From the NCBI GenBank assembly GCA_050014495.1, contig JBEKDF010000004.1, positions 32,001 through 96,000 on the forward strand: a stretch of DNA of 64,000 nt, given 5' to 3'. The stretch is from Candidatus Bathyarchaeia archaeon (lineage in GTDB: Archaea; Thermoproteota; Bathyarchaeia; TCS64). Shown here in pieces: positions 1 through 64,000 of the stretch; positions within the stretch are counted from its first letter, which is position 1, and each line of letters opens with the position of its first letter. The translations under genes were made by a program, and so were the position numbers. Below the pieces are notes generated by a model. The model did not search any database. It was given only the letters and a program-made list of their open reading frames with translations, and was not told the origin of the DNA.

Positions 1-342
1 TACGTAGTACTCGCAGGTGTGCGCGATATCGACCCCCTAGAGCAGGAGATAATCGACAGCAGTGACATCGAGCACATCACTATCGAGGACATCCGGATGC
101 TCGGCCCAAACGTAACAGCGCAGATGGACCGGCTCTCACGGATCACAGACATCATATATGTCCATGTCGATACAGACATCCTCAGTGCTGAAGAGGTCCC
201 TGGCCACACAACGCCGGTACCGGATGGGTGTAACAGTGACCAGCTCTCCGCCACACTCGAGATCATGTTCAGGTATCCTAAGGCAGCCTCCTTCGGCATC
301 GCTAGTCTCCCCACGAAGGGCGACCCAGACGGCGTGCGTTGA
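1..342 (+). CDS. Arginase/agmatinase (ureohydrolase) family protein, C-terminal part (starts before window)
   Basis: Frame open from window start (YVVLAGVRDIDPLE); IYVHVDTDIL metal motif and VPG..PVPDG typical of ureohydrolases. Confidence 0.8.
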   Translation, partial: YVVLAGVRDIDPLEQEIIDSSDIEHITIEDIRMLGPNVTAQMDRLSRITDIIYVHVDTDILSAEEVPGHTTPVPDGCNSDQLSATLEIMFRYPKAASFGIASLPTKGDPDGVR

Positions 343-403
343 AGGCAATGTACAAGAGGGTAGAGGGAGTCATCAAGGGTGTAGATAGTCGCTCCCGCAG
401 AGC

Positions 404-904
404 TTAGACTTGAATTATTACACTCTCTGCCTTCTTGCCACTAAAGTAATCGATGTCAATCCTACCGATGAGGATCCGCTCGGTTGAGTGAGGTGTTATC
501 TGCTCCTCAATTATCTTATCAGGATCCTTGTCGAGATGTCTGATCATCAAGCGCAGGGCGTATGCCTTCTCCTCCTTATCCTCGACGAATGTGACCCTGC
601 CATGAAACTGGGCTGTCTTGTAGAGGTGGTCACAGCTTCCCTGCTGATATCCGTTGTCTATCATGACTTGGCCCCAGACACGCGGATTCGTCTTTAGAAT
701 ATCGACCTTCTTTCCTTCCCGCGCGGAATGGAAATAAATTCTATTCTTTTCCTCATCATAGCCGTGACTCAGGGTTGCGAGGTAGGGTTCTTCGTGGAGG
801 CTCATAGCGATTGTTACATATTTTGCCTCTCGGAGTATTGCCTTAACCTCGATCTCGTTTGTGATCGCCTTATCTTTGCGCCTCATTTGGTGCATTTCGG
901 ACAC
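404..904 (-). CDS. Pyridoxamine 5'-phosphate oxidase-like / NimA-family flavin-binding protein
   Basis: MRRKDKAI start, YFHSAREGKK and NPRV motifs. Confidence 0.85.
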   Translation of the reverse strand: MSEMHQMRRKDKAITNEIEVKAILREAKYVTIAMSLHEEPYLATLSHGYDEEKNRIYFHSAREGKKVDILKTNPRVWGQVMIDNGYQQGSCDHLYKTAQFHGRVTFVEDKEEKAYALRLMIRHLDKDPDKIIEEQITPHSTERILIGRIDIDYFSGKKAESVIIQV

Positions 905-908
905 CTTT

Positions 909-1625
909 TTAGAGTTTAACGGGTTTCGGGGGGTTCGGATAGGTGTATCTGCTCTGTGTGAGACCTAACTCGATAAGCATCTCCGCTAATCTGATTGAGG
1001 TCCTCCCGGGATGCACTAGCGTCGCCCCCGGGTATGATTCCTTCAATTCTTTTGTGAGTCTATCCACATGATTGTTGAGGGCCATACAGCCGAAGCATAC
1101 GGCATCTGCCCCGTCATCAATTGACTCAATGACTGTTTCCTTTACAGCATCGTAGCTCTCCGGCTTTCCAAGTTCTAGTACAGGGATATCGACGCTATAG
1201 ACGCCTATACACTTCTCCTCTAATCTATAATCTCTAATCTGACGCCATGCGAGCTGCTCCACCTCTGGGAGCTGCACTATGAGACTGAAGTAGTCGGCAA
1301 GGAAGGATGCGATGTGCATCGAGACACTTCCTGGCCCAAGTACGGGTATATTCACTAAGCTCCGAGCCGAGAGAAGGGACGGGTCATGGCCCCCCCAGAT
1401 CAATACTGCATCTGCACCGTCTTCCTCCGATTTAACAACACGCTCAAGTATACCGGGAGCCGCCAGCTCCATCTCCGCTAATGAATCAACTGATGGCGGC
1501 GGATTCCTTGTCATTACTAGATTAATCTCTGTACCCGGTGAGGCGTAGCTCTTTAGAATCTCGATCCTGCTCTTCAGGTCAGTCTCCGGTAGACCACCTA
1601 TTAGCATTACGACATCAATACGCAA
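909..1625 (-). CDS. Asp/Glu/hydantoin (allantoin) racemase family protein
   Basis: GADAVLI..GHDP, VNIPVLGPG, GADAVCFGCMAL; likely TTG start at 1625. Confidence 0.8.
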   Translation of the reverse strand: MRIDVVMLIGGLPETDLKSRIEILKSYASPGTEINLVMTRNPPPSVDSLAEMELAAPGILERVVKSEEDGADAVLIWGGHDPSLLSARSLVNIPVLGPGSVSMHIASFLADYFSLIVQLPEVEQLAWRQIRDYRLEEKCIGVYSVDIPVLELGKPESYDAVKETVIESIDDGADAVCFGCMALNNHVDRLTKELKESYPGATLVHPGRTSIRLAEMLIELGLTQSRYTYPNPPKPVKL

Positions 1626-1689
1626 ACGAATCACTAACATTAGAGGCCTGGTTTGAGAATAAAAGGCCCTGAATAGAATCATCCCGGAG

Positions 1690-2667
1690 TCAGTTACTCA
1701 TGATCTTCTTTAGTACGAGATTTGCGACAGATGAATCCTGTATGGCGATGCCAACGCTCTTGAATACGGTGAGACCATCCGTGGGGGTCCTGCCTTGTTT
1801 TTCGCCAGTAACTATCTCACCGAGTTCGGCGTATATGTGAGCCTCCTTTATCACGCCTTCCTTGATTGGGATGAGAATGTCACCAGACTCTAGCCTTATT
1901 GCCTCCCACTCGTCGATGACGACTTTGGCATCCTTTATTATACGCGTCTCAAGCTCCCTCCAGTCAGGGTAGAAGGCACCTATCGCGGAGATGTGCACCT
2001 TGTCAGCGAGCCAAGCACGCTTAATGACGGGGGTCTTTGATGTCGTAGCAGTGAGGATTATGTCAGCACCCTTACATGCCTCCTCTCCACTCACAGACTT
2101 GGTGATCGGTATACCTAGCTTACTCTCCATATCCTCAGCGAACCTGTCTACAACGGATTTAATTGGGTCGTAGACCCTTATCTCATCGAGTTTTCGCACA
2201 GTTGCCGCTGCCCAAACTTGGTTCCTTGCCTGTACTCCAGCGCCGAAGACCGTAGCAATCCTCGCATCTCTAGGGGCAAGATACTTCACCGCGACCCCAG
2301 AAACCGCGCCTGTCCTGACCCCAGTTAGATACGTAGCATCCATGAATGCCCTGACCTGCCCTGTTTCCGGGTCATTCACGACTATCCATGCAGCAGTCGT
2401 GGGTAATCCCTTCCTCGGGTTATCCGGGTAGATGCTAATTATCTTCGTCGCTTGCGCCTTAGATTCCTCGAGATAGGATGGCATAAAGCTGATGCTTCCA
2501 TTGTATTCTTGGAGCATTATTGTATTCCTTGTAGGCATCACTACGTTTCCACGTTGAAGCTGGGCAAATGCTCCCTCTACTGCCTCAATAGCCTCCCCCA
2601 TCGTCAGTAAGCCAGCGATGTCACCATCGCTCAGAATGAACATGGGTAACTCACCGCGTCCACCCAA
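1690..2667 (-). CDS. Ornithine cyclodeaminase/mu-crystallin family (archaeal alanine dehydrogenase-like)
   Basis: LTGVRTGAVSG, FGAGVQA Rossmann motif, VFKSVGIAIQD. Confidence 0.9.
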   Translation of the reverse strand: MGGRGELPMFILSDGDIAGLLTMGEAIEAVEGAFAQLQRGNVVMPTRNTIMLQEYNGSISFMPSYLEESKAQATKIISIYPDNPRKGLPTTAAWIVVNDPETGQVRAFMDATYLTGVRTGAVSGVAVKYLAPRDARIATVFGAGVQARNQVWAAATVRKLDEIRVYDPIKSVVDRFAEDMESKLGIPITKSVSGEEACKGADIILTATTSKTPVIKRAWLADKVHISAIGAFYPDWRELETRIIKDAKVVIDEWEAIRLESGDILIPIKEGVIKEAHIYAELGEIVTGEKQGRTPTDGLTVFKSVGIAIQDSSVANLVLKKIMSN

Positions 2668-2804
2668 TTAAAAACATGAGTGAAATAACTATCAAAAAGA
2701 AATTATGATAGAACGAAAAATATACCAAGAAAACTATGTACCCGAAAAATTATCTTTAAAATATGACTCGATTTTATGTTCTGATTCGGGTGCGATAAAG
2801 GTTC

Positions 2805-3905
2805 CTAGAGTTTGCTCGTGAAGCTATTGACGCGCTCCACGACATCCCTCAGAACTGGTATCGGTGCCGTCATCGGCACTCTGATGAAACCCTCCTGCTT
2901 CGTACCGAAGGCTGAGCCGCTGCTTAGCGATACATTCTCTGCCTTCTCCAGTTTCTCGATGAAGTCATCGCTCTTTAAGCCATACTTCCGGGCGTCGAAC
3001 CATGCGTAGAAGGCACCCTCGAACTTGTGGCAGGGCATACCCATATCATCGATCGCCTTTGTGAAGTAGTCGCGGCGAGCGGAGTACTCCTTCCTCCTCT
3101 CATCGACATATTTGAAGTCGCCTCGTAAGCACGCGACTCCAGCTGGGTAGATGAAGGTCGCCGGCCTAGGCGCTGTGACCCTCGCAACCGTCTGTGCCTT
3201 CTCAAGGTACTTGTCCGGCACAATGACGTACCCAAGCCTCCAGCCCGTCATGCTGAATGTCTTGCTGAAGCTCATGATGTTAATTGTTCTCTCGCGGAGG
3301 TCACCTATGGTGCTCGGGGCGATGAACTTATTGTTGTCATAGACGTAGTGAAGGTAGATCTCGTCGCTGAAGATAGCGAGGTCGTGGTCCTCTGCGAGAT
3401 CGCCAACTGCCTCAATCTCCTTCTTCGTGTAAACTGAACCCGTTGGGTTGTTAGGGTTGCAGACTAGGACCGCCTTCGTCTTCTTCGTGACATAGTTTGA
3501 TAGTTTGTCAAGGTCCATGTGATACTTATTCTCTCTGCGTAGCTCGGGTATCTGCATCTTAATACCCATGTCCTTGAGCATGACGTAGTGGTTGCTGTAG
3601 CTGGGCTCCCAGAGAATGATCTCGTCTCCCTCCTTGAGGACAGATGCCATCGCTATGTATAGGGCCGCGCTGCTACCTGCTACTGGTATGACCTGCGATT
3701 CCTTGTACTCGGGGCCGATCCACTTCTTGTAGTAGTCTACGACCGCGTCGCGGAACTGCTTAGGAATTTCATTACCACCATAGTGAGTCCAGTTGCCCCC
3801 CTTCTTTATCGCGTCCTGAGCCGCCTCGATGGCGTACTTTGGAGCCTCAACATCAGGGTCCCCGGCGTTCAACTTCACATAAGGCTTGCTCGGCATTTCA
3901 AGCAC
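2805..3905 (-). CDS. PLP-dependent aminotransferase class I/II
   Basis: NPNNPTG, SDEIY, SFSKTFSMTGWRLG. Confidence 0.95.
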   Translation of the reverse strand: MLEMPSKPYVKLNAGDPDVEAPKYAIEAAQDAIKKGGNWTHYGGNEIPKQFRDAVVDYYKKWIGPEYKESQVIPVAGSSAALYIAMASVLKEGDEIILWEPSYSNHYVMLKDMGIKMQIPELRRENKYHMDLDKLSNYVTKKTKAVLVCNPNNPTGSVYTKKEIEAVGDLAEDHDLAIFSDEIYLHYVYDNNKFIAPSTIGDLRERTINIMSFSKTFSMTGWRLGYVIVPDKYLEKAQTVARVTAPRPATFIYPAGVACLRGDFKYVDERRKEYSARRDYFTKAIDDMGMPCHKFEGAFYAWFDARKYGLKSDDFIEKLEKAENVSLSSGSAFGTKQEGFIRVPMTAPIPVLRDVVERVNSFTSKL

Positions 3906-4226
3906 CTTTCACTAGAAGGCGTCGAGAAGGGTATTTAACACTAGTCGATAATGGATAAGACAAAATCGGACACGCGTTACTTATAACCATCTGTCTGGGA
4001 GAGAAAGTAAGCCTCCTCGAGAAAGAAGTAAAATTCACTCACCTTATTTCCATAAAGAAGCGGGGTTACACCCTTAACTCGCGAAGACAACCGCATGTCT
4101 TATGAAATCCGTTTAGCCGCGTCATTTGTCGTTGCCGATGTAAAATTTACTAGCAGCGCGCGCGACTACAAGGCGTTGCCTAGGTCACTTCATAGATACT
4201 TCGAGAAGCCGACGCAGGAAGAGGAA

Positions 4227-5108
4227 CTAGCCAAGTAGGTTCTGTAGATAGTCCCCTATCTTCTTTTGTACGGGTATGCCGGTTGCTTCAATAAGTGCCT
4301 TATAACCTGGGTAACAATTTGCTTCGAGGACATATGGTTTACCGTCCTCACCAGGCAGGATGTCCACTCCACATATCTTTAGCCCAGTTGCTTCTGCGAC
4401 CTCTATGGAGAGTTCATCGTAGATCGTGTCATTGAACACTTCCGCGGAACCCCCAACAGCGACGTTGTAGCGGAAATCCTCATTGTTGAACCTTCTCTCT
4501 CTTCCTACCACCTCATCATCTACGATGAGACATCGGACATCATAGCCAAGGTTTGGTACGAACTCCTGGAGGTAGTAGACACCCTGGGCGTGCTCCCTTG
4601 TGTACCAGACTAGAAATTGGAGTAGATCATCCCGCCTCCTTATACCGCTAAGCTTAGTGACTCCTATCCCCCTCGCACCACAGGTGGGCTTGAGGACAAC
4701 TTCTTTTTCCCTCTCGATGAGGTCGTGGGCGAAGGCGTACGCCTCTTCGACATTTTCCGTGGCAATTGTCTTGGGATGAGGCAGACCTAACTTGACTAAT
4801 CTCATTGTTAGCTGCTCCTTAGAATATTGGAGCATCGATTCTACCGGGTTTACCACGATTGCCTTCTTCTCTAATTCACGAAGAATCAGCAGTCTATGAG
4901 TAAGTTCGTATGTGCTCCCACGGTGAAGCATGTTGCTGGGTGCGTAGACGACTTCGGCGTCGAGATCGGGTAGGTTTGGCAGGCTGAAGTCCCAAGGTGC
5001 CATTGAGCGTACTTTAAGCCCTCTCCCTCTGAGCTCCTCTGTGACGAGTTTTACCTCCTGAACTCCAGGATTATCCGTGAATATGAGTATGCTCAAACCG
5101 GCAGCCAA
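4227..5108 (-). CDS. RimK/LysX-family ATP-grasp amino-acid ligase
   Basis: VVLKP..GARGIGV, LQEFV, FRYNVAVGG, GVDIL, VLEAN..PG. Confidence 0.85.
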   Translation of the reverse strand: MAAGLSILIFTDNPGVQEVKLVTEELRGRGLKVRSMAPWDFSLPNLPDLDAEVVYAPSNMLHRGSTYELTHRLLILRELEKKAIVVNPVESMLQYSKEQLTMRLVKLGLPHPKTIATENVEEAYAFAHDLIEREKEVVLKPTCGARGIGVTKLSGIRRRDDLLQFLVWYTREHAQGVYYLQEFVPNLGYDVRCLIVDDEVVGRERRFNNEDFRYNVAVGGSAEVFNDTIYDELSIEVAEATGLKICGVDILPGEDGKPYVLEANCYPGYKALIEATGIPVQKKIGDYLQNLLG

Positions 5109-5306
5109 ATAGGGTTGAGGTGCTTCACTTAAATTCCTTTTTAGAATAACTCAGTTATTGTTCCTTCTGCGATAATCCTGGAACGAAATTTATATAGATT
5201 ATATAGATTATGTAGGAGTATATTTTCTATGAAAGGAAATTATAAAGCTGATCGATTAGATTCGATCCTAATATCCCTTACATAACTATATACTGGAGTA
5301 GAGAAA

Positions 5307-6947
5307 ATGGCGAATCGGCTACTTGACTCAATTATGGTGAGACTCGACAAGCTGTCTTCTCACCGCGAGTCAAAGAGAGCGGTGTATATCATCGCTGTAG
5401 TCTTCCTAGTTTTCTTCATTCTGCTTCCTCCAATCCTCGGCATAACATTCGAATTAGATCTGGTCGGGCAGGTCTTCTCTAATAATGACCTTCTACTGCG
5501 AGCAGAAGCCTCGATATTCTGGTCATTCGCTATCGCGTTATCCGTGGCGACGTTAGACCTCTTAGCTGGCCTCCCCTTCGCTTGGTATATCGCTAGGAGT
5601 AAATCACGCTGGATTAATATATTGGATGCCCTTGCGGACATACCGTTCGTCATCCCGACGGTTGCACTGGGTTTTTCGACGCTGCTCTTCTGGGGTAACA
5701 CAGGACCAATCAGCGTCCTTGGGGTCTCTTTGGCTCCTGGGTTGATCCTTGTACTTTTACTCCACTTCACATTCTCCTTCCCGGTAGTTGTTAGGGTAAT
5801 GGTCGGTGAACTACTCGCGTACAACACTATCTATGAGACAGCGGCGAAGACCCTCGGGGCTCGCACGTTCACGATAGCGAGAACCGTGACCCTCCCCCTC
5901 CTCAGACCTGGATTAATAGCGGCGTTCTTACTGGCCTTCGCTAGGTCACTATCTGAAACCGGTGCAACAGTGATAGTGGCTGGTGGCTTCGAGAACGGTC
6001 CTGTCTTCATAAACAATGCCAAGAACGCTGGCCTCCAGGGTCCTATGGTCCTCGTAAGCTTCACACTCATAATATCATCTGTTACAGTCTTCGCTCTCAT
6101 CCGTCTGCTCGGTAATAGGCTGAAGATTCCGATAAACAGGGTCTATCCAAGTCCAGAAGCAAGGTTGAGCTCTGGTAGGAGCGTAAATATGAGAAACGGG
6201 CTAACCTTCTTCATCTTCGGTTTCTTCGTCCTTATCCCAGCGATCTACATCACATTCCCTACATTCACCGCGTTGACGGATGGGACGCTTCAGAGAGCGA
6301 TCTCTGGAGTAGGAGTCTGGTCCAGTTATTGGCAGTCGATGACATTCTCCTACACTATAAGCGTGCTTGTAACGTTGATTAACATAGGCTTAGGGCTACC
6401 CGTTGCCATTCTCATCGCAAGGAAGAGGCTTGGTAGGCTCTGGACGACCCTACTCGACGCCATTGTGAACGTCCCGATAGTCGTGCCTAGCGTAGCACTG
6501 GGCGTATCTCTCGGAATATTCTGGCGCTCCTTTGGTTTCCTACCAGAATTCTGGATACTCGTCTTTGCCCAGATGACAATTACATACACTTACTTTGTTC
6601 AGGCGATGGCCGCTGCGATAGAAGGAATACCTTTAGAGATGGAGGAAACAGCGAGAACTCTAGGCAGCAGGCCCTTTCATGTCTTCAGGAAAATCATTGT
6701 TCCGCTCACAAAGTATAGCTTCCTATCCGGAGCGATACTCGTCTTCACGAGAAGCCTCAACGAGACTGGCGCTGCGACCGCGGTCTCCCAGACCCTGAAG
6801 ACCTCTCCGGTGCTCTTGGTCTCCTGGATCAAGCACCAGGTGCCAGCAACACAGTCAGATATCGCATTGGGAATCGCATTCTTAGTCTTGATTTCCTTTG
6901 CCTCTCTATTAGCGCTTAGGCTCATAGTATATAGGGGGAAGAAGTGA
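5307..6947 (+). CDS. ABC transporter permease with two fused TM modules (Fe3+/thiamine/anion class)
   Basis: Two EAA loops (ETAAKTLGA, EETARTLGS); about 12 hydrophobic segments. Confidence 0.9.
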   Translation: MANRLLDSIMVRLDKLSSHRESKRAVYIIAVVFLVFFILLPPILGITFELDLVGQVFSNNDLLLRAEASIFWSFAIALSVATLDLLAGLPFAWYIARSKSRWINILDALADIPFVIPTVALGFSTLLFWGNTGPISVLGVSLAPGLILVLLLHFTFSFPVVVRVMVGELLAYNTIYETAAKTLGARTFTIARTVTLPLLRPGLIAAFLLAFARSLSETGATVIVAGGFENGPVFINNAKNAGLQGPMVLVSFTLIISSVTVFALIRLLGNRLKIPINRVYPSPEARLSSGRSVNMRNGLTFFIFGFFVLIPAIYITFPTFTALTDGTLQRAISGVGVWSSYWQSMTFSYTISVLVTLINIGLGLPVAILIARKRLGRLWTTLLDAIVNVPIVVPSVALGVSLGIFWRSFGFLPEFWILVFAQMTITYTYFVQAMAAAIEGIPLEMEETARTLGSRPFHVFRKIIVPLTKYSFLSGAILVFTRSLNETGAATAVSQTLKTSPVLLVSWIKHQVPATQSDIALGIAFLVLISFASLLALRLIVYRGKK

Positions 6948-6948
6948 G

Positions 6949-8058
6949 ATGCCCACACTCCGCTTGTTGAACGTTACGAAGCGCTTTGATAATGTTAAGG
7001 CACTCGACGGTGTAACTTTTGATGTGAAGGATCGTGAGTACGTTTGTATCCTCGGATCAACGGGAAGCGGTAAGACTACACTGCTTCGGACGATAGCTGG
7101 CATCATCAAGCCGGATGAAGGCGAGATTTTCATCGACTCGAGGAATGTCAATAAAACCTTGGCTGAGGATAGGAACACCGTCTATGTGCCACAGACATAT
7201 GCCCTCTTCCCGCACATGACTGTCCTAGAAAATGTCGCATTCGGACCATTGGCCAAGGACAATAGTAAGGTCAATGCGGAACAAACCGCAATGAATGTGC
7301 TAAGACTCGTGAGATTAGACAAACGTATCGATGCATATCCGAACGAGCTTAGTGGAGGTATGCAGCAACGTGTAGCCCTCGCGAGAGGCCTCGCATCTGG
7401 TGCTAAGTTACTCCTATTAGACGAACCCTTAGGCGCTCTCGACGTCAGATTACGTCTAGAACTTAGAGTACAGCTTAGACGACTCGCGAAGGAGTCAGGT
7501 TTTACTGTCATCCACGTGACCCACGACCAGGAGGAAGCAATGACTATAGGCGACCGTATTCTAGTCCTCCGTAAGGGACGCTTGCAACAGTACGGGACGC
7601 CTTACCACGTTTACAACCGTCCAGAGAAGATATTCGTCGCCAATTTCGTAGGGAACACAAACTTCCTCGAGGCGATTGTTGAAAGTAGGTCGAGGGAGGG
7701 AAGCACCTTAACCCTTAGGGAAGGTCTGAAAATCAGAGTCCTCGACTCAAGCTTCGAACCGGAGGAAGCCGTTATCGTTGCTTTAAGGGAGGAGAAGATC
7801 TCGGTAACGCCCGAACCGAGAGGGGATGAACCTAACAGATTATCTGGTGAGATAATTGAGGTCCACTTCTTAGGCAGCCATGTTCGATATGTGATCAGGT
7901 TAACGAACGGTGACGAAGTTGCCGCCCGTGTTGCAATAAAGGAGGCAAGAAATGAACTCAATCATGGTGACTGGGTTAGTATTAGTTTCGATCCGATGAA
8001 CTCACACATCTACGAGTACCCGATGCTTGGGCTACAGAGCGAGCTGGAGGCGAGCTAG
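6949..8058 (+). CDS. ABC transporter ATP-binding protein (PotA/FbpC-like with TOBE domain)
   Basis: Walker A GSTGSGKT, LSGGMQQR, LLLLDEP, VTHDQEEA. Confidence 0.95.
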   Translation: MPTLRLLNVTKRFDNVKALDGVTFDVKDREYVCILGSTGSGKTTLLRTIAGIIKPDEGEIFIDSRNVNKTLAEDRNTVYVPQTYALFPHMTVLENVAFGPLAKDNSKVNAEQTAMNVLRLVRLDKRIDAYPNELSGGMQQRVALARGLASGAKLLLLDEPLGALDVRLRLELRVQLRRLAKESGFTVIHVTHDQEEAMTIGDRILVLRKGRLQQYGTPYHVYNRPEKIFVANFVGNTNFLEAIVESRSREGSTLTLREGLKIRVLDSSFEPEEAVIVALREEKISVTPEPRGDEPNRLSGEIIEVHFLGSHVRYVIRLTNGDEVAARVAIKEARNELNHGDWVSISFDPMNSHIYEYPMLGLQSELEAS

Positions 8059-9168
8059 ATGCCAGAGATTAAGGTCGTAGGACTCAGGAAGCAGTATGGA
8101 AAGGTTATAGCACTTAACGGTATCGACCTCACAATTTATGATGACGAGTACCTCTCAATCGTTGGTCCAAGTGGCTGTGGAAAGACGACACTCATCAAAT
8201 CGATCGCTGGAGTCGTTCAACCCGACGAAGGTTACGTACTAATCAATAATAAAAATGTGACAACCCTTCCCATTGAAGATAGAGGTATTGGCTATGTTTT
8301 CCAAGAAATAGCCCTATTTCCTCACATGAATGTCTATGATAACGTTTCCTACGGCCTCATGATTCGTGGCGTCTCACCTATTGAACGTGATAGGCCCGTA
8401 GAAGAGATGCTCCACATGATGAACTTGGAGGATTATGTATCTCTTTATCCTAAGGAACTCAGTGGCGGAGCAAGGCAGAAGACTGCGATATCTAGGGCTC
8501 TCACATCGGGTTCAACCCTCCTACTTTTAGACGAGCCCCTCGGAGCCCTTGATCTCAAGGTTAGAACCGTCCTCCGATACGAGCTTCGGCGACTAGTAAA
8601 GGATCTAGGTCTAACCGCGATACACGTGACACATGATCAAGAAGAGGCCTTATCAGTTTCAGACCGAATTATCGTTATGAAGGCTGGGAGAATCGTGGAA
8701 GTTGGTCCGCCAAAAGAACTCTACATGAAGCCAAAAGAGCTATTTACGGCAAAGTTCCTAGGAGAAGCTAACTTCATCACCGGTGAGATACTTGAGATAG
8801 ATAATACTGACCTCTTAATCGACGTGAATAAATTCAAGATAAAGACAAAATGCGATCTTACACCACCGCTCAGGAAAAAGGAAGCCTGTGTTTTAGCAAT
8901 CCGTCCCGAGCTCATAGATCTTAACAGGAATCCCCAAAAAGAAAATTCATTTAGATGTGATGTCGTCGAGGCGAATTTCGTTGGGGACTCAATAAGATAT
9001 ACGGTGAAGACCGAGAATGATATATCCCTACTAGTTAAGACGCCTATCATAGGCGAGGAGAAGAACCTAGCGATAGGAGATGAGGCATACGTAAGCCTAC
9101 CTGTTGTGAATCTTCTAATTTTCAGAGTCCCCGATGAGGGACTGGAGAAAGCTCTATCACTTGAATAG
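8059..9168 (+). CDS. Second ABC transporter ATP-binding protein (PotA/FbpC-like)
   Basis: GPSGCGKT, LSGGARQK, LLLLDEP, VTHDQEEA. Confidence 0.95.
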   Translation: MPEIKVVGLRKQYGKVIALNGIDLTIYDDEYLSIVGPSGCGKTTLIKSIAGVVQPDEGYVLINNKNVTTLPIEDRGIGYVFQEIALFPHMNVYDNVSYGLMIRGVSPIERDRPVEEMLHMMNLEDYVSLYPKELSGGARQKTAISRALTSGSTLLLLDEPLGALDLKVRTVLRYELRRLVKDLGLTAIHVTHDQEEALSVSDRIIVMKAGRIVEVGPPKELYMKPKELFTAKFLGEANFITGEILEIDNTDLLIDVNKFKIKTKCDLTPPLRKKEACVLAIRPELIDLNRNPQKENSFRCDVVEANFVGDSIRYTVKTENDISLLVKTPIIGEEKNLAIGDEAYVSLPVVNLLIFRVPDEGLEKALSLE

Positions 9169-9182
9169 GGTGAGATGTAACT

Positions 9183-9860
9183 GTGAAACCACTCGAGAGT
9201 TGGCTAAAGACGCGTAGAAAGGTTCAAGCAATAAGCATGCTCCTGGAGCACTCAAAGACCACTGTAATGGCTGCAGAGCAACTAGATCGATGCATCAACT
9301 TTGCACTCCAAGGGAAGAGGGAGGACCTTGAACGCAGCTTCGAAGTTCTTCAGTTAAAGGAAAAGGAGGCCGATCTCTTAAAGAGAAAAATTATTGGCGA
9401 ACTCGCAACAGGCGACCTCCCAATTTCAGAAAGGGAGGATCTCATGCGCTTAGGGAGACAAATCGATGACGTGATAGACTGGATAAATGAAACTGGACGA
9501 ATACTCGTCGAGTTCAGACTCTTAGATATGCCAGATGAAGTGAAGGTAACTACTGGCGAGATGGCACACGTGATAAAGACATGCGTCATAAAGCTCGACG
9601 ACTGCATAGAAAAGTTGACAGATAGGGAGTTCCAGGATGCCTTAAAGGCTGCTGACGAGGTTGAGCGATTGGAAGAGCAGATGGATGGTCTCTACCAGAG
9701 AGGGAGACGATCCATATCGGGTCTCACCACTGCATCTGTCGAGATCGGTCAGGCCATCCTTCTATCCGATTTTATGGACTCGCTCGAGACAATTACTGAT
9801 CGTTGCGAGGACACATGCGATGAGGTCAGAGTCATCGCAGTGACGGCCCCTGAACTTTGA
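9183..9860 (+). CDS. DUF47 / PhoU-like phosphate transport regulator
   Basis: Helical; EKEADLLKR, REDL..L..IDDVID, LE.ITDRCEDTCD. Confidence 0.85.
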   Translation: MKPLESWLKTRRKVQAISMLLEHSKTTVMAAEQLDRCINFALQGKREDLERSFEVLQLKEKEADLLKRKIIGELATGDLPISEREDLMRLGRQIDDVIDWINETGRILVEFRLLDMPDEVKVTTGEMAHVIKTCVIKLDDCIEKLTDREFQDALKAADEVERLEEQMDGLYQRGRRSISGLTTASVEIGQAILLSDFMDSLETITDRCEDTCDEVRVIAVTAPEL

Positions 9861-10054
9861 TCTCTGTGCTTATATAATTAATTCATATGGTTAAATTGAC
9901 CTCTTCTCCATGCATTCCTCGAGAGTAGCTATAATATCCCCGTGCTGGTGCTAACCCAGAATTCGAATTGTTTATGATTAGAGTACGGTTGAATGATCCT
10001 TCTTTGAAATGTTTTAAATCGGTTGCGCGTAAACAGTTCCTCGGTGCACAAATT

Positions 10055-11482
10055 TTGGCCAACCCTTGGCTTGAAGTTGATAAAAAGATAGTATCCGAGA
10101 TATACACGTCGTCAGAGCCGATGGACAACCTGAAGATGCTCTGCGATGTTTACGGGAGCAGATTCCCTGGCACTCCTGGAGATCTAGGTTCGGTCAAGTA
10201 TATGGTTGAGAAGCTTAAGGGCTATGGGATCCCCGAAGCTTACTACGAGGGTTACAAGATACCTGGCTGGAAGAGGGGGCCTTCGAAGCTTGATATCGTA
10301 AGCCCCTTGAAGAAGGAGATCGGCTGTATCAGTCTACCTCATAGCATCGCTGGTGAGGTAGAAGCAAACCTTATTTGGCTTGGGGACGGCGCTATCGATA
10401 TTTACGAGAAAAGGAAGAAGGATATCGATGGTAACATTGTAATGGTTAGTAGCGCGAATCCGCTGGGTATGACGCGGTCGCTTCACAGGTCGGAGAAGTT
10501 TCTGAGGAGTGTCCTCGCGGGGGCAAAGGGTTGGATATTCATGAACCAGTACCCCGCCTACGGGCCTCAAACTGGCGGTATCAGCCCAGTCATCCCCTCC
10601 ATTAGTGTGAGCTACGAGGATGGTATGTACCTTGTGCGGAGCATTGAGAGGGAGGGGAAGGTTACTCTTAGAATCAAAACGACGGATAAGAACATGGAGG
10701 TGACAACCTACAACGTCATCGCGGACATCCCTGGGACGTCGAAGAGTAAGGAATACGTCGTCGTGGGTAGTCACTACGATGGGCACGACATAAGCCAAGG
10801 GGCTGAGGACCCCGCCTCGGGCACAGTAACGGTATTGGAAATCGCAAGGGACCTCACCATGGTCAAGCAGAAGCTCAAGAGACGCGTACGCTGCATATGC
10901 TTTGGCGCAGAGGAGATCGGTCTCTATGGTAGCTACAACTATACCGCCATGCATGCAGATGAGATGGATAACATCAGGTTTATGCTCAATCTCGACGCAG
11001 GCGGTGGTAAGTCACGGAAGGGTATTATCATACACGACTTCCCTGAGCTCGAGCCATTCATGGATAGCTGCGCCAAGGAGATGAAGACTGAACTGCCCTA
11101 CTTCGAGCGTGTTGGTCCATATAGCGACCATTGGCCATTCTACCTTAGGAGCGTTCCCTGCGGGAGTGGGGGAGATCCGGAGACGATACGCACGAGCACT
11201 GGCAGAGGCTTTGGCCATAGCCAATACGATACAGTTGACAAGGTCGACCTAGAATATCTCCGCCTCGCAGCCTCAAACTACACTCGTTTCCTCCTGAGGG
11301 TCGCCAACGCGAATAAGTGGGAGGTGAAGAGGAAGACCCAGAAGGAGATCCAGGAGTTCATAAAGAAACAGGGATACGACCAGACGGTTCAGCTCACTGA
11401 TAGGGCAAAGGCGTATGTGAAGACATGGCCGGAGATCCACCCAGAGACTAAGGTTTGGTTGGATAGCAAGAGCGACTGGTAA
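10055..11482 (+). CDS. M28 family metallopeptidase with PA domain
   Basis: GSHYD, GAEDPASG, FGAEEIGL.GS, NLD, SDHWPF; probable TTG start at 10055. Confidence 0.9.
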   Translation: MANPWLEVDKKIVSEIYTSSEPMDNLKMLCDVYGSRFPGTPGDLGSVKYMVEKLKGYGIPEAYYEGYKIPGWKRGPSKLDIVSPLKKEIGCISLPHSIAGEVEANLIWLGDGAIDIYEKRKKDIDGNIVMVSSANPLGMTRSLHRSEKFLRSVLAGAKGWIFMNQYPAYGPQTGGISPVIPSISVSYEDGMYLVRSIEREGKVTLRIKTTDKNMEVTTYNVIADIPGTSKSKEYVVVGSHYDGHDISQGAEDPASGTVTVLEIARDLTMVKQKLKRRVRCICFGAEEIGLYGSYNYTAMHADEMDNIRFMLNLDAGGGKSRKGIIIHDFPELEPFMDSCAKEMKTELPYFERVGPYSDHWPFYLRSVPCGSGGDPETIRTSTGRGFGHSQYDTVDKVDLEYLRLAASNYTRFLLRVANANKWEVKRKTQKEIQEFIKKQGYDQTVQLTDRAKAYVKTWPEIHPETKVWLDSKSDW

Positions 11483-11629
11483 GTGCCTCATGTCCTTTTG
11501 GGGTTCCCCAAGTTTTTCTTGCGCGAATATTGTTTGCGTCGTCCATTGTTTCAATCTTTGAATTCCGGTGCTCGCGCCACTAGCAAGATTAAAGTGTTCT
11601 CGCTTCCAAGCCTGAATTGGGTGTAGAAT

Positions 11630-11983
11630 TTGTCTTATTGTTCAAACTGTGGCAAGGAGATCGATGCTGAGGCAAACTTTTGTCCTAAGTGCGGCGTTAG
11701 GACCGAGAAGGGGGTCAAGGAGAGTGTGTCCATACCATGGGCTTCAGACCCACACTGGAGGCAGGAGATGGATATGGCCCTTGATAAGGCCTCTAAGGCC
11801 ATTGATGAGGGGGTAAAAATTGTTCAGGATACTTTCCGAGAGGTCGCTCAAGAGGTTGATAAGAATGTGAAGATTGCGAAGACGAATGTAACAGAAAGGA
11901 CCACAACCGTCTACTGTAAATACTGTGGTCAGGAGAACACTAGGTACGCGAAGTTCTGCACAAAGTGTGGAAAACCGCTCTAA
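11630..11983 (+). CDS. Double zinc-ribbon domain protein
   Basis: CxxC..CxxC at both termini (CSNC/CPKC, CKYC/CTKC). Confidence 0.85.
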   Translation: MSYCSNCGKEIDAEANFCPKCGVRTEKGVKESVSIPWASDPHWRQEMDMALDKASKAIDEGVKIVQDTFREVAQEVDKNVKIAKTNVTERTTTVYCKYCGQENTRYAKFCTKCGKPL

Positions 11984-11987
11984 ACCT

Positions 11988-12377
11988 CTATTTTCTCGGG
12001 ACCTTATCAACGTCGACTAGGACGACGATTACCGCGTTGACCATCAAAATTGGGTGGGTCTTCGCCTCATCCTTTGTAGAGTCGGTTGGGAACCTGAAGC
12101 CGCCTTTTATGACATTAATTCGCCTCTTCCCTTCTGGAAGGGTAGAAAGAACTACTTCACCATCCACCTTTTCTGGGTCAGGCGTAGCTATGGTGACGTC
12201 AACCATAAGAGCATCTTCAATCTCGGAGAAATTTTTGATCTTAAACAGCTGACTTAGGCCGATCATGCTGCTATGGCTTATGGCGTCCTTTACGGCCCTC
12301 TGAGCGGCCTTCGTTGCGTCCTCGCCATGAAGGTCGATCCCAGTTCCTACCTCAACTAGATATCTCCTGTAGTCCAT
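11988..12377 (-). CDS. Lin0512 family protein
   Basis: EVGTGIDLHGEDATKAAQRAVKDAI signature; ATG at 12377. Confidence 0.85.
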   Translation of the reverse strand: MDYRRYLVEVGTGIDLHGEDATKAAQRAVKDAISHSSMIGLSQLFKIKNFSEIEDALMVDVTIATPDPEKVDGEVVLSTLPEGKRRINVIKGGFRFPTDSTKDEAKTHPILMVNAVIVVLVDVDKVPRK

Positions 12378-12515
12378 CCCTTCTACCTCGGGATACGGTA
12401 GGAGGAAGGAATAAAAGCCTTGGGAAAAGGCCATTTGTAACTCTTATTCACCCCCGTCCGACTCTCCCGAAATTAGTAGGTAGTCTTTTCACTAGCTGGT
12501 TCTATTTTTCTCAGC

Positions 12516-13073
12516 ATGTCTGTAATAGAGTTCGAAGGTAAGAAGCCGAAGATCCATCCAAGCGTTTTCTTGGCCCCAGGCAGCTGGGTCATTGGCGACG
12601 TTACTCTGGACGAGGACGTAAACGTCTGGACGAATGCCGTGATACGTGGGGACGACGACAACGTTGTGATAGGTGCTCGCACAACCGTGCTTGAGGGATG
12701 TCTGATCGAGGCACCAACGGGCAACCCCGTCAGCATTGGTAAGGATGTAATCGTGAGTCATGGAGCCACGGTTCATGGTGCCAAGATCGGGGATAACGCT
12801 ATAATTGGCATTCAGGCCATCGTTCTCGATAGGGCTGAGATCGGGGAGGGGGCGATGGTGGGATCCGGTGCCCTCGTGAGCCCGCGGAAGATTATTCCCC
12901 CAAGGATGGTCGCCCTCGGAATTCCTGCTGAGCCGAAGAATGATGTCACTGAGGCTACCGTCCAGTATATGGCGAAGGAGCGGGAAAGGACCCTTAGCAA
13001 GGCGAAGGTGTACAAGCAGATTTATCATGAGCTCGAGCACGCGCGCTCGTCTGGGCACTTCTATTCTTCCTAA
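12516..13073 (+). CDS. Gamma carbonic anhydrase-like hexapeptide repeat protein
   Basis: VIGDVTL, NAVIRGD, SHGATVHGAKIG. Confidence 0.9.
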   Translation: MSVIEFEGKKPKIHPSVFLAPGSWVIGDVTLDEDVNVWTNAVIRGDDDNVVIGARTTVLEGCLIEAPTGNPVSIGKDVIVSHGATVHGAKIGDNAIIGIQAIVLDRAEIGEGAMVGSGALVSPRKIIPPRMVALGIPAEPKNDVTEATVQYMAKERERTLSKAKVYKQIYHELEHARSSGHFYSS

Positions 13074-13352
13074 ATCTTTACCTTTTTGAAGATAAATCGG
13101 TTCATTATGGCCTTATAGTCAGATCCAAATGATATTCATGTAAACCTAAAATAAGTCTAGCTAATTGTCAAATTTAATAGGATTTCTAAAAGCAGATCTA
13201 CACTAATTCTTGTAAGAGTTTGGAGGCTCGAGCCTCCTGATGCTGGTATCGTCAGCTACGAGGCATAAGTACAGTAACTGACATGGTAACCTTAGGAACC
13301 CATAATATAAAATCAAAGTAGGCCATTTGGGGTCTCTGGTGAGTGAAACTGG

Positions 13353-14006
13353 TTATCTCCGGTTGTGTGAAAAGGTGAATGCGGAGGGGCAAAGCTTACT
13401 GACGACGCAGTTGGCGCAGTCTGGCTTCTTAGCATCACAGATCTTTCTCCCGTGTGTTATGAGTAGATAGTTCACCTCAAACCACTTCTTCCGGGGGATG
13501 AGTTCGAGGAGGTCTTTCTCAATTTTATCCCTGTTTTTCTGCTTGGACCAGCCGAGACGTTGACTGAGGCGAATCACGTGGGTGTCGACAGCTATGCCCT
13601 CGACGATCCCGTATGCGTTTCCCAGGACGAGGTTTGCTGTCTTTCTGGCCACACCCTTGAGGGTAAGGAGCTCATCCATTGTGTTGGGGACTACTCCGTC
13701 AAACTCATCTACTATCTGTCGAGTTGCTGCCTGTATTAGCTCGGCTTTTCTATGGAAGAAACCCGAGGACTTAATGTAGGTCTCGAGCTCGGTCCTCTCC
13801 GCTTTGGCGTAGTCAGCTGCTGTTTTATATCGTTTAAAAAGAGCGGGGGTGAGTTTGTTGATCTGCTCGTCGGTGCTTTGGGCTGACAGTATTGTGGCTA
13901 CGAGGAGCTCCAAGGGGGTCTCCCAGTGGAGCATTGTCCCTTTATCAAGGGGGTACTCGACTTCTAGTAGTGCTATAATCTTCTTCGCTCTCTCCCGATC
14001 ATCCAT
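13353..14006 (-). CDS. nth: Endonuclease III
   Basis: LLVATILSAQSTD, HhH LKGVARKTAN, VDTHV, C-x6-C-x2-C-x5-C FeS motif. Confidence 0.95.
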   Translation of the reverse strand: MDDRERAKKIIALLEVEYPLDKGTMLHWETPLELLVATILSAQSTDEQINKLTPALFKRYKTAADYAKAERTELETYIKSSGFFHRKAELIQAATRQIVDEFDGVVPNTMDELLTLKGVARKTANLVLGNAYGIVEGIAVDTHVIRLSQRLGWSKQKNRDKIEKDLLELIPRKKWFEVNYLLITHGRKICDAKKPDCANCVVSKLCPSAFTFSHNRR

Positions 14007-14091
14007 GATGCTAACTGGGTGGTCTACGTGTTTAATCCATTCTAGGCTTGGGCAGGTTTATTGCCCTCGACGATAATGGCTTTACTCGACA

Positions 14092-14706
14092 TTGTTCTGG
14101 AGGAAGAAGAAGCCTGAGGGCCCCCGGGGCGAGCTTCCGCCACATCAGGCTCCCATCAAAGAGTTAATGAGGTGGGGTATCGACCACCCGGGCATAACCC
14201 CCATACTCCCAGTCATCGATAAGAAGGACTGGAGCCTCGTCGTCGATGGAGAAGTGGATGTGTCGTTCAAGCTTAACTGGGACGACTTCATGGCTCTACC
14301 CCAGGTAGAGGTGGTGAGTAATTTCCATTGTGTGGAGGGTTGGAGTGTGCTCTCTCAGAAATGGGGTGGTGTGCTGTTCAGTGTCCTACAGGAGAGGGTT
14401 AAGCCAAAGGAGGTGGCGAAGTACGCTTTGTTCGAGTGCGCCGATGGATATACCACCAGCCTTCCCCTATCGGATCTTCAGGGTGGAGACGTAGTTCTCG
14501 CCCACAGGCTAAACGGCGCTGACCTCAGCCAGCCTCTTGGTGGGCCGATGAGGCTCGTTGTCCCAAAGAAGTACGCTTACAAGTCCGCAATGTGGCTGAC
14601 GAAGATCACGTTTGTCTCTCATGACAAGCTGGGTTTCTGGGAGCGAGGCTATTACAGTAACACGGCGGATATCTGGACTAACGACAGATACCGGAATGAT
14701 AACTAG
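14092..14706 (+). CDS. Sulfite oxidase-like molybdopterin-binding oxidoreductase
   Basis: FHCVEGWS, GYTTSLPL, GGPMRLVVP..YAYKSAMWL. Confidence 0.9.
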   Translation: MFWRKKKPEGPRGELPPHQAPIKELMRWGIDHPGITPILPVIDKKDWSLVVDGEVDVSFKLNWDDFMALPQVEVVSNFHCVEGWSVLSQKWGGVLFSVLQERVKPKEVAKYALFECADGYTTSLPLSDLQGGDVVLAHRLNGADLSQPLGGPMRLVVPKKYAYKSAMWLTKITFVSHDKLGFWERGYYSNTADIWTNDRYRNDN

Positions 14707-14793
14707 AATCACGCTCGACTAACCATTAAAAACAGCCTAGATAAGAGAAACGGAGCACGTTTACCCCCTCAATAAGCCAATTTTCCCTAAAAC

Positions 14794-14808
14794 CCGATAG
14801 CTTTTTAA
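14794..14808 (+). promoter_or_regulatory. Putative archaeal BRE/TATA promoter of the albA cluster
   Basis: CCGATAG-CTTTTTAA about 60 nt upstream of albA; GGAGG SD at 14854-14858. Confidence 0.45.
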
Positions 14809-14866
14809 CCCAACAACAACTCATTTTAGCACACCTATAGAAAACGAATGTCTGGAGGAGTCCAAA

Positions 14867-15142
14867 GTGGAGAGATCTAACACCGTATTCATCGGACGAA
14901 AGCCTGTACTCAACTATGTCCTCGCATGCATGACCCTTTTCAAAAGTGGTCAGGAGAGCATTTCAGTTAAGGCACGTGGACAGTCAATCAGCAGGGCTGT
15001 CGATGTCGTTGAGGTACTCAGGAACAGGTTCATGCCGAGTGTCACAGTCTTAGAGATTAAGATAGGTACTGAACAGATGCAGTCCGAGGAGCGTAGCACG
15101 CCTTCAAACGTCAGCACAATCGAGATCGTGCTCAAGCCTTAA
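14867..15142 (+). CDS. albA: DNA/RNA-binding chromatin protein Alba
   Basis: [34 protein letters not shown]. Confidence 0.95.
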
Positions 15143-15199
15143 AGGCGCAAACCATTAGGCTCTCGCGGCGGCTCCCCCGGATACCCGGAGGACCACTGA

Positions 15200-15709
15200 G
15201 TGCAAACGCAACTATGTGAGTTCTGTTTAAAGAGCGGCATGCTATGCTCGAAGTGCCAGACGAAGATCAAGACAGGCGCCGTAACAAACGAGTACATGGA
15301 AGTGGCTAAGAAGCTCATTAGCTACGAGGGCCAGAACCAGTTCCTTCAAACCGTCACTCTGGATAACGTGGTAGATGCAGGGGGTTTCCTCGTACTAGTT
15401 GTTGGGAAGGGTGACTCCGCTAAATTCAACGTTAACCCTAAACCTATTCGCGATCTCGGTGACGCACTGAACAAGAGGGTTGTCGTAATTGAGGCTGGAA
15501 TGAACGACAGGAAGTTCCTTGAGGACCTATTCTCAGGGCAGCAGATCGTCACAATCAATATTATTTGGCTCCCTGATGGGAGCACGGAGACTCGGGTCGT
15601 ACTAGGAGCACGGGGAGCTAAGCGGTTCAGCAAGAAGCGTATCCAGGCTTTAGTCGATATTGCGAAGAAGGTTCGCAAGATGGACCTTCGCGTAGAGTAT
15701 GCCTACTAG
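15200..15709 (+). CDS. NusA-like KH-domain protein with N-terminal Zn finger
   Basis: CEFCLKSGMLCSKC; INIIWLPDGS typical of the archaeal NusA paralog. Confidence 0.75.
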   Translation: MQTQLCEFCLKSGMLCSKCQTKIKTGAVTNEYMEVAKKLISYEGQNQFLQTVTLDNVVDAGGFLVLVVGKGDSAKFNVNPKPIRDLGDALNKRVVVIEAGMNDRKFLEDLFSGQQIVTINIIWLPDGSTETRVVLGARGAKRFSKKRIQALVDIAKKVRKMDLRVEYAY

Positions 15710-15773
15710 AAGCTCGAAAGTATTTTTATACCCACCTCTCACCTAGCTGGGTAGCTTACAAGTGGGTTCTTTA

Positions 15774-17054
15774 ATGTTCGACAGGGTATACATCGAGGAA
15801 GCTAAGAAAAGGCAGGACGAACAAGTCACCATTGCGGGGTGGGTCGTTCGTACGAGGGACTTAGCGAAGATCAAGTTCATCGTGATGCGTGATAGGACCG
15901 GCGAGATCCAGGTCACCGTGAAGGACCTTAACTTATACCCTAAGGAGGGTTTCGGTAGGGAGGATGTCATCGCTGTCACTGGTAAAGCTGAGCAGAGTAA
16001 GATCGCTAATGCCGGTATGGAGTTTTTCCCTGATAAGATTGAGGTCGTGAATAAGTCGAGGCAGCCCCTCCCTGTGGATATCACTGAGACAAGCCAGAGT
16101 GAGCTGGAGACGAGGCTGAATTGGCGTTTCTTAGACTTTAGGGCACCGCAGACCCGCGCAATATTTACTATTCAGAATAGGCTGCTCTCAACTTTCCGCA
16201 GTTGGTTGACGGAGAACTGCTATGTTGAGATACAGCCACCCTGTATCATTGCCTCAGCGTCAGAGGGCGGCGCAGATCTATTCAGTCTGCCCTATTTCGA
16301 GAAGAAGGCGTTTCTCGCTCAGAGTCCCCAACTCTACAAACAGATGTGCGCAATCAGCTTCGAGAAGGTCTTCACAGTAACCCCAATCTGGAGGGCTGAA
16401 AAATTCAATACCCCCACCCACCTAAACGAGATTAGACAGATGGATATTGAGCAGGCTTTTGCTGATGACGAGATTGTTATGAAGGTACTCGAAAAGGTGC
16501 TTATCCACATGCTGAGGGATGTGAAGGAACACTGCCCAGAGGAACTCAAGACCCTTAATAGGGAGTTGCTCATCCCAGAGCTGCCATTCAAGCGTGTCAC
16601 ATATACAAAGGCGATCGAGATGCTTCAGAAGGCGGGGGAGCAGATCAAATGGGGGGACGACTTTACGAAGCCTCAGGAAAGGAAGATGATGGAGCTCGTG
16701 GGGGAACAGGCTTTTTTCCTAAAGGATTGGCCCGCAGCACAGAAGGCGTTCTATTCTATGCCCTACGTGGATAACCCGGAGATTGTCCATGCATTCGACT
16801 GCATCTATGGTGGCATTGAGATAAGTAGCGGCACGCAGCGCATTCACATCCCCGAGTTACTCAGGGAGAGGATAAGTAATAAGGGGCTGCACCCAGAGAA
16901 CTTCGAGAGCTATATCGAGGCTTTCGCTTATGGTGCTCCCCCTCACGCGGGGTGGAGCATCGGGCTGGAAAGGCTGACAATGATCGTGACTGGGAAGGAC
17001 AACATCAGGGAGTGCTGTATGTTCCCGCGTGACAGGGAGAGGCTCATCCCATGA
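15774..17054 (+). CDS. aspS: Aspartyl-tRNA synthetase, archaeal type
   Basis: OB fold GWV..RD, LAQSPQLYKQ, motif 2 WRAE..HLNE, EISSG.QRIH, PPHAGWSIGLER, FPRD. Confidence 0.9.
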   Translation: MFDRVYIEEAKKRQDEQVTIAGWVVRTRDLAKIKFIVMRDRTGEIQVTVKDLNLYPKEGFGREDVIAVTGKAEQSKIANAGMEFFPDKIEVVNKSRQPLPVDITETSQSELETRLNWRFLDFRAPQTRAIFTIQNRLLSTFRSWLTENCYVEIQPPCIIASASEGGADLFSLPYFEKKAFLAQSPQLYKQMCAISFEKVFTVTPIWRAEKFNTPTHLNEIRQMDIEQAFADDEIVMKVLEKVLIHMLRDVKEHCPEELKTLNRELLIPELPFKRVTYTKAIEMLQKAGEQIKWGDDFTKPQERKMMELVGEQAFFLKDWPAAQKAFYSMPYVDNPEIVHAFDCIYGGIEISSGTQRIHIPELLRERISNKGLHPENFESYIEAFAYGAPPHAGWSIGLERLTMIVTGKDNIRECCMFPRDRERLIP

Positions 17055-17425
17055 GCAGACAGAGCCAGTTCGAGTACAAGATGTGCATAGTAATACGCAC
17101 TGACCTGAAGATGAGTGTCGGTAAGATGATAGCCCAGGCTTGCCATGCAGCCGTCGACTGCTCGGAGAAAGCAAAGCAGGAGAACCACGCGGGTTGGCGG
17201 AAGTGGCGAGACGAGGGAGCGAAGAAGGTTGCCCTCCAAGTCGACTCGCAGGAGGAGCTTGAGGAGCTAGCTGATAAAGCGGATAATCTCGACATCGTCT
17301 ACACAGTTATTCAAGATCGGGGTCTCACCGAGGTCCCACCAGGAAGCATTACCGCCCTAGGTCTCGGACCCGAGAGGAACGATAAGCTTGACAAGATAAC
17401 AGGCAACCTCCCGTTAATGAAGTGA
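17051..17425 (+). CDS. pth2: Peptidyl-tRNA hydrolase Pth2
   Basis: RTDLKMSVGKMIAQACHA, DRGLTEVPPGS, DKITGNLPL. Confidence 0.95.
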   Translation: MSRQSQFEYKMCIVIRTDLKMSVGKMIAQACHAAVDCSEKAKQENHAGWRKWRDEGAKKVALQVDSQEELEELADKADNLDIVYTVIQDRGLTEVPPGSITALGLGPERNDKLDKITGNLPLMK

Positions 17426-17496
17426 GGATTAACTAATATCAATTTTTGAATAAATCCATTCTATTGAGGATATTTCGAGAATTAGGAAAGTCTATT

Positions 17497-17658
17497 TTAA
17501 GGGCCTTGGAACCCGCAGGCGGGGCACCTGTAGGTGCGACCGAAGAGCCGACATTTCTCGCAGCGCCAAATTGTGACGGCACCGCAGTTGGGGCAGCTCA
17601 TCTTGACAGCTTTCTCCTCGGGTGCAACCTTCCTACCACAGGAGATGCAAGTTGACAT
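17497..17658 (-). CDS. Small CPxCG zinc-finger protein (DUF1610 / HVO_2753-like); not in ORF track
   Basis: Manual translation MSTCISCGRKVAPEEKAVKMSCPNCGAVTIWRCEKCRLFGRTYRCPACGFQGP; four CxxC and C-terminal GFxGP. Confidence 0.9.
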   Translation of the reverse strand: MSTCISCGRKVAPEEKAVKMSCPNCGAVTIWRCEKCRLFGRTYRCPACGFQGP

Positions 17659-17692
17659 ACTTATCAGCCCACATACAACCTTGGTTCGATAT

Positions 17693-18895
17693 TTAAATGT
17701 TCACTAGGTTGCGTAATTCGGCGAAGGCGAGTCTCCCAAGTCCACTGACCATTGCCCTCATGAGTCTTGGCTCGGAGAGCGCTCGTTTTATGACTTCTCC
17801 TTGAAGGTCCATATCCCCGCCCGCGACTATTTCTTCAACCACGTTATTGAGCCCAGAATCGTTGAAGACGCGAAGGAGCCTATTCATCCTTTCATCCGAT
17901 ATTCTATCAACGAGGTTGCGTAGAGTCTGCATGCTCCTGAACTCTGCCCCGTAGAGTCTCCTCCATTCATCTTCATAATGTACAAGTGATCTCTCCGAGA
18001 GATCACCGGATTCAAGTGCTTGGGATGCTACACTCCCAGCTTTGATGGCGCATAAACCACCGAGTACTATGCCGCCTCCTGTCGTCGGTTTGACTTGTCC
18101 TGCGGCGTCCCCTACTAGCAACATTCCGGGGAACGATGTTCTGCTTACCGGACCATCCACGAGCACCTGGCCAATTCTTGGAGATTGATAGGAAACAGCG
18201 CCGAAACGCCTCTTGATAAAGCGGGTCAACAACATGATAGGGTCACCGACCCTCGTAGCGAGTCCCACCCTAGCCTCCTGGTTCGAGATTGGTATTACCC
18301 ATGCAAAGAATCCTGGGGCAGTCTCTTCACCAAACCAGACCTCAACCATTGTGGGGTCCATGTCGCACTTCACCTCTGTGTTTACGCCAAGGAGTGGTAC
18401 CCGTCTGGAATTGACCAGCCCAGCCTCCTTAACAAGTCTACGTGAGGGTCCCTCTGCATCAATGATGAGGCGCGACTCTTCGGCCCACTCGGTTCCGATT
18501 ACGCCTACTATTGAGCCGTTGATTAGCTTAAGCTTCTCTGCTCTTCTACCTAAGACGAGTTCAGCTCCGGCGTCGATTGCAGACTCTGCTAGATATTGGT
18601 CGAGCGCTATTCTATCTATGACATGTGCACGTGGGCGCTTATCCCTGATCTCAATGCTGTGTCCGTCAGGTGAGTAGATCCACCCTCCGACAACATCGTT
18701 TTGGACGAAACTCTTTGACGCTACCACCCCAATCCTCTTAAGTCCCTCTATACTAACGAGGCCAGCGCAGTGGCTTGGAATCCCTACTTGGCTGTGTTCT
18801 TCTAGAATCTTGACTGAGAAACCCTTGGACGCTATCTCCTTAGCCGCTAGAAGACCCGCTGATCCTGCACCCACGATGAGTGAGTCAGAGTCCAT
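17693..18895 (-). CDS. Geranylgeranyl reductase family FAD-dependent oxidoreductase
   Basis: VGAGSAG, PSHCAG, FAWVIP, GDAAGQVKPTTGGGI. Confidence 0.9.
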   Translation of the reverse strand: MDSDSLIVGAGSAGLLAAKEIASKGFSVKILEEHSQVGIPSHCAGLVSIEGLKRIGVVASKSFVQNDVVGGWIYSPDGHSIEIRDKRPRAHVIDRIALDQYLAESAIDAGAELVLGRRAEKLKLINGSIVGVIGTEWAEESRLIIDAEGPSRRLVKEAGLVNSRRVPLLGVNTEVKCDMDPTMVEVWFGEETAPGFFAWVIPISNQEARVGLATRVGDPIMLLTRFIKRRFGAVSYQSPRIGQVLVDGPVSRTSFPGMLLVGDAAGQVKPTTGGGIVLGGLCAIKAGSVASQALESGDLSERSLVHYEDEWRRLYGAEFRSMQTLRNLVDRISDERMNRLLRVFNDSGLNNVVEEIVAGGDMDLQGEVIKRALSEPRLMRAMVSGLGRLAFAELRNLVNI

Positions 18896-18918
18896 TGGGT
18901 CACCGTTATAGAGGGAAT

Positions 18919-19896
18919 TTAGCTGCGCTTTACGATTTCCTGGAACTCGACATCTTCGAGCTCCGGGAAGAACTTTAAAACGTCCATTGCTAGACCCCTT
19001 TTAGCGATCTGGATGTTCTCGCCGAAGAATATCTCGTCGGGGATGATGATGGTCATCTTCTTCTTCCCCATTTTCTGACCGAACTTCTCGGCGTTGACAC
19101 CGACGAAGCGGCGACCGATTAAAGCGGTGACCTTCGCCTTTTCCTCCGAGATGATCTCCGTTACCTTAACGTCGTAGATGATCTTCCTGCCAGCTAATGC
19201 GTGGTTGTAGTCCACTTGGACGCGTCCAGCGCCTACGCTGCGTATAACCGCTTGTCGGCCGTCTATCTCCAACTCCGCCCCGGGTACTGGGTTGACGCCT
19301 TTACTGCGCAGAATGCGATAGGGGATCAACTGTACATTAACGGGGTCGCGCTCGCCGAATGCCTCTGCGGCCGGGATCTCTATGGATGTTTGCTCATTGG
19401 GTTTGACACCGCGTAGGCGTGCGTCGAGTCCACGTAGCACCCAGCCCTCGCCGACTACGACGAGGCGTGGGCCATAGACGTTTCCCTCACGGTGGGTGCC
19501 CTTCTCCTTTGCTACCTCCTCATTTGTAGTGTCGAAGACTTCACCGGTCTCCTCAGCCCTGCCGGTCATCTCCATGAGGATGAAGTCGCCCTTGTTTACG
19601 GCACCCTCTATACGCGGCTCCTCTGGTGGCTTCTCCTCTTTAGCCTCGACTGTAGCCCCTGTCTTCGTTTCCTCCGCGGGTTTTTCACCTGGAATCGCCT
19701 CAGCAATTGGTGCCTCAGCCTTTGATTCCTCTATGGGCTTTACATCTGAAATTGCCTCAACAACTGGGGCCTCGGTCTTCGTTTCCTCCACAGGCTTTTC
19801 ACTTGAAATTGCTTCAACTACGGGGGTCTTGACCTTGGGCTCCTCGACTGGTTTTTCTTCTGGCTTCTCCTCGATGGGCTTCTTCTCTTCACTCAT
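18919..19896 (-). CDS. Long-type FKBP peptidyl-prolyl isomerase (SlyD-like) with acidic N-terminal repeats
   Basis: VFDTT, GEGWVLRGLD, EAFGERD, VDYNHALAG. Confidence 0.9.
   Translation of the reverse strand: MSEEKKPIEEKPEEKPVEEPKVKTPVVEAISSEKPVEETKTEAPVVEAISDVKPIEESKAEAPIAEAIPGEKPAEETKTGATVEAKEEKPPEEPRIEGAVNKGDFILMEMTGRAEETGEVFDTTNEEVAKEKGTHREGNVYGPRLVVVGEGWVLRGLDARLRGVKPNEQTSIEIPAAEAFGERDPVNVQLIPYRILRSKGVNPVPGAELEIDGRQAVIRSVGAGRVQVDYNHALAGRKIIYDVKVTEIISEEKAKVTALIGRRFVGVNAEKFGQKMGKKKMTIIIPDEIFFGENIQIAKRGLAMDVLKFFPELEDVEFQEIVKRS
19633..19854 (-). repeat. About four degenerate 57-bp (19-aa) tandem coding repeats
   Basis: KPVEEPKVKTPVVEAISSE / KPVEETKTEAPVVEAISDV / KPIEESKAEAPIAEAIPGE / KPAEETKTGATVEA. 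Confidence 0.85.
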
Positions 19897-20070
19897 GGTT
19901 GAACACTCTGAGAGTCATTGCCCCCATTCCTGGGGGATTCACGCAAGGAGATGCGGAGCCCGGTTTAAAGCCTTTCTGTAAAATTTGACGGCTCTTTTCC
20001 TTTGGATGATCCACACGGTTTTTAGCCAAGGGCACTTGTCTAGTGGCGGATTGCGCGCGCCAAATGTTAC

Positions 20071-20355
20071 TTACAGCTTCTTTTTCGAATTTCCTCTCCT
20101 ATAGTTCAATATCGTTGACGCAGCTATCAGGACCATGAACCAGAAGGCTGCATCTATAGCCAGGATGATTAGGTCGACTCTCCATTCGTTGGTTGAGCCC
20201 GCTACTGTGCTGAGAATATTTGCTCCCCAAGTGAGGGGTAATCCGTATCGTACCTCGATTAGGTCCGGTACCGAGTAACCTTGGTTGTATACCAGGGCGA
20301 GCGTGCCTATTACTCCAAGGATCAATAGGATTATGGTTCGAATTCCTATTTTCAT
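20071..20355 (-). CDS. Small membrane protein
   Basis: Two hydrophobic segments, YGLPLTW motif, basic C-terminus. Confidence 0.7.
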   Translation of the reverse strand: MKIGIRTIILLILGVIGTLALVYNQGYSVPDLIEVRYGLPLTWGANILSTVAGSTNEWRVDLIILAIDAAFWFMVLIAASTILNYRRGNSKKKL

Positions 20356-20496
20356 ATTGATCAGTCACTTTACTCCTGATCTTTAATACATATTGTTCTC
20401 TAAGAGCGTGCACATGAAGGCGCATGCTTATGAGTATTCGCTCGCGTGTGCGAGATTCTTTATTTAGTCGCAAAGACCAAAAGGGTCTCGATCAAA

Positions 20497-21006
20497 TTGG
20501 ATGCGATACAGGTCATTCTTGGTAGGAGAAGCATTCGAAAGTTCACCGGGGAGACGATCCCTGAAAATGATGTAAAGTTGCTCCTCGAAGCGGCTATGGC
20601 GGCCCCCTCAGCCTGCAACCAGCAGCCCTGGCACTACATAGTGGTGAAGGATAAGGCCACATTCGATAAGATAACCGAGGCACAGCCCTACACGAGGATG
20701 TTGCCTAAGGCCTCCATTGCGGTAATCGTGTGTGCGGACCCGAATCTTCAGACCTGTCCAGGTTTCTGGGTTCAGGACTGCTCAGCCTCAACCGAGAACC
20801 TGCTATTGGCTGCGCATGCTATGGGTTATGGTGCTACTTGGTGTGGTATCTACCCCAATGATGATACGGTGTGGAAGATCAGGGAGTTGCTGGGGATCCC
20901 TAAGACGGTTTACCCATTGTGTGTTGTAGCTGTCGGAGTCCCCGACGAGGAGAAGCCGCCAGCTGATAGGTATAATCAAGCTCGTGTGCACACTGAGAAG
21001 TGGTGA
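20497..21006 (+). CDS. Nitroreductase family protein
   Basis: RRSIRKF, AAPSACNQQPW, ENLLLAAHAMGYGATW; probable TTG start at 20497. Confidence 0.9.
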   Translation: MDAIQVILGRRSIRKFTGETIPENDVKLLLEAAMAAPSACNQQPWHYIVVKDKATFDKITEAQPYTRMLPKASIAVIVCADPNLQTCPGFWVQDCSASTENLLLAAHAMGYGATWCGIYPNDDTVWKIRELLGIPKTVYPLCVVAVGVPDEEKPPADRYNQARVHTEKW

Positions 21007-21027
21007 TCCCGCACACGCGAGCTGCAT

Positions 21028-21222
21028 CTAGATTTTGGCCACGTTTATTGTCTCAGAGGCGAATAAATCCTCCACCTTGAACAGGGATTCAACTAGCCCT
21101 TGCTCCGATGAGTAATTGATGAAGGCTTTGAGGATCTTGCGGTTCGCGTCCAGTTCGTAGGGCCAATAGTTCTGATCCATGATTCATATGGTCTCCTCGA
21201 GTTCAGGGATCATCCAAGGCAT
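21028..21222 (-). pseudogene. C-terminal remnant of a 4,5-dihydroxyphthalate decarboxylase / PhnD-SsuA-like protein
   Basis: Manual translation PWMIPELEETI*IMDQNYWPYELDANRKILKAFINYSSEQGLVESLFKVEDLFASET; internal stop; begins at GCGCGC 21223-21228. Confidence 0.7.
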
Positions 21223-21266
21223 GCGCGCTCGACACACCTTTAAGTCGGAAAATTAAAGATATCACT

Positions 21267-22127
21267 ATGGATTCTAAGTATCTAATTATTGGTCTTGTCG
21301 GATTCCTGATTGGAGGAGGTTCTATTTACTATTATATAACTAGACAAAATGGTAATTTACCGACCAATATTAATCCCACCATAACTCTGACTCACATAAA
21401 TGAAACAGAGATCAAGGTCGGGAGTGCACAAAAAATATTGGCCATAGGCGCTGATCTCTCAACTGGAGACGCGGGTCATACACAGTTCTTCTCAAGCCTA
21501 AGATCAAAGGGATATACGGTAGACTCATTATCGAATGATAGTGTCATAGATATTCCAACACTATCAAATTATGGTGTATTAATCATAGCCGGGAATAGAA
21601 ACTATGGAATAAGTGATGGACCTCTAATAGCAGATTGGGTGAAAAAAGGTGGAAATATACTATTAATAGCCAATAATTTAGATGAAACGCGTGCCTCGTG
21701 GTGTAACCCTATGCTCGATGACTTCGGAATAGTTGTCAACAACGATAACGTTCAAGCACCATTTTCCACCGCGGTTGGTTACATCGTTAAATATATTTAC
21801 AAGCATGCTATCACAAACGGAATCACGAATATTGTTGTTCCTGTAGTTCAGGGAACACATAACACTGGATCTTGGACGGGTCCCGTTGATCTAACTATTG
21901 ATTCATCAAAGGCTACAATGGTTGCACAAATTGGGGAATCCGGTTACAGCAGCGCACATGCTATAAAACCACCCGTATTAGCTGTGTATGAGGGCACAGG
22001 GAAAGTTGTAGTAATAAGTGGAGCCGGTGATTACACTCCGTTCTCAAATGCCTACTTATCTTATGCGCAGATTGATAATTTGCAGCTTGGAATTAATATT
22101 ATTGGGTGGTTCCAAAGCCCCGGTTAG
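21267..22127 (+). CDS. Membrane-anchored extracellular protein, possibly class I GATase-like fold
   Basis: N-terminal TM; LSNYGVLIIAG, WVKKGGNILLI, GKVVVISG, DNLQLGINIIGW; AT-rich. Confidence 0.6.
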   Translation: MDSKYLIIGLVGFLIGGGSIYYYITRQNGNLPTNINPTITLTHINETEIKVGSAQKILAIGADLSTGDAGHTQFFSSLRSKGYTVDSLSNDSVIDIPTLSNYGVLIIAGNRNYGISDGPLIADWVKKGGNILLIANNLDETRASWCNPMLDDFGIVVNNDNVQAPFSTAVGYIVKYIYKHAITNGITNIVVPVVQGTHNTGSWTGPVDLTIDSSKATMVAQIGESGYSSAHAIKPPVLAVYEGTGKVVVISGAGDYTPFSNAYLSYAQIDNLQLGINIIGWFQSPG

Positions 22128-22665
22128 CCACATCAAGTTCACTAGACTATTGAAGTGCGCGATTTCTATGAACTTTTGTTCTAATTCATCGTCAGCAAGG
22201 CTCTTAAGCCCAGGCTAGCTTTGAGCAGTATTCGAGGGTGGAAATAGATAGGAGTTGCAACCTCCGCCCTTCTTTAAATCGATGGGGCTGAAGAGGCCCC
22301 CCAAAACTCGTTTAATATGGATCCTCTTTAGGGCTCCTTACCATAAGGAGTGTGTGCGTGAGGATCGGTACAAGTCTTAAGTACGCTATGAATCGATCGA
22401 ATTCTAAACCAGGTGTTCACGAATTGCATAGAATAACCGCGCTAATACTGGGAATCCTATGATTATCAGCGATCGCCAACTCATTAACCATTCCTAGAGC
22501 GTCAAGCGCCAGATCGCGCGCGGATTTTGTCAATTACATGAAGAGGACGAGACTCTTGATTTCAAGCGCCCCCGATTGAATTAATCTCAATCAGAGACAC
22601 TTGTTGGAAAAAAACCATTTAACATTAATGATTGATCCCTTTAACTAGTCACTAGGTGAGTCAAA

Positions 22666-23631
22666 TTGAAGGCGACGGCCATCGCTCACCCCATTCAGGG
22701 GTTAATAAAATACCATGGGCTGAAAGACGTGGCTCTAAGAATTCCCTTCCACGATAGTATCTCCGTATGTTCAGATGCACTGGAAACCGTCACCACGGTT
22801 CAATTCGATGAGACTCTAATGGAGGATTCAGTTGTGATCAATGATAATAGGGTCTCAGGTTCGGATCTTGATCGAATCATAGCGATTATTACCAGGCTTG
22901 CTATGATGGCGAAGAACAGCGATCACTTTAAGATAGTATCTAAAAACAATCTTTCAAACGGTAAGGGCCTCGGTTTCTCGGCATCGGGATTCGCAGCGCT
23001 GGGGTTTGCCTCACGTGAAGCTCTTGAGCTCGACATCGATGACATATCGCTCTCAGAGATAGTTAGGTTAGGGGCAGGTTCAGCTACTAGGAGTTTGGCT
23101 GGCGGTTTTTCGATTTGGTATGCGGATAAAGGAGGCAGGTCGTATGCTGAGCAGTTGGCGGGCCCCGATGCGATGGATTTCATGCAGGTCGTGATACCGA
23201 TAGCCTCCGATGTGAAAACGGATGAGGCTCACATTGAGGTTCTCAGTTCACCCCTCTTCAAAGCTAGGTTAGATCACATCGAGGATATACTGAGTTCGAT
23301 GAGGGCCGCAATTGCTAGTAAAGACGTTAAGATGATAGGCAGACTTGCTGAGGAGGACACGCTGAATCTTCACGCCATAACGATGACTGGCAAGTCTCAC
23401 ATAGTGTTATGGGAGCCAGATACAGTCCGGATTCTCAAGGAGGTGATTAGGATGCGGGCTGATGGTGTTTCTGCCTGGTACTCAATGGATACTGGTCCAT
23501 CCGTCTTCGTGAACACCGACTCTGAGTACGTTAAGGAGGTCGCAAGGAGGATAGGTTCCCTGGATTTGTCCAATGTAATCATAAGTAGGGTTGGTGGCCC
23601 TCCAACTATATGTTATGAACACCTATTTTGA
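22666..23631 (+). CDS. mvaD: Mevalonate-5-phosphate/diphosphomevalonate decarboxylase (haloarchaea-type, GHMP family)
   Basis: MKATAIAHPIQGLIKYHG, PFHDSISV, GLGFSASGFAAL, RLGAGSA.RS, SMDTGPSV. Confidence 0.85.
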   Translation: MKATAIAHPIQGLIKYHGLKDVALRIPFHDSISVCSDALETVTTVQFDETLMEDSVVINDNRVSGSDLDRIIAIITRLAMMAKNSDHFKIVSKNNLSNGKGLGFSASGFAALGFASREALELDIDDISLSEIVRLGAGSATRSLAGGFSIWYADKGGRSYAEQLAGPDAMDFMQVVIPIASDVKTDEAHIEVLSSPLFKARLDHIEDILSSMRAAIASKDVKMIGRLAEEDTLNLHAITMTGKSHIVLWEPDTVRILKEVIRMRADGVSAWYSMDTGPSVFVNTDSEYVKEVARRIGSLDLSNVIISRVGGPPTICYEHLF

Positions 23632-23679
23632 ATCTAGTAAAAGAAGGCGCAGAGGATACGTGCGGGCGAAAAAAGGAGA

Positions 23680-24852
23680 CTAAGATGCTGTGACCTTGAA
23701 GGTCTTGAAACCCTCACTCATTAAATGAATCGTGTAGCTGTTTCCCTTGACCGGTGTCACAGCTACCTTGGGAGATTTATCTCGGCCATCAACATGTAGA
23801 CTTATAACCCCGTTGAAGGTTAGCGTCGCCGAATTACCCGGCTTTAGGACCAATCTTGATGTGCCCCAGTCACCCATCGGATTCATGTCACCGAATATAG
23901 GAGTCAGGGTGTCACCACTGATTTTGAAGGGTATGGAGTCGGGTCTGTCCATCCCCATGAAGCCCCATGGCATACCACCCATGCCTGGCTTACCCGACTT
24001 GTCCTTTCCATTCTGCTGTCCATAACCTGCGATGGTAGAGGTGACGTTGAAGTCGCCACTGAGAGTGATGCTGGAGATCGTTGCGTTGGCTTTGCCAATG
24101 TTCTTGATGGTCACACTGAGAGTTGTGACGTTGCCCTTGACTGAGAGACTCGACGAAGTCACCGTAATGTTGTTCGAGGCTCTGCGGTACTCCTGACTCA
24201 GCTTGTTGTTATCATCATCGCCTATCCTCCATTTTGCGCCGACTTGTGTCTGAGTATCGAGAACGTTAGATTTGACTATCGCTGTTGCGCTCGGAGATAA
24301 AACGAAGTAGCTCACCAAGCTTCCAGTCGAGTTCATCGCGTTGATCTGGACGAGTGTTGGCCTTAGATCGATCAGGGCACCAGTCTTCGTTCCATTCAAC
24401 TTCGTTTCTCTTAGTGAGACCAGTAGATTATCGGAGAGCATCGTCACTGGGTATACTTTATCGCTTACCTTCGCCTCAGCTGCGGAGATCTCGAACTGAA
24501 GTTTATCCACTGTTGAGCCTGTGGGAAGACTTAGAGTAGCAATTGTTTGGGTCATGTTTACAAGTGAGAGTAGATTTACCCTACCCGACTCTTGGGCTGC
24601 AACCCAATTTGATGAGCCGTCGCTGGCTACAACGTGGAGCTGGATGCTTGAATAGGTCACGTTAAGTTGAGTAGTTCCCCTTGGAACGTTTGGTGGGTCA
24701 GTTAGCATGACGAGGAAACTCGTCTGACCTGTTTGTGTTGTCATACTCGTTGGATTCAACGCCGTGTTGGCGTAGAGGGATGTCCCGATGATGGCCAGAG
24801 CCACAATAACCGCGGCTGCACCATACTTCAAGGAAAGTCTCTTCGTTGCCAT
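23680..24852 (-). CDS. DUF4382-domain secreted/membrane-anchored protein
   Basis: N-terminal TM; VMLTDPP, LNVTYSSIQLH, VNLLSL. Confidence 0.65.
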   Translation of the reverse strand: MATKRLSLKYGAAAVIVALAIIGTSLYANTALNPTSMTTQTGQTSFLVMLTDPPNVPRGTTQLNVTYSSIQLHVVASDGSSNWVAAQESGRVNLLSLVNMTQTIATLSLPTGSTVDKLQFEISAAEAKVSDKVYPVTMLSDNLLVSLRETKLNGTKTGALIDLRPTLVQINAMNSTGSLVSYFVLSPSATAIVKSNVLDTQTQVGAKWRIGDDDNNKLSQEYRRASNNITVTSSSLSVKGNVTTLSVTIKNIGKANATISSITLSGDFNVTSTIAGYGQQNGKDKSGKPGMGGMPWGFMGMDRPDSIPFKISGDTLTPIFGDMNPMGDWGTSRLVLKPGNSATLTFNGVISLHVDGRDKSPKVAVTPVKGNSYTIHLMSEGFKTFKVTAS

Positions 24853-24959
24853 CTACATTTACCTAAACAATAGGCGTCTCGACTTTGTATATGATGCTAC
24901 ACATTTTAATGACTTTTCAGGGTATTTGAAGACCCGTTCAAGATCCTTGAATGGCGTTG

Positions 24960-25406
24960 TTAATCATTTGTTTGCCTGTTAGCGGAGTCAACAACTAGCC
25001 TACGCCACAACCTGAGAGACTCATACCAGAGGAGAACGACCATCGCTAGGGAAGCTGTGATGAGATAAATCGTGAATCCAGTGGATAGGAGGGATTCAAG
25101 TGAAAAGAATACGATCAGGATCGTGAACAGAACGGCGAAGAAGAGGAACTGTGGAACCAGGGCAGTTCCCACCTTAACATATCCCTCCAAGATCTCGGTG
25201 GATGACTCCTCCGAGGCAACGTACCTGCCCTCCTCATCTTGTCTCACGTATCCGGCTTCGACGAGTCTACTAAGGTGGTACGATGCCAATGAAGGAGTTG
25301 ATAGTCCTACGCCCCTCTGAACATCCCTGAGACCACTTGGACCATGTGTGACAAGGTAAAGGTACGTCCTTAGGGCGTTTCCTGTGATCTCTTTAGTTTT
25401 TTTCAA
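24960..25406 (-). CDS. wHTH transcriptional regulator with two C-terminal TM helices
   Basis: GLRDVQRGVGLSTPSLASYHLSRLVEAGYV followed by hydrophobic segments. Confidence 0.8.
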   Translation of the reverse strand: MKKTKEITGNALRTYLYLVTHGPSGLRDVQRGVGLSTPSLASYHLSRLVEAGYVRQDEEGRYVASEESSTEILEGYVKVGTALVPQFLFFAVLFTILIVFFSLESLLSTGFTIYLITASLAMVVLLWYESLRLWRRLVVDSANRQTND

Positions 25407-25756
25407 GGCTGTTCACCTGGCGTACGTGATACCGTTTATTACTTGAGTCGAGATCGATAGGGTGTCTCTTTCCAGTCCAATACGCCTACCATACCGTTCA
25501 CGTTTGCGTAGCGTTGATGCCTGACCTCCGAGAGTAACGCTTTGGTGAACAAGTTTTGGAGATGCTCCTATTGTTATAATATAAATCCCACAATGGAACA
25601 AGGTACCTTATAGCGTCTTCTGAATCAGAATATGTATCTAAAATCAATCAAATATCCACTTCTTAACTATAGTGTGTTCACGCTTTGGTAGTCTGAATCT
25701 TGGGTTTTCCTGTGGACAATATTTAGTGTTTATTTGTGGCTCTGTCGAGTGGCTAC

Positions 25757-26659
25757 TTAAATAACAACTTGCTCCCCAGGTACTCTTCTGAAAATTTGTA
25801 CATCACCGACATGGCTAGCCTTTGTCAGGAACCTTACGAGTCTCTCGATCCCGAAGCCTGCTCCAGCTGAGGGTATAAATCCCTTCTTTGCCTCAGCGAC
25901 GTAGGCGTCGTATATTCTCATGTTAAGTCTGTCTTTTCCCATCCTCTCAATGATGCGCTTGTAATCGTATTCTCGTTCCGCGCCGGATAGGGCTTCACCA
26001 AATCCCTGTGGGTATACGAGATCGTAGTTCAGGTAATGACCGGGATTTGATTCATCCTCCTTATCGTAGAATTCTCTCTTGTGGCATAGAGCCCAGAATG
26101 GTTGTTCATTTGCAATCGATGCCTCTTTCTCCCAGTCTTTACCGTATTTGCTCTCTAATTCATGGGTTGTGTAAACCTTGAATGGTGTTTTGAACTCGAA
26201 GGGACGGACACCGATGCTCTCAAAGAGATCAAGGTAATTCTTCAGCTTCTCACCTAGAAATTCGAAGTATTTACCCATCAAAGACATCACATCCTCCTTT
26301 TTACCATTCGCGATCTCAAAGTCTAGCTGGGTAAACTCAAACAGATGCTTTCCCGATACTATTCTCTCGGCCTTCTCTAGTCTAATGTTGGGAGAGAAGA
26401 TGAAGATCTTACCGAGGTTCTTGACGGCAACCTGCTTGTGTAGAATCATCGAATTCATAGTGTAGAGAAGCATTCCATTGTACTCAATCTCAGGAGTCTT
26501 GATTATTGACGATCCTGGATCAGGGCCAAGGGGATCGGTGCTTCTACCCAGTATGACGGGTAGCAATTGAACAAAGCCTTGTTCGTGGAAGAAGTCCGAA
26601 GTAAGCTTTAGTACCGCACTTCCGATCTCGATTCTCGTTGTTAATTCTGGTACTTGCAT
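25757..26659 (-). CDS. asnA: Archaeal asparagine synthetase A (AsnRS-like catalytic core)
   Basis: TDPLGPDP, SMILHKQ, SPNIRLE, HLFEFTQLDFE, LSGAERE, SAGAGFGIERL; no anticodon domain. Confidence 0.9.
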   Translation of the reverse strand: MQVPELTTRIEIGSAVLKLTSDFFHEQGFVQLLPVILGRSTDPLGPDPGSSIIKTPEIEYNGMLLYTMNSMILHKQVAVKNLGKIFIFSPNIRLEKAERIVSGKHLFEFTQLDFEIANGKKEDVMSLMGKYFEFLGEKLKNYLDLFESIGVRPFEFKTPFKVYTTHELESKYGKDWEKEASIANEQPFWALCHKREFYDKEDESNPGHYLNYDLVYPQGFGEALSGAEREYDYKRIIERMGKDRLNMRIYDAYVAEAKKGFIPSAGAGFGIERLVRFLTKASHVGDVQIFRRVPGEQVVI

Positions 26660-26969
26660 CTAGATCTCAGAAAAACGTATCATCGCTGCATATTAAGATT
26701 TATACAATAATATTGGAGTAATTTCATTATAATAGTTTTTTTCATCATTGGAATTGTAATAAATACAAAAAATGATGCGAAGTTAAGAAACATGTATGGA
26801 GGCAAATTAGGATTTTTAATTGCGTTGAACATGTGCACACGAACTGTTATGAAGTTATTATTAGACCTTGTCGCTCACTATTCACAGCGATTATTTTACA
26901 TGCTTTATTCTATTTTTAAGGGGCGTTCGTGCTTGCGACACATGAATTTAGACTAGGTGATGATTGATA

Positions 26970-28073
26970 CTAGACATTGTTGATGATGTGCGAGAAAGCT
27001 GCTAGAATAATTGAGGTCATTATTAAGAATAATCCGGAGATGACCCCTATTATCAAAACGAATGCAGCTGGGAGGCTTAGTGTTTGGAGATTCAGGTATG
27101 TGGTGAGTAGGTAAGCTCCGGCGGAGATTCCGATAGCCAATGCGAATAGACCGGGGAGCCCGAAGAAGAGGTAAGATTTATTCGACATGGTTATTATGAA
27201 GCTTTGAGATGTTCCCTGGTCCTTCGGCTTTTCCTGGGTTTTTGATTGTTGAGTGACTCCTGTTTGGGATATGGGTGCCTCTTCCGTTTGTGTCTCGTAA
27301 TCGTTTGTATTGAATGGTTCTCTCTGTATCTCGATCGGGACCTCCCTTAGGATGAGTCCGTTACCGGAGGCTATTCCAAGGATCCTAGAGTGGCTCTCTA
27401 GGACTTCTGTGGGGGCTGAGAGGAAGGCTCTTAGGGATTTCTGGGAAAACGCCATGAAGATGCTCGGTAGATCATCTTCGTCGACTGTCTCGGATCGATT
27501 TGTTCCATTTGGTTGTTGGGTTCCAAAGACCACGTCTGCCTCTCTCGATTTGATTAGGGAGAGGATCTTCGGTATCTCTGAGGGTTGAAGGTTGGGGTCT
27601 ACATCCATTATCAGGATCATTGCTGGGTCCAGTTCGAGTGAGCGTTCAAGGAGGGTTCGGAGTGTCGCGAGGCGTCCGAGGCTGGTCTCGTGTCGGATCA
27701 CTGTGGCGCCTAGGCCTGCGGCTACTTGCCCCATGAGATCTTCGGAGCCGTCATCGCATACTAGAATTCGGTCAAAGTATTGCTTAGATTTGATGATAAG
27801 TGGTCCTATCTCCTTCTCTTCGTTGTAGGCTGGGATGCAGAGAAGGGTTGTGATTGGTTTAATCGGGGGTTGTGGGGAGTGTATCAGTTGAGGCATGTAT
27901 GTGGCCTCGTTTCTCGCTTCAACCATCTCAACACGTTGTGATGGGTTCGGAGGAGCCTCCGCTGAGGTTTTTGATTTTTTAGTTACTCGTTTTCTGTCTG
28001 GCTTTGAGATTGACTGCATCTTCTTTTTTACTACCTTCGTTTTAACGAAGTTTAATCCGCTATCTGTGTCCAT
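26970..28073 (-). CDS. Glycosyltransferase family 2 (DPM1-like, divergent) with C-terminal TMs
   Basis: IPAYNEE, VCDDGSED; degenerate DVD; two C-terminal TM helices. Confidence 0.75.
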   Translation of the reverse strand: MDTDSGLNFVKTKVVKKKMQSISKPDRKRVTKKSKTSAEAPPNPSQRVEMVEARNEATYMPQLIHSPQPPIKPITTLLCIPAYNEEKEIGPLIIKSKQYFDRILVCDDGSEDLMGQVAAGLGATVIRHETSLGRLATLRTLLERSLELDPAMILIMDVDPNLQPSEIPKILSLIKSREADVVFGTQQPNGTNRSETVDEDDLPSIFMAFSQKSLRAFLSAPTEVLESHSRILGIASGNGLILREVPIEIQREPFNTNDYETQTEEAPISQTGVTQQSKTQEKPKDQGTSQSFIITMSNKSYLFFGLPGLFALAIGISAGAYLLTTYLNLQTLSLPAAFVLIIGVISGLFLIMTSIILAAFSHIINNV

Positions 28074-28194
28074 GTATTAAACCCCTTAGAATTTCTTTAC
28101 TGTTGGACCTGATTTTCCCCTAGTTCCATTTACTTGATTAGAATAAAATGCATTATGGATATGTAATAGCTAATACGGATTTCAAAATAATGAA

Positions 28195-28509
28195 TTGTAT
28201 ATCATGCGCGCGCGCACGTTGATTATAATTACGTCACACAATCTTACTAGAGAAGTTGACCTTATAAGTGCCACCGCAACTACCAAGAAAACCGACTATA
28301 TCGCTGTGCTAGTCGCTTACATGAGCTTCGTCGTGCTGGGGATACCAAGCGCGATGCGCGCGCGCATCGGTATAGGTGTCTTTCCCGGCATCGCAGGGGT
28401 TCTTGCCGACCGCAGTAGCTTGGAGGCAATACTCTTCGTATTATTTGCGCTGTCAATCATGATGATGATCTTATACGAGTTGACTATTCGAGCGCATTTG
28501 GGGGTGTAG
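28195..28509 (+). pseudogene. Internally deleted MFS transporter remnant (first TM fused to last TMs at a (GC)5 tract)
   Basis: N-terminal AVLVAYMSFVVLGIP joined via AMRAR to IGIGVFPGIAGVLADRSSLEAI..LYE, resembling the two ends of an MFS permease. Confidence 0.6.
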
Positions 28510-28688
28510 CGGTCATTGAAGGATCGCGTTGATGAGTTTTAGGATGCGTATACGTGCGCGTAAACTATTACCTCACGTTTACAGGACCCTATATGATAAC
28601 TCCGAGTTTTTTATATATACCGAGGTTTTCTCCAGTCTGTGATACGCGCGCGCATTTTATCTATTTGTAGGTGAGGCGCGCGCTCTGC

Positions 28689-29811
28689 TTATGTAGCATA
28701 TGATAAGTTGAAGGCATTTGTGAGGCTTACTTTCGGTGTGATGCCATCACTTTTTACGAGGTCCCATGTCCACGACATTGTCCCCTTCCAGCCCCAGAAG
28801 TAGGCGGCGTTTACGCCCATGCTGTTGAGTTTAGCAATGTGGCCACTCATGTAGTTGGCGGTTACTACGGGTGTGGTCGCGTAGCCATTCCACTCAGTCA
28901 CATCGACCTTCTTCCCATTGGCGTGAGCCGTGTTGATGTAACTCTGGAGGTCATTCCACCCTGATCCCCAGACGGTGTAACTTGGGTTCCGGTGGTCTAG
29001 ATACTCATTCACGAAGGCGACATCGAGGGTGTCAATAGTCTGTGATGTTGTGAATTTTTTAAGCCCAGAGAGGTCGAATCTGACTCCTACCAATACATCT
29101 GGCTTAATAGACTTGACGAATGCTCTCGCATCAGTCCATAGCTGGACTGTCTGCGTCTTCTGTGTCGTCGTCATTGTGTATCTTGAGGGCTCATTCAGCA
29201 CGGAAACGGATTCGATGGGAAGGTCGGATATCTTCTGTATTGTATACCTGATCCAGTTGAGATACTGTGTCTTTCCTGATCCGTTGAGGATTAACCTAGT
29301 ATTTCCTCCCAGATTGGTGGGGGTGGCGAATCCGCTAGTGCTTGATGGGAAGAGTGTGTGGAAGTCAAGATGGGCCTTGAGTTCGGCTGTAGCGGCGGCT
29401 TGTAGGACGTGGCGGAGTTTGGTATATTCGCTGGCGATGTAGTTGTCATTTGATGATTCGTAGGTTCCCCAGTAGAGTACCACGCTCACTCGGTCCATTC
29501 CCGCTGACTTGAAGAGCTCGAAGTTGGCCGCGAAGCGGGTTGGTGAGTCTGACTCGTAGTCGGTCCGGTAGTTGACACCGAGGTCAATGCTTGAGTCTGT
29601 CGTTTTAATTGGGGTGATCGAGCTCTGCGTGTACACCGCCTTTAGAGTGTGAGATGAGCCCATTGTTATATAAATTGGGTTCAAGCTCACTGCGTTGTCC
29701 CCATCCTTGATCCAGTGGTCGAAATGGTACCTAGTAGAGAGTGTTGCTGTGACTTTTACGCTAGGTCCGCTTTGGTAAGTTCTTACGCCTGTTCCTGGGC
29801 TGGTTGAGCCA
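28689..29811 (-). pseudogene. 5'-truncated surface glycoside hydrolase (clan GH-A-like TIM barrel) with partial InlB B-repeat
   Basis: LNEP acid/base and VTEW nucleophile motifs; frame extends upstream of 29690 (GSTSPGTGVRTY..FDHW) to the (GC)5 tract with no start codon or signal peptide. Confidence 0.6.
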
Positions 29812-30086
29812 GCGCGCGCGCACGTTTAAAATAATAATAAAATATTAATATTAAAGGGACAAAATATGTTTAAATTTCATTTATTTGATAATTTCCCATT
29901 TTTCACGTTATTTTATTCGCGTGCGTTTGTAATAAGTGAGCGTGAGTGAATAACTGGGTCAGATTTTATAGTTATCCCCACCATCTCACGTTGGTCTTCC
30001 CAAGGCGTTCGGGCAAATGTATCCAGTGAGAATCTTTATCCAGCTGTGCTTGTGTGGTAAGTCGGGTAGTCTTCTATAAGCATTTT

Positions 30087-30830
30087 TTAGAACGTGATAT
30101 GGCAGGGGATATTCAGCTTCCCGAATTTCAATGAGAGCTCCTGTCCCATTTGATGGAAGTATTCATCACTGCGCTTATCCTCCAAGCCATATTTCCGATA
30201 CACCCAGTCAGCGTAGTGGTAATTCATTCGATCAACCAAAACGTAGTCCACCTTCCCGGCTAGGAGTTCCGGGAGAGTCTCTGCCCCCGGGAGGATTGGC
30301 GCGATCATGGCGTAGGTCTTCACTTCGGCTCTATGGAACTCGTCGAGGACCTTTATCCTTTCACCGATTGGGGGCGCGTTGGGCTCGAATAGCTTCCTAG
30401 TCTCATCCTCGGAGGTGGTCACCGTGAATCCGACCTCGAACTCCCTAGCCTCCTTGATGATGTCCATGTCACGTAAGACTAGTGGTGAACGCGTCTGAAT
30501 TACCACCGGCCAATTGTGTTGCTTAAGTATCTCGAGGCATCTCCGCGTTAGTTCGTATTTCTCTTCCAGCGGTTGGTATGGGTCGCAGACGCCGCTCACC
30601 CAGACTCTTCCACGCCTCTTCTTGCTGATCTCCACTCTTAGCAGGTCTGGGGCGTTTATCTTCACGTCGACGAATTCTCCCCAAGGCTCCCTGTGTCCGC
30701 TGAATCTCTTAATGAAGCGGGCGTAGCAGTAGGAGCACCCGTGTTGGCAACCCGTGTAGGGGTTGATGACGTAGGTGTAGACCTTTGAGACGTTGAGGAT
30801 TGATTTTGCCTGGACTTCCTTTACCATCAT
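30087..30830 (-). CDS. Radical SAM protein, spore-photoproduct-lyase-like family
   Basis: INPYTGCQHGCSYCYA, DPYQPLE. Confidence 0.9.
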   Translation of the reverse strand: MMVKEVQAKSILNVSKVYTYVINPYTGCQHGCSYCYARFIKRFSGHREPWGEFVDVKINAPDLLRVEISKKRRGRVWVSGVCDPYQPLEEKYELTRRCLEILKQHNWPVVIQTRSPLVLRDMDIIKEAREFEVGFTVTTSEDETRKLFEPNAPPIGERIKVLDEFHRAEVKTYAMIAPILPGAETLPELLAGKVDYVLVDRMNYHYADWVYRKYGLEDKRSDEYFHQMGQELSLKFGKLNIPCHITF

Positions 30831-30841
30831 GTCTTATCGTC

Positions 30842-31867
30842 TCAGGTTGGTGGGCTCAAGCCCTCGATTGGTGCCGGGAACCAGCCCCCTAATTTAGTCT
30901 TTGCGTCGGCGAGTAACTCAGGAGTGTAGGTCCCAAACATGTTGTTCCCAGAGGAGATGTAGAGCATCTTCCCGAGGTCGAATCCCGCAACTTGGCAAAT
31001 TAAAGCGTCGAGCTGAGCCACGCTGCTGCTAACTCCGATGTCCCGTGTGAACGGGGTTGGTCCGTCTCCACGGGTTGCCTCGAATAATCTAATGAGGTTG
31101 AAGAGGGCCCCATATACCTTATCCATGTCGAGTATGCTGTTATCCAGCCTCTTATTCTTGTAGCCATGCCACCACGCTCTCACGGGGTCCGATGTTAAGC
31201 CAAATAGGTTCTTCATCGTGAGGCTCGGGTACTCCTTGCGTTTGCTCAGGCTGATGAGGGTGGAGTCGCGGTGCCTGAATAGTTTCTCGGGGACGAGGCC
31301 GTAGACTTTCTCGATTTTTGCGGGTGGGTATTTTGACTCTACGGCCTCCTTGACGATCTTCGGATCAGCGACATATCCCGCCCATGTCTCGTCGGTGGCG
31401 TTGACATACTCGATGCCGTTATCCTTGAAGAAGTCGAGGTAACCGTATTTCTTCAGGTAGAGGTTATTCTCCTTCATCAAGTGGCTCCAGTGGGGCCCGT
31501 TTATGAACCAGTCCCAGTCGGGGTTCTTTAACAGCCACCTCCAACCTCTGCCCTTAAGGAGCTGGTTCCAGTCCAGCTCCACGCCGTCTGCCATGAATCG
31601 TAGGCCGTTTGGATCCAGTATCCTCGGTCTCCAGAGGAGGTGTCCCTCGGTGACGATGATCTTGCCCTTGGCTGCCGCCGTGATGCATTGTAGAACATCG
31701 AGGTTCTTCGGGTAAATTTTTTCAACTGCTACCATGTCGACTTTGACGATGAGTGGGTCCGAACCTGGTATCTTATTCTTTAGTAGACTCGTCAGTTCTG
31801 CGGGCTTATATACCCTTGAGAACGTCGAATCTCCGATTTGGATGTAGAAGTCATCAAGGGTTAACAA
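30842..31867 (-). CDS. DUF362-like protein
   Basis: IIVTEGH, LISLSK.K..SLTMKNLFGL, WWHG. Confidence 0.6.
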   Translation of the reverse strand: MLTLDDFYIQIGDSTFSRVYKPAELTSLLKNKIPGSDPLIVKVDMVAVEKIYPKNLDVLQCITAAAKGKIIVTEGHLLWRPRILDPNGLRFMADGVELDWNQLLKGRGWRWLLKNPDWDWFINGPHWSHLMKENNLYLKKYGYLDFFKDNGIEYVNATDETWAGYVADPKIVKEAVESKYPPAKIEKVYGLVPEKLFRHRDSTLISLSKRKEYPSLTMKNLFGLTSDPVRAWWHGYKNKRLDNSILDMDKVYGALFNLIRLFEATRGDGPTPFTRDIGVSSSVAQLDALICQVAGFDLGKMLYISSGNNMFGTYTPELLADAKTKLGGWFPAPIEGLSPPT

Positions 31868-31937
31868 TTTGTTTCGTTTATAAAATGTTTTATGAAAAAG
31901 CCTTTGCTTGTATCAAAAGGGCGCGCCTCTGAGCTAA

Positions 31938-32105
31938 TTATGACTTCATCTCCTTACACATCTCCATGATCAATGGGATGAGTTCCCCTAGGTTTGCCCA
32001 GTTCCACTCACCTGCACTAAGGTAAATATCCTCATTAGACTCTGAAGATATATCCGCACGGTTTCGTATACGTTCTAGGATTTCCTTGGCCTGCTTAGGA
32101 GTCAT
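31938..32105 (-). CDS. Small hypothetical protein (55 aa); not in ORF track
   Basis: Manual translation MTPKQAKEILERIRNRADISSESNEDIYLSAGEWNWANLGELIPLIMEMCKEMKS. Confidence 0.45.
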   Translation of the reverse strand: MTPKQAKEILERIRNRADISSESNEDIYLSAGEWNWANLGELIPLIMEMCKEMKS

Positions 32106-32614
32106 CTTCCATCCCCTAAACTTGTACTATTCTCGAACGCACGCTCCGTGGACCCCATGTGAGTGGTAATCCTCCGCATGTGCGACGTGCCATTCCCGTA
32201 ATAGTCGCAGCAGAATTTTTTACTTCCTGCTTCGCTGTGTATAACGTTTCGCATGTTTATGCAATCCTTTACTCAAGTAGTCGAGTACCAGTAATTAAGA
32301 CATCCAAATTCGCCTAAATGCTATTGTATACGCTGTGTCGGGCCCACAATCTAATCTACCAGACAGCCATATAGCGTGCACGATTTACACATGTATTTTA
32401 TTTATTGGTGATATCAGTTTCGCGCGCGCATATGGATTCGAGACTGCGCGCGTGCATGGCCCCCAACCCAATGATTATTCCACTTTCTAATTCTTCCCTT
32501 CCTCTACTCATCTAATCTTCGTGCCGCGATGTATCATTAATCTGGTTTTCAGTATCTACTATTATTATAGCCTTACATTTTCCATTTTGTTTAGATATGG
32601 AGAAGAACTGATCT

Positions 32615-32794
32615 ATGGTTCAGGTTTTAATTGATATTCCCGATGAGCTGGTTCACGACATGGAGGATACTATGAATATCTATGAGCTGAGCATTGATGA
32701 GCTAGTTGTGACGGCTGTTAGGCATCTGGTGAATAAGCGCCAGCGTAAATCCTCTGCTCCGTTGATTCGTACTCGGCCCCTAGAATTCTTGTAG
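32615..32794 (+). CDS. Small ribbon-helix-helix-like protein (59 aa); not in ORF track
   Basis: MVQVLIDIPDELVHDMEDTMNIYELSIDELVVTAVRHLV..: beta strand, IPDEL, two helices. Confidence 0.55.
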   Translation: MVQVLIDIPDELVHDMEDTMNIYELSIDELVVTAVRHLVNKRQRKSSAPLIRTRPLEFL

Positions 32795-32852
32795 CTTTGC
32801 GCGCGCTGCACATGCACAGAGTTATCTATGATTCCGAACATATTCACAGTTA

Positions 32853-33539
32853 ATGGATACCAAGAAGAATCCCTCGAAGAGTACTGCAAAAATAAAAGTG
32901 ACTGAGAACGGTCCTTACATAGTCACAGGGAGTATTCTCCTCTCCGAACAGATAATTGGTACCGACGAGGACGGATTCAGTGCCGTGTGGTGCTCAGGGA
33001 AGGAGTATCCCCTACAGGAGAGCTACTCGCTCTGTCGTTGTGGTAAGTCGAAGAACAAGCCTTACTGCGACGGAAGCCACATCACCACCTGGTTTAATGG
33101 TAGGGAGACTGCGAGCCACGAGCCCTACAGCAAACTCGCAAACAGAATTGATGGTCCCGACCTGAGGCTCATGGACGCCCCTGACCTCTGTGCCTTCGCA
33201 AGGTTCTGCGACCGCGGCGAAAGCGTCTGGAGCTATACACGAGACTCTAACGATCCAGAGGCGAAGAAGATTGCCATCGCCCAGGCACGCAACTGCCCCT
33301 CGGGTCGCCTCGTCACCTTGGAAAAGAAGACAAACCAAGTTTACGATGAGGGCATCGAGAAGTCTATAGTGGTTGTCGAGGACCCTCAGATGGGGTGCCC
33401 TGGGCCGATATGGGTCCGCGGAGGTATACCCATAGAGGATGCGAATGGGAAGCCCTATGAGATCAGGAACCGCGTCACTCTCTGCCGGTGTGGGAAATCG
33501 GGGAACAAGCCATTATGCGATGGCTCACACGCTCGTTAG
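32853..33539 (+). CDS. CDGSH iron-sulfur domain protein with central divergent 4Fe-4S domain
   Basis: Two LCRCGKS.NKP.CDGSH motifs; CAFARFC and CPSGRL. Confidence 0.95.
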   Translation: MDTKKNPSKSTAKIKVTENGPYIVTGSILLSEQIIGTDEDGFSAVWCSGKEYPLQESYSLCRCGKSKNKPYCDGSHITTWFNGRETASHEPYSKLANRIDGPDLRLMDAPDLCAFARFCDRGESVWSYTRDSNDPEAKKIAIAQARNCPSGRLVTLEKKTNQVYDEGIEKSIVVVEDPQMGCPGPIWVRGGIPIEDANGKPYEIRNRVTLCRCGKSGNKPLCDGSHAR

Positions 33540-33624
33540 TCTCTTGCGCATCGTACGCGAGATTCTGGTAAGACTCTTAGCATAAAGTGAGGATTTTTAA
33601 TAGAAACCGACATTAAATAGTATT

Positions 33625-33966
33625 ATGGCGGACCTCAACCAGGCGATAATCGTTATAATAGCAGGCATAGCAGTGGCCATCGCTGATGGCCTCATTAAGA
33701 AGACGGCCATCGGCGCTTCCCTAACCGATGCGCTAAAGAACCCTCTCATGATAGGCGTCGTGTTTCTGTATCTCGCCCAGATTGCATTTTTCACCTACGT
33801 CTTCGTGAATGGTTGGCAGCTGGGGGTTGTCGGGATTCTACAGATGGTGGCTTACTCCGTGTTTGTGCTGATCACAGGCGTCTTCATATTCAAGGAGAGC
33901 TTCACCGTGACTCAGTACTTAGGTTTTGTTTTGGCTATTAGTGGCGCTGTGCTGATCAATTTATGA
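33625..33966 (+). CDS. Small 4-TM DMT/SMR-like membrane protein
   Basis: Four hydrophobic helices; FIFKE..T..QYLG. Confidence 0.7.
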   Translation: MADLNQAIIVIIAGIAVAIADGLIKKTAIGASLTDALKNPLMIGVVFLYLAQIAFFTYVFVNGWQLGVVGILQMVAYSVFVLITGVFIFKESFTVTQYLGFVLAISGAVLINL

Positions 33967-34114
33967 ATTCAAATGCGCTCCGTTATCTTATCCCTTAAAC
34001 CCCAATATATTCTGTAGACATCTGTTTCCTCGAATTCTTGGGCGTGCGTATAAGCGGCCCGCGAGTCACGATATAACGGTAGAAGAATCAAGAGCAGTGT
34101 CTGCGTTATGCACT

Positions 34115-34297
34115 TTATTCTATCAGATGCTTTCCTTCATCCATGATCTTGCTACCGTCGACTCAAATCGATGACTTCGCAATGGCGCGTCCGACTTCCA
34201 CTGTGAGGCGGTCTGTGAGAATGAGAACATGTTCACCTCTATTCATCGACATGCAAACCTCCACAACGTTTCTGGCGCCTTGTTCTAATGTTCCCAA
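34115..34297 (-). pseudogene. Internally deleted M29-like aminopeptidase remnant
   Basis: LEQGARNVVEVCMSMNRGEHVLILTD (N-terminus) fused in frame to SI*VDGSKIMDDEGKHLIE (C-terminus). Confidence 0.6.
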
Positions 34298-34490
34298 ATC
34301 AATAACACACTTACAGGATTTTCTTATATGTTATATAATATGTATACGCGCGCGCCACACCACCACACACCTTTGTCATCCCGGCTAAAACCATAAGCCA
34401 TCCGAGATCATCATTGCAAAATAGTTAAAGTGAAAGCTAACAAGGAAAACGTTTAAGACTAACCTGAACCTTTGCCGCCGTCGAATAAGA

Positions 34491-35291
34491 ATGCCGAAAC
34501 CCAAGAAATCCTTAAGCGAACTCGTCTCCCTCAAGGGGAGGGAGGCCCTCATCACAGGTTCAGCCGTAGGCATAGGAAGAGCCATAGCCAACCGCTATGC
34601 TGAGGCGGGAGCCGACCTCATACTAGTGGACATCAATAAGGAGAAGCTTGAGGAGGCTGCCGAAGAACTCAAGGAGTGGGGCGTAGACGTTGCGCCGAAG
34701 AGGATCGACCTATCCAAAAAAGCTGAAATCGACCACTTATGGGTGGAACTCGAGGGCTCGGAGCCCGACACCCTCGTCAACAACGCGGGCATCTACCCAT
34801 TCTGCGACTTCCTCGACATCGATGAGGCCCTCTTCGAGAAGGTCCACTCCATCAATCTCGAGGCCGTGCTATGGATGTGCCAAAACATGTTAAGTGCCCG
34901 GAAGAGGATGGGTGGCGTCATCATCAACGTCAGCAGCATCGAGGCCGTCCTCCCGTTTAAGAAGGGAATGATCCACTACGACGCCTCGAAAGCGGGGATC
35001 ATCGGCCTCACACGTGGTCTCGCCCGAGACTTCAGCGACAAGGGTTTCCGGGTAAACGCCCTCCTCCCCGGTGGCATAGTTACCCCAGGCACAAAGGGGG
35101 CGGCCACAGAGTTCTTCAAGGGGAATATTGGCCTAGCTAAAACGGGATACGATTTCATGAGTAGGTTACCCATGGGGCGTGTGGGTGATCCAGACGAGGT
35201 CGCCCGCGCGGCGCTGTTCCTCGCCTCCGACCTATCCAGTTATGTGACGGGGGTCCTACTCCCAGTCGATGGTGGCTTTCTCTCCGCCTGA
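34491..35291 (+). CDS. Short-chain dehydrogenase/reductase
   Basis: TGSAVGIG, NNAG, YDASK, VDGG. Confidence 0.95.
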   Translation: MPKPKKSLSELVSLKGREALITGSAVGIGRAIANRYAEAGADLILVDINKEKLEEAAEELKEWGVDVAPKRIDLSKKAEIDHLWVELEGSEPDTLVNNAGIYPFCDFLDIDEALFEKVHSINLEAVLWMCQNMLSARKRMGGVIINVSSIEAVLPFKKGMIHYDASKAGIIGLTRGLARDFSDKGFRVNALLPGGIVTPGTKGAATEFFKGNIGLAKTGYDFMSRLPMGRVGDPDEVARAALFLASDLSSYVTGVLLPVDGGFLSA

Positions 35292-35468
35292 TCCGCTTTT
35301 GCAAATGCTAATAGCTCCCTCCTCAGCTCCACCTGATTTAGTCAGGTGAATGATTGTTGGTTGATTTGGCTGAGATTCACGAAACTTTATAATTGGGTAG
35401 AATTTAAGTAAAATTTTCTTCACTTACCTAGTTAAATCTCCTCATGCCTCACCCATACTTGATGAACG

Positions 35469-35930
35469 ATGACTGAGGATCACTCAGAGAGCCTCGAGGA
35501 GCGGGTCTTCAAATCGTTGAGCAACGAGAACGGAGAGAAATCATACGGTACCTCGGCAAGAGAAGCGGAGCAAGGTTCAATGAGGTGAAGAAGGACCTCG
35601 ACTTTGATGACGGTGCCTCACTAACCTATCACTTGACCTCCCTGGATCCCCTGATAACACAGGAAGAGGGTGGTTATGGGCTCTCACCAGCTGGTCGAGA
35701 TGCCTACAACTTGATGAATAAAATCACCTCGGTTACCAAAGCAACAGCCATGATAAGCTCCGTGAGGAGGCAGGTCGTGGCTATGATAATAGTAATGCTA
35801 TTTTATGGGCTGTCGCCATACTGAGCGTACGACTTAATGAAGGAAACCTACAGGGAGCTACTCTCTATAGCTTCTTTGCACTTTGGTTCATCAGCAACAT
35901 TTTCCTATACACCATTTCTCAACGTTTAAG
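35469..35930 (+). pseudogene. Frameshifted wHTH regulator with C-terminal TMs
   Basis: MTEDHSESLEERVFKSLSNE then a frameshift near 35529 into RREIIRYLG..LTYHLTSL; further disruption near 35800. Confidence 0.7.
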
Positions 35931-36116
35931 CAGAGCCTCGAGGTAGAACTCGTATTTCGTGCACTCGTAACTCAACAGCAGCTACCTTTGGTGACTCAAT
36001 ATCCTTATCCTAAGCTCCACCTGATACTCAAAATCTTACTACAAAGATGCTTTTGCTAAACCTCATTTAACGTACAAAAGATTCCCGCATACAAGCCGGT
36101 TTCCTTAATCATTGAT

Positions 36117-36959
36117 CTAATTCAAAGACTTTCTACCCACACACAAAATGTAGCCCAGGTACTTGTTTGCCACCCTATCCCTCAACAGTACATCCTTAAC
36201 CTCATTGATCTTACCGAAGCGTCGCCGCATCTTTGCACTCCTCAACGCGAGGACAAACACTCCCCAAAGCGTGCCCATAAGTTTACTCCACCCCCCAAAC
36301 TCGTTCACAAGACTCAACGAATAGGACTGCTGCGAGACATTGTAGTACTCCTCCAAAGACACATTACCGAACCCAGCAGACTCAAATGCCGAGCACCAGG
36401 AAGCAGGGCTGCGAATGTTGAGGGGAAGGTCAGTCAGCTCCCTGAAGACCCTTTCACCATAGGCGACGCGATCTAAGGCATCAGGGGGCACATGATCGGC
36501 CTTGTACATCTCGTTAACTCCGAGGATCCCACCCACCTTAAGGATCCTATAGAACTCGGGGAAGGCCCTGGCTGGATCTAGAAACTGGGACACGAATACG
36601 GTCAGCACCACGTCGAAACTTCCATCGGGGTAGTTCAGTCTATAGGCGTCTCCCGGCATGAACTTGACATGATCTGTTAGACCCAGATCCGTGGCCTGTT
36701 TCTGTGCGTAGATAACCATGTGCTTGGCGTTGTCGACGCCCACGATGCTGCACCCATACCTTTTTGCTAGGTAGCAGGCGTTGGTCCCCGTCCCGCAGCC
36801 CACCTCAAGTATTCTGGTGTGCTCCGTGATTTGGCAGAGCTCTGCCAGTCTGTCAATGCTGGCTAGGCCTCCTGTGTTGAAGAATGGAACACCCATGTAG
36901 CCCATGAAATCGTAGTAGCTGAGGTCCTCGATCTCGTTGAGCTTAAGGTTGCCAGGCAT
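36117..36959 (-). CDS. Class I SAM-dependent methyltransferase
   Basis: ILEVGCGTG, GDAY.L.YPDGSFDVV, RILKVGG. Confidence 0.9.
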   Translation of the reverse strand: MPGNLKLNEIEDLSYYDFMGYMGVPFFNTGGLASIDRLAELCQITEHTRILEVGCGTGTNACYLAKRYGCSIVGVDNAKHMVIYAQKQATDLGLTDHVKFMPGDAYRLNYPDGSFDVVLTVFVSQFLDPARAFPEFYRILKVGGILGVNEMYKADHVPPDALDRVAYGERVFRELTDLPLNIRSPASWCSAFESAGFGNVSLEEYYNVSQQSYSLSLVNEFGGWSKLMGTLWGVFVLALRSAKMRRRFGKINEVKDVLLRDRVANKYLGYILCVGRKSLN

Positions 36960-37066
36960 TCAATCATCTAAAGAATTGTCTGGGGATTAAAATATGTGTC
37001 AAACGCGTACGCATTTCGGGTTCTAGTATTTTGATGGTCTCCTCGCTAAAATTCGCGCAGGTTTGA

Positions 37067-38038
37067 CTAGCTATCTTTCAATATTTTTCGGAGCATATCT
37101 GAGGTGAGGTTTCCGCCGCTGAGAACCACACCCACCCTTTTACCTCTCAGACCATCACGCATCTTAATAGCAGCTGCGAGGGAAGCGGCTCCCGCCCCCT
37201 CAGCTATCGTATGAGCCTTCTCGACGTAAAGTCTAATGGCCGCCTTCATCTCATCCTCTGACACTAGTACGAAATCGTCTAATTTCTCCCTCATAATTTC
37301 TAGGGGGAGCTCAAAAGCACTCCTCGTTGCCAACCCATCAGCGAAGGTCTTTGACTTCCCGGTACTCTCCATGTTACCACTTCTCCAGCTAAGGTAGACA
37401 CTCTGCGCCTCCTCAGCTTGAACACCAATTATCTTCGTCTCAGGCGACATAGTCTTATAGACTGTTGAAATTCCTGAAGCACCAGATCCTCCACCCACCG
37501 GAACAATAACAGCGTCAAGGTTTTGCTGATCCTCAATCATCTCGAGACCGATTGTCCCAACTCCTGCTATGAGGTGCGGTTCATTTCCACTGTGAATGTA
37601 CTTGTATCCATGTTCCAGAGCTAGCCTCTCAGCGTTTTCCTTGGCTTCCTCAAAATCCTTTCCCTCTTCAACGATCTCCGCTCCAAAGCTCTTGATGGCG
37701 CAGATTTTATCGGGGTTAGGGTTCCTCGGGACACATATGATCGCCTTCACGCCAAACATCCTAGATGCCAAAGCTATAGACTGGCCGTGATTACCGGTGG
37801 ATGCGGTGATGACTCCGTGCCCCTTCTCCTCGGTGGTAAGCTGACTGACTAGATTGATTCCACCCCTAATCTTGAACGCACAGGTGGGTTGATGATTTTC
37901 ATGCTTGACATAAACATCGCAACCTACTGCCTCTGAGAGGGCACTATACTCACGCAGGGGGGTCTTCGCCAGATAGGGTTGAATCCGCTTTCTAGCAGCT
38001 AAAACATCTTTGAGGGTTGGCTTGTACATTCTACTCAC
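37067..38038 (-). CDS. Threonine/serine dehydratase (catabolic, no regulatory domain)
   Basis: AFKIRG, ASTGNHGQ, VPVGGG, LSGGN. Confidence 0.9.
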   Translation of the reverse strand: MSRMYKPTLKDVLAARKRIQPYLAKTPLREYSALSEAVGCDVYVKHENHQPTCAFKIRGGINLVSQLTTEEKGHGVITASTGNHGQSIALASRMFGVKAIICVPRNPNPDKICAIKSFGAEIVEEGKDFEEAKENAERLALEHGYKYIHSGNEPHLIAGVGTIGLEMIEDQQNLDAVIVPVGGGSGASGISTVYKTMSPETKIIGVQAEEAQSVYLSWRSGNMESTGKSKTFADGLATRSAFELPLEIMREKLDDFVLVSEDEMKAAIRLYVEKAHTIAEGAGAASLAAAIKMRDGLRGKRVGVVLSGGNLTSDMLRKILKDS

Positions 38039-38094
38039 TATAATTTGGGTGTGTAGATTATTATGCGTGCGCTAGGTTTTAATGGCGCGCATGA

Positions 38095-38484
38095 TCAGGT
38101 TTCCTTGTTCTCAGGATACCATCCGCCACTTGGGGGTTTTGTGTTCGGAGACGGAGGGTTAGGCATTCCGATCCTGAAGTGTTTCCCAGTCTTCTTCTCC
38201 TTCCATCTCACATTTTCCGCTATGGGGTAGTTCATTTTGATGGCACCCTGAAGCGCTCTCGGACAAGCGTGCACGCAACAACCGCAGTCACAACACTCAT
38301 CGGAGTAGATTGTGAGCGGTGGCTTCCCCGGCTCTGGGTTCTTAACCAGCATATCCATCCTACAGGCCTTGACACACCGTGGCTCCTCGAGCGTCGGACA
38401 GCCATTGCAGACCTTGGGATCGAACTCAATGAACTTCGTTGCCTCGAAGGGCACATAGATCTTCCTCACACTCATGGCAATCAC
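38095..38484 (-). CDS. 2x[4Fe-4S] ferredoxin, AprB-like
   Basis: CNGC-x6-C..C and CCDCGCCVHACP; overlaps stop of upstream flavoprotein. Confidence 0.8.
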   Translation of the reverse strand: MIAMSVRKIYVPFEATKFIEFDPKVCNGCPTLEEPRCVKACRMDMLVKNPEPGKPPLTIYSDECCDCGCCVHACPRALQGAIKMNYPIAENVRWKEKKTGKHFRIGMPNPPSPNTKPPSGGWYPENKET

Positions 38485-40433
38485 CAGGGCTTGTGCTCCT
38501 CATAGTTCTCCCTGTACGTGGGGGCGTACGGTGGCATCAGCCAAAACCCGAATGGATGCTCCCCGACCACGACCTTCCCGTCCGCCTGCTTGAGCGTCAC
38601 GAACTTGTTCCACTCAGTGGGGTCATCCTGCGAATAATCGAGTCTGCGTAGGTTGAGCGCCTTCGAGCTCGCCTTCCTACTTAGCGCTGACTCTATGATT
38701 ATCTGGGAGACCGTGAGAAGGTCAAGTGTCTCCAGGCTCCTCATGAGCTCGTGGGGATTCGAGGCTACCAGCTCCTTGGCCTCCTTACTCTCAAGCTCCC
38801 TGAGCCAGGTCTGCCCGATTTCGAGCAACTCCTCGTTCACATACTCGCCAAAGTAGGTCCTCAGGACACTGCTGATGCCGGTGTTCAGGTCCTTCCAGTC
38901 GATGCCCTCCGTCCTCTCCGTTGGGGCATAGATCCTCGTCATCCCTTGTTGGACTTGGGACTCATCGAGCTCGGAACTCGAGGCATGTTTAGCATACTCT
39001 GCTGCTTTGGCGCCTGCCCACCTGCCGCCAGTCGCAGCTGCGGAGTGGAAGTTGCTGCCGAAGATTGTGTCACCGGCGCCATAGAAGCCATCGAGGGTCG
39101 TCTTCAGATCCCAGTCGACTATCAGCCCGCTGCCAGTTGACATCGTCCAGCCCCGCTTAGAAGTGGCGTCGAGGGAGGGACCACTGCTGAACCAGTCTCC
39201 GTAGTACTGGAGTAGGTCTTTGTCGGGGTCAAAGCCGGCCTGCGTGAGATTGCGGTACACGATCCAAGTCTTACCCTCCTGGGCAACCATTAGGCCAAAA
39301 ATCGCCTTCCTCTCATATTCAGACATAGAGGTAAGGTCAGCATAGAGTGGAAGCTTATACTCCCCCTTCCTGACTAGCTCCTCGAACTCGGGTCTGTCGG
39401 AGAGGCAGACGGGCATGTCACTCTCGAGGGCCTTGCCAGTCATTGCCATAGGGATCCCCGGCATTATGATTCTCTTACCCCGTGTGGAGGGCTTTACGCG
39501 CTGATCAAATGACGTGAGTGTCTTGCCGTCGAGGCTTATGTAGGGTATCTCCTTGCCGTTGGCATCGACGATTGTGCACGGGTACCAGGTGTTCCGTGGA
39601 TTGCCCGTGCCATAGGCGGGGTGCCTTGAAATTCCCGTTACTCTCTTTCCCTCAAGCTGGGTGAGCTCCGCTCCCGCCCTCCAAGCCATGGCGAATCCGC
39701 TCCCTACGAGATTAGGCGCCCTAAGGCCGTTGATCCTGTAGCCGGAGTAGAGCCAGGGCCTGTCAGAGGCCTTGCCCGTGCAGAGTACCGTAGCCTTCGC
39801 CTTGAAGACATAGTACTCGCCCGTGCGGACATTCACCGCCGTCGCACCGACGACCCTCGCCCCCTGCTTGCCCCCCTCAGTGAGTAGACCTGTAGCGTAG
39901 ACCCTGTTGATTAGCTCGACGTCGCTTCTCAGCATCTCTCCGTAGAGGGCAAGTTTGAAGGTTTGTCCCCAGACCCTGAGGGTGTGCCTGTTCTCGTAGT
40001 CGTAGGCGAAGAGCAGCTTCGTGTCCTCGTCCCTGAACGGGGCACCCTTGAACTCGTCGGCGTCGTCCCTTATTTTGCCCCCCATCTTCTCAAGCTCGAG
40101 GAGGGCGCGGTAGCCATCGTTGCAGTTTATGTACTCCATGATGCCGTTTATGTAGCCTCTGTAGCCGGGGTCAACGATCTCTAGGTACTCGTCAGGGGTG
40201 ATCTTGGCGCAGGGGTTGTCCAGGGCGGGGCCCCAGTGGTCGCACCCGGAGGGTCCGGATGATATGTTATCGGACTCCTCGATGAGGGTGACGCGGGTAC
40301 CTCTCCTCGCTGCCTCGATGGCGGCCCATGGCCCAGCGATGCCTCCTCCAATCACGAGTACATCGGTTTCGACGCGGTTCACTGTACCGTACCTTAACTC
40401 GTACGGCCACTCGACTACTCCCTTGAAAGACAT
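38481..40433 (-). CDS. FAD-dependent oxidoreductase, AprA/SdhA superfamily
   Basis: DVLVIGGGIAG, GCDHW, G.GFAMAWRAGAEL, NPHELMRSLE. Confidence 0.85.
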   Translation of the reverse strand: MSFKGVVEWPYELRYGTVNRVETDVLVIGGGIAGPWAAIEAARRGTRVTLIEESDNISSGPSGCDHWGPALDNPCAKITPDEYLEIVDPGYRGYINGIMEYINCNDGYRALLELEKMGGKIRDDADEFKGAPFRDEDTKLLFAYDYENRHTLRVWGQTFKLALYGEMLRSDVELINRVYATGLLTEGGKQGARVVGATAVNVRTGEYYVFKAKATVLCTGKASDRPWLYSGYRINGLRAPNLVGSGFAMAWRAGAELTQLEGKRVTGISRHPAYGTGNPRNTWYPCTIVDANGKEIPYISLDGKTLTSFDQRVKPSTRGKRIIMPGIPMAMTGKALESDMPVCLSDRPEFEELVRKGEYKLPLYADLTSMSEYERKAIFGLMVAQEGKTWIVYRNLTQAGFDPDKDLLQYYGDWFSSGPSLDATSKRGWTMSTGSGLIVDWDLKTTLDGFYGAGDTIFGSNFHSAAATGGRWAGAKAAEYAKHASSSELDESQVQQGMTRIYAPTERTEGIDWKDLNTGISSVLRTYFGEYVNEELLEIGQTWLRELESKEAKELVASNPHELMRSLETLDLLTVSQIIIESALSRKASSKALNLRRLDYSQDDPTEWNKFVTLKQADGKVVVGEHPFGFWLMPPYAPTYRENYEEHKPW

Positions 40434-40656
40434 GAACTCACAGCCTAGTTAGAGGATTAATGGATTAGCGTGAAGTGATAAGTTTTCGGCTTCCAAGGAA
40501 TGCCTCATCCAGATGAGCACCCTTATTTATCATTAAAAGAGATTCAACGCTCTGCTTCATGGCATGCGCGCGCTCATGGAGGTGGGCGGGAACGCGGGGG
40601 TCACATTATTTGCCTAGTTTATCGGGGGGACGATCCCTGCCTCAAGCGTGTTAGCC

Positions 40657-42591
40657 TTAATTCCCCACTGCAACGATTCGACAGAGAGAAGACTTCATGC
40701 CGGGGCTTCCCGTCCCCGGGTCAAAGTACTCGCTGCTGACCAGGGTATTGGCATTCATATCACTGAATCCATGGTAGACCTGAAGAACGTTCTCGAGCAG
40801 ATCGGAGCTGGTCCTGAGGCTCCCCGATAAACGGCCTGAGGGGCTCTCGACGGTTACCCGATTCCCATCCTTTAACATGTAGTGAGACGCGGTCGCCGGA
40901 TTCAGGGTGAAGTAATTTTCTGGCATAAGCTTTCGCAGGCTAGGTATGTTCCTGAACTGGGAGTGAGTGTACATAGGCACCTTTGCACTGGTAGAGAGAA
41001 TAAGTGGGTAATGTGCACCCCATTTGCTGAGCGGGCTCTCAGCCGGCTCGACGAACTCGGGCAGGGGACTTAACCCACATTTCCTCAGCTTCTCGGAGTA
41101 AAACTCCACCTTCCCAGAGCTGGTCTGGAACCCGTTCTTCAGGTACTTCCTGTACCCTGACGAGGTTGCTCCCCTCGCCTGGCTTGACTCCATGACAAGT
41201 TCCCCCTCACCATACCCCATCTTTCTTGCCAGCTCTAGTATGATCTTCTCCTCGGGCCAGGCTTCACCAGGAGGATCTAATACCTTCTCACCACCCCTAT
41301 AGGAATCCGTTTCGAGGAAGCTGGCTGCGGGTAACACGATGTCCGCGAATCTGGCAGTCTCCGTCATGAATAGGTCCACCACGACTAGGAACTCGACTTC
41401 ACTCAGGGCCTCTCTGACGAGCTTGGTGTCACAGTCGGTCAAGACGGGGTTGGTACCATACATTATCATTCCACGTATCCTATATGGTTCCCCTGTCAGT
41501 ATGGATCTCCAAAACGAAGGCATGTGGCCCCTCTCAGCCAGTGGGAACCGCTCCTGACCTATGGCTTCCCTCGGACTCCTCTCCACGAGATGCCCCGTTT
41601 GATTCGGTTGATAGGTGAGTAGGTTTCCCCCAGGGACGTCGAGGTTCCCACTAACCGCTATCAGCGACGCGATTGCTCTTATCATCTGGAAATTGTTTGT
41701 GTGCTGGTCCAGACCGTTGCCCAGATCGATGGATGAGGGGCCCCTTGTGGCGTAGGTCTTCGCAGCCTCAATGATGTCGTCTTCATCCAGCCAGGTTATC
41801 TTCGACGCCTTATCCAGGGGGTATCTCCCAGCAAGCTCTTTAAGCTCGTCGAACCCGACTGTCCATCTCTCTATGAAGTCTTCGTCGTGAAGCCCTTCGT
41901 TTACTATCACGTTTATCATCGACAGCGCCAATGCGCCGTCGGTCCCCGGCCTCAGCTGAAGGTGCAGGTCCGCCTTCTTGGCGAAGGGTGTCTTTCTTGG
42001 ATCGACCACTATCAGCGTTTTTCCTTCCTCTAACAATTTTGTGATTGTTCTTATTCTCGGCGGGTCATGCGCGGGGTTGATCCCCCATAGCACTAAGCAG
42101 TTTGAGTTAGTGACGTCAGCGGAGCGCCACGGATCCATGTTCCCGACAACATAGCTAAGCCCCAGTTTTCTAGGCCTCGAGCAGGTATGGTCTACCACCG
42201 TGAGGTTTGGGGTTCCGATCAGTCCACCGAGCTTGTCGTAGTACCTTCTGACTTCCTGTATATGCTCTCTGGAATATCCTGATCCTATGGCGATCGATTT
42301 GGCACCGTACTTCTCCTTTAAAGAGAGCAAATTCTTGGCAGCTAATGAGAGAGCCTCATCCCATGATGCAGGCCTCCACTCGTCGTTGCTGTTCTTTATG
42401 AGCGGTTTCTTGAGACGCTCCTCGGATTGAGTTATGTCGCCTATGTGTAAGCCCTGTGGGCATAGGTCCCCTCTGGTCCGTGGGTCGTCTTTGTCTCCCT
42501 CAACCTCTATGATCCTTCCAGAGTCTACGGTTATTTTCAGTGAGCAGTCGGCGTGTCCGCAGATGTCACAGGCTGTTTTTACTATCTTCAT
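40657..42591 (-). CDS. Mo/W-bisPGD oxidoreductase catalytic subunit
   Basis: CDICGHADC..C FeS site, VVDPR, LRPGTDGAL, DLFMTETARFADIVLPAA, HSQ. Confidence 0.9.
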   Translation of the reverse strand: MKIVKTACDICGHADCSLKITVDSGRIIEVEGDKDDPRTRGDLCPQGLHIGDITQSEERLKKPLIKNSNDEWRPASWDEALSLAAKNLLSLKEKYGAKSIAIGSGYSREHIQEVRRYYDKLGGLIGTPNLTVVDHTCSRPRKLGLSYVVGNMDPWRSADVTNSNCLVLWGINPAHDPPRIRTITKLLEEGKTLIVVDPRKTPFAKKADLHLQLRPGTDGALALSMINVIVNEGLHDEDFIERWTVGFDELKELAGRYPLDKASKITWLDEDDIIEAAKTYATRGPSSIDLGNGLDQHTNNFQMIRAIASLIAVSGNLDVPGGNLLTYQPNQTGHLVERSPREAIGQERFPLAERGHMPSFWRSILTGEPYRIRGMIMYGTNPVLTDCDTKLVREALSEVEFLVVVDLFMTETARFADIVLPAASFLETDSYRGGEKVLDPPGEAWPEEKIILELARKMGYGEGELVMESSQARGATSSGYRKYLKNGFQTSSGKVEFYSEKLRKCGLSPLPEFVEPAESPLSKWGAHYPLILSTSAKVPMYTHSQFRNIPSLRKLMPENYFTLNPATASHYMLKDGNRVTVESPSGRLSGSLRTSSDLLENVLQVYHGFSDMNANTLVSSEYFDPGTGSPGMKSSLCRIVAVGN

Positions 42592-42766
42592 GGCGTTTCC
42601 CTAGGGTTGTTGAACGTGTTGTGTATCACTTTGTAAAGTGAAATATAAATGAGCACTCGCGTGCTAGGTATTTTGTGGTTGGAAATGAGGCTATGATTCT
42701 AGAACCCAACGTTATGAATCGTAGATTCATAATTAATTAATACATATACAACATTTCTTTTTACTA

Positions 42767-42961
42767 TTGCTAAATGATGAAAAAACGATTTGCCCCTATT
42801 TCAACGAGGATCTATGCTATTCAAACACGCCGGGAGACGATCTAGTAGGAGAAACTCCCCCAATGCAATACAGAGGCCTCTGCGAATCCGAGTATTGGGA
42901 GCAGTGTCTTAGATATCGGAAATCCGATGTTTTCAAGGATGCTGAAGAATACCCTTCTTAG
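42767..42961 (+). CDS. Small Cys-rich hypothetical protein
   Basis: CPYF..LC...C....WEQC pattern. Confidence 0.55.
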   Translation: MLNDEKTICPYFNEDLCYSNTPGDDLVGETPPMQYRGLCESEYWEQCLRYRKSDVFKDAEEYPS

Positions 42962-43082
42962 TCCTTCGGTGTTGGCTGCGAGGTTTCCGGGGTATGAGGG
43001 GCTTCTAGATGTTTTTCTTGTGCGTGTGTTTTGTCGCGTAATCGTTTAAGGGTGCGACGAGGCCTTTGTCCGCACACGAAGA

Positions 43083-44624
43083 TTATGTGACTTTGAAGAT
43101 ATTGGAGGCTGAGGCTGACTGGTATCCTGTCTTAGATGCGGTGGCGGTTACTGTGTATGTTCCCTTCTGAGCAAAGATGCTCAGTTTGTATTTAATCATC
43201 GCGTTGCCGTACTGATCGGTCGTCGCGGAGTATGTTAAGGTTGAGCCCCCTGGGTTCTTAACCTTAACACTCACCGACGCCCCCCGAACAGCGATCCCAC
43301 CACTCATCACACTCACCGTTATGCTGACTGTCTGCCCCCGACTGTAAGACGACTTATCCGTCTTCACTGTGGCGCTGAGTAGGGAGGTGGTGGTCGTCTG
43401 CACGTTCACGTTGATGGTGGTGGAGTGGATGAGGCTGCCACTTGTGCCCGTCACAGCGATGGGGTAGGTTCCTGCGATTGTACTAGCGGGGATGGTCACA
43501 ATCATGACCGAGGTCCCATATCCGGGTAGTGAAGATGGGGTTAGCGTTGTGGTGAATTGCGATGACGCCGTCAGCGTGACTGTGCCCGTGAAGCCGTTGA
43601 GGGCGCTGATGATCATGGTTGAGGTCACTGAGCCTCCCGCCGTCACCGTCGAGGTTGATGGGCTAGCTGAGATGGTGAAGTCGGGCAGTGGATAGGTCCT
43701 TATATCTTGGTAGAGCACGGGTGTGGACTCGGCTGAGATCTCCACCAGGTTGAAGTTGTTCATGGTTATCCAGTTTCCTAGTCCTGACCCCTCCGGGGGC
43801 TGGGAGGCTATTGCGGAATATTGCTGGGAGGCGTCGTACTTGTAGCATAGGGGGTGTGAGGAGTCTACGCTCTTCTTGTAGCCCCACATCGTTGTTCCAT
43901 CTGATAGTAGGAAGTTTGCGTTTGAGGAGCTGTCGGTCGCGTATATCTGAGTCTCCGCCTTCGCGATGCCCGCCTTCACGTTCCCGTTGGAATCTTCGAC
44001 GCACTTGATTATGTAGATCAGGTAGAGGTCGCTGTCGACGACGTTAGGGTCGTTCCAGTTTGAGCCCACCGTGGGCGTGAAGTAGGAGAGGTACGTCGGT
44101 CCGATCAGGGTCTTGAGGTTAGCTATGTTTAGGCCTCCGTTGTGGGCTAGGGTCCACGTAATGTCCCCACGCACCCTGATGAAAGGGTGGGGGTCGGGTA
44201 TGTTTACCGCGCCGGAGGCTGCGTTTCGGACGTGTCCCATCCCCACCCCAGCGCCGCTCGAGGCAAGCGTCTGGGCCGCGGCGTCGAACTTGATATCCGT
44301 GTAGGCCTCGGGCTGCCCCCTCGCTACTATAAGGGTTCCTGAGGCGTAGTAGATCAAGCCCCAGCCATTCACGTTGCCGGGTCCATCGGGGCCTCCTCCC
44401 AGATTCTTAAGGGAGTCTGGGAGGCTAACCAGTTGATTCATCACGACTTCCTTGGGGAGGTAGGGTGAGACCATTCCCCACATGCGGCAATGCTCAATTA
44501 CGCCATTAGTGCTCGACGGCGTACGCGTTTCAGGAGGGGCTTGTGATATGCTAACAAACGTAGAAGCTAAGATTATGATGACTAAAACACTGAATAATGG
44601 GATTGTTCTCAAGAGCGTAACCAC
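43083..44624 (-). CDS. Secreted class II glutamine-amidotransferase-like (Ntn) protein with C-terminal Ig-like domains
   Basis: Signal peptide; CRMWG, NGWG, GHVRNAASG, PHPF, AHNG, VDSD; PDFTISASP and TDKSSY..G Ig-like domains. Confidence 0.8.
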   Translation of the reverse strand: MVTLLRTIPLFSVLVIIILASTFVSISQAPPETRTPSSTNGVIEHCRMWGMVSPYLPKEVVMNQLVSLPDSLKNLGGGPDGPGNVNGWGLIYYASGTLIVARGQPEAYTDIKFDAAAQTLASSGAGVGMGHVRNAASGAVNIPDPHPFIRVRGDITWTLAHNGGLNIANLKTLIGPTYLSYFTPTVGSNWNDPNVVDSDLYLIYIIKCVEDSNGNVKAGIAKAETQIYATDSSSNANFLLSDGTTMWGYKKSVDSSHPLCYKYDASQQYSAIASQPPEGSGLGNWITMNNFNLVEISAESTPVLYQDIRTYPLPDFTISASPSTSTVTAGGSVTSTMIISALNGFTGTVTLTASSQFTTTLTPSSLPGYGTSVMIVTIPASTIAGTYPIAVTGTSGSLIHSTTINVNVQTTTTSLLSATVKTDKSSYSRGQTVSITVSVMSGGIAVRGASVSVKVKNPGGSTLTYSATTDQYGNAMIKYKLSIFAQKGTYTVTATASKTGYQSASASNIFKVT

Positions 44625-44842
44625 CTCTTATCCGAACCAATGATTGACTTTACAAAAGTAAGTTAATTAATCTATTGAGTCCCTGCTGCCTGGCTTACCC
44701 CAGTGCGCGCGAGAGAGTCAGTCAATAATTTAGGTATAATATGCGTGTGTGCGCGCGGAGTTAGGAGAAATTAAGATGATAGGAGTCTTTGGAAATTTGA
44801 AATATGCGGAAAAAGAAATGATTGTGATGTAAAATTTTATGA

Positions 44843-46729
44843 CTACGGTTTGTCGGTAATTGCTTCAACGCCCTTCTCTTCTTTGAATTGCATCTTGTAG
44901 AATGAGCTGTATAGTCCATTAAGCTTCATTAGTTCAAAGTGTGATCCCTTCTCGACGATTCTCCCAAGATCTATGACCAGGATCTCATCACACAGCCTGA
45001 TCGTTGAGAGTCTGTGGGCTATTATTATGGCCATCCTGTTTTCAAGGAGTTTCTTCAATGCGTTCTGTAACACCAGTTCGGTGTAGGGGTCTATGCTTGA
45101 GGTGGCCTCGTCCAGGATCAATAGCTTGGGGTTCAGTAGAAGGGTTCTTGCGAAGCTTATCAGCTGTCTCTGCCCTATCGAAATATTTGATGAACCTTCT
45201 TGTATGATGTAGTCGTATCCACCTGGTAGTCTCATTATGAATTCGTGTGCGCCGACGGTCTTAGCTGCCTCAATCACCGCCTCATCGGATGCGCCGGGTT
45301 TTCCGAATCTTATGTTATCCTTTACGCTTATGGCAAATAGGAAGGAGTCCTGGAGAACCGTGCTCATGTTACTGCGAAGAGATGCAATCGTTATGTCCTT
45401 GATGTCGTGTCCGTTTACGAGTATTCTCCCACCAACGGGGTCGTAGAACCTCTCCAGGAGATTGATTATTGTGCTCTTGCCAGCGCCCGTGGGTCCGACT
45501 ATGGCCAGCTTCTTTGACCCTTCTAAGTCTAGGTTTACGTCGTGTATGACTGGGTTTTGAGGGTCGTATCCGAAGGTGACATCCTCAAATTTCACATCGT
45601 TTATCGTATCAATTACTACCGCCTTGTCGGGTGAAGGATCATCCACTTCAACTTTAGTGTCTATTAAGTCGAAGATTCTTTCTAATGCGGACATGCATGA
45701 CTGGTATTGGTCGTATGCGGTTAGGAAGGTGGTGAGTGGCCCGAAGTAGTTGAATTGGTACTCTAAGAATGCTGCGAGTATTCCTAAGTTGATCTGTCCG
45801 TTTATGACGAGTATTGTGCCGTACCATAGTATTAGTATCGTTCCAATAATCCTCATAGTCATTATGAGTGGTGTGTATATTGTTGATAGGAGGATGGTGC
45901 GTTTGTATGATTGAACAGTCTTTTTGTTAACTTCATCGAATTCTTTTTCGGCCTTATCTTCTTTTACGAATGCTTTTATAATCTTCATTCCTGCGAAGTT
46001 CTCTTGCATCTTGGCAATCAAGCCTGCAAGATTTGTGAGAGTTCTCCTATACTGTTTTCTTGATAGTCCTCCCATGATCCATGTCATGATTACTGCTATT
46101 GGAAGGATTGAGACTGCGAGTAGTGCAAGTTGCCAGTTTAGGAAGAATATTATTACCAGGGCACCTGCTATTGAGGCTGCATCCAGAATCATCGCCGTTA
46201 ATCCCATTCTTAGAAATATTCTGACCTGGTTTGCGTCTGTTGTTGGCCTTGACATTATGCGCCCGATCTCGCCTTCTGAGAAGTATTTTAGTGATATTTT
46301 CTGTAATTTGACAGTGCACTGGTTTCTAAGGTTCATTACGACGTGTTCACCGACTATTCTCATCTGATATATCTGAATATATTGGAAGACGTAGGTTGCT
46401 ACTGTTACCCCGATGAATAGAGGGACCCACCAGATGAACGCTGAGATATAGGAGCTGTCGTGATTCTGTATTGTTGGGGTTATTATATCGTTTATGGCGA
46501 TTAGGTGGAGGTATGGTGTGACAAGCCCTGTGAATGCACCTCCGGCGATGGCGATTGTGCCCAGTATCAAGTTCTTCTTGTAGGCTATTATGTACTCATA
46601 GAGCCTACCGATTAGAACTCTATCAGCGACTTTTCTCTTCCCTCTCTCCTCCACTTTTGTTGAGAAGGTATTATGTTCGTCAGACAATTTATTGATCGAC
46701 CTCCAGTATCTCTTCTGGGGTCTTCTCAA
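44843..46729 (-). CDS. ABC exporter ATP-binding/permease subunit
   Basis: TM domain; GPTGAGKS, ISIGQRQ, ILDEATS, AHRLST. Confidence 0.95.
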   Translation of the reverse strand: MRRPQKRYWRSINKLSDEHNTFSTKVEERGKRKVADRVLIGRLYEYIIAYKKNLILGTIAIAGGAFTGLVTPYLHLIAINDIITPTIQNHDSSYISAFIWWVPLFIGVTVATYVFQYIQIYQMRIVGEHVVMNLRNQCTVKLQKISLKYFSEGEIGRIMSRPTTDANQVRIFLRMGLTAMILDAASIAGALVIIFFLNWQLALLAVSILPIAVIMTWIMGGLSRKQYRRTLTNLAGLIAKMQENFAGMKIIKAFVKEDKAEKEFDEVNKKTVQSYKRTILLSTIYTPLIMTMRIIGTILILWYGTILVINGQINLGILAAFLEYQFNYFGPLTTFLTAYDQYQSCMSALERIFDLIDTKVEVDDPSPDKAVVIDTINDVKFEDVTFGYDPQNPVIHDVNLDLEGSKKLAIVGPTGAGKSTIINLLERFYDPVGGRILVNGHDIKDITIASLRSNMSTVLQDSFLFAISVKDNIRFGKPGASDEAVIEAAKTVGAHEFIMRLPGGYDYIIQEGSSNISIGQRQLISFARTLLLNPKLLILDEATSSIDPYTELVLQNALKKLLENRMAIIIAHRLSTIRLCDEILVIDLGRIVEKGSHFELMKLNGLYSSFYKMQFKEEKGVEAITDKP

Positions 46730-48554
46730 GGAACTGTGTCTCGTATATTTTCTTGTATACCCTTCCTTTAGCCATCAGTTCGTTATGTGTTCCAAACTCG
46801 ATGATTTCACCATTATCAAGAACCATTATTCTATCGGCATTCTTTATTGTTGAGAGTCTCTGGGCGATTATGAAGCATGTTCTACCCTTCAAAGCTTCAT
46901 CGATTGCATCTTGTATTGCCTGTTCAGTCTTTGCGTCCACGAATGAGAGTGAGTCATCTAGGATCAGGATCTTGGGGTTCGTTAACAGGGCTCTTGCGAT
47001 CGTCAGTCTTTGTTTTTGGCCACCTGAAAGCGTTACCCCTCTCTCCCCCACTGGTGTATCATACCCATCTGGGAGTGTCTCAATGAAGTCATCTATCTTA
47101 GCCATCTTTGCTGCAGATTTGACCTCATCGAGGGATGCGTCGTCTCTTCCGAATGCAATATTACTTCTTATTGTGCCTGAGAATAAGAATACGTCTTGAA
47201 GGACTAATCCTACCTGTTTTCTCAGGAAGGAGACGTTAAAATCCCTGATGTCTGTTCCATCTATTAATATGCTCCCTGAGTTGATGTCATAGAATCGTGG
47301 GATAAGATATACTATAGATGTTTTTCCAGTTCCTGTGGCGCCGAGAATGGCTATTTTTTCCCCTGGTTCAGCCTTGAAACTGATGTTTTTTAGTATAGGT
47401 CTGTCCTTAACGTATCCGAAGGTCACGTCTCGGAATTCAACTTCTCCTTTTTCTATCTTGACGTCTTTTGCATCTGGTCTGTTTACAACGTCTCCAGGCA
47501 GATCGATTATATCGAAGAGTCTTTCGGATGCTGCCGTTGCGTTGTTAAGACCACCTATAAAGGAAAGCGCAAAATCGCGAATAGGCCCGGTCGCTCTCAT
47601 AACATACCTCGCATAGATCAGAATCAGACCCAGTGATAATCCTAAAGATAATATCATATTCGTCCCGTAGACGTAGACAAATGTGATGCTCAGCGTTAGG
47701 ATGGCCGTTGCAGAAGGCATGTATGTTGCTTGAAACTTTCCTGCTCTGATTGCAATATCGACGTATTTTTCATTAATTTCTCTATCACCTTCCTGCATTT
47801 CGTCTTCTCTTTGGAATATTCGGATATTTTTCATTCCTACGATGTTCTGTTGTACATAGGAGCCGATTCGTCCTAGGATTAGCTGCATCTTTCTGAAGAG
47901 AGGCATCGTAAGCATGAAGTTCTTGGACTGGAAATAGAATATGAAGGGTATGGGTATCATCGCTATTAAAGCCATGACTGGATTTAATGTATAACATACC
48001 CAAAATACGAAGATCAACGTGAAAACAAGATTAGTTAAGGTGCTGACCCAGACTCTGAGGAATCCATCGACGAACATCAGTTCCTGCGTTGGCCTCGAGG
48101 TAAGGTCTCCCACAGGATTGATGTCAAAAAATGTGAAGGATTTTTCTTGGCATGATCTGTAGTATTCCTTTCTTATATTTCCCATAACCATCTGCGAGAC
48201 GATGCCATTTAGGTATACGATTATCCAATTGGCTATTGCGAAACCTACTACCGCCAAAAATATGTACAGGAGTAAAGTTGGAAGAAGAGTAACATTACTA
48301 GTTGCTGGAGGGTTACTTCCAATGACGTAATCTATGAGTTGAGCAGTATATAGAGGCTCAAGAAGAAATAAGAACGATCTTAAGATAGCTAGCGCAGAAA
48401 TGAAGGCGATGATAGGAACATAGGGTTTATGATAGACCATGAGTCTTTTAAAAGCCTTTATTTGAGTAGAGAGAGCTTTTCGATTCTCCTCAATGGAATC
48501 GATATACCTAAGTATCGGTTTGGCGACAGCCATTTTTAGGACTTCGTTAAACAA
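46689..48554 (-). CDS. ABC exporter ATP-binding/permease subunit (degenerate-site partner of a heterodimer)
   Basis: GATGTGKT, LSGGQKQR, ILDDS and AQR replace the canonical DE and H. Confidence 0.95.
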   Translation of the reverse strand: MFNEVLKMAVAKPILRYIDSIEENRKALSTQIKAFKRLMVYHKPYVPIIAFISALAILRSFLFLLEPLYTAQLIDYVIGSNPPATSNVTLLPTLLLYIFLAVVGFAIANWIIVYLNGIVSQMVMGNIRKEYYRSCQEKSFTFFDINPVGDLTSRPTQELMFVDGFLRVWVSTLTNLVFTLIFVFWVCYTLNPVMALIAMIPIPFIFYFQSKNFMLTMPLFRKMQLILGRIGSYVQQNIVGMKNIRIFQREDEMQEGDREINEKYVDIAIRAGKFQATYMPSATAILTLSITFVYVYGTNMILSLGLSLGLILIYARYVMRATGPIRDFALSFIGGLNNATAASERLFDIIDLPGDVVNRPDAKDVKIEKGEVEFRDVTFGYVKDRPILKNISFKAEPGEKIAILGATGTGKTSIVYLIPRFYDINSGSILIDGTDIRDFNVSFLRKQVGLVLQDVFLFSGTIRSNIAFGRDDASLDEVKSAAKMAKIDDFIETLPDGYDTPVGERGVTLSGGQKQRLTIARALLTNPKILILDDSLSFVDAKTEQAIQDAIDEALKGRTCFIIAQRLSTIKNADRIMVLDNGEIIEFGTHNELMAKGRVYKKIYETQFLEKTPEEILEVDQ

Positions 48555-48887
48555 TAATCGATTTGTAATTACTTATAGGGTTATCGTTTAGGATAACTGA
48601 GTAGCATGGACTCAAATTGCATAAATGTGCGCGCTTTTTTACATCATTTGACTGAAAAGCATTACAAATCAGAAGCGACCGTATAACACTTCGAGTAAGA
48701 GCTCATTCCGGTCTTCACCCTGTCCCCATGCACGAATAGACTCACTCAACTTTGAGTTACTGCTGACGCGCGTATGGGTAGTGGTTTCTGAGAATGTACC
48801 AGTGTCTGAGTTTTAGAATTTCTAAATAACACAGTGCTGGTTTAGTAAACTTGAAATATGTAGGGCTGAATTACACATAAATCATCG

Positions 48888-48995
48888 GTGGTAGACTTGT
48901 CGAAACGGCTTGAAGGCTTTGTATATTACTTTCTGAGCGTTGTTGTTGTGGTTATAGTCGTTGTTCTCATAACCTCCATTAATATTGCGGCATAA
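48888..48995 (+). CDS. Possible single-TM micropeptide (35 aa)
   Basis: MVDLSKRLEGFVYYFLSVVVVVIVVVLITSINIAA. Confidence 0.35.
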   Translation: MVDLSKRLEGFVYYFLSVVVVVIVVVLITSINIAA

Positions 48996-49069
48996 AGGCA
49001 GGCGCGCGTGGAAGTTTAGCTCAAATTGTATGCATAAGTTTATTAAAATTGAAAAATTAATTAAAATTA

Positions 49070-49666
49070 ATGGAGTCCTCTTCTAGATTTTCGATTTTCG
49101 TTATCATATTGGTGCTCAGTGCTATTTTAGGATTAGTTGAGGGTTTTGCTATATGCTATATCTTCTCATATAATTCATCATATCTGGCGGCTACACTCGG
49201 TTTCGGTCTTCTATTGGTTGGTAGCTCGGTTTGGCTCTACTATTATTTCAAAAAAGTTGAACCCCATTCCTTGAATGGTATGAAGTTGGCACCCTTGATG
49301 CATAGGCCCATTGCCCGAGAATTTGTGAGTGTTGACACTACAGTCCTTAGGATTCCAATGTCTCTCCTGGAGGCCCAGGAGGGTAGAGAACAACTCGTAG
49401 ACGTAATTGATGATAAGGACACCATTCGTGTTGTAGCTGAGCTTCCAATCGTTGGTGTGAATGATGTCAACTTCGACTGTTTAGGAAGGATGCTCACGAT
49501 ATACTTCGACATTGGGAATTATAGATACTATAAGGAGATTGGGCTTCCGTTTGCAGTTTATTCCAAAAATGGTAAGGTAAAATTACGTAATTGGATCGTT
49601 GAATTAGATTTGACGAAGATTAAAGTAGAGAATTCTGAGGAAAGCCATCTGAAGCAAGAGCTATGA
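49070..49666 (+). CDS. Membrane-anchored Hsp20/alpha-crystallin-like protein
   Basis: Two N-terminal TMs; VDVIDDKDTIRVVAELP, YYKEIGLP, RNWIVELDLTK resemble the archaeal sHsp core. Confidence 0.65.
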   Translation: MESSSRFSIFVIILVLSAILGLVEGFAICYIFSYNSSYLAATLGFGLLLVGSSVWLYYYFKKVEPHSLNGMKLAPLMHRPIAREFVSVDTTVLRIPMSLLEAQEGREQLVDVIDDKDTIRVVAELPIVGVNDVNFDCLGRMLTIYFDIGNYRYYKEIGLPFAVYSKNGKVKLRNWIVELDLTKIKVENSEESHLKQEL

Positions 49667-49822
49667 CTATTTAAGAATGAACTCTCGCGCGCGGATGGTA
49701 AAAAGTTATGTGCGTGCACTTTTTAATAATTGAAACCAATGGCTCTGTTTTCTTGATGTATTTCTATCTGGCTTGTCGTGTAGTCGGTGGTCTTTAATTT
49801 GGGGTTGAAGTAAAAATATTCT

Positions 49823-50032
49823 ATGTCATCGGGTCGGGTTCGTAACAAGATATTTGCTCAGGAACGCATTATCGGTTTGATTGTTATTTTTGTGGGGCTA
49901 TTTGCGATTATTTACTCTGCTATGAATTACGGGGTGACTTCAATATTATTCATAGTCAGTGCGGCTATAGGTCTGCTCATTCTTCTGTTCGGCTTCGGTA
50001 TGGCCTTCCGTAGGGCCATGCTTTTTAGATGA
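49823..50032 (+). CDS. Small 2-TM membrane protein
   Basis: Two hydrophobic helices, basic ends. Confidence 0.6.
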   Translation: MSSGRVRNKIFAQERIIGLIVIFVGLFAIIYSAMNYGVTSILFIVSAAIGLLILLFGFGMAFRRAMLFR

Positions 50033-50058
50033 TAACATGCGCTGCGGGATGAAGCATC

Positions 50059-50457
50059 TTAAACCAGTCTACGTTTATTTGATTGGATTCTCTGGTTAAT
50101 TTTCTTCGATTCTGCGTATTGATTATTGTAGTTCTTGGCGTCTTTCTCCGCCTTTTCGTAGTCGAGATACGTCCTGAGAACGGTGATTTTCACCGCGTCT
50201 TTGTGCTGTTTTAGAATCTTGGGGGCTTCTCTTGTTCTAAACTGTTTCAGGGCGTTCATTAGATTCTTCTCATCGTCAGGCTTTGTTAGCACGGGTATTT
50301 CGGTTGAGTGTTTCTTTACGTGGTAGGTTGAATCCTCGACTGGTCTTCTATTGACTATATAAAGAATCCAATAGGTCTGGGAGGATATTAGCGGTTTTTT
50401 GAGTAATTCTTTAGCTCCATCTTGAATTGCATTGGGGTTTGATCCGTCTCCGCTCAT
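50059..50457 (-). CDS. Hypothetical protein
   Basis: 132-aa ORF with ATG and AT-rich upstream region; no motif recognised. Confidence 0.5.
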   Translation of the reverse strand: MSGDGSNPNAIQDGAKELLKKPLISSQTYWILYIVNRRPVEDSTYHVKKHSTEIPVLTKPDDEKNLMNALKQFRTREAPKILKQHKDAVKITVLRTYLDYEKAEKDAKNYNNQYAESKKINQRIQSNKRRLV

Positions 50458-50714
50458 TTTAAGTCGAATTGGATTCAGCTGTTAGTGTTGATTAAATTTG
50501 TGATTACGCGCGCGTGACTGTTTAAGAATGAGATAAATTAGTGTTCAATGTTGTGTTCTGTCTTATCACTAAATTTATAATAAATTTATCTAGGCAATAA
50601 GGTTCGGCGTCATCCTATGAGGCGATATAGGCAGTTGATACGATTAATAAACATGTAATATAAGGAAACAGTCGGTGAATAGTTTTAAGCGTTAAATCCT
50701 CTGGCATCGCACCG

Positions 50715-51646
50715 ATATCAAAAGCTAAGAATAATGCTCTTTTAGCGATTGGAAACACACCTCTAGTGAAACTAGGCAAAATCAAGGGTGACATACCCGC
50801 AAATGTCTACATAAAACTAGAGTTCTACAACCCAACCGGAAGCTACAAAGACAGAATGGCTCTCGCAATGATTGAGGGAGCGGAGAGAGACGGACTCCTG
50901 AGGAAGGGAGACACGGTCATCGAATATACCGGCGGAAGCACAGGTTCCTCACTGGCCTTCGTCTGCACGGTGAAGGGCTACAAGATAAAAATCGTGACAT
51001 CCGATGCCTTCTCTGAGGAAAAGATAAACACGATGCGGGCCTTTGGCACTGGCTGACCATAGTACCCAGCGTAGGTGGCAAGACCACTCCCGATCTGATA
51101 CCTAAAATGATGAAAGTCGCTGGGGAAATGGGTAAAGAGCCTCACACATACCAGACAAATCAGTTTTACAACAAGCATATGCTGAAGGGCTACAATGAGT
51201 TGGGGACTGAAATCCTAGATCAACTTGATGGCAAAGTTGACGCCTTCGTTGCCTCTTTTGGAACCGCTGGTTGTGCGATGGGCGTGGCTGAGGTTCTGAA
51301 GGCAAGGAGCAAGGGTATCGGAGTTTATCTTGTGGAGCCAGCGGAATCACCCACAGTATCAAGAGGAATCCAGGGGACACATGGCATAGAGGGCATAGGA
51401 GCCGGGTTTGTTCCACCACTCCTCAGGAAGGAGCTCTATGATGATATCTTAACGGTGTCGACAGAGAAATCGAATGAGATGGCCAGGAGACTTGCAAGGG
51501 AGGAAGGAATATTCTCCGGTTCGTCTACGGGGGCTAACGTCGTGGCTTCTCTCGAGGTTGCGAGGAAGTTAGGTGCAGGGAAAAACGTGGTGACGGTTGC
51601 TGTGGACAGCGGGCTCAAGTACCTTTCTACGGAAGTATACCGGTGA
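50715..51646 (+). pseudogene. cysK: Cysteine synthase family, split by a 1-nt frameshift near 51050
   Basis: IGNTPLV, KLEFYNPTGSYKDR, TGGSTG | GTAG, IEGIG, LAREEGI.G.S.GAN, VDSGLKYLST. Confidence 0.8.
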
Positions 51647-51767
51647 AGATTCGGATATCTTTAGACGGTTAGGGTTTTAATCGTCTTTCAACTCATCGAG
51701 TTAGCTCGTGTAGTTGACATCCTATCCTTAATAGGAAGAGGGCTCGTCAGATTGCAAGTAGTTCGCT

Positions 51768-52652
51768 TTGAAGAATCTTAGGAACCTGGTGCTGCTGCTC
51801 ATCGTCGTGTTCATCTGGGGTGCTAATTGGGCGAATATGAAGATCGGTCTGCAGTACGTCACTCCCATGAATTATCTTTGGCAGAGGCTGTTCTTCTCGA
51901 CATTGATGATTGCGCCGTTCCTCCTCCTGGCGAGGGGTGGTATGAAGAGGGAGCCAAGGGTTCTGGGGATAGTGGTGGTCTCGGCCTCGGCGTGGGTCAT
52001 AAGCAACATCTTCATGATGTACGCCCTCGGGTCGACCAGTTCGGGTATCAGCGCCATCCTCACGTACACTCAGCCTCTCTTCGTCTTCGGTATGTCCGCG
52101 CTGCTGCTGAGGGGTGAGGTGACTGTTCTTAAGGTGGGGAGTTCGGTGTTCGGTTTCATTGGGATCGCCGTTATTTACTTGAATAGTCTCGGTGGTGGCC
52201 TCGGCTCGGCTCAGGCTGTGATCTATCTGCTTGTGGCTGCTTTTCTCTGGGCGGCGTCCATCGTGGGGTATAAGATGGTTTCAGGTGAGGTTCACCCGTA
52301 TTGGTTCAGCTTCGTCGAGGTGGCGATCGGCTCCGTGCTGGTTTTGCCGTTCGCCCTCGCATCGGGTGGTTTGGTTGTGCCCCTTGAGCCTGGTTATCTC
52401 CTCTCGATTGGGTATCTTGCTGTTCTCTCGACGGTTGTCGCGTTCTTCATCTGGTTCAGACTGCTGCAGAATGAGGATGCTGTTACGGTTTCGACCTCGA
52501 GTCTCCTCGTCCCGATCATCGCGTTTGCCGTCGGCGCCGTGACGCTTGGGGAGGTGCTGAGTTTGAATGAGGTTGTCGGGGTGGTGATGGTTCTGATCTC
52601 AGTCTACTTCGTCAACTACTCGCCCTTTAAAGGCCCAACTAACAAACCCTAA
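51768..52652 (+). CDS. DMT/EamA family transporter
   Basis: IWGAN, YTQPLF, ten TMs, LGEVL. Confidence 0.9.
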   Translation: MKNLRNLVLLLIVVFIWGANWANMKIGLQYVTPMNYLWQRLFFSTLMIAPFLLLARGGMKREPRVLGIVVVSASAWVISNIFMMYALGSTSSGISAILTYTQPLFVFGMSALLLRGEVTVLKVGSSVFGFIGIAVIYLNSLGGGLGSAQAVIYLLVAAFLWAASIVGYKMVSGEVHPYWFSFVEVAIGSVLVLPFALASGGLVVPLEPGYLLSIGYLAVLSTVVAFFIWFRLLQNEDAVTVSTSSLLVPIIAFAVGAVTLGEVLSLNEVVGVVMVLISVYFVNYSPFKGPTNKP

Positions 52653-52783
52653 GGTGATTCTGTGGTTCAGCAGTCTAGTTAATGCGTGTGGCGCGCATTA
52701 TTATTTGTCGTAAACTGGTCTTTGTCATACGGGTCATGACTCCATAATCGATTTACTGTTTTATTCGCCATTCAGTTTGGCCA

Positions 52784-53254
52784 GTGTTTACCATGAGTGT
52801 GAAGGTGGAGGACGTCATGCACGCGAATGTCGTCACCATCGACGGTAAGTATACGGCGAGGCAGGCGGCGAAGATTATGGATTATCGTGGCGTTAGCAGC
52901 CTCGTCGTTATGTCTGATAAGAAGGTTTCAGGTATTGTCACCGAGAAGGATCTCTGTACGAGGGTCGTCGCGAAGGGTGGGGACCCTGAGCGCGTGAAAG
53001 TAGAGGAGATAATGACTCAGCCCGTCATCTTCGTAAGGCCTGATTCGCTGCTTGAGGGCGCGATTCAGGTCATGCTGATTCAGGGGATCAAGAAGTTACC
53101 GGTGCTTGGCGGTGAGTTTGGGGAGGAACTCGTCGGCATACTGTCGCTGACGGATGTCGCAATGTTGTACCCTGCGGTGTATGCGACTATGAAGCAGTTG
53201 CAGGAGAGTCAGCCGCTACCCGTGGAGAAAGGCGAGGACTTCTACATTAGTTAG
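52784..53254 (+). CDS. CBS-domain protein
   Basis: VEDVM, GIVTEKD, IKKLPV, LVGILSLTDV. Confidence 0.9.
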   Translation: MFTMSVKVEDVMHANVVTIDGKYTARQAAKIMDYRGVSSLVVMSDKKVSGIVTEKDLCTRVVAKGGDPERVKVEEIMTQPVIFVRPDSLLEGAIQVMLIQGIKKLPVLGGEFGEELVGILSLTDVAMLYPAVYATMKQLQESQPLPVEKGEDFYIS

Positions 53255-53446
53255 TCGTTCATCCTTCCACACGCGTGAATTGAAATAAAAATAAAAAAGC
53301 TTTAAATTAATACATATTATCCCAATTAACCACTCAATAAAATTTGCAGAATACAAGGTTATACGGCTCTAACTTCAAAAAAATTAAATAAATATCAGGG
53401 ATCCACAACCCTTTTTTAAAATAAAAAGGCTTCAAAATACACAAAT

Positions 53447-55753
53447 TTGTGGATAGTCACTAGAAGAAGAGCCGTCATTACGACGACACAAGCATTGATC
53501 ATAATCCTAGCCGCATTTATGGTCGGAGTAGGCGTTAGCCTAAGTGGCGTCCTCACAACAAACAACGCGGGAAATAGAGTTGGGGGGACAACACAGCAAA
53601 ACACAAGCGTTAACGTGACCAATCCACAGCAAACGATCCCTACCCAGAACACGACTTTACCAAATAAAACAAACACGTCAAACTCCACAACCCAGAAACC
53701 GGCTAATAATAAACAGACGATAAACTACACGCTGACGGTCGAGGCACCGGATGGGAAAGGCACCCAAAACCTAGAAGAGGGCATTCACTACTACCCGGCG
53801 AACAGTACGGTTCAGGTATACGCAAACTCTTCGCTTGGCTGGGAGTTCACATACTGGACACTTGATAACCAGAAGGAGGTCGGGAACCCGATCACAGTCA
53901 CGATGAATGCACCGCATACCCTTAAGGCGATGTTCACGGAGACCCGATACAACCTCACGATCACCATTGAAGGGTCAGGAACAACAGACCCGGTCCCTGG
54001 AATACACTCCTACGCCAAAGGAGCTGACGTGACGGTAAACGCGACGGCGGCTGAGGGATGGCAATTCAAATGTTGGACACAGAATAGCGAGAACACCACT
54101 ACAAATCCAATAAAGATAAGCGTAAACCGAGACACCGAGCTGAAGGCCACATTCATAGAAACCTCGGCGCAACCCGCTCCAGTGCCACCGATGCCCACCC
54201 CCTCCTCGAACTACACACTCACAGTGAACACCGTGGGCCAGGGCAGCGTAGCCAGGAACCCAAGCAAAGCATCCTACTCAACAGGTGAAAGCATCCAACT
54301 CACCGCAACGCCGGCTACTGGCTACACATTCACGGGGTGGAGCGGCGACGCCTCCGGCTCAAGCAACCCGCTGACCGTGTCGATAACCGGGAATATGATA
54401 ATCACAGCAACATTCGACCTTACCCAATACACGGTGACCTCCTCGGCTGGCTCCGGTGGCTCCATCTCGCCCCTGGGCGCCACTCAGGTGACTCAGGGCT
54501 CCACTCAGGCATTCACCATCACAGCGAACACCGGGTACTTGGTGTCTAGCGTCGTTGTTGATGGGTTTTCAGTCGGGGTCGTGTCCAGTTATACCTTCAG
54601 CAATGTTCAGGCTGACCATACGATAGCGGCCACCTTCGCCCAGATCCAGTACACGGTCACCGTGAACACCTCCGGCCAGGGGACGGTGGCCAAGAGCCCG
54701 AGCCAGTCGACCTACCACTACGGGGACTCGGTTCAGCTTCAGGCTACTCCCTCCGCTGGCTGGGTCTTTTCAGCATGGAGCGGAGCCTTGACGGGCTCGG
54801 TTAACCCCTCCACTTTGACGGTGAACGGGAACATGGATGTCACGGCCAGCTTCACGCTGACCCAATTCACCATTACTTCCTCAGCGGGTTCAGGTGGCTC
54901 CATCTCCCCAAGCGGGGGCGTGGTCGTCAGCTACGGTTCGAGTCAGGCATTCACCATCTCTCCCAGCACCGGGTACCAGGTTTCGGATGTGCTTGTTGAC
55001 GGCGTCTCGGTGGGGGCGGTGTCTAGCTACACCTTCAGCGGCGTGCAGGTCGACCATACCCTCTCCGCCACATTCGCCCCGATCCAGTTCACAATCACGG
55101 CCTCAGCGGGCTCGGGTGGCTCAATCTCACCCAGCGGTAGTTTAGTCGTTAACTACGGTGGCAGCCAGAGCTACACGATCACTGCGAACACGGGTTACTC
55201 AGTGTCCAGTGTCGATGTAGATGGGTCGTCTGTTGGTGCGGTGACGAGCTACCAGTTCAGCAATGTTCAGGACAACCACACGATAACGGCCAGCTTCGCG
55301 CTGCTGGCCCAGTTCACCATCACCTCCTCAGCTGGCTCAGGTGGCTCGATCTCGCCCCTGGGCGCCACTCAGGTGACTCAGGGTGGGAGCCAGGTCTACA
55401 CGATTTCTCCCAGCACCGGGTACCAGGTTTCGGATGTGCTTGTTGACGGCGTCTCGGTGGAGGCGGTGTCTAGCTACACATTCAGCAGCGTTCAGGATAA
55501 CCACACCATAGTGGCCAGCTTTACCCAGACAGTTTGCACGCTCTCCATCATGGTCAGTCCGACGGATGGGGGCACCGTGTCAACCAGCATATCTCCTCCG
55601 TATCACTACGGGGACGTGGTAACACTCACGGAGTCCCCCGGCGCTGACTACACGTTCTCATCGTGGTCAGGTGACGGCTTGGGGACAGACACGACTTGCA
55701 CAATCACCATCATGGGAAACATGGCCGTGACCGCCACATTCACGTTAAATTAA
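53447..55753 (+). CDS. Cell-surface protein with multiple InlB B-repeat-like beta-sandwich repeats
   Basis: N-terminal TM and N/T/Q linker; repeats YTLTV..G.G.V..P..Y..G..V.L.ATP..GY.F..WSG and ITSSAGSGGSISP. Confidence 0.85.
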   Translation: MWIVTRRRAVITTTQALIIILAAFMVGVGVSLSGVLTTNNAGNRVGGTTQQNTSVNVTNPQQTIPTQNTTLPNKTNTSNSTTQKPANNKQTINYTLTVEAPDGKGTQNLEEGIHYYPANSTVQVYANSSLGWEFTYWTLDNQKEVGNPITVTMNAPHTLKAMFTETRYNLTITIEGSGTTDPVPGIHSYAKGADVTVNATAAEGWQFKCWTQNSENTTTNPIKISVNRDTELKATFIETSAQPAPVPPMPTPSSNYTLTVNTVGQGSVARNPSKASYSTGESIQLTATPATGYTFTGWSGDASGSSNPLTVSITGNMIITATFDLTQYTVTSSAGSGGSISPLGATQVTQGSTQAFTITANTGYLVSSVVVDGFSVGVVSSYTFSNVQADHTIAATFAQIQYTVTVNTSGQGTVAKSPSQSTYHYGDSVQLQATPSAGWVFSAWSGALTGSVNPSTLTVNGNMDVTASFTLTQFTITSSAGSGGSISPSGGVVVSYGSSQAFTISPSTGYQVSDVLVDGVSVGAVSSYTFSGVQVDHTLSATFAPIQFTITASAGSGGSISPSGSLVVNYGGSQSYTITANTGYSVSSVDVDGSSVGAVTSYQFSNVQDNHTITASFALLAQFTITSSAGSGGSISPLGATQVTQGGSQVYTISPSTGYQVSDVLVDGVSVEAVSSYTFSSVQDNHTIVASFTQTVCTLSIMVSPTDGGTVSTSISPPYHYGDVVTLTESPGADYTFSSWSGDGLGTDTTCTITIMGNMAVTATFTLN

Positions 55754-55779
55754 TGGTAAGCTGCCGATTCATACCCCTT

Positions 55780-55920
55780 GCTCAAACATCCTAGACTCCT
55801 ACAATAATGTGGTCCACTTGATGCCTCTGATGGTGGCGGTTGGTGCGGCGGGTGTTGATGCTCCTGGGGTGAAGATACATGGCAGCTGGACCTGGGAATG
55901 GGCGCCTACGAGTTGAAATG
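55780..55920 (+). pseudogene. C-terminal remnant resembling a LigB/DODA-type extradiol dioxygenase
   Basis: HLMPLMVAVGAAGVDAPGVKIHGSWTW followed by frameshifted MGAYEL. Confidence 0.45.
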
Positions 55921-56001
55921 ACCATATATTTTGCATGACGCGCGCTTCAGAGGTGGGTAGTTGATAAGCGAGATAAATGAAAACACTCTTGATCAACTCG
56001 T

Positions 56002-57768
56002 ATGGTTCTAAGCGAATTCGAGAAGCAGGCACTCACCCAAGTATCCAAAGAAAGGAGCTGGGAACACGTACAATGGTTCGCCCGCACCGGGCAGAAACTA
56101 TCAGGTACACTGGAAAACGAGAGAGCCGTCGACTACGTCCTAGAGACCCTGAAGAAAATAGGGATCAGGGCACAGGCACCCGAGTATCAGTCGTGGCTCG
56201 ACTTCCCAAAACTATTCGACGCTGAGCTCAGAGTGACCTCACCAGTTGATCTACACATCGAGGCAATGCCACTAGCCCAGATGGCACCAACGGGATCTGA
56301 TGGAGTTGAGGGGGAGCTAGTCTACGTGGGTGGAGGAGGCCTCGCTGACTATGAGGAGAAGAATGTACGGGGAAAAATAGTCCTGGTCGAATTTGAAAAG
56401 GCCCCCGCTAGGCCCTGGAAGAACTACATCGCGGGGGTCCTCAAGGGTGCCGCGGGCCTCATAGTGATCAGCTACAGCGCACCTAAGAGGGTCTTCAACA
56501 GGGGCACCGTCAAATCTGTCTGGGGGAACCCGACGCCTGAGAACATAGATGAGATCGGCAGGATACCCGCACTCCTAATCACCTCGGAGGACGGGGTGAG
56601 ACTTGAGGAGATGCTAGCGAGGGGACCCGTCAGGGTTTGGATGCGGGGTGATAGTGAGAGGGGCTGGGCTCGAACTAGGCAGCCAATGGCCTCGATTCCA
56701 GGTCAGGAGGAGGGTTTTGTCCTGTTGGGGAGCCACATGGATGCCTGGGCTAGCGCGGGAAGCTGCAACGCTGTGGGCTGCGCATGTACCCTCGAGCTCG
56801 CAAGGGTTCTATCCAGCATCAAGCCTCTTAGGAGATGCGTAGAGTTCCTCTGGTTCCAGGGTCACGAGACGGGGATCATGACTGGCTCAACATGGTACCT
56901 AGACACTCATTGGGACAGGATCCAGAGGAACTGCATCGCTTACCTGAACGATGATACCCCCTGCATGGTTGGTACAACCGTCTACTCGGTGGATGCGGAT
57001 CCAGTGTACCACGATTTCATGGAGTCAACAATAAAGGAGCTCGCCGAATACGAGGGCGCGCCCTTCAAGAGAATAGATGGATACACACCATGGAAGGCGG
57101 GAGACCAATCTTTCCTAGGAGTCGGGGTCCCCTCAGCGAGGGTCCTCACAGTCACGCCACCGGGAGAGGAGGAGAAGCCGGGGGGATGGTGGTACCACAG
57201 CGACCACGATACCATCGATAAGTGCGACCCTGAGACCCTCTACATGGCTAACAAGGCGCACCTCCTCGTCATACTCCGACTCTGCACACTGCCCATCATA
57301 CCCTACAGCATCACCCCTGTGGCGGACTGGACTCTGGCGGCTTTGAATGACTTACAGAACAGGGCCAAGGGAACTATTGACCTCACGAGCCTGATAGAGA
57401 GGGGGAAAGACTTCAGGACAGTGGCCCGGCGGTTCGACGCTCTCACATCTGAAATTGCTGAGACCATCAAAAGCGTTGGGGCTGCGAAGAAGGATGAGGG
57501 TAGAATAGCCGTGACGAATCGGGTCATGGTTAAGATCTGTCGGACGCTCAACCCCATCAACTACACGCTCAGTGGCAGGTACGGGCAGGACCACTATGGT
57601 GCAGAGTACATCAAACCGATACCCGTCCTACAACCGTTGTCGGAGTTAGCCAAGCTAAACCCGGATACGAGCCAATACAAGGCTCTGAGGACCAAGTTGG
57701 TCAGGGAGAGAAACCGCGTAGCGGACGCACTAGAGGAAGCCCAGTGGCTTGCTGAGCATGTATTATGA
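56002..57768 (+). CDS. M28 family peptidase with PA domain
   Basis: GELVYVG.G, GKIVL, SVWGNPTP, GSHMDAW, GHETG..GSTWY, WWYHS..DT. Confidence 0.85.
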   Translation: MVLSEFEKQALTQVSKERSWEHVQWFARTGQKLSGTLENERAVDYVLETLKKIGIRAQAPEYQSWLDFPKLFDAELRVTSPVDLHIEAMPLAQMAPTGSDGVEGELVYVGGGGLADYEEKNVRGKIVLVEFEKAPARPWKNYIAGVLKGAAGLIVISYSAPKRVFNRGTVKSVWGNPTPENIDEIGRIPALLITSEDGVRLEEMLARGPVRVWMRGDSERGWARTRQPMASIPGQEEGFVLLGSHMDAWASAGSCNAVGCACTLELARVLSSIKPLRRCVEFLWFQGHETGIMTGSTWYLDTHWDRIQRNCIAYLNDDTPCMVGTTVYSVDADPVYHDFMESTIKELAEYEGAPFKRIDGYTPWKAGDQSFLGVGVPSARVLTVTPPGEEEKPGGWWYHSDHDTIDKCDPETLYMANKAHLLVILRLCTLPIIPYSITPVADWTLAALNDLQNRAKGTIDLTSLIERGKDFRTVARRFDALTSEIAETIKSVGAAKKDEGRIAVTNRVMVKICRTLNPINYTLSGRYGQDHYGAEYIKPIPVLQPLSELAKLNPDTSQYKALRTKLVRERNRVADALEEAQWLAEHVL

Positions 57769-58005
57769 AAAGAGAATGATGCGCGCTTGGGATTAAGCGT
57801 GCGTCTGCAGCTTTCCTCCTGAATGAGGACCCGTGCGTGCATACGATGATTTAAAGAATCGATTGACTGAGGTAGAGTTGTGGTCCGATGGCTAGGTTTT
57901 TGAGGTATAAGGTTGTCGGCGCGCGCGCAATCCGCGGTTACCTTTTTTCGTCGAATAGGTTTACGAGTCGATAGTCTAATGATTTAACTTAACGTGGGTT
58001 AAGAT

Positions 58006-58794
58006 ATGGCTATGGATAAGCGGCTCGTACTGTTCCTGCTGAGCTGCGTGCTCGTCTCAAGCTTCCTAGGGTACGCGGCGGGGTACCTCGCGCTCAGGCC
58101 GAGTGTGGCTTCTCTGACCTCTGAGCTCTCTGATTCGAAGTCGAGCCTCGCGGCTGCCCAGGCGGAGGCGGCGGCGAAGAGCTTGGAGGCGGCTAAGCTG
58201 AATGATACTGTAGCCGCCCAGTCGGCCCAGATAGCTGATATATCGAAGCAGTTCGCAGACTATAGGCAGACGGTGTCCGGTGGGGCGAACTCCACGATCT
58301 CGAAGCTGACGGCGCAGCTCCTCAACGCCACGGAGACGCTGAGGGTCGTGAGGTCTCAGCTGACTGCGATGGAGACGAGGAACATCACCCTGGTCGCGAA
58401 TGGCTCCGGGCTCGTGAAGGACAGCGGCCTAGACGTCGATACCAACAGGACCCTGATCCTGAGCCTGGGGTGGACGAGGGCGGGGGGTTGGAGTGGCTAC
58501 GGGTTCTACACGGTCGTCGCGTCCAAGAACGTCACCTCGATAGGCTTGGAGGCTGGCTACGTGTACCTGTTGGAGGTGATGAGGTTTGACAACGTCACGT
58601 TGGTGGGTAGTCAGCTGGACGCGAGGGGGTTCGTCTACCAGTCCGATAGGGCGAACCTCATCATCGGGGGGGACGTCCAGGTGCTCTGCACCCCGAACTC
58701 GAGTGGCGGAGACGATGTGGTTGTCAACTGGCCTTCCCTGGACACCAGCGTGTCAATGAGCGGTGTCCTCGCGGTGAATACAGGTCCACCTTAG
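58006..58794 (+). CDS. Membrane-anchored coiled-coil hypothetical protein
   Basis: N-terminal TM, heptad-rich Ala/Ser segment, beta-rich C-terminus; GC-rich. Confidence 0.7.
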   Translation: MAMDKRLVLFLLSCVLVSSFLGYAAGYLALRPSVASLTSELSDSKSSLAAAQAEAAAKSLEAAKLNDTVAAQSAQIADISKQFADYRQTVSGGANSTISKLTAQLLNATETLRVVRSQLTAMETRNITLVANGSGLVKDSGLDVDTNRTLILSLGWTRAGGWSGYGFYTVVASKNVTSIGLEAGYVYLLEVMRFDNVTLVGSQLDARGFVYQSDRANLIIGGDVQVLCTPNSSGGDDVVVNWPSLDTSVSMSGVLAVNTGPP

Positions 58795-58869
58795 AATAGC
58801 CCGAACTCAATGGAGCGTTGATTCGGATACTGTTCAGTCTTTTGTCACGGCTGCTTGGAGGAGTAGCTA

Positions 58870-59184
58870 GTGGGCTCATACCACGATATAGTGTGCCCAG
58901 AGCACAAAGCGGTCTTGCGACTCTGGAAAGTTGATGAATTATGGAGCGAACTTAACGGTTTGATTGATGAAGGCAAGACAACTGAAGAGTCCGCTGAACC
59001 TTTTGGACGGCATTTTATTGTTATTTCGCCCTCTATCTTTAAAACGGTTATTGAGTTTGTGCCAACAGATACAACAAAACAATAGCTCGAAAAGTATAAG
59101 GCATGTAAACTGTTTTTCATTGATTCTGAGTACGCTGATACATTCAATTATTATGAGAGCTTTGAGAAAACGGATGGTTATTAG
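58870..59184 (+). pseudogene. Hypothetical gene interrupted by an in-frame TAG at 59083-59085
   Basis: Frame continues LEKYKACKLFFIDSEYADTFNYYESFEKTDGY after the TAG. Confidence 0.4.
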
Positions 59185-59218
59185 TTTACTCCCTTTTTAA
59201 AAAAAGCTTTTATGGTAA

Positions 59219-59971
59219 ATGACAAATAAGAAAAAACACGGCAATTCTAACGGATGAGGAAAAGCAAGGGATACGCGCAAGAGCCAATATAATTGTTGGT
59301 AACAATGAGAGTTTAAAAAATAAGGAAATTGAATTACAAGCAGCATTGCGAATAATAGAGAAACTGCTAGGAATAAACTGGTATAGCAAGGCCTGGGAAA
59401 ACAATTCTACATTTCGCGCGCGCGAACGATAAACATCCCAAAACTTCCAGAGAAATCAACAGTCGTCCAATACTCCGAAGAGACTTACCAAATGCGTGAC
59501 TCTTATCCCATAGATGTCAATATAATGTCTAAAATCTGGGCGAGAGAGATTGATTTACCAGTCTCTAACTATAGGCGAGTAGTGATTTATTCACCATTTA
59601 TGGCAACTAAATCTCAAAGCGTCTTGCACTCCATTGAGGACGCAAGTAATCAACTTCTGAAATCAAGCGGGTATGGTATTGTGGCGATTGACATATCAGA
59701 CATCTTGCGTACTAAAGAAGATGAAGAAAAAATTCAAAAAGAGCTTTCTGAGGTTGTCAACTGTTTATCTGAGCGGTTTGAGAGTATGCCTCATGTTAGT
59801 GCGATATTGTTCTTTTTTACACAAAGAATCATGAAAGATGAACATATTAAGCTATTCACTAAGATTTTAATGTGTTCAAATCTTTTAGCAACCCACAGAT
59901 TACCTCCTGATATGAAGGAAGCTTTGAAGAAGGGCGGAGAGATTGGTTATAAGTCCTTGCTTGACGAATAA
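59219..59971 (+). pseudogene. Disrupted hypothetical gene; N- and C-terminal parts joined out of frame at (CG)5
   Basis: N part ..TAILTDEEKQG..WENNST ends just after 59415-59424; frame of the 59492 ORF is open back through the tract. Confidence 0.5.
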
Positions 59972-59987
59972 TATTTTCTTGTCGCTT

Positions 59988-60068
59988 CTAGACGTTTACG
60001 TGTCCTTTGATTGTTTTCTCCCATTCAGATTGTGTTAGTACACCTTTCTTTTCCAGTAGTTCTACAAG
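59988..60068 (-). pseudogene. C-terminal remnant of a small protein beginning at (GC)5
   Basis: LVELLEKKGVLTQSEWEKTIKGHVNV*. Confidence 0.5.
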
Positions 60069-60098
60069 GCGCGCGCGCATTGGGGTTATAAGGACTCA

Positions 60099-60200
60099 TC
60101 ATTTTCTTCTTGGTTTTCGTCTTGTATACGCACTTATTGTAACAACCCGTCTTTCCCCGCCTTTTTTACGCCTTTTATAAGAACTGATTTTTTTCGGCAT
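60099..60200 (-). CDS. Very basic 33-aa peptide; not in ORF track
   Basis: MPKKISSYKRRKKGGERRVVTISAYTRRKPRRK; AT-rich promoter-like upstream region. Confidence 0.5.
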   Translation of the reverse strand: MPKKISSYKRRKKGGERRVVTISAYTRRKPRRK

Positions 60201-60407
60201 TGGTTAACCAATTTACTAATTATATAAGCCATTATTTAGCTTTGTTCTGTGTTTCATTTCCAAAAATGGCCCATTTTAATTTTATAAAGCTATAATAGCT
60301 ATATTATGATAAGATATGTTGTATAACAGAATGATTTAGAGTAATAGCTATTTAAAATACATAACTACTTTACATAAACCTATTATTAATGTATGCATAA
60401 TAACAAA

Positions 60408-60480
60408 CACGCGGATAAGTCCTGTCCGAAGCAATGAAACCCGTGGATGCGGTGTGGGAGTGTGTAGGACAGGCACGCAA
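60408..60480 (-). ncRNA. Candidate DUF3800-associated structured RNA
   Basis: GC-rich island directly after the DUF3800 stop; CCUGUCC (60473-60467) pairs with GGACAGG (60427-60421) around a 39-nt core. Confidence 0.55.
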
Positions 60481-60484
60481 CTAT

Positions 60485-61141
60485 TCATCTATGCCACAAA
60501 TATGTTTCCTTTGTAATCCTCGTATTAATTATATCTAGAAAAGTAGAGTTGCCACGTTCGTATCTTTGAAATGCCGCCCCTGCAATGAAGTCAGCAACTT
60601 GAACACATTTGTTACTATGAGAATAACAATGTTCGACAGTGAGATTTCCGAGATTAAATGGTGTTTTCCTTTTCAGAACTTGTTGCCAAATATAAGAAGC
60701 CTTATCAAAGGCGTACAAGTTGAAAGCTTCAGCTCTAGTCCTGTCCTTGCTCCTATCAATATGAATATTTATTGGTGCGATATTATCGTAGAAACTTAAA
60801 AGATCCCTCATAAGGAATTCTAAAATCGTGTAATTATAAAGTACATCCGGAATCTTCCTAAGGTTGGCTTTAACCTGATCTTTTTCCAGTATGATCAAGC
60901 CAGCCGTCCATTCAACATTTAATAGTTTAGTTAATATCTGTTCCCTGATTTCAGAACGAGACCCTGAAAACTTCAGTTCTTTTCCTGCGTATCTCTTTTT
61001 CGTTTTACTACGCCCAAGGAACCTCTTCATGACCCGCACAATCGGCGTTGAATTATCACATATAAGATAGGATACGATGAAGAACCGACTGCTACCTAAG
61101 CTGAAACCTAAGTCACCCGATTCATCTACGTAAATATCCAC
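60485..61141 (-). CDS. DUF3800 domain protein
   Basis: N-terminal YVDESGDLG, ELKFS and C-terminal QVADFIAG (DE and QxxD motifs). Confidence 0.9.
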   Translation of the reverse strand: MDIYVDESGDLGFSLGSSRFFIVSYLICDNSTPIVRVMKRFLGRSKTKKRYAGKELKFSGSRSEIREQILTKLLNVEWTAGLIILEKDQVKANLRKIPDVLYNYTILEFLMRDLLSFYDNIAPINIHIDRSKDRTRAEAFNLYAFDKASYIWQQVLKRKTPFNLGNLTVEHCYSHSNKCVQVADFIAGAAFQRYERGNSTFLDIINTRITKETYLWHR

Positions 61142-61289
61142 GTCGAAGTAAAGCTACCTTTGAGATTAAAAATACCTTTGGTGAAAATTTCTAGGCTTGA
61201 AAGTTTAAACACCCATGACAAATAACTTAACAGTATCGTTGATTCGTATCCCTTAAATAGCTATTAACAGTTGGAGTAGATGATATAGT

Positions 61290-61769
61290 TTGAAGGTTAA
61301 GGGGTTATTCGTAGTCTCGTGTTTGCTGCTATTTACGTTAGCTTTAGCGTTGCCGGTGGTTGCCCCTGTTTCGGCTAATAGTAGTTATGACAAGTGTGAT
61401 AGGCGTGATAGCTTCGGCCGGCTCAAGCCGGTTGTGGTGGCACCCAAAATTGTGTTTGAGAAGTGGGTTAGATCCACAAATGGGGTGCGGTTCTACTACA
61501 TCGTGACCGCCGGCTCAAAGGATGTAACAACATGGAGCCTGACGAGCCTAGCATTCATGAGGACACCGCCGGTTGGCACCTCTGAGACGCCTTATGTCTA
61601 TAATCAGAAGCTGTTGACCCTAAAGTTTGAGAAGCCCATCAAGGCGGGGCAGTGCAGGGAATTCTGGTTCGACCTGAAGCTCGACTACAGGGGATTCAAG
61701 CTAGGCCCTTGCCTGTACGATATTACTGCGAACCTACCCTACCTCGGGTTAGTTAAGGGGCCCATTTAG
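61290..61769 (+). CDS. Secreted hypothetical protein
   Basis: Signal-peptide-like N-terminus; beta-rich mature part. Confidence 0.6.
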   Translation: MKVKGLFVVSCLLLFTLALALPVVAPVSANSSYDKCDRRDSFGRLKPVVVAPKIVFEKWVRSTNGVRFYYIVTAGSKDVTTWSLTSLAFMRTPPVGTSETPYVYNQKLLTLKFEKPIKAGQCREFWFDLKLDYRGFKLGPCLYDITANLPYLGLVKGPI

Positions 61770-61816
61770 CACTGCGGTTAGGAGGCCATTCGTCCCTATT
61801 ATATGCTTTAACTGTA

Positions 61817-62210
61817 GTCCACCCCCGTCCAAGGGTTTCCAGGTTATTTTAGCGATTTGTCCAGAGTTCCATGCGTATTTCATGTGTCCCATCTCAGTCC
61901 ATTAGTCCGTCTTTTGTCCATTAGTCCAAGTTGGGATCACACCTCACCTCCTCTTTTGATTTCCTGAGCCTCCCTAGCTATAGGAGCTAATGTAGGGTAG
62001 TGGTCAAGTATGCTGGTGGTTAGGTGTAGTGGGACAGGGGGATGGGCTCGCTGGAATATTCAGAGTATTGGACCTGGGGTAGTTTTAGTGTAAAAATGAT
62101 GGACGGGGAGGACTGACTTGAGACTCGGTGGACATCCATCGTACTTGGTGGACGGAAGTGATAGATACTCACAATTGCGAGAAAAATTGTATGCGCCTGG
62201 ACTTTAGGAC
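61817..62210. repeat. Mirror-symmetric array: 8 GTCC on the left and 8 GGAC on the right
   Basis: GTCC at 61817, 61827, 61859, 61886, 61897, 61905, 61916, 61924; GGAC at 62032, 62070, 62101, 62110, 62130, 62150, 62199, 62207. Confidence 0.6.
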
Positions 62211-63073
62211 AAGTTTCCAAGCTCATCGCTTATTAGAGAAATTAGATGAGAGTCGGACTCCCTGGCGATTCTGATCAATTCAAGTTTGATGTCGGATACC
62301 TTCTCTGGATATTTGGATTGTAGAAGGGTTCTAGCCGATCCTCGGAAAGTTGAACCTTCCCGTAACAATTGGAGATAAGCGTCTTTTACTATCGCGTACT
62401 TCTCCGATGGCGCCACGATCTCAGCGAGGACCCTGAGGGTATCCATCCGGATAGCCTCCGTTTTATCAGTCTTTTGCAGCTCCGCGTAGAATAGTTTCAG
62501 GAGGTCTTTCCTGAAGATTTCGTCGAGTGTTCTTAGCTTGGCTTCGTCGGATATTCTTGAGAGGTTTAGTACAATTTGTATGAGCTCGTTTTGATGATTG
62601 CTTTTTGTTTTGTCGAATATTTTCTCTTTAAGTTTCTCCAGATATTCATCGGCGGGATAATTCCTTTTTGTGCTCTCCGCGGATAAACCGGAGATAGCCA
62701 TCTCGATCATTTGCTCGTTGCTTGAATCTAACATGTTGAAGTACTCTTTTAGTACCCTATCGTCGGAGTATTCATTCTCAGCCAGTCTCTTACCCAGATA
62801 ACCATCTACTATGCTGTATAACCGGAAGCTGATATCAGATAACTTGATTATCTTCTGGGGCTTACCCCTCCCCTTTTTCTCCTCCTCTAAAATTATAAGA
62901 TCCGATTCTATCATGGAGTTAACGGCTTTTGAAAGGGTGCCCTGGTCCCACTCCGTGAGGACAGCTAGTTGGCTAATCGAATAACTCCTATCGGGATATA
63001 ACACAGATATTATCTTTAGATTCTGACTGAATTGCTTGAGAAGCTGCCTTTTATCTTCGCTGTATCCCGCCAT
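62204..63073 (-). CDS. wHTH DNA-binding protein with helical C-terminal domain
   Basis: SISQLAVLTEWDQGTLSKAVNSMIESDLI followed by wing GRGKPQKIIKLS. Confidence 0.75.
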   Translation of the reverse strand: MAGYSEDKRQLLKQFSQNLKIISVLYPDRSYSISQLAVLTEWDQGTLSKAVNSMIESDLIILEEEKKGRGKPQKIIKLSDISFRLYSIVDGYLGKRLAENEYSDDRVLKEYFNMLDSSNEQMIEMAISGLSAESTKRNYPADEYLEKLKEKIFDKTKSNHQNELIQIVLNLSRISDEAKLRTLDEIFRKDLLKLFYAELQKTDKTEAIRMDTLRVLAEIVAPSEKYAIVKDAYLQLLREGSTFRGSARTLLQSKYPEKVSDIKLELIRIARESDSHLISLISDELGNLS

Positions 63074-63158
63074 GAATAGGTAGTTTGTATCAATCCCCTT
63101 ATAAATATTATAAAAAGGTTTATAATATTAGGGGAATACTCCATATTTAGGTGCGATA

Positions 63159-64000
63159 ATGGTAAGTAAAGTCGATCAGATACTCGAGCAAATGAGAGAA
63201 GGAGTATCAGTCGAGGAGATAGACGACAGCAGTAAGTCGAGTTACTATAAGGCATGGGGCATCTTCAAGCACGAGGCCGACGCCATCTATACGAGGATCA
63301 CCAGCGACATAAAGGGAGCCAAGTCCCAGAAAGCAGCAATAGACAACGAAGTCGCTCAGGGCAAATCAGAGCTCAGTGCTGTTAGTAAAGCTCTCGAAGC
63401 CAAGAAGAAGGACCTCGAGAGGACAACGGTGGCCAGGGACGCTGCCAAGAAGGAGACAGACGCTCTTCAGGCTAAGTCGGCTGCTATCAACTCCAGGTTA
63501 TCAGACATGGCGAAGAGAGGCATCACGGAGAGCACCATAGAGGCAGTTGCGTCCACCGACGCTACCAGCCCAGTCGAGCTACTCGACAGGGTCCGCACAG
63601 CCGCGGAGAATCAGCTACTGACAAAGGCCAATGAGGAGCTGAAGGTGAAGAACACAAAGCTCTCCAATGGTCTCAACTTAATGACTGCGACACAGGAGGT
63701 AATCAAGAAGCAGACACAGTCAGAGGAGAACAAGCGTGACGAGTTCAGGAGGGTTAACGCACTCTACATAGTTCTGCTTGATCTAATCTTCGACTTTTTT
63801 AAGCGGGGCTACACCGAGGACCACTTCAAGATGCTGCTCAACGGGCTGAGGAAGCTCGAGATCATCGGGCAGCCCAGGGCCTCGGTGATACGCCTCCTCA
63901 AGGCCTTGGAGAAGATCAGGACGCTTGAGGAGCTTGACTCGGCCATCCAGGTGAAGGAGGCCACGCTCGCAGCACTCCAGGGGAAAGTCAACGAGCTTAG
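63159..64000 (+). CDS. Long coiled-coil protein, partial (runs off window); not in ORF track
   Basis: AGGTG SD then MVSKVDQILEQMREGVSVEEIDDSSKSSYYKAW..; heptad-rich frame that appears open to the window end. Confidence 0.75.
   Translation, partial: MVSKVDQILEQMREGVSVEEIDDSSKSSYYKAWGIFKHEADAIYTRITSDIKGAKSQKAAIDNEVAQGKSELSAVSKALEAKKKDLERTTVARDAAKKETDALQAKSAAINSRLSDMAKRGITESTIEAVASTDATSPVELLDRVRTAAENQLLTKANEELKVKNTKLSNGLNLMTATQEVIKKQTQSEENKRDEFRRVNALYIVLLDLIFDFFKRGYTEDHFKMLLNGLRKLEIIGQPRASVIRLLKALEKIRTLEELDSAIQVKEATLAALQGKVNEL

Follow-up and report, generated by a model that had tools for sequence, protein, structure and literature searches.

Non-homologous end joining (NHEJ) scars, as described, consist of one or a few arbitrary letters, and the fillers at polymerase-theta end joining, at T-DNA integration and among V(D)J N/P nucleotides are copied from nearby, random, or palindromic to the flank. 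Excision footprints are left by the cut-and-paste transposons Tc1/mariner, hAT and PIF/Harbinger, which are relatives of IS5. In cyanobacteria, HIP1 is frequent within genes and tied to cognate methyltransferases; it belongs to the highly iterated palindromes of that group, which were reportedly treated by Elhai in 2015. Archaeo-prokaryotic NHEJ, with Ku, LigD polymerase, phosphoesterase and ligase, has been described in Methanocella and mycobacteria (PMC4797286; PMC8656161). Terminal-transferase activity is reported for archaeal plasmid and cellular AEPs in PMC3973330 and for LigD POL in PMC8656161.

Here we show that, in the genome of a peat archaeon, joined DNA ends carry an alternating GC run, mostly found in neither parent sequence. 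Joints of several types have such a run, namely deletion, gene truncation, capture of a short fragment and arrival of a cassette, and each end supplies only 0-2 nt, fitting the register by chance. Since most of each run is in neither parent, the tracts resemble written repair scars. We give a probability of about 0.55 to reading the (GC)n tracts as junction scars, with AEP-type end joining proposed as the route by which they are written. Such tracts would record where DNA had been cut or lost, captured or rejoined, and an undescribed form of end joining would have written them.

Number, length and placement of the tracts

The window, by which we mean the whole stretch of 64,000 nucleotides that was analysed, belongs to a 3.11 Mb assembly that is 96% complete (hereafter G000), and holds 33 maximal alternating C/G runs of at least 6 nt (ten of 6 nt, six of 7 nt, seven of 8 nt, four of 9 nt and six of 10 nt). 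The first-pass annotation of this DNA had claimed at least 17 CG tracts of 8 nt or more; exactly 17 were counted, all 8-10 nt long, against about 1 expected. Its six 10-mers were confirmed at 28206, 28356, 29812, 57919, 59415 and 60069, all 13 of its listed 6-7 nt copies were found, and three 6-mers (720, 35205 and 57056) were added. The claimed excess over chance held up against 100 dinucleotide-preserving shuffles of the window: GCGCGCGC has 19 matches compared to a mean of 0.65, and CGCGCGCG has 14 compared to 0.38, numbers that 0/100 shuffles reached in either case. As had also been proposed, none of the 17 tracts lies inside a long intact gene of the ORF list, and the only tract-containing ORFs in the window are at 28195-28509 (104 aa) and 34143-34388 (81 aa). 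The statement that the flanks share no consensus stood in part: no strong one is present, but a weak A-T|tract|A-T preference was seen.

The feature is not local to the window. Genome-wide, we counted 459 tracts of at least 8 nt, 381 of them (83%) intergenic, and no other dinucleotide alternation showed comparable enrichment in the whole assembly. Each tract has a (GC)3-5 core, and the alternating run as a whole is limited to 10 nt, with a sharp stop (111 ten-mers and only 5 eleven-mers in the genome); 12-mers are rare in 18/18 genomes of the genus. This strict 10-nt limit was counted against the main reading. Variants with one mismatch, mostly transitions, number about 17-20 per internal position compared to 99 intact tracts, and are counted as tract decay. 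Of 17 congeners, 15 also have tracts, some of them with assemblies in as few as 6 to 30 contigs, and counts per genome range from 0 to about 150 across one genus. They are common to several lineages; outside the family, loci sampled over about 90 kb are the basis for regarding it as one phenomenon, and there the flank preference is A|tract|T compared to T|tract|A in G000.

Junctions at the tracts

A paralogue match within 200 nt was present for 223 of the 459 tracts in G000. Homology stopped at 105 of these tracts and crossed one, whereas three control sets of 459 matched random sites gave 20-28 ending (about 24) and 54-70 crossing (about 63), and 398 intergenic non-alternating GC 8-mers gave 30 ending and 62 crossing. 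The enrichment of tracts at breakpoints is thus strong genome-wide, and it is also seen in the window, where between 20001 and 60400 an HSP end lies within 8 nt of the tract in 7 of 16 cases (10.7% expected; binomial P = 7.5e-4). The 4156 and 20053 tracts provide two further seams. The claimed cuts or fusions of reading frames were confirmed at 4156, 28206, 28356, 29812 and 57919.

The 9-nt tract at 4156..4164 is a deletion junction, where homology to G002, G008, G009, G011 and G017 restarts at 4155-4164. At this site G002 has about 3.4 kb extra, with genes for an ABC ATPase and an ABC-2 permease, a small ORF and the gene of a PALP enzyme of 365 aa. The final 24 codons and stop of the latter remain in the window on the plus strand (4164..4238), where they align with the 3' end of the G002 gene (L011:8204-9301; PF00291); the whole upstream part is gone, cut at the tract. 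Synteny with G002, G012 and G008 spans 1-20053 and halts at an 8-nt tract (20053..20060), beyond which these three genomes continue together for at least 50 nt. Tracts are absent from the orthologous sites in the same three genomes and are therefore not a conserved motif, and no flanking duplication or inverted repeat was found beside tracts.

Two 10-mers enclose exactly a captured fragment of 140 nt (28216..28355), which has 74% identity to G011:C80 (L059:377-518; HSP 28217-28357). At the left seam (28206..28215) the G011 homologue begins 2 nt past the tract and continues upstream without any tract. The right tract (28356..28365) joins two unrelated fragments, and both parental sequences are known: on its far side lies, on the plus strand, a gene fragment truncated at the tract (28366..28489), with 75% identity to G016:C10 (L058:390-515), where the gene extends upstream. 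In G016 and in the strain of run X12 the site reads ...GGCGGCCG|GCATCGG, without the tract. The left fragment (G011) accounts for the first GC of the tract and the right one (G016, X12) for the last GC, as templates; the GCGCGC between these has no counterpart in either parent. A third 10-mer (29812..29821), upstream of ORF 28689-29690, is the centre of a nested strain deletion: in a contig of run X12, which comes from a different metagenome and a related strain, 517 nt are missing and positions 29379 and 29897 are linked through CGCGCGCG. This 517-bp deletion, closed by CGCGCGCG, is recent activity, and its nesting over a tract that already exists in the window needs either a break at that tract plus new synthesis, or two successive events, a demand that was counted against the main reading.

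A two-gene ABC-transporter cassette on the minus strand (44828..49673; 88-90% identity to G002:C34 and G012:C6) is bracketed by 7-mers at 44705 and 44751 and, at its right edge, by an 8-mer (49686..49693), near which HSPs end at 49673 and 49675; it is missing in the G002:C44 arrangement, which matches both sides. At the 10-nt tract at 57919..57928 a conserved segment of 81 nt comes to its end: the G015:C1 HSP ends at 57919, and past this point G015 has unrelated sequence without a tract. HSP limits also lie near the 8-nt tracts at 22515..22522 (paralogue G000:C52, ending at 22508, 7 nt off), 32799..32806 (G011:C57, starting at 32812, 6 nt off) and 50507..50514 (G002:C44 and G016:C10, both ending at 50500, 7 nt off), and near the 9-nt tract at 34347..34355 (paralogue G000:C24, ending at 34342, 5 nt off). 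Independent contigs span the 9-nt tract at 28645..28653, which has no adjoining homologue, as X4 and X8 contigs do the 8-nt tract 22 nt away (28676..28683); an X8 contig (30947-34368) spans the 9-nt tract at 32421..32429, which is followed 16 nt onward by a 7-mer, with 0 differences. The 10-mers at 59415..59424 and 60069..60078 are intergenic and have no adjoining homologue. For the 8-nt tract at 40566..40573, which lies between two oxidoreductase genes, breakpoint evidence was looked for and none was found.

Junction sides with a tract-free homologue (n = 49) were scored for templating, and the number of templated tract letters was 0 on 15 sides, 1 on 21, 2 on nine, 3 on one, 4 on two and 5 on one. 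Three internal deletions (170, 322 and 452 bp) relative to collinear paralogues carry tracts of 8-10 nt, which the paralogue does not have, and deletions relative to paralogues, orthologues and the sister strain contain 6-10 parentless tract letters plus 0-2 nt of microhomology. In G016, about 410 bp of a gene are replaced by tract-IS-tract, and the orthologue is intact in G000 (C1:28448-29743), without GCGCGC. Taken together, the intact alleles of G002, G011, G016, G015 and the X12 strain read on without a tract where the window copy stops, and the first-pass proposal of (CG)n scars at joined DNA ends is supported, in that the self-complementary run is in neither parent.

Proposed writing of the tracts and rival explanations

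We propose that an AEP-superfamily primase-polymerase would add G and C in alternation to 3' ends or, alternatively, would supply a (GC)5 unit of about 10 nt. The self-complementarity of (GC)n would let any pair of ends so treated anneal, and a ligase would then close the joint. A scar, once in place, serves again in several respects. Copies of an IS5-family element and of its MITEs are always bracketed by GCGCGC, at a fixed register, and this GCGCGC is most simply seen as a target duplication of 6 bp. An IS110-like element enters between a tract and the end of the IS5-family element, and a tract can become the centre of a later deletion. A primase/polymerase-dependent route is plausible and unproven. 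G000 encodes two candidate writers, a small PriS-like AEP (C53:7058-7861) and a Ku-LigD operon with LigD polymerase (C3:64.2-67.5 kb), and the small PriS-like primase-polymerase, which co-occurs with tract-rich genomes of several lineages, is the best lead. In genus g48, extra AEP ORFs of 297-299 aa occur in 3/3 tract-rich and 0/7 tract-poor genomes, and two further tract-poor genomes hold other extra AEPs. The G000 homologue has 41-44% identity to the g48 AEP, and G000 also holds three fragments of that AEP gene, each adjoining a tract. Of 20 small-AEP loci, taken from 15 MAGs that belong to several lineages, 17 contain GCGCGCGC, with 82 matches over about 304 kb, a density that may only reflect location in rearranged DNA; in the tract-rich G243, a search for the small AEP detected none. 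The AEP links to tracts are co-occurrences among related genomes, and (GC)n synthesis by any enzyme is putative.

The rival that survives best, although we consider it unlikely, derives the tracts from the IS5-family element, with solo tracts as the remains of excision, or of IS-mediated deletion plus element loss. The element's register is fixed (...GCGC|TGSC every time), and a run of at least 6 nt directly adjoins 35 of 44 matches to its terminal repeat in G000 and 22 of 35 element ends in G012, G016, G002, G007 and G011. The sole GCGCGCGC of G001 adjoins a remnant of the element, terminal-repeat and 10-mer counts are correlated across 18 genomes (Spearman 0.60), 34 tracts lie within 300 nt of contig ends compared to 11.6 expected, and two overhangs of 5-6 nt that overlap by at least 2 nt would yield 6, 8 or 10 nt. 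However, among the 2251 flanks belonging to tracts of at least 6 nt, about 55 resemble the terminal repeat; no transposase relative was found in the tract-bearing G003 and G017, nor in G036, G425, G243 and G283, and the one DDE_Tnp_1 element of G036 has an ordinary TTAG duplication without a tract. Furthermore, junctions arise where the parent has no GCGCGC, solo tracts have no flanking duplication and, apart from direct flanks, do not cluster near element copies, and flank lengths differ between sibling copies (6, 6, 8, 8 and 9).

It is somewhat more doubtful that classical Ku-LigD NHEJ writes the tracts, by a lineage-specific habit of its polymerase domain. The operon is complete in G000, with Ku, LigD-Pol and a ligase+PE fusion all scoring over curated cut-offs; Ku and LigD-Pol each occur in 15/18, and (GC)5 in 16/18, other family genomes, compared to 0/12 outside the family for all three (order/class sample). 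Of the family genomes, the 11 whose G000-type polymerase is uninterrupted have more 10-mers for their size than the remaining 8 (Mann-Whitney P = 3e-4, uncorrected for kinship), and in G012, where all three NHEJ genes are apparently frameshifted and the neighbouring genes intact, 10-mers are few. Microhomology of 1-2 nt with non-templated letters is, as established and as described in PMC8656161, typical of Ku-LigD NHEJ. Nevertheless, the within-genus association of polymerase and density is confounded by kinship, and G001 and G010 possess the operon, with Ku and a 52-53% identical polymerase, yet have one GCGCGCGC each and no tract enrichment. A phylum sample of 401 genomes has only 13 with Ku, and 11 of the 12 besides G000 contain at most three (GC)5/(CG)5. 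Tract-rich lineages outside the family are without Ku (G036, G067, G099, G425, G243 and G231) and, in the first five, which were those searched for it, without LigD-Pol. Phylum-wide, Ku is neither necessary nor sufficient for tracts.

Less probable again is an alternative akin to the hot spots of the first-pass annotation, by which tracts pre-exist as Z-DNA-prone or nuclease-targeted fragile or recombination sites where rearrangements start or end. It is partially supported, as the X12 deletion shows that an existing tract (29812) can centre a later deletion; tracts also cluster (30 gaps below 100 nt compared to 14 expected), IS5-family and IS110-like elements insert at them, and purine-pyrimidine alternation continues 2-3 nt past their ends beyond chance. 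In intact alleles of the truncated genes, however, the breakpoint has no tract, a single crossing among 223 would be unexpected if tracts were old residents of their sequences, and fragile sites explain neither the origin of 459 tracts nor the 10-nt limit.

That the tracts are a host motif under selection, as a site for protein binding, a terminator or an insulator, or else a HIP1-like palindrome driven by methylation, is very improbable. Although the tracts are palindromic, with one-letter variants biased to the ends, largely intergenic (381/459), and of higher density in convergent spacers and up to 30 nt from stop codons, they are missing from orthologous positions in G002, G012 and G008, vary from 0 to about 150 per genome inside one genus and occur at truncation points within dead genes and dead IS copies, and searches of the 96%-complete genome found neither a C5-methyltransferase nor Vsr. 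Artefacts of assembly, amplification or sequencing, to which the enrichment near contig ends might point, can be dismissed, given that 24 runs from as many studies hold the stretch wholly or partly (11 of them at least half its sampled words), that contigs of X4, X8 and X9 cross tracts with 0 differences, answering the first-pass doubt about spanning, that 15/17 congeners have the same feature, and that tracts are shorter than any assembler word.

Comparison with known systems

The reading of the tracts as written junction scars can be set beside several described systems. Archaeo-prokaryotic NHEJ is similar in that G000 has the full gene set, with a polymerase that is an AEP with terminal-transferase activity (a property of the class), and in that its joints show 0-2 nt of microhomology, sequence loss and letters from neither parent. 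Unlike NHEJ scars, the G000 joints are a defined alternating GC run of at most 10 nt, and Ku and tracts do not coincide across the phylum. Joints of polymerase-theta end joining, T-DNA integration and V(D)J recombination share with those of G000 the extra letters, microhomology, target deletion, absence of target-site duplication and capture of elements with filler at both sides; the filler in G000, in contrast, is one fixed self-complementary repeat regardless of flanks. Excision footprints resemble the tracts as short palindromic remains, and ends of the IS5-family element touch the repeat, but the tracts have no flanking duplication, occur also in genomes without the element, and lie at deletion and fragment-capture joints where the parent has no target. 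Like HIP1, they are a GC-rich palindrome hugely over-represented, variable among relatives and with variants biased to the end letters; unlike HIP1, they are 83% intergenic and located at seams, with no C5-methylase or Vsr found.

Primase-polymerases with untemplated end extension, and DRT3, which writes alternating dinucleotides, bear a likeness to the proposed tract writer. DRT3 is, however, a reverse transcriptase making poly(GT/AC), not (GC)n, for phage defence, and (GC)n writing or a part in chromosomal end joining is reported neither for it nor for such primase-polymerases. No reverse transcriptase was found in the present analysis. Telomere repeats come from a telomerase RNA template and their arms face each other, whereas the G000 repeat is its own complement; in interstitial telomeric sequences, as in G000, a defined repeat on DNA ends, followed by joining, gives a short symmetric seam that records the break.

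Abundance, length and placement of the GC tracts

We searched the source assembly, G000 (3.11 Mb in 92 contigs, 49.3% GC), for alternating C/G runs, which we call tracts when they are at least 8 nt long. In the window (G000:C4:32001-96000) this search returned 33 runs of at least 6 nt, 17 of them 8-10 nt long; the six 10-mers fell at the positions given in the first-pass annotation, and the ORF list confirmed its impression that no long gene contains any of the 17 tracts. Matches to GCGCGCGC numbered 19 in the window compared to 0.65 expected from dinucleotide-preserving shuffles, and matches to CGCGCGCG numbered 14 compared to 0.38; none of 100 shuffles reached either count. The whole assembly holds 459 tracts, of which 192 are 8 nt, 144 are 9 nt, 111 are 10 nt, 5 are 11 nt and 4 are 12 nt long, with one each of 13, 16 and 18 nt. 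The scarcity of 12-mers extends throughout the genus (18 of 18 genomes), and we found no other dinucleotide alternation in G000 that behaves in the same way.

The intergenic placement held when coding and non-coding DNA were counted genome-wide: ORFs of at least 100 aa make up 82% of the bases of G000, and 381 of the 459 tracts lie outside them and 76 inside. Most tracts begin with G and end with C (146 versus 46 among 8-mers, 78 versus 33 among 10-mers), and their flanks favour A-T both before and after the tract. Clustering across the assembly is mild, and 34 tracts lie within 300 nt of contig ends compared to 11.6 expected. One-letter variants of the 10-mer are chiefly transitions, at about 17-20 per internal position beside 99 intact copies, and we therefore conclude that tracts decay. 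The length of alternating CG would also be sufficient for a candidate Z-DNA-forming element.

Homology ends at the tracts

Positions 1-20053 of the window share synteny and about 80% identity with three relatives (G002, G012 and G008). The tract at 20053 is the exact end of this homology, and the three relatives continue together past that point. At the tract at 4156, about 3.4 kb present in G002 is missing from the window; this segment carries an ABC ATPase, an ABC-2 permease, a small ORF and a 365-aa PALP enzyme gene, of which the window retains only the last 24 codons, beginning at the tract. Beyond 20053 the window has a mosaic make-up, with different stretches corresponding to loci dispersed in the genomes of relatives, and the end of a local alignment lies within 8 nt of 7 of the 16 tracts there (10.7% expected, P = 7.5e-4). 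The enrichment at breakpoints that the first-pass annotation had proposed is also seen genome-wide. A paralogue lies no more than 200 nt from 223 of the 459 tracts; homology stops at the tract in 105 of these and continues to the other side in 1, compared to 20-28 ending and 54-70 crossing at matched random sites, and 30 ending and 62 crossing at intergenic non-alternating GC 8-mers. Furthermore, 33 of 220 long-repeat ends have a tract within 14 nt, versus 0.86% of random positions.

Deletions of 170, 322 and 452 bp relative to collinear paralogues are each closed by a tract of 8-10 nt that the paralogue lacks. For the joint at 28356 we could identify both parents: the left one ends in ...GATGC (in G011), the right one begins with GCATCGG... 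(in G016 and in the related strain X12), and GCGCGC stands between them; the 10-mers at 28206 and 28356 enclose a captured piece of 140 nt. Cuts of this kind, where a homologue ends at a tract absent from the other genome, occur at 57919 and also within G011 and within G002. Across 49 junction sides, the number of tract letters shared with the continuing homologue was 0 in 15, 1 in 21, 2 in 9, 3 in 1, 4 in 2 and 5 in 1. Microhomology of 1-2 nt is thus above the roughly 25% per letter due to chance, a figure that is our estimate rather than a computed control, and judged from these letters it is far short of accounting for tracts of 8-10 nt. No direct or inverted repeats were found around the 459 tracts of G000. 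The analysis as a whole shows that the tracts are sequence-defined seams, mostly non-templated, recent and decaying.

The first-pass annotation had allowed for assembly chimeras. Contigs of three other metagenome runs (X4, X8 and X9) cross tracts with no difference, evidence that consists of contigs rather than raw reads and hence carries no allele frequencies. Window positions 26000-34000 are held whole or in part by 24 runs from 24 studies of peat, wetland, soil and freshwater, and 11 of the 24 contain at least half of the sampled words from this segment. In X12, which diverges by a few percent, position 29379 is joined to 29897 by CGCGCGCG, which replaces 517 nt that include the window tract at 29812; the same strain is without the tract at 28356, and its sequence there continues like the G016 gene. 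Separately, at 35995-36028 the contigs of X4, X8 and X9 break with identical loose ends on both sides, which points to a polymorphic insertion or an alternative population allele.

The seam at 20053 also cuts a conserved non-coding element. It occupies 19897-20052, upstream of the gene at 18919-19896, with 84-94% identity across the genus, above that of the surrounding coding DNA, and it is hundreds of bases longer in the relatives (G002 L012:6088-6307; G012 L013; G008 L016). Neither this element (19.8-20.05 kb) nor its G002 counterpart matched an Rfam family, and a tRNA scan of the window found none. The sole Rfam match in the window is a DUF3800-X RNA at 60409-60480 on the plus strand (RF02984, 48.9 bits, gathering threshold 38.2). 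Two further features were recorded in the mosaic region. A two-gene ABC-transporter cassette (44828-49673) matches loci of G002 and G012 at 88-90% identity compared to about 80% for core genes, a hint of recent transfer between species. The gene at 53447-55753 encodes a 768-aa protein with seven InlB B-repeat (Flg_new_2) units, and the DNA of these repeats has many tandem counterparts on G016:C25 and G016:C22.

Insertion sequences at the tracts

The main rival explanation is that the tracts originate from an IS5-family element. This element is 1.28 kb long, encodes DDE_Tnp_1 (PF01609, 51.5 bits) with an N-terminal DUF772 domain (PF05598, 37.8 bits), and carries TGSCYYGTCCCKAAA as a terminal inverted repeat at both ends; its MITEs end likewise. 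Element and MITE ends touch a GC run of at least 6 nt in 35 of 44 cases in G000 and 22 of 35 in five relatives, in a constant register wherever a run is touched, and an origin from the element accounts for the tracts at its flanks. However, it leaves tract-rich genomes without the element unaccounted for, and joints occur at sites without a target. Relatives of the transposase were not found in G003, G017, G036, G425, G243 or G283, which are MAGs and possibly incomplete. Nor do the tracts show the target-site duplication that would mark an excision footprint: direct repeats 1-7 nt long, compared between the two sides of the 459 tracts, do not exceed the shuffled expectation.

GCGCGC on both sides in constant register would most simply be read as a 6-bp duplication of a GCGCGC target. 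Under such a duplication, 3 of 9 complete copies need targets of 11-12 nt, a rare length; sibling copies have unequal flank lengths and no duplication beyond the tract. In G016, one copy together with its two tracts stands in place of about 410 bp of a gene. The G000 version of this gene is intact and lacks GCGCGC, and the arrangement in G016 fits either insertion into an older scar or capture with filler. Dead copies are themselves cut at tracts. In an empty-site comparison, the right flank of the copy at C5 had no homologue in the relatives. In addition, an IS110-family element (DEDD_Tnp_IS110 with Transposase_20) is inserted precisely between the GC tract and the IS5-family terminal repeat in three species (G000:C17:57461-58785, L052; G012 L018 and L019; G016 L026), which suggests that this junction is a programmed target of the IS110-family element. 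These would be two insertion sequences specialised for landing on repair scars.

Candidate enzymes and proposed mechanism

We infer that the writer is a primase-polymerase adding or supplying alternating GC, for which the enzymes described here are candidates only. One is a small member of the primase-polymerase (AEP) superfamily resembling the archaeal primase PriS. In the genus g48, the three tract-rich genomes have extra AEP ORFs of 297-299 aa; among its tract-poor genomes, seven have the canonical primase only and two have other extra AEPs. A distant small AEP is present in G425, and none was detected in tract-rich G243. The G000 homologue (268 aa, 41-44% identity, G000:C53:7058-7861) contains the AEP core (PF01896, 27.8 bits, cut-off 26.8), and its profile matches the archaeal PriS structures 1G71 and 1V33 over the core (E = 1e-7); a fold model from a 4-sequence alignment was too poor for use (pLDDT 37.8). 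Three fragments of the gene in G000 each abut a tract. Scanning one genome per species for the protein pattern gave 20 such loci, which belong to 15 MAGs from Bathyarchaeota, Brockarchaeota, Nitrososphaerota and Thermoproteota. GCGCGCGC occurs in 17 of the 20 (82 matches in about 304 kb), whereas core syntenic loci gave 3 matches in about 150 kb. These tract-dense loci may just be rearranged DNA, and the link to the AEP is one of co-occurrence. On one complete chromosome, the gene lies among ordinary neighbours and encodes a zinc ribbon at the C terminus; no relatives were found in viral contigs. Terminal-transferase and template-independent extension activities are described for other archaeal AEPs in PMC3973330.

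Within G000:C53:5783-7861, a weak tyrosine-integrase-like ORF (PF00589, 19.7 bits, below cut-off) lies beside the small AEP. Contig C53 has 43.7% GC and no tract of at least 8 nt, and the contamination of G000 is 7.5%; C53 may represent an element that has integrated, or it may come from another organism.

The other candidate is the LigD polymerase. Contig G000:C3 encodes Ku, LigD polymerase, ligase and phosphoesterase at one locus, the last two fused, with scores (cut-offs) of 253 bits (150) for TIGR02772, 250 (214.7) for TIGR02778, 279 (227.75) for TIGR02779 and 196 (144) for TIGR02777. A DUF72 gene (G000:C3:63437-64237; L039:5437-6237) overlaps the start of the ligase/phosphoesterase gene, as if within the NHEJ operon. 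Within the order and class sample, (GC)5 is present in 16 of 18 other family genomes and 0 of 12 outside the family, and Ku-LigD is distributed in parallel (15 of 18 and 0 of 12). Where a G000-type polymerase is uninterrupted (11 genomes), the density of 10-mers exceeds that in the other 8 (P = 3e-4, among kin that are not independent). In G012 (C6:592000-598000, L054) the LigD polymerase, Ku and ligase/phosphoesterase genes are each split into two ORFs beside intact neighbours, namely a 443-aa gene and syntenic core genes, and this operon is probably dying.

Ku-LigD as the sole writer is contradicted by a phylum scan of 401 genomes, in which (GC)5 was found in 70 and Ku in 13. Eleven of the 12 Ku-positive genomes besides G000 have at most 3 tracts, and Ku was not found in the tract-rich, moderate-GC genomes G036, G067, G099, G425, G243 and G231, nor LigD polymerase in the five of these searched (all except G231). 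About 90 kb sampled from tract-rich Ku-less genomes showed chiefly intergenic 10-mers in AT-rich DNA, with A before the tract and T after it; the flank preference in other lineages is opposite to that of G000. The apparent richest genome, G065, with 180 ten-mers, reflects compositional bias and is a different phenomenon, because its GC content is 60%, its tracts are located inside ORFs, and tract length fades smoothly to 14 nt.

Several other explanations were set aside. A terminator or promoter element would suit the lean of tracts to stop codons, yet orthologous spacers have no conserved tract. A REP or MITE family is opposed by a flank consensus of only one or two letters and by flank clusters confined to IS ends. 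A HIP1-type, methylation-driven palindrome lacks both C5-methylase (PF00145) and Vsr (PF03852) in G000, as well as the HIP1-type frequency inside coding sequence, and a reverse-transcriptase writer lacks RVT_1 there. A PolX search of G000 gave a single weak match, on contig C47.

A bolder reading, to which we give a probability of roughly 0.3, is that broken DNA receives a capped (GC)5 "universal sticky end" from a primase-polymerase that is dedicated to this task and inherited patchily, and that the scars later become landing sites for insertion sequences. The enzyme would add or supply alternating GC so that ends can anneal; with (GC)5 sticky ends any pair of ends could anneal, followed by ligation. 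Each joint would leave a permanent, countable record, and the scars would be turned into private landing sites for the IS5-family and IS110-like elements. Most archaea rejoin broken chromosomes without Ku, and the tracts would reflect a sequence-defined end-joining system of archaea without Ku. Joints are labelled by a fixed sequence, and therefore deletions, fragment captures, cassette arrivals and IS landings become countable in genomes and metagenomes, datable through tract decay and comparable across strains. The signature further suggests enzymes to test, the small PriS-like AEP and the LigD polymerase; if either writes alternating GC untemplated, this would be a new polymerase activity and, if true, a simple natural route to cohesive DNA ends of any sort. 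In the literature searched (titles and abstracts), we found nothing relevant on an archaeal tract or a GCGCGC insertion-sequence target. Among known systems, the joints in G000 and its relatives resemble the scars of Ku-LigD (AP-NHEJ) repair, with which they share short microhomology, sequence loss and non-templated letters.
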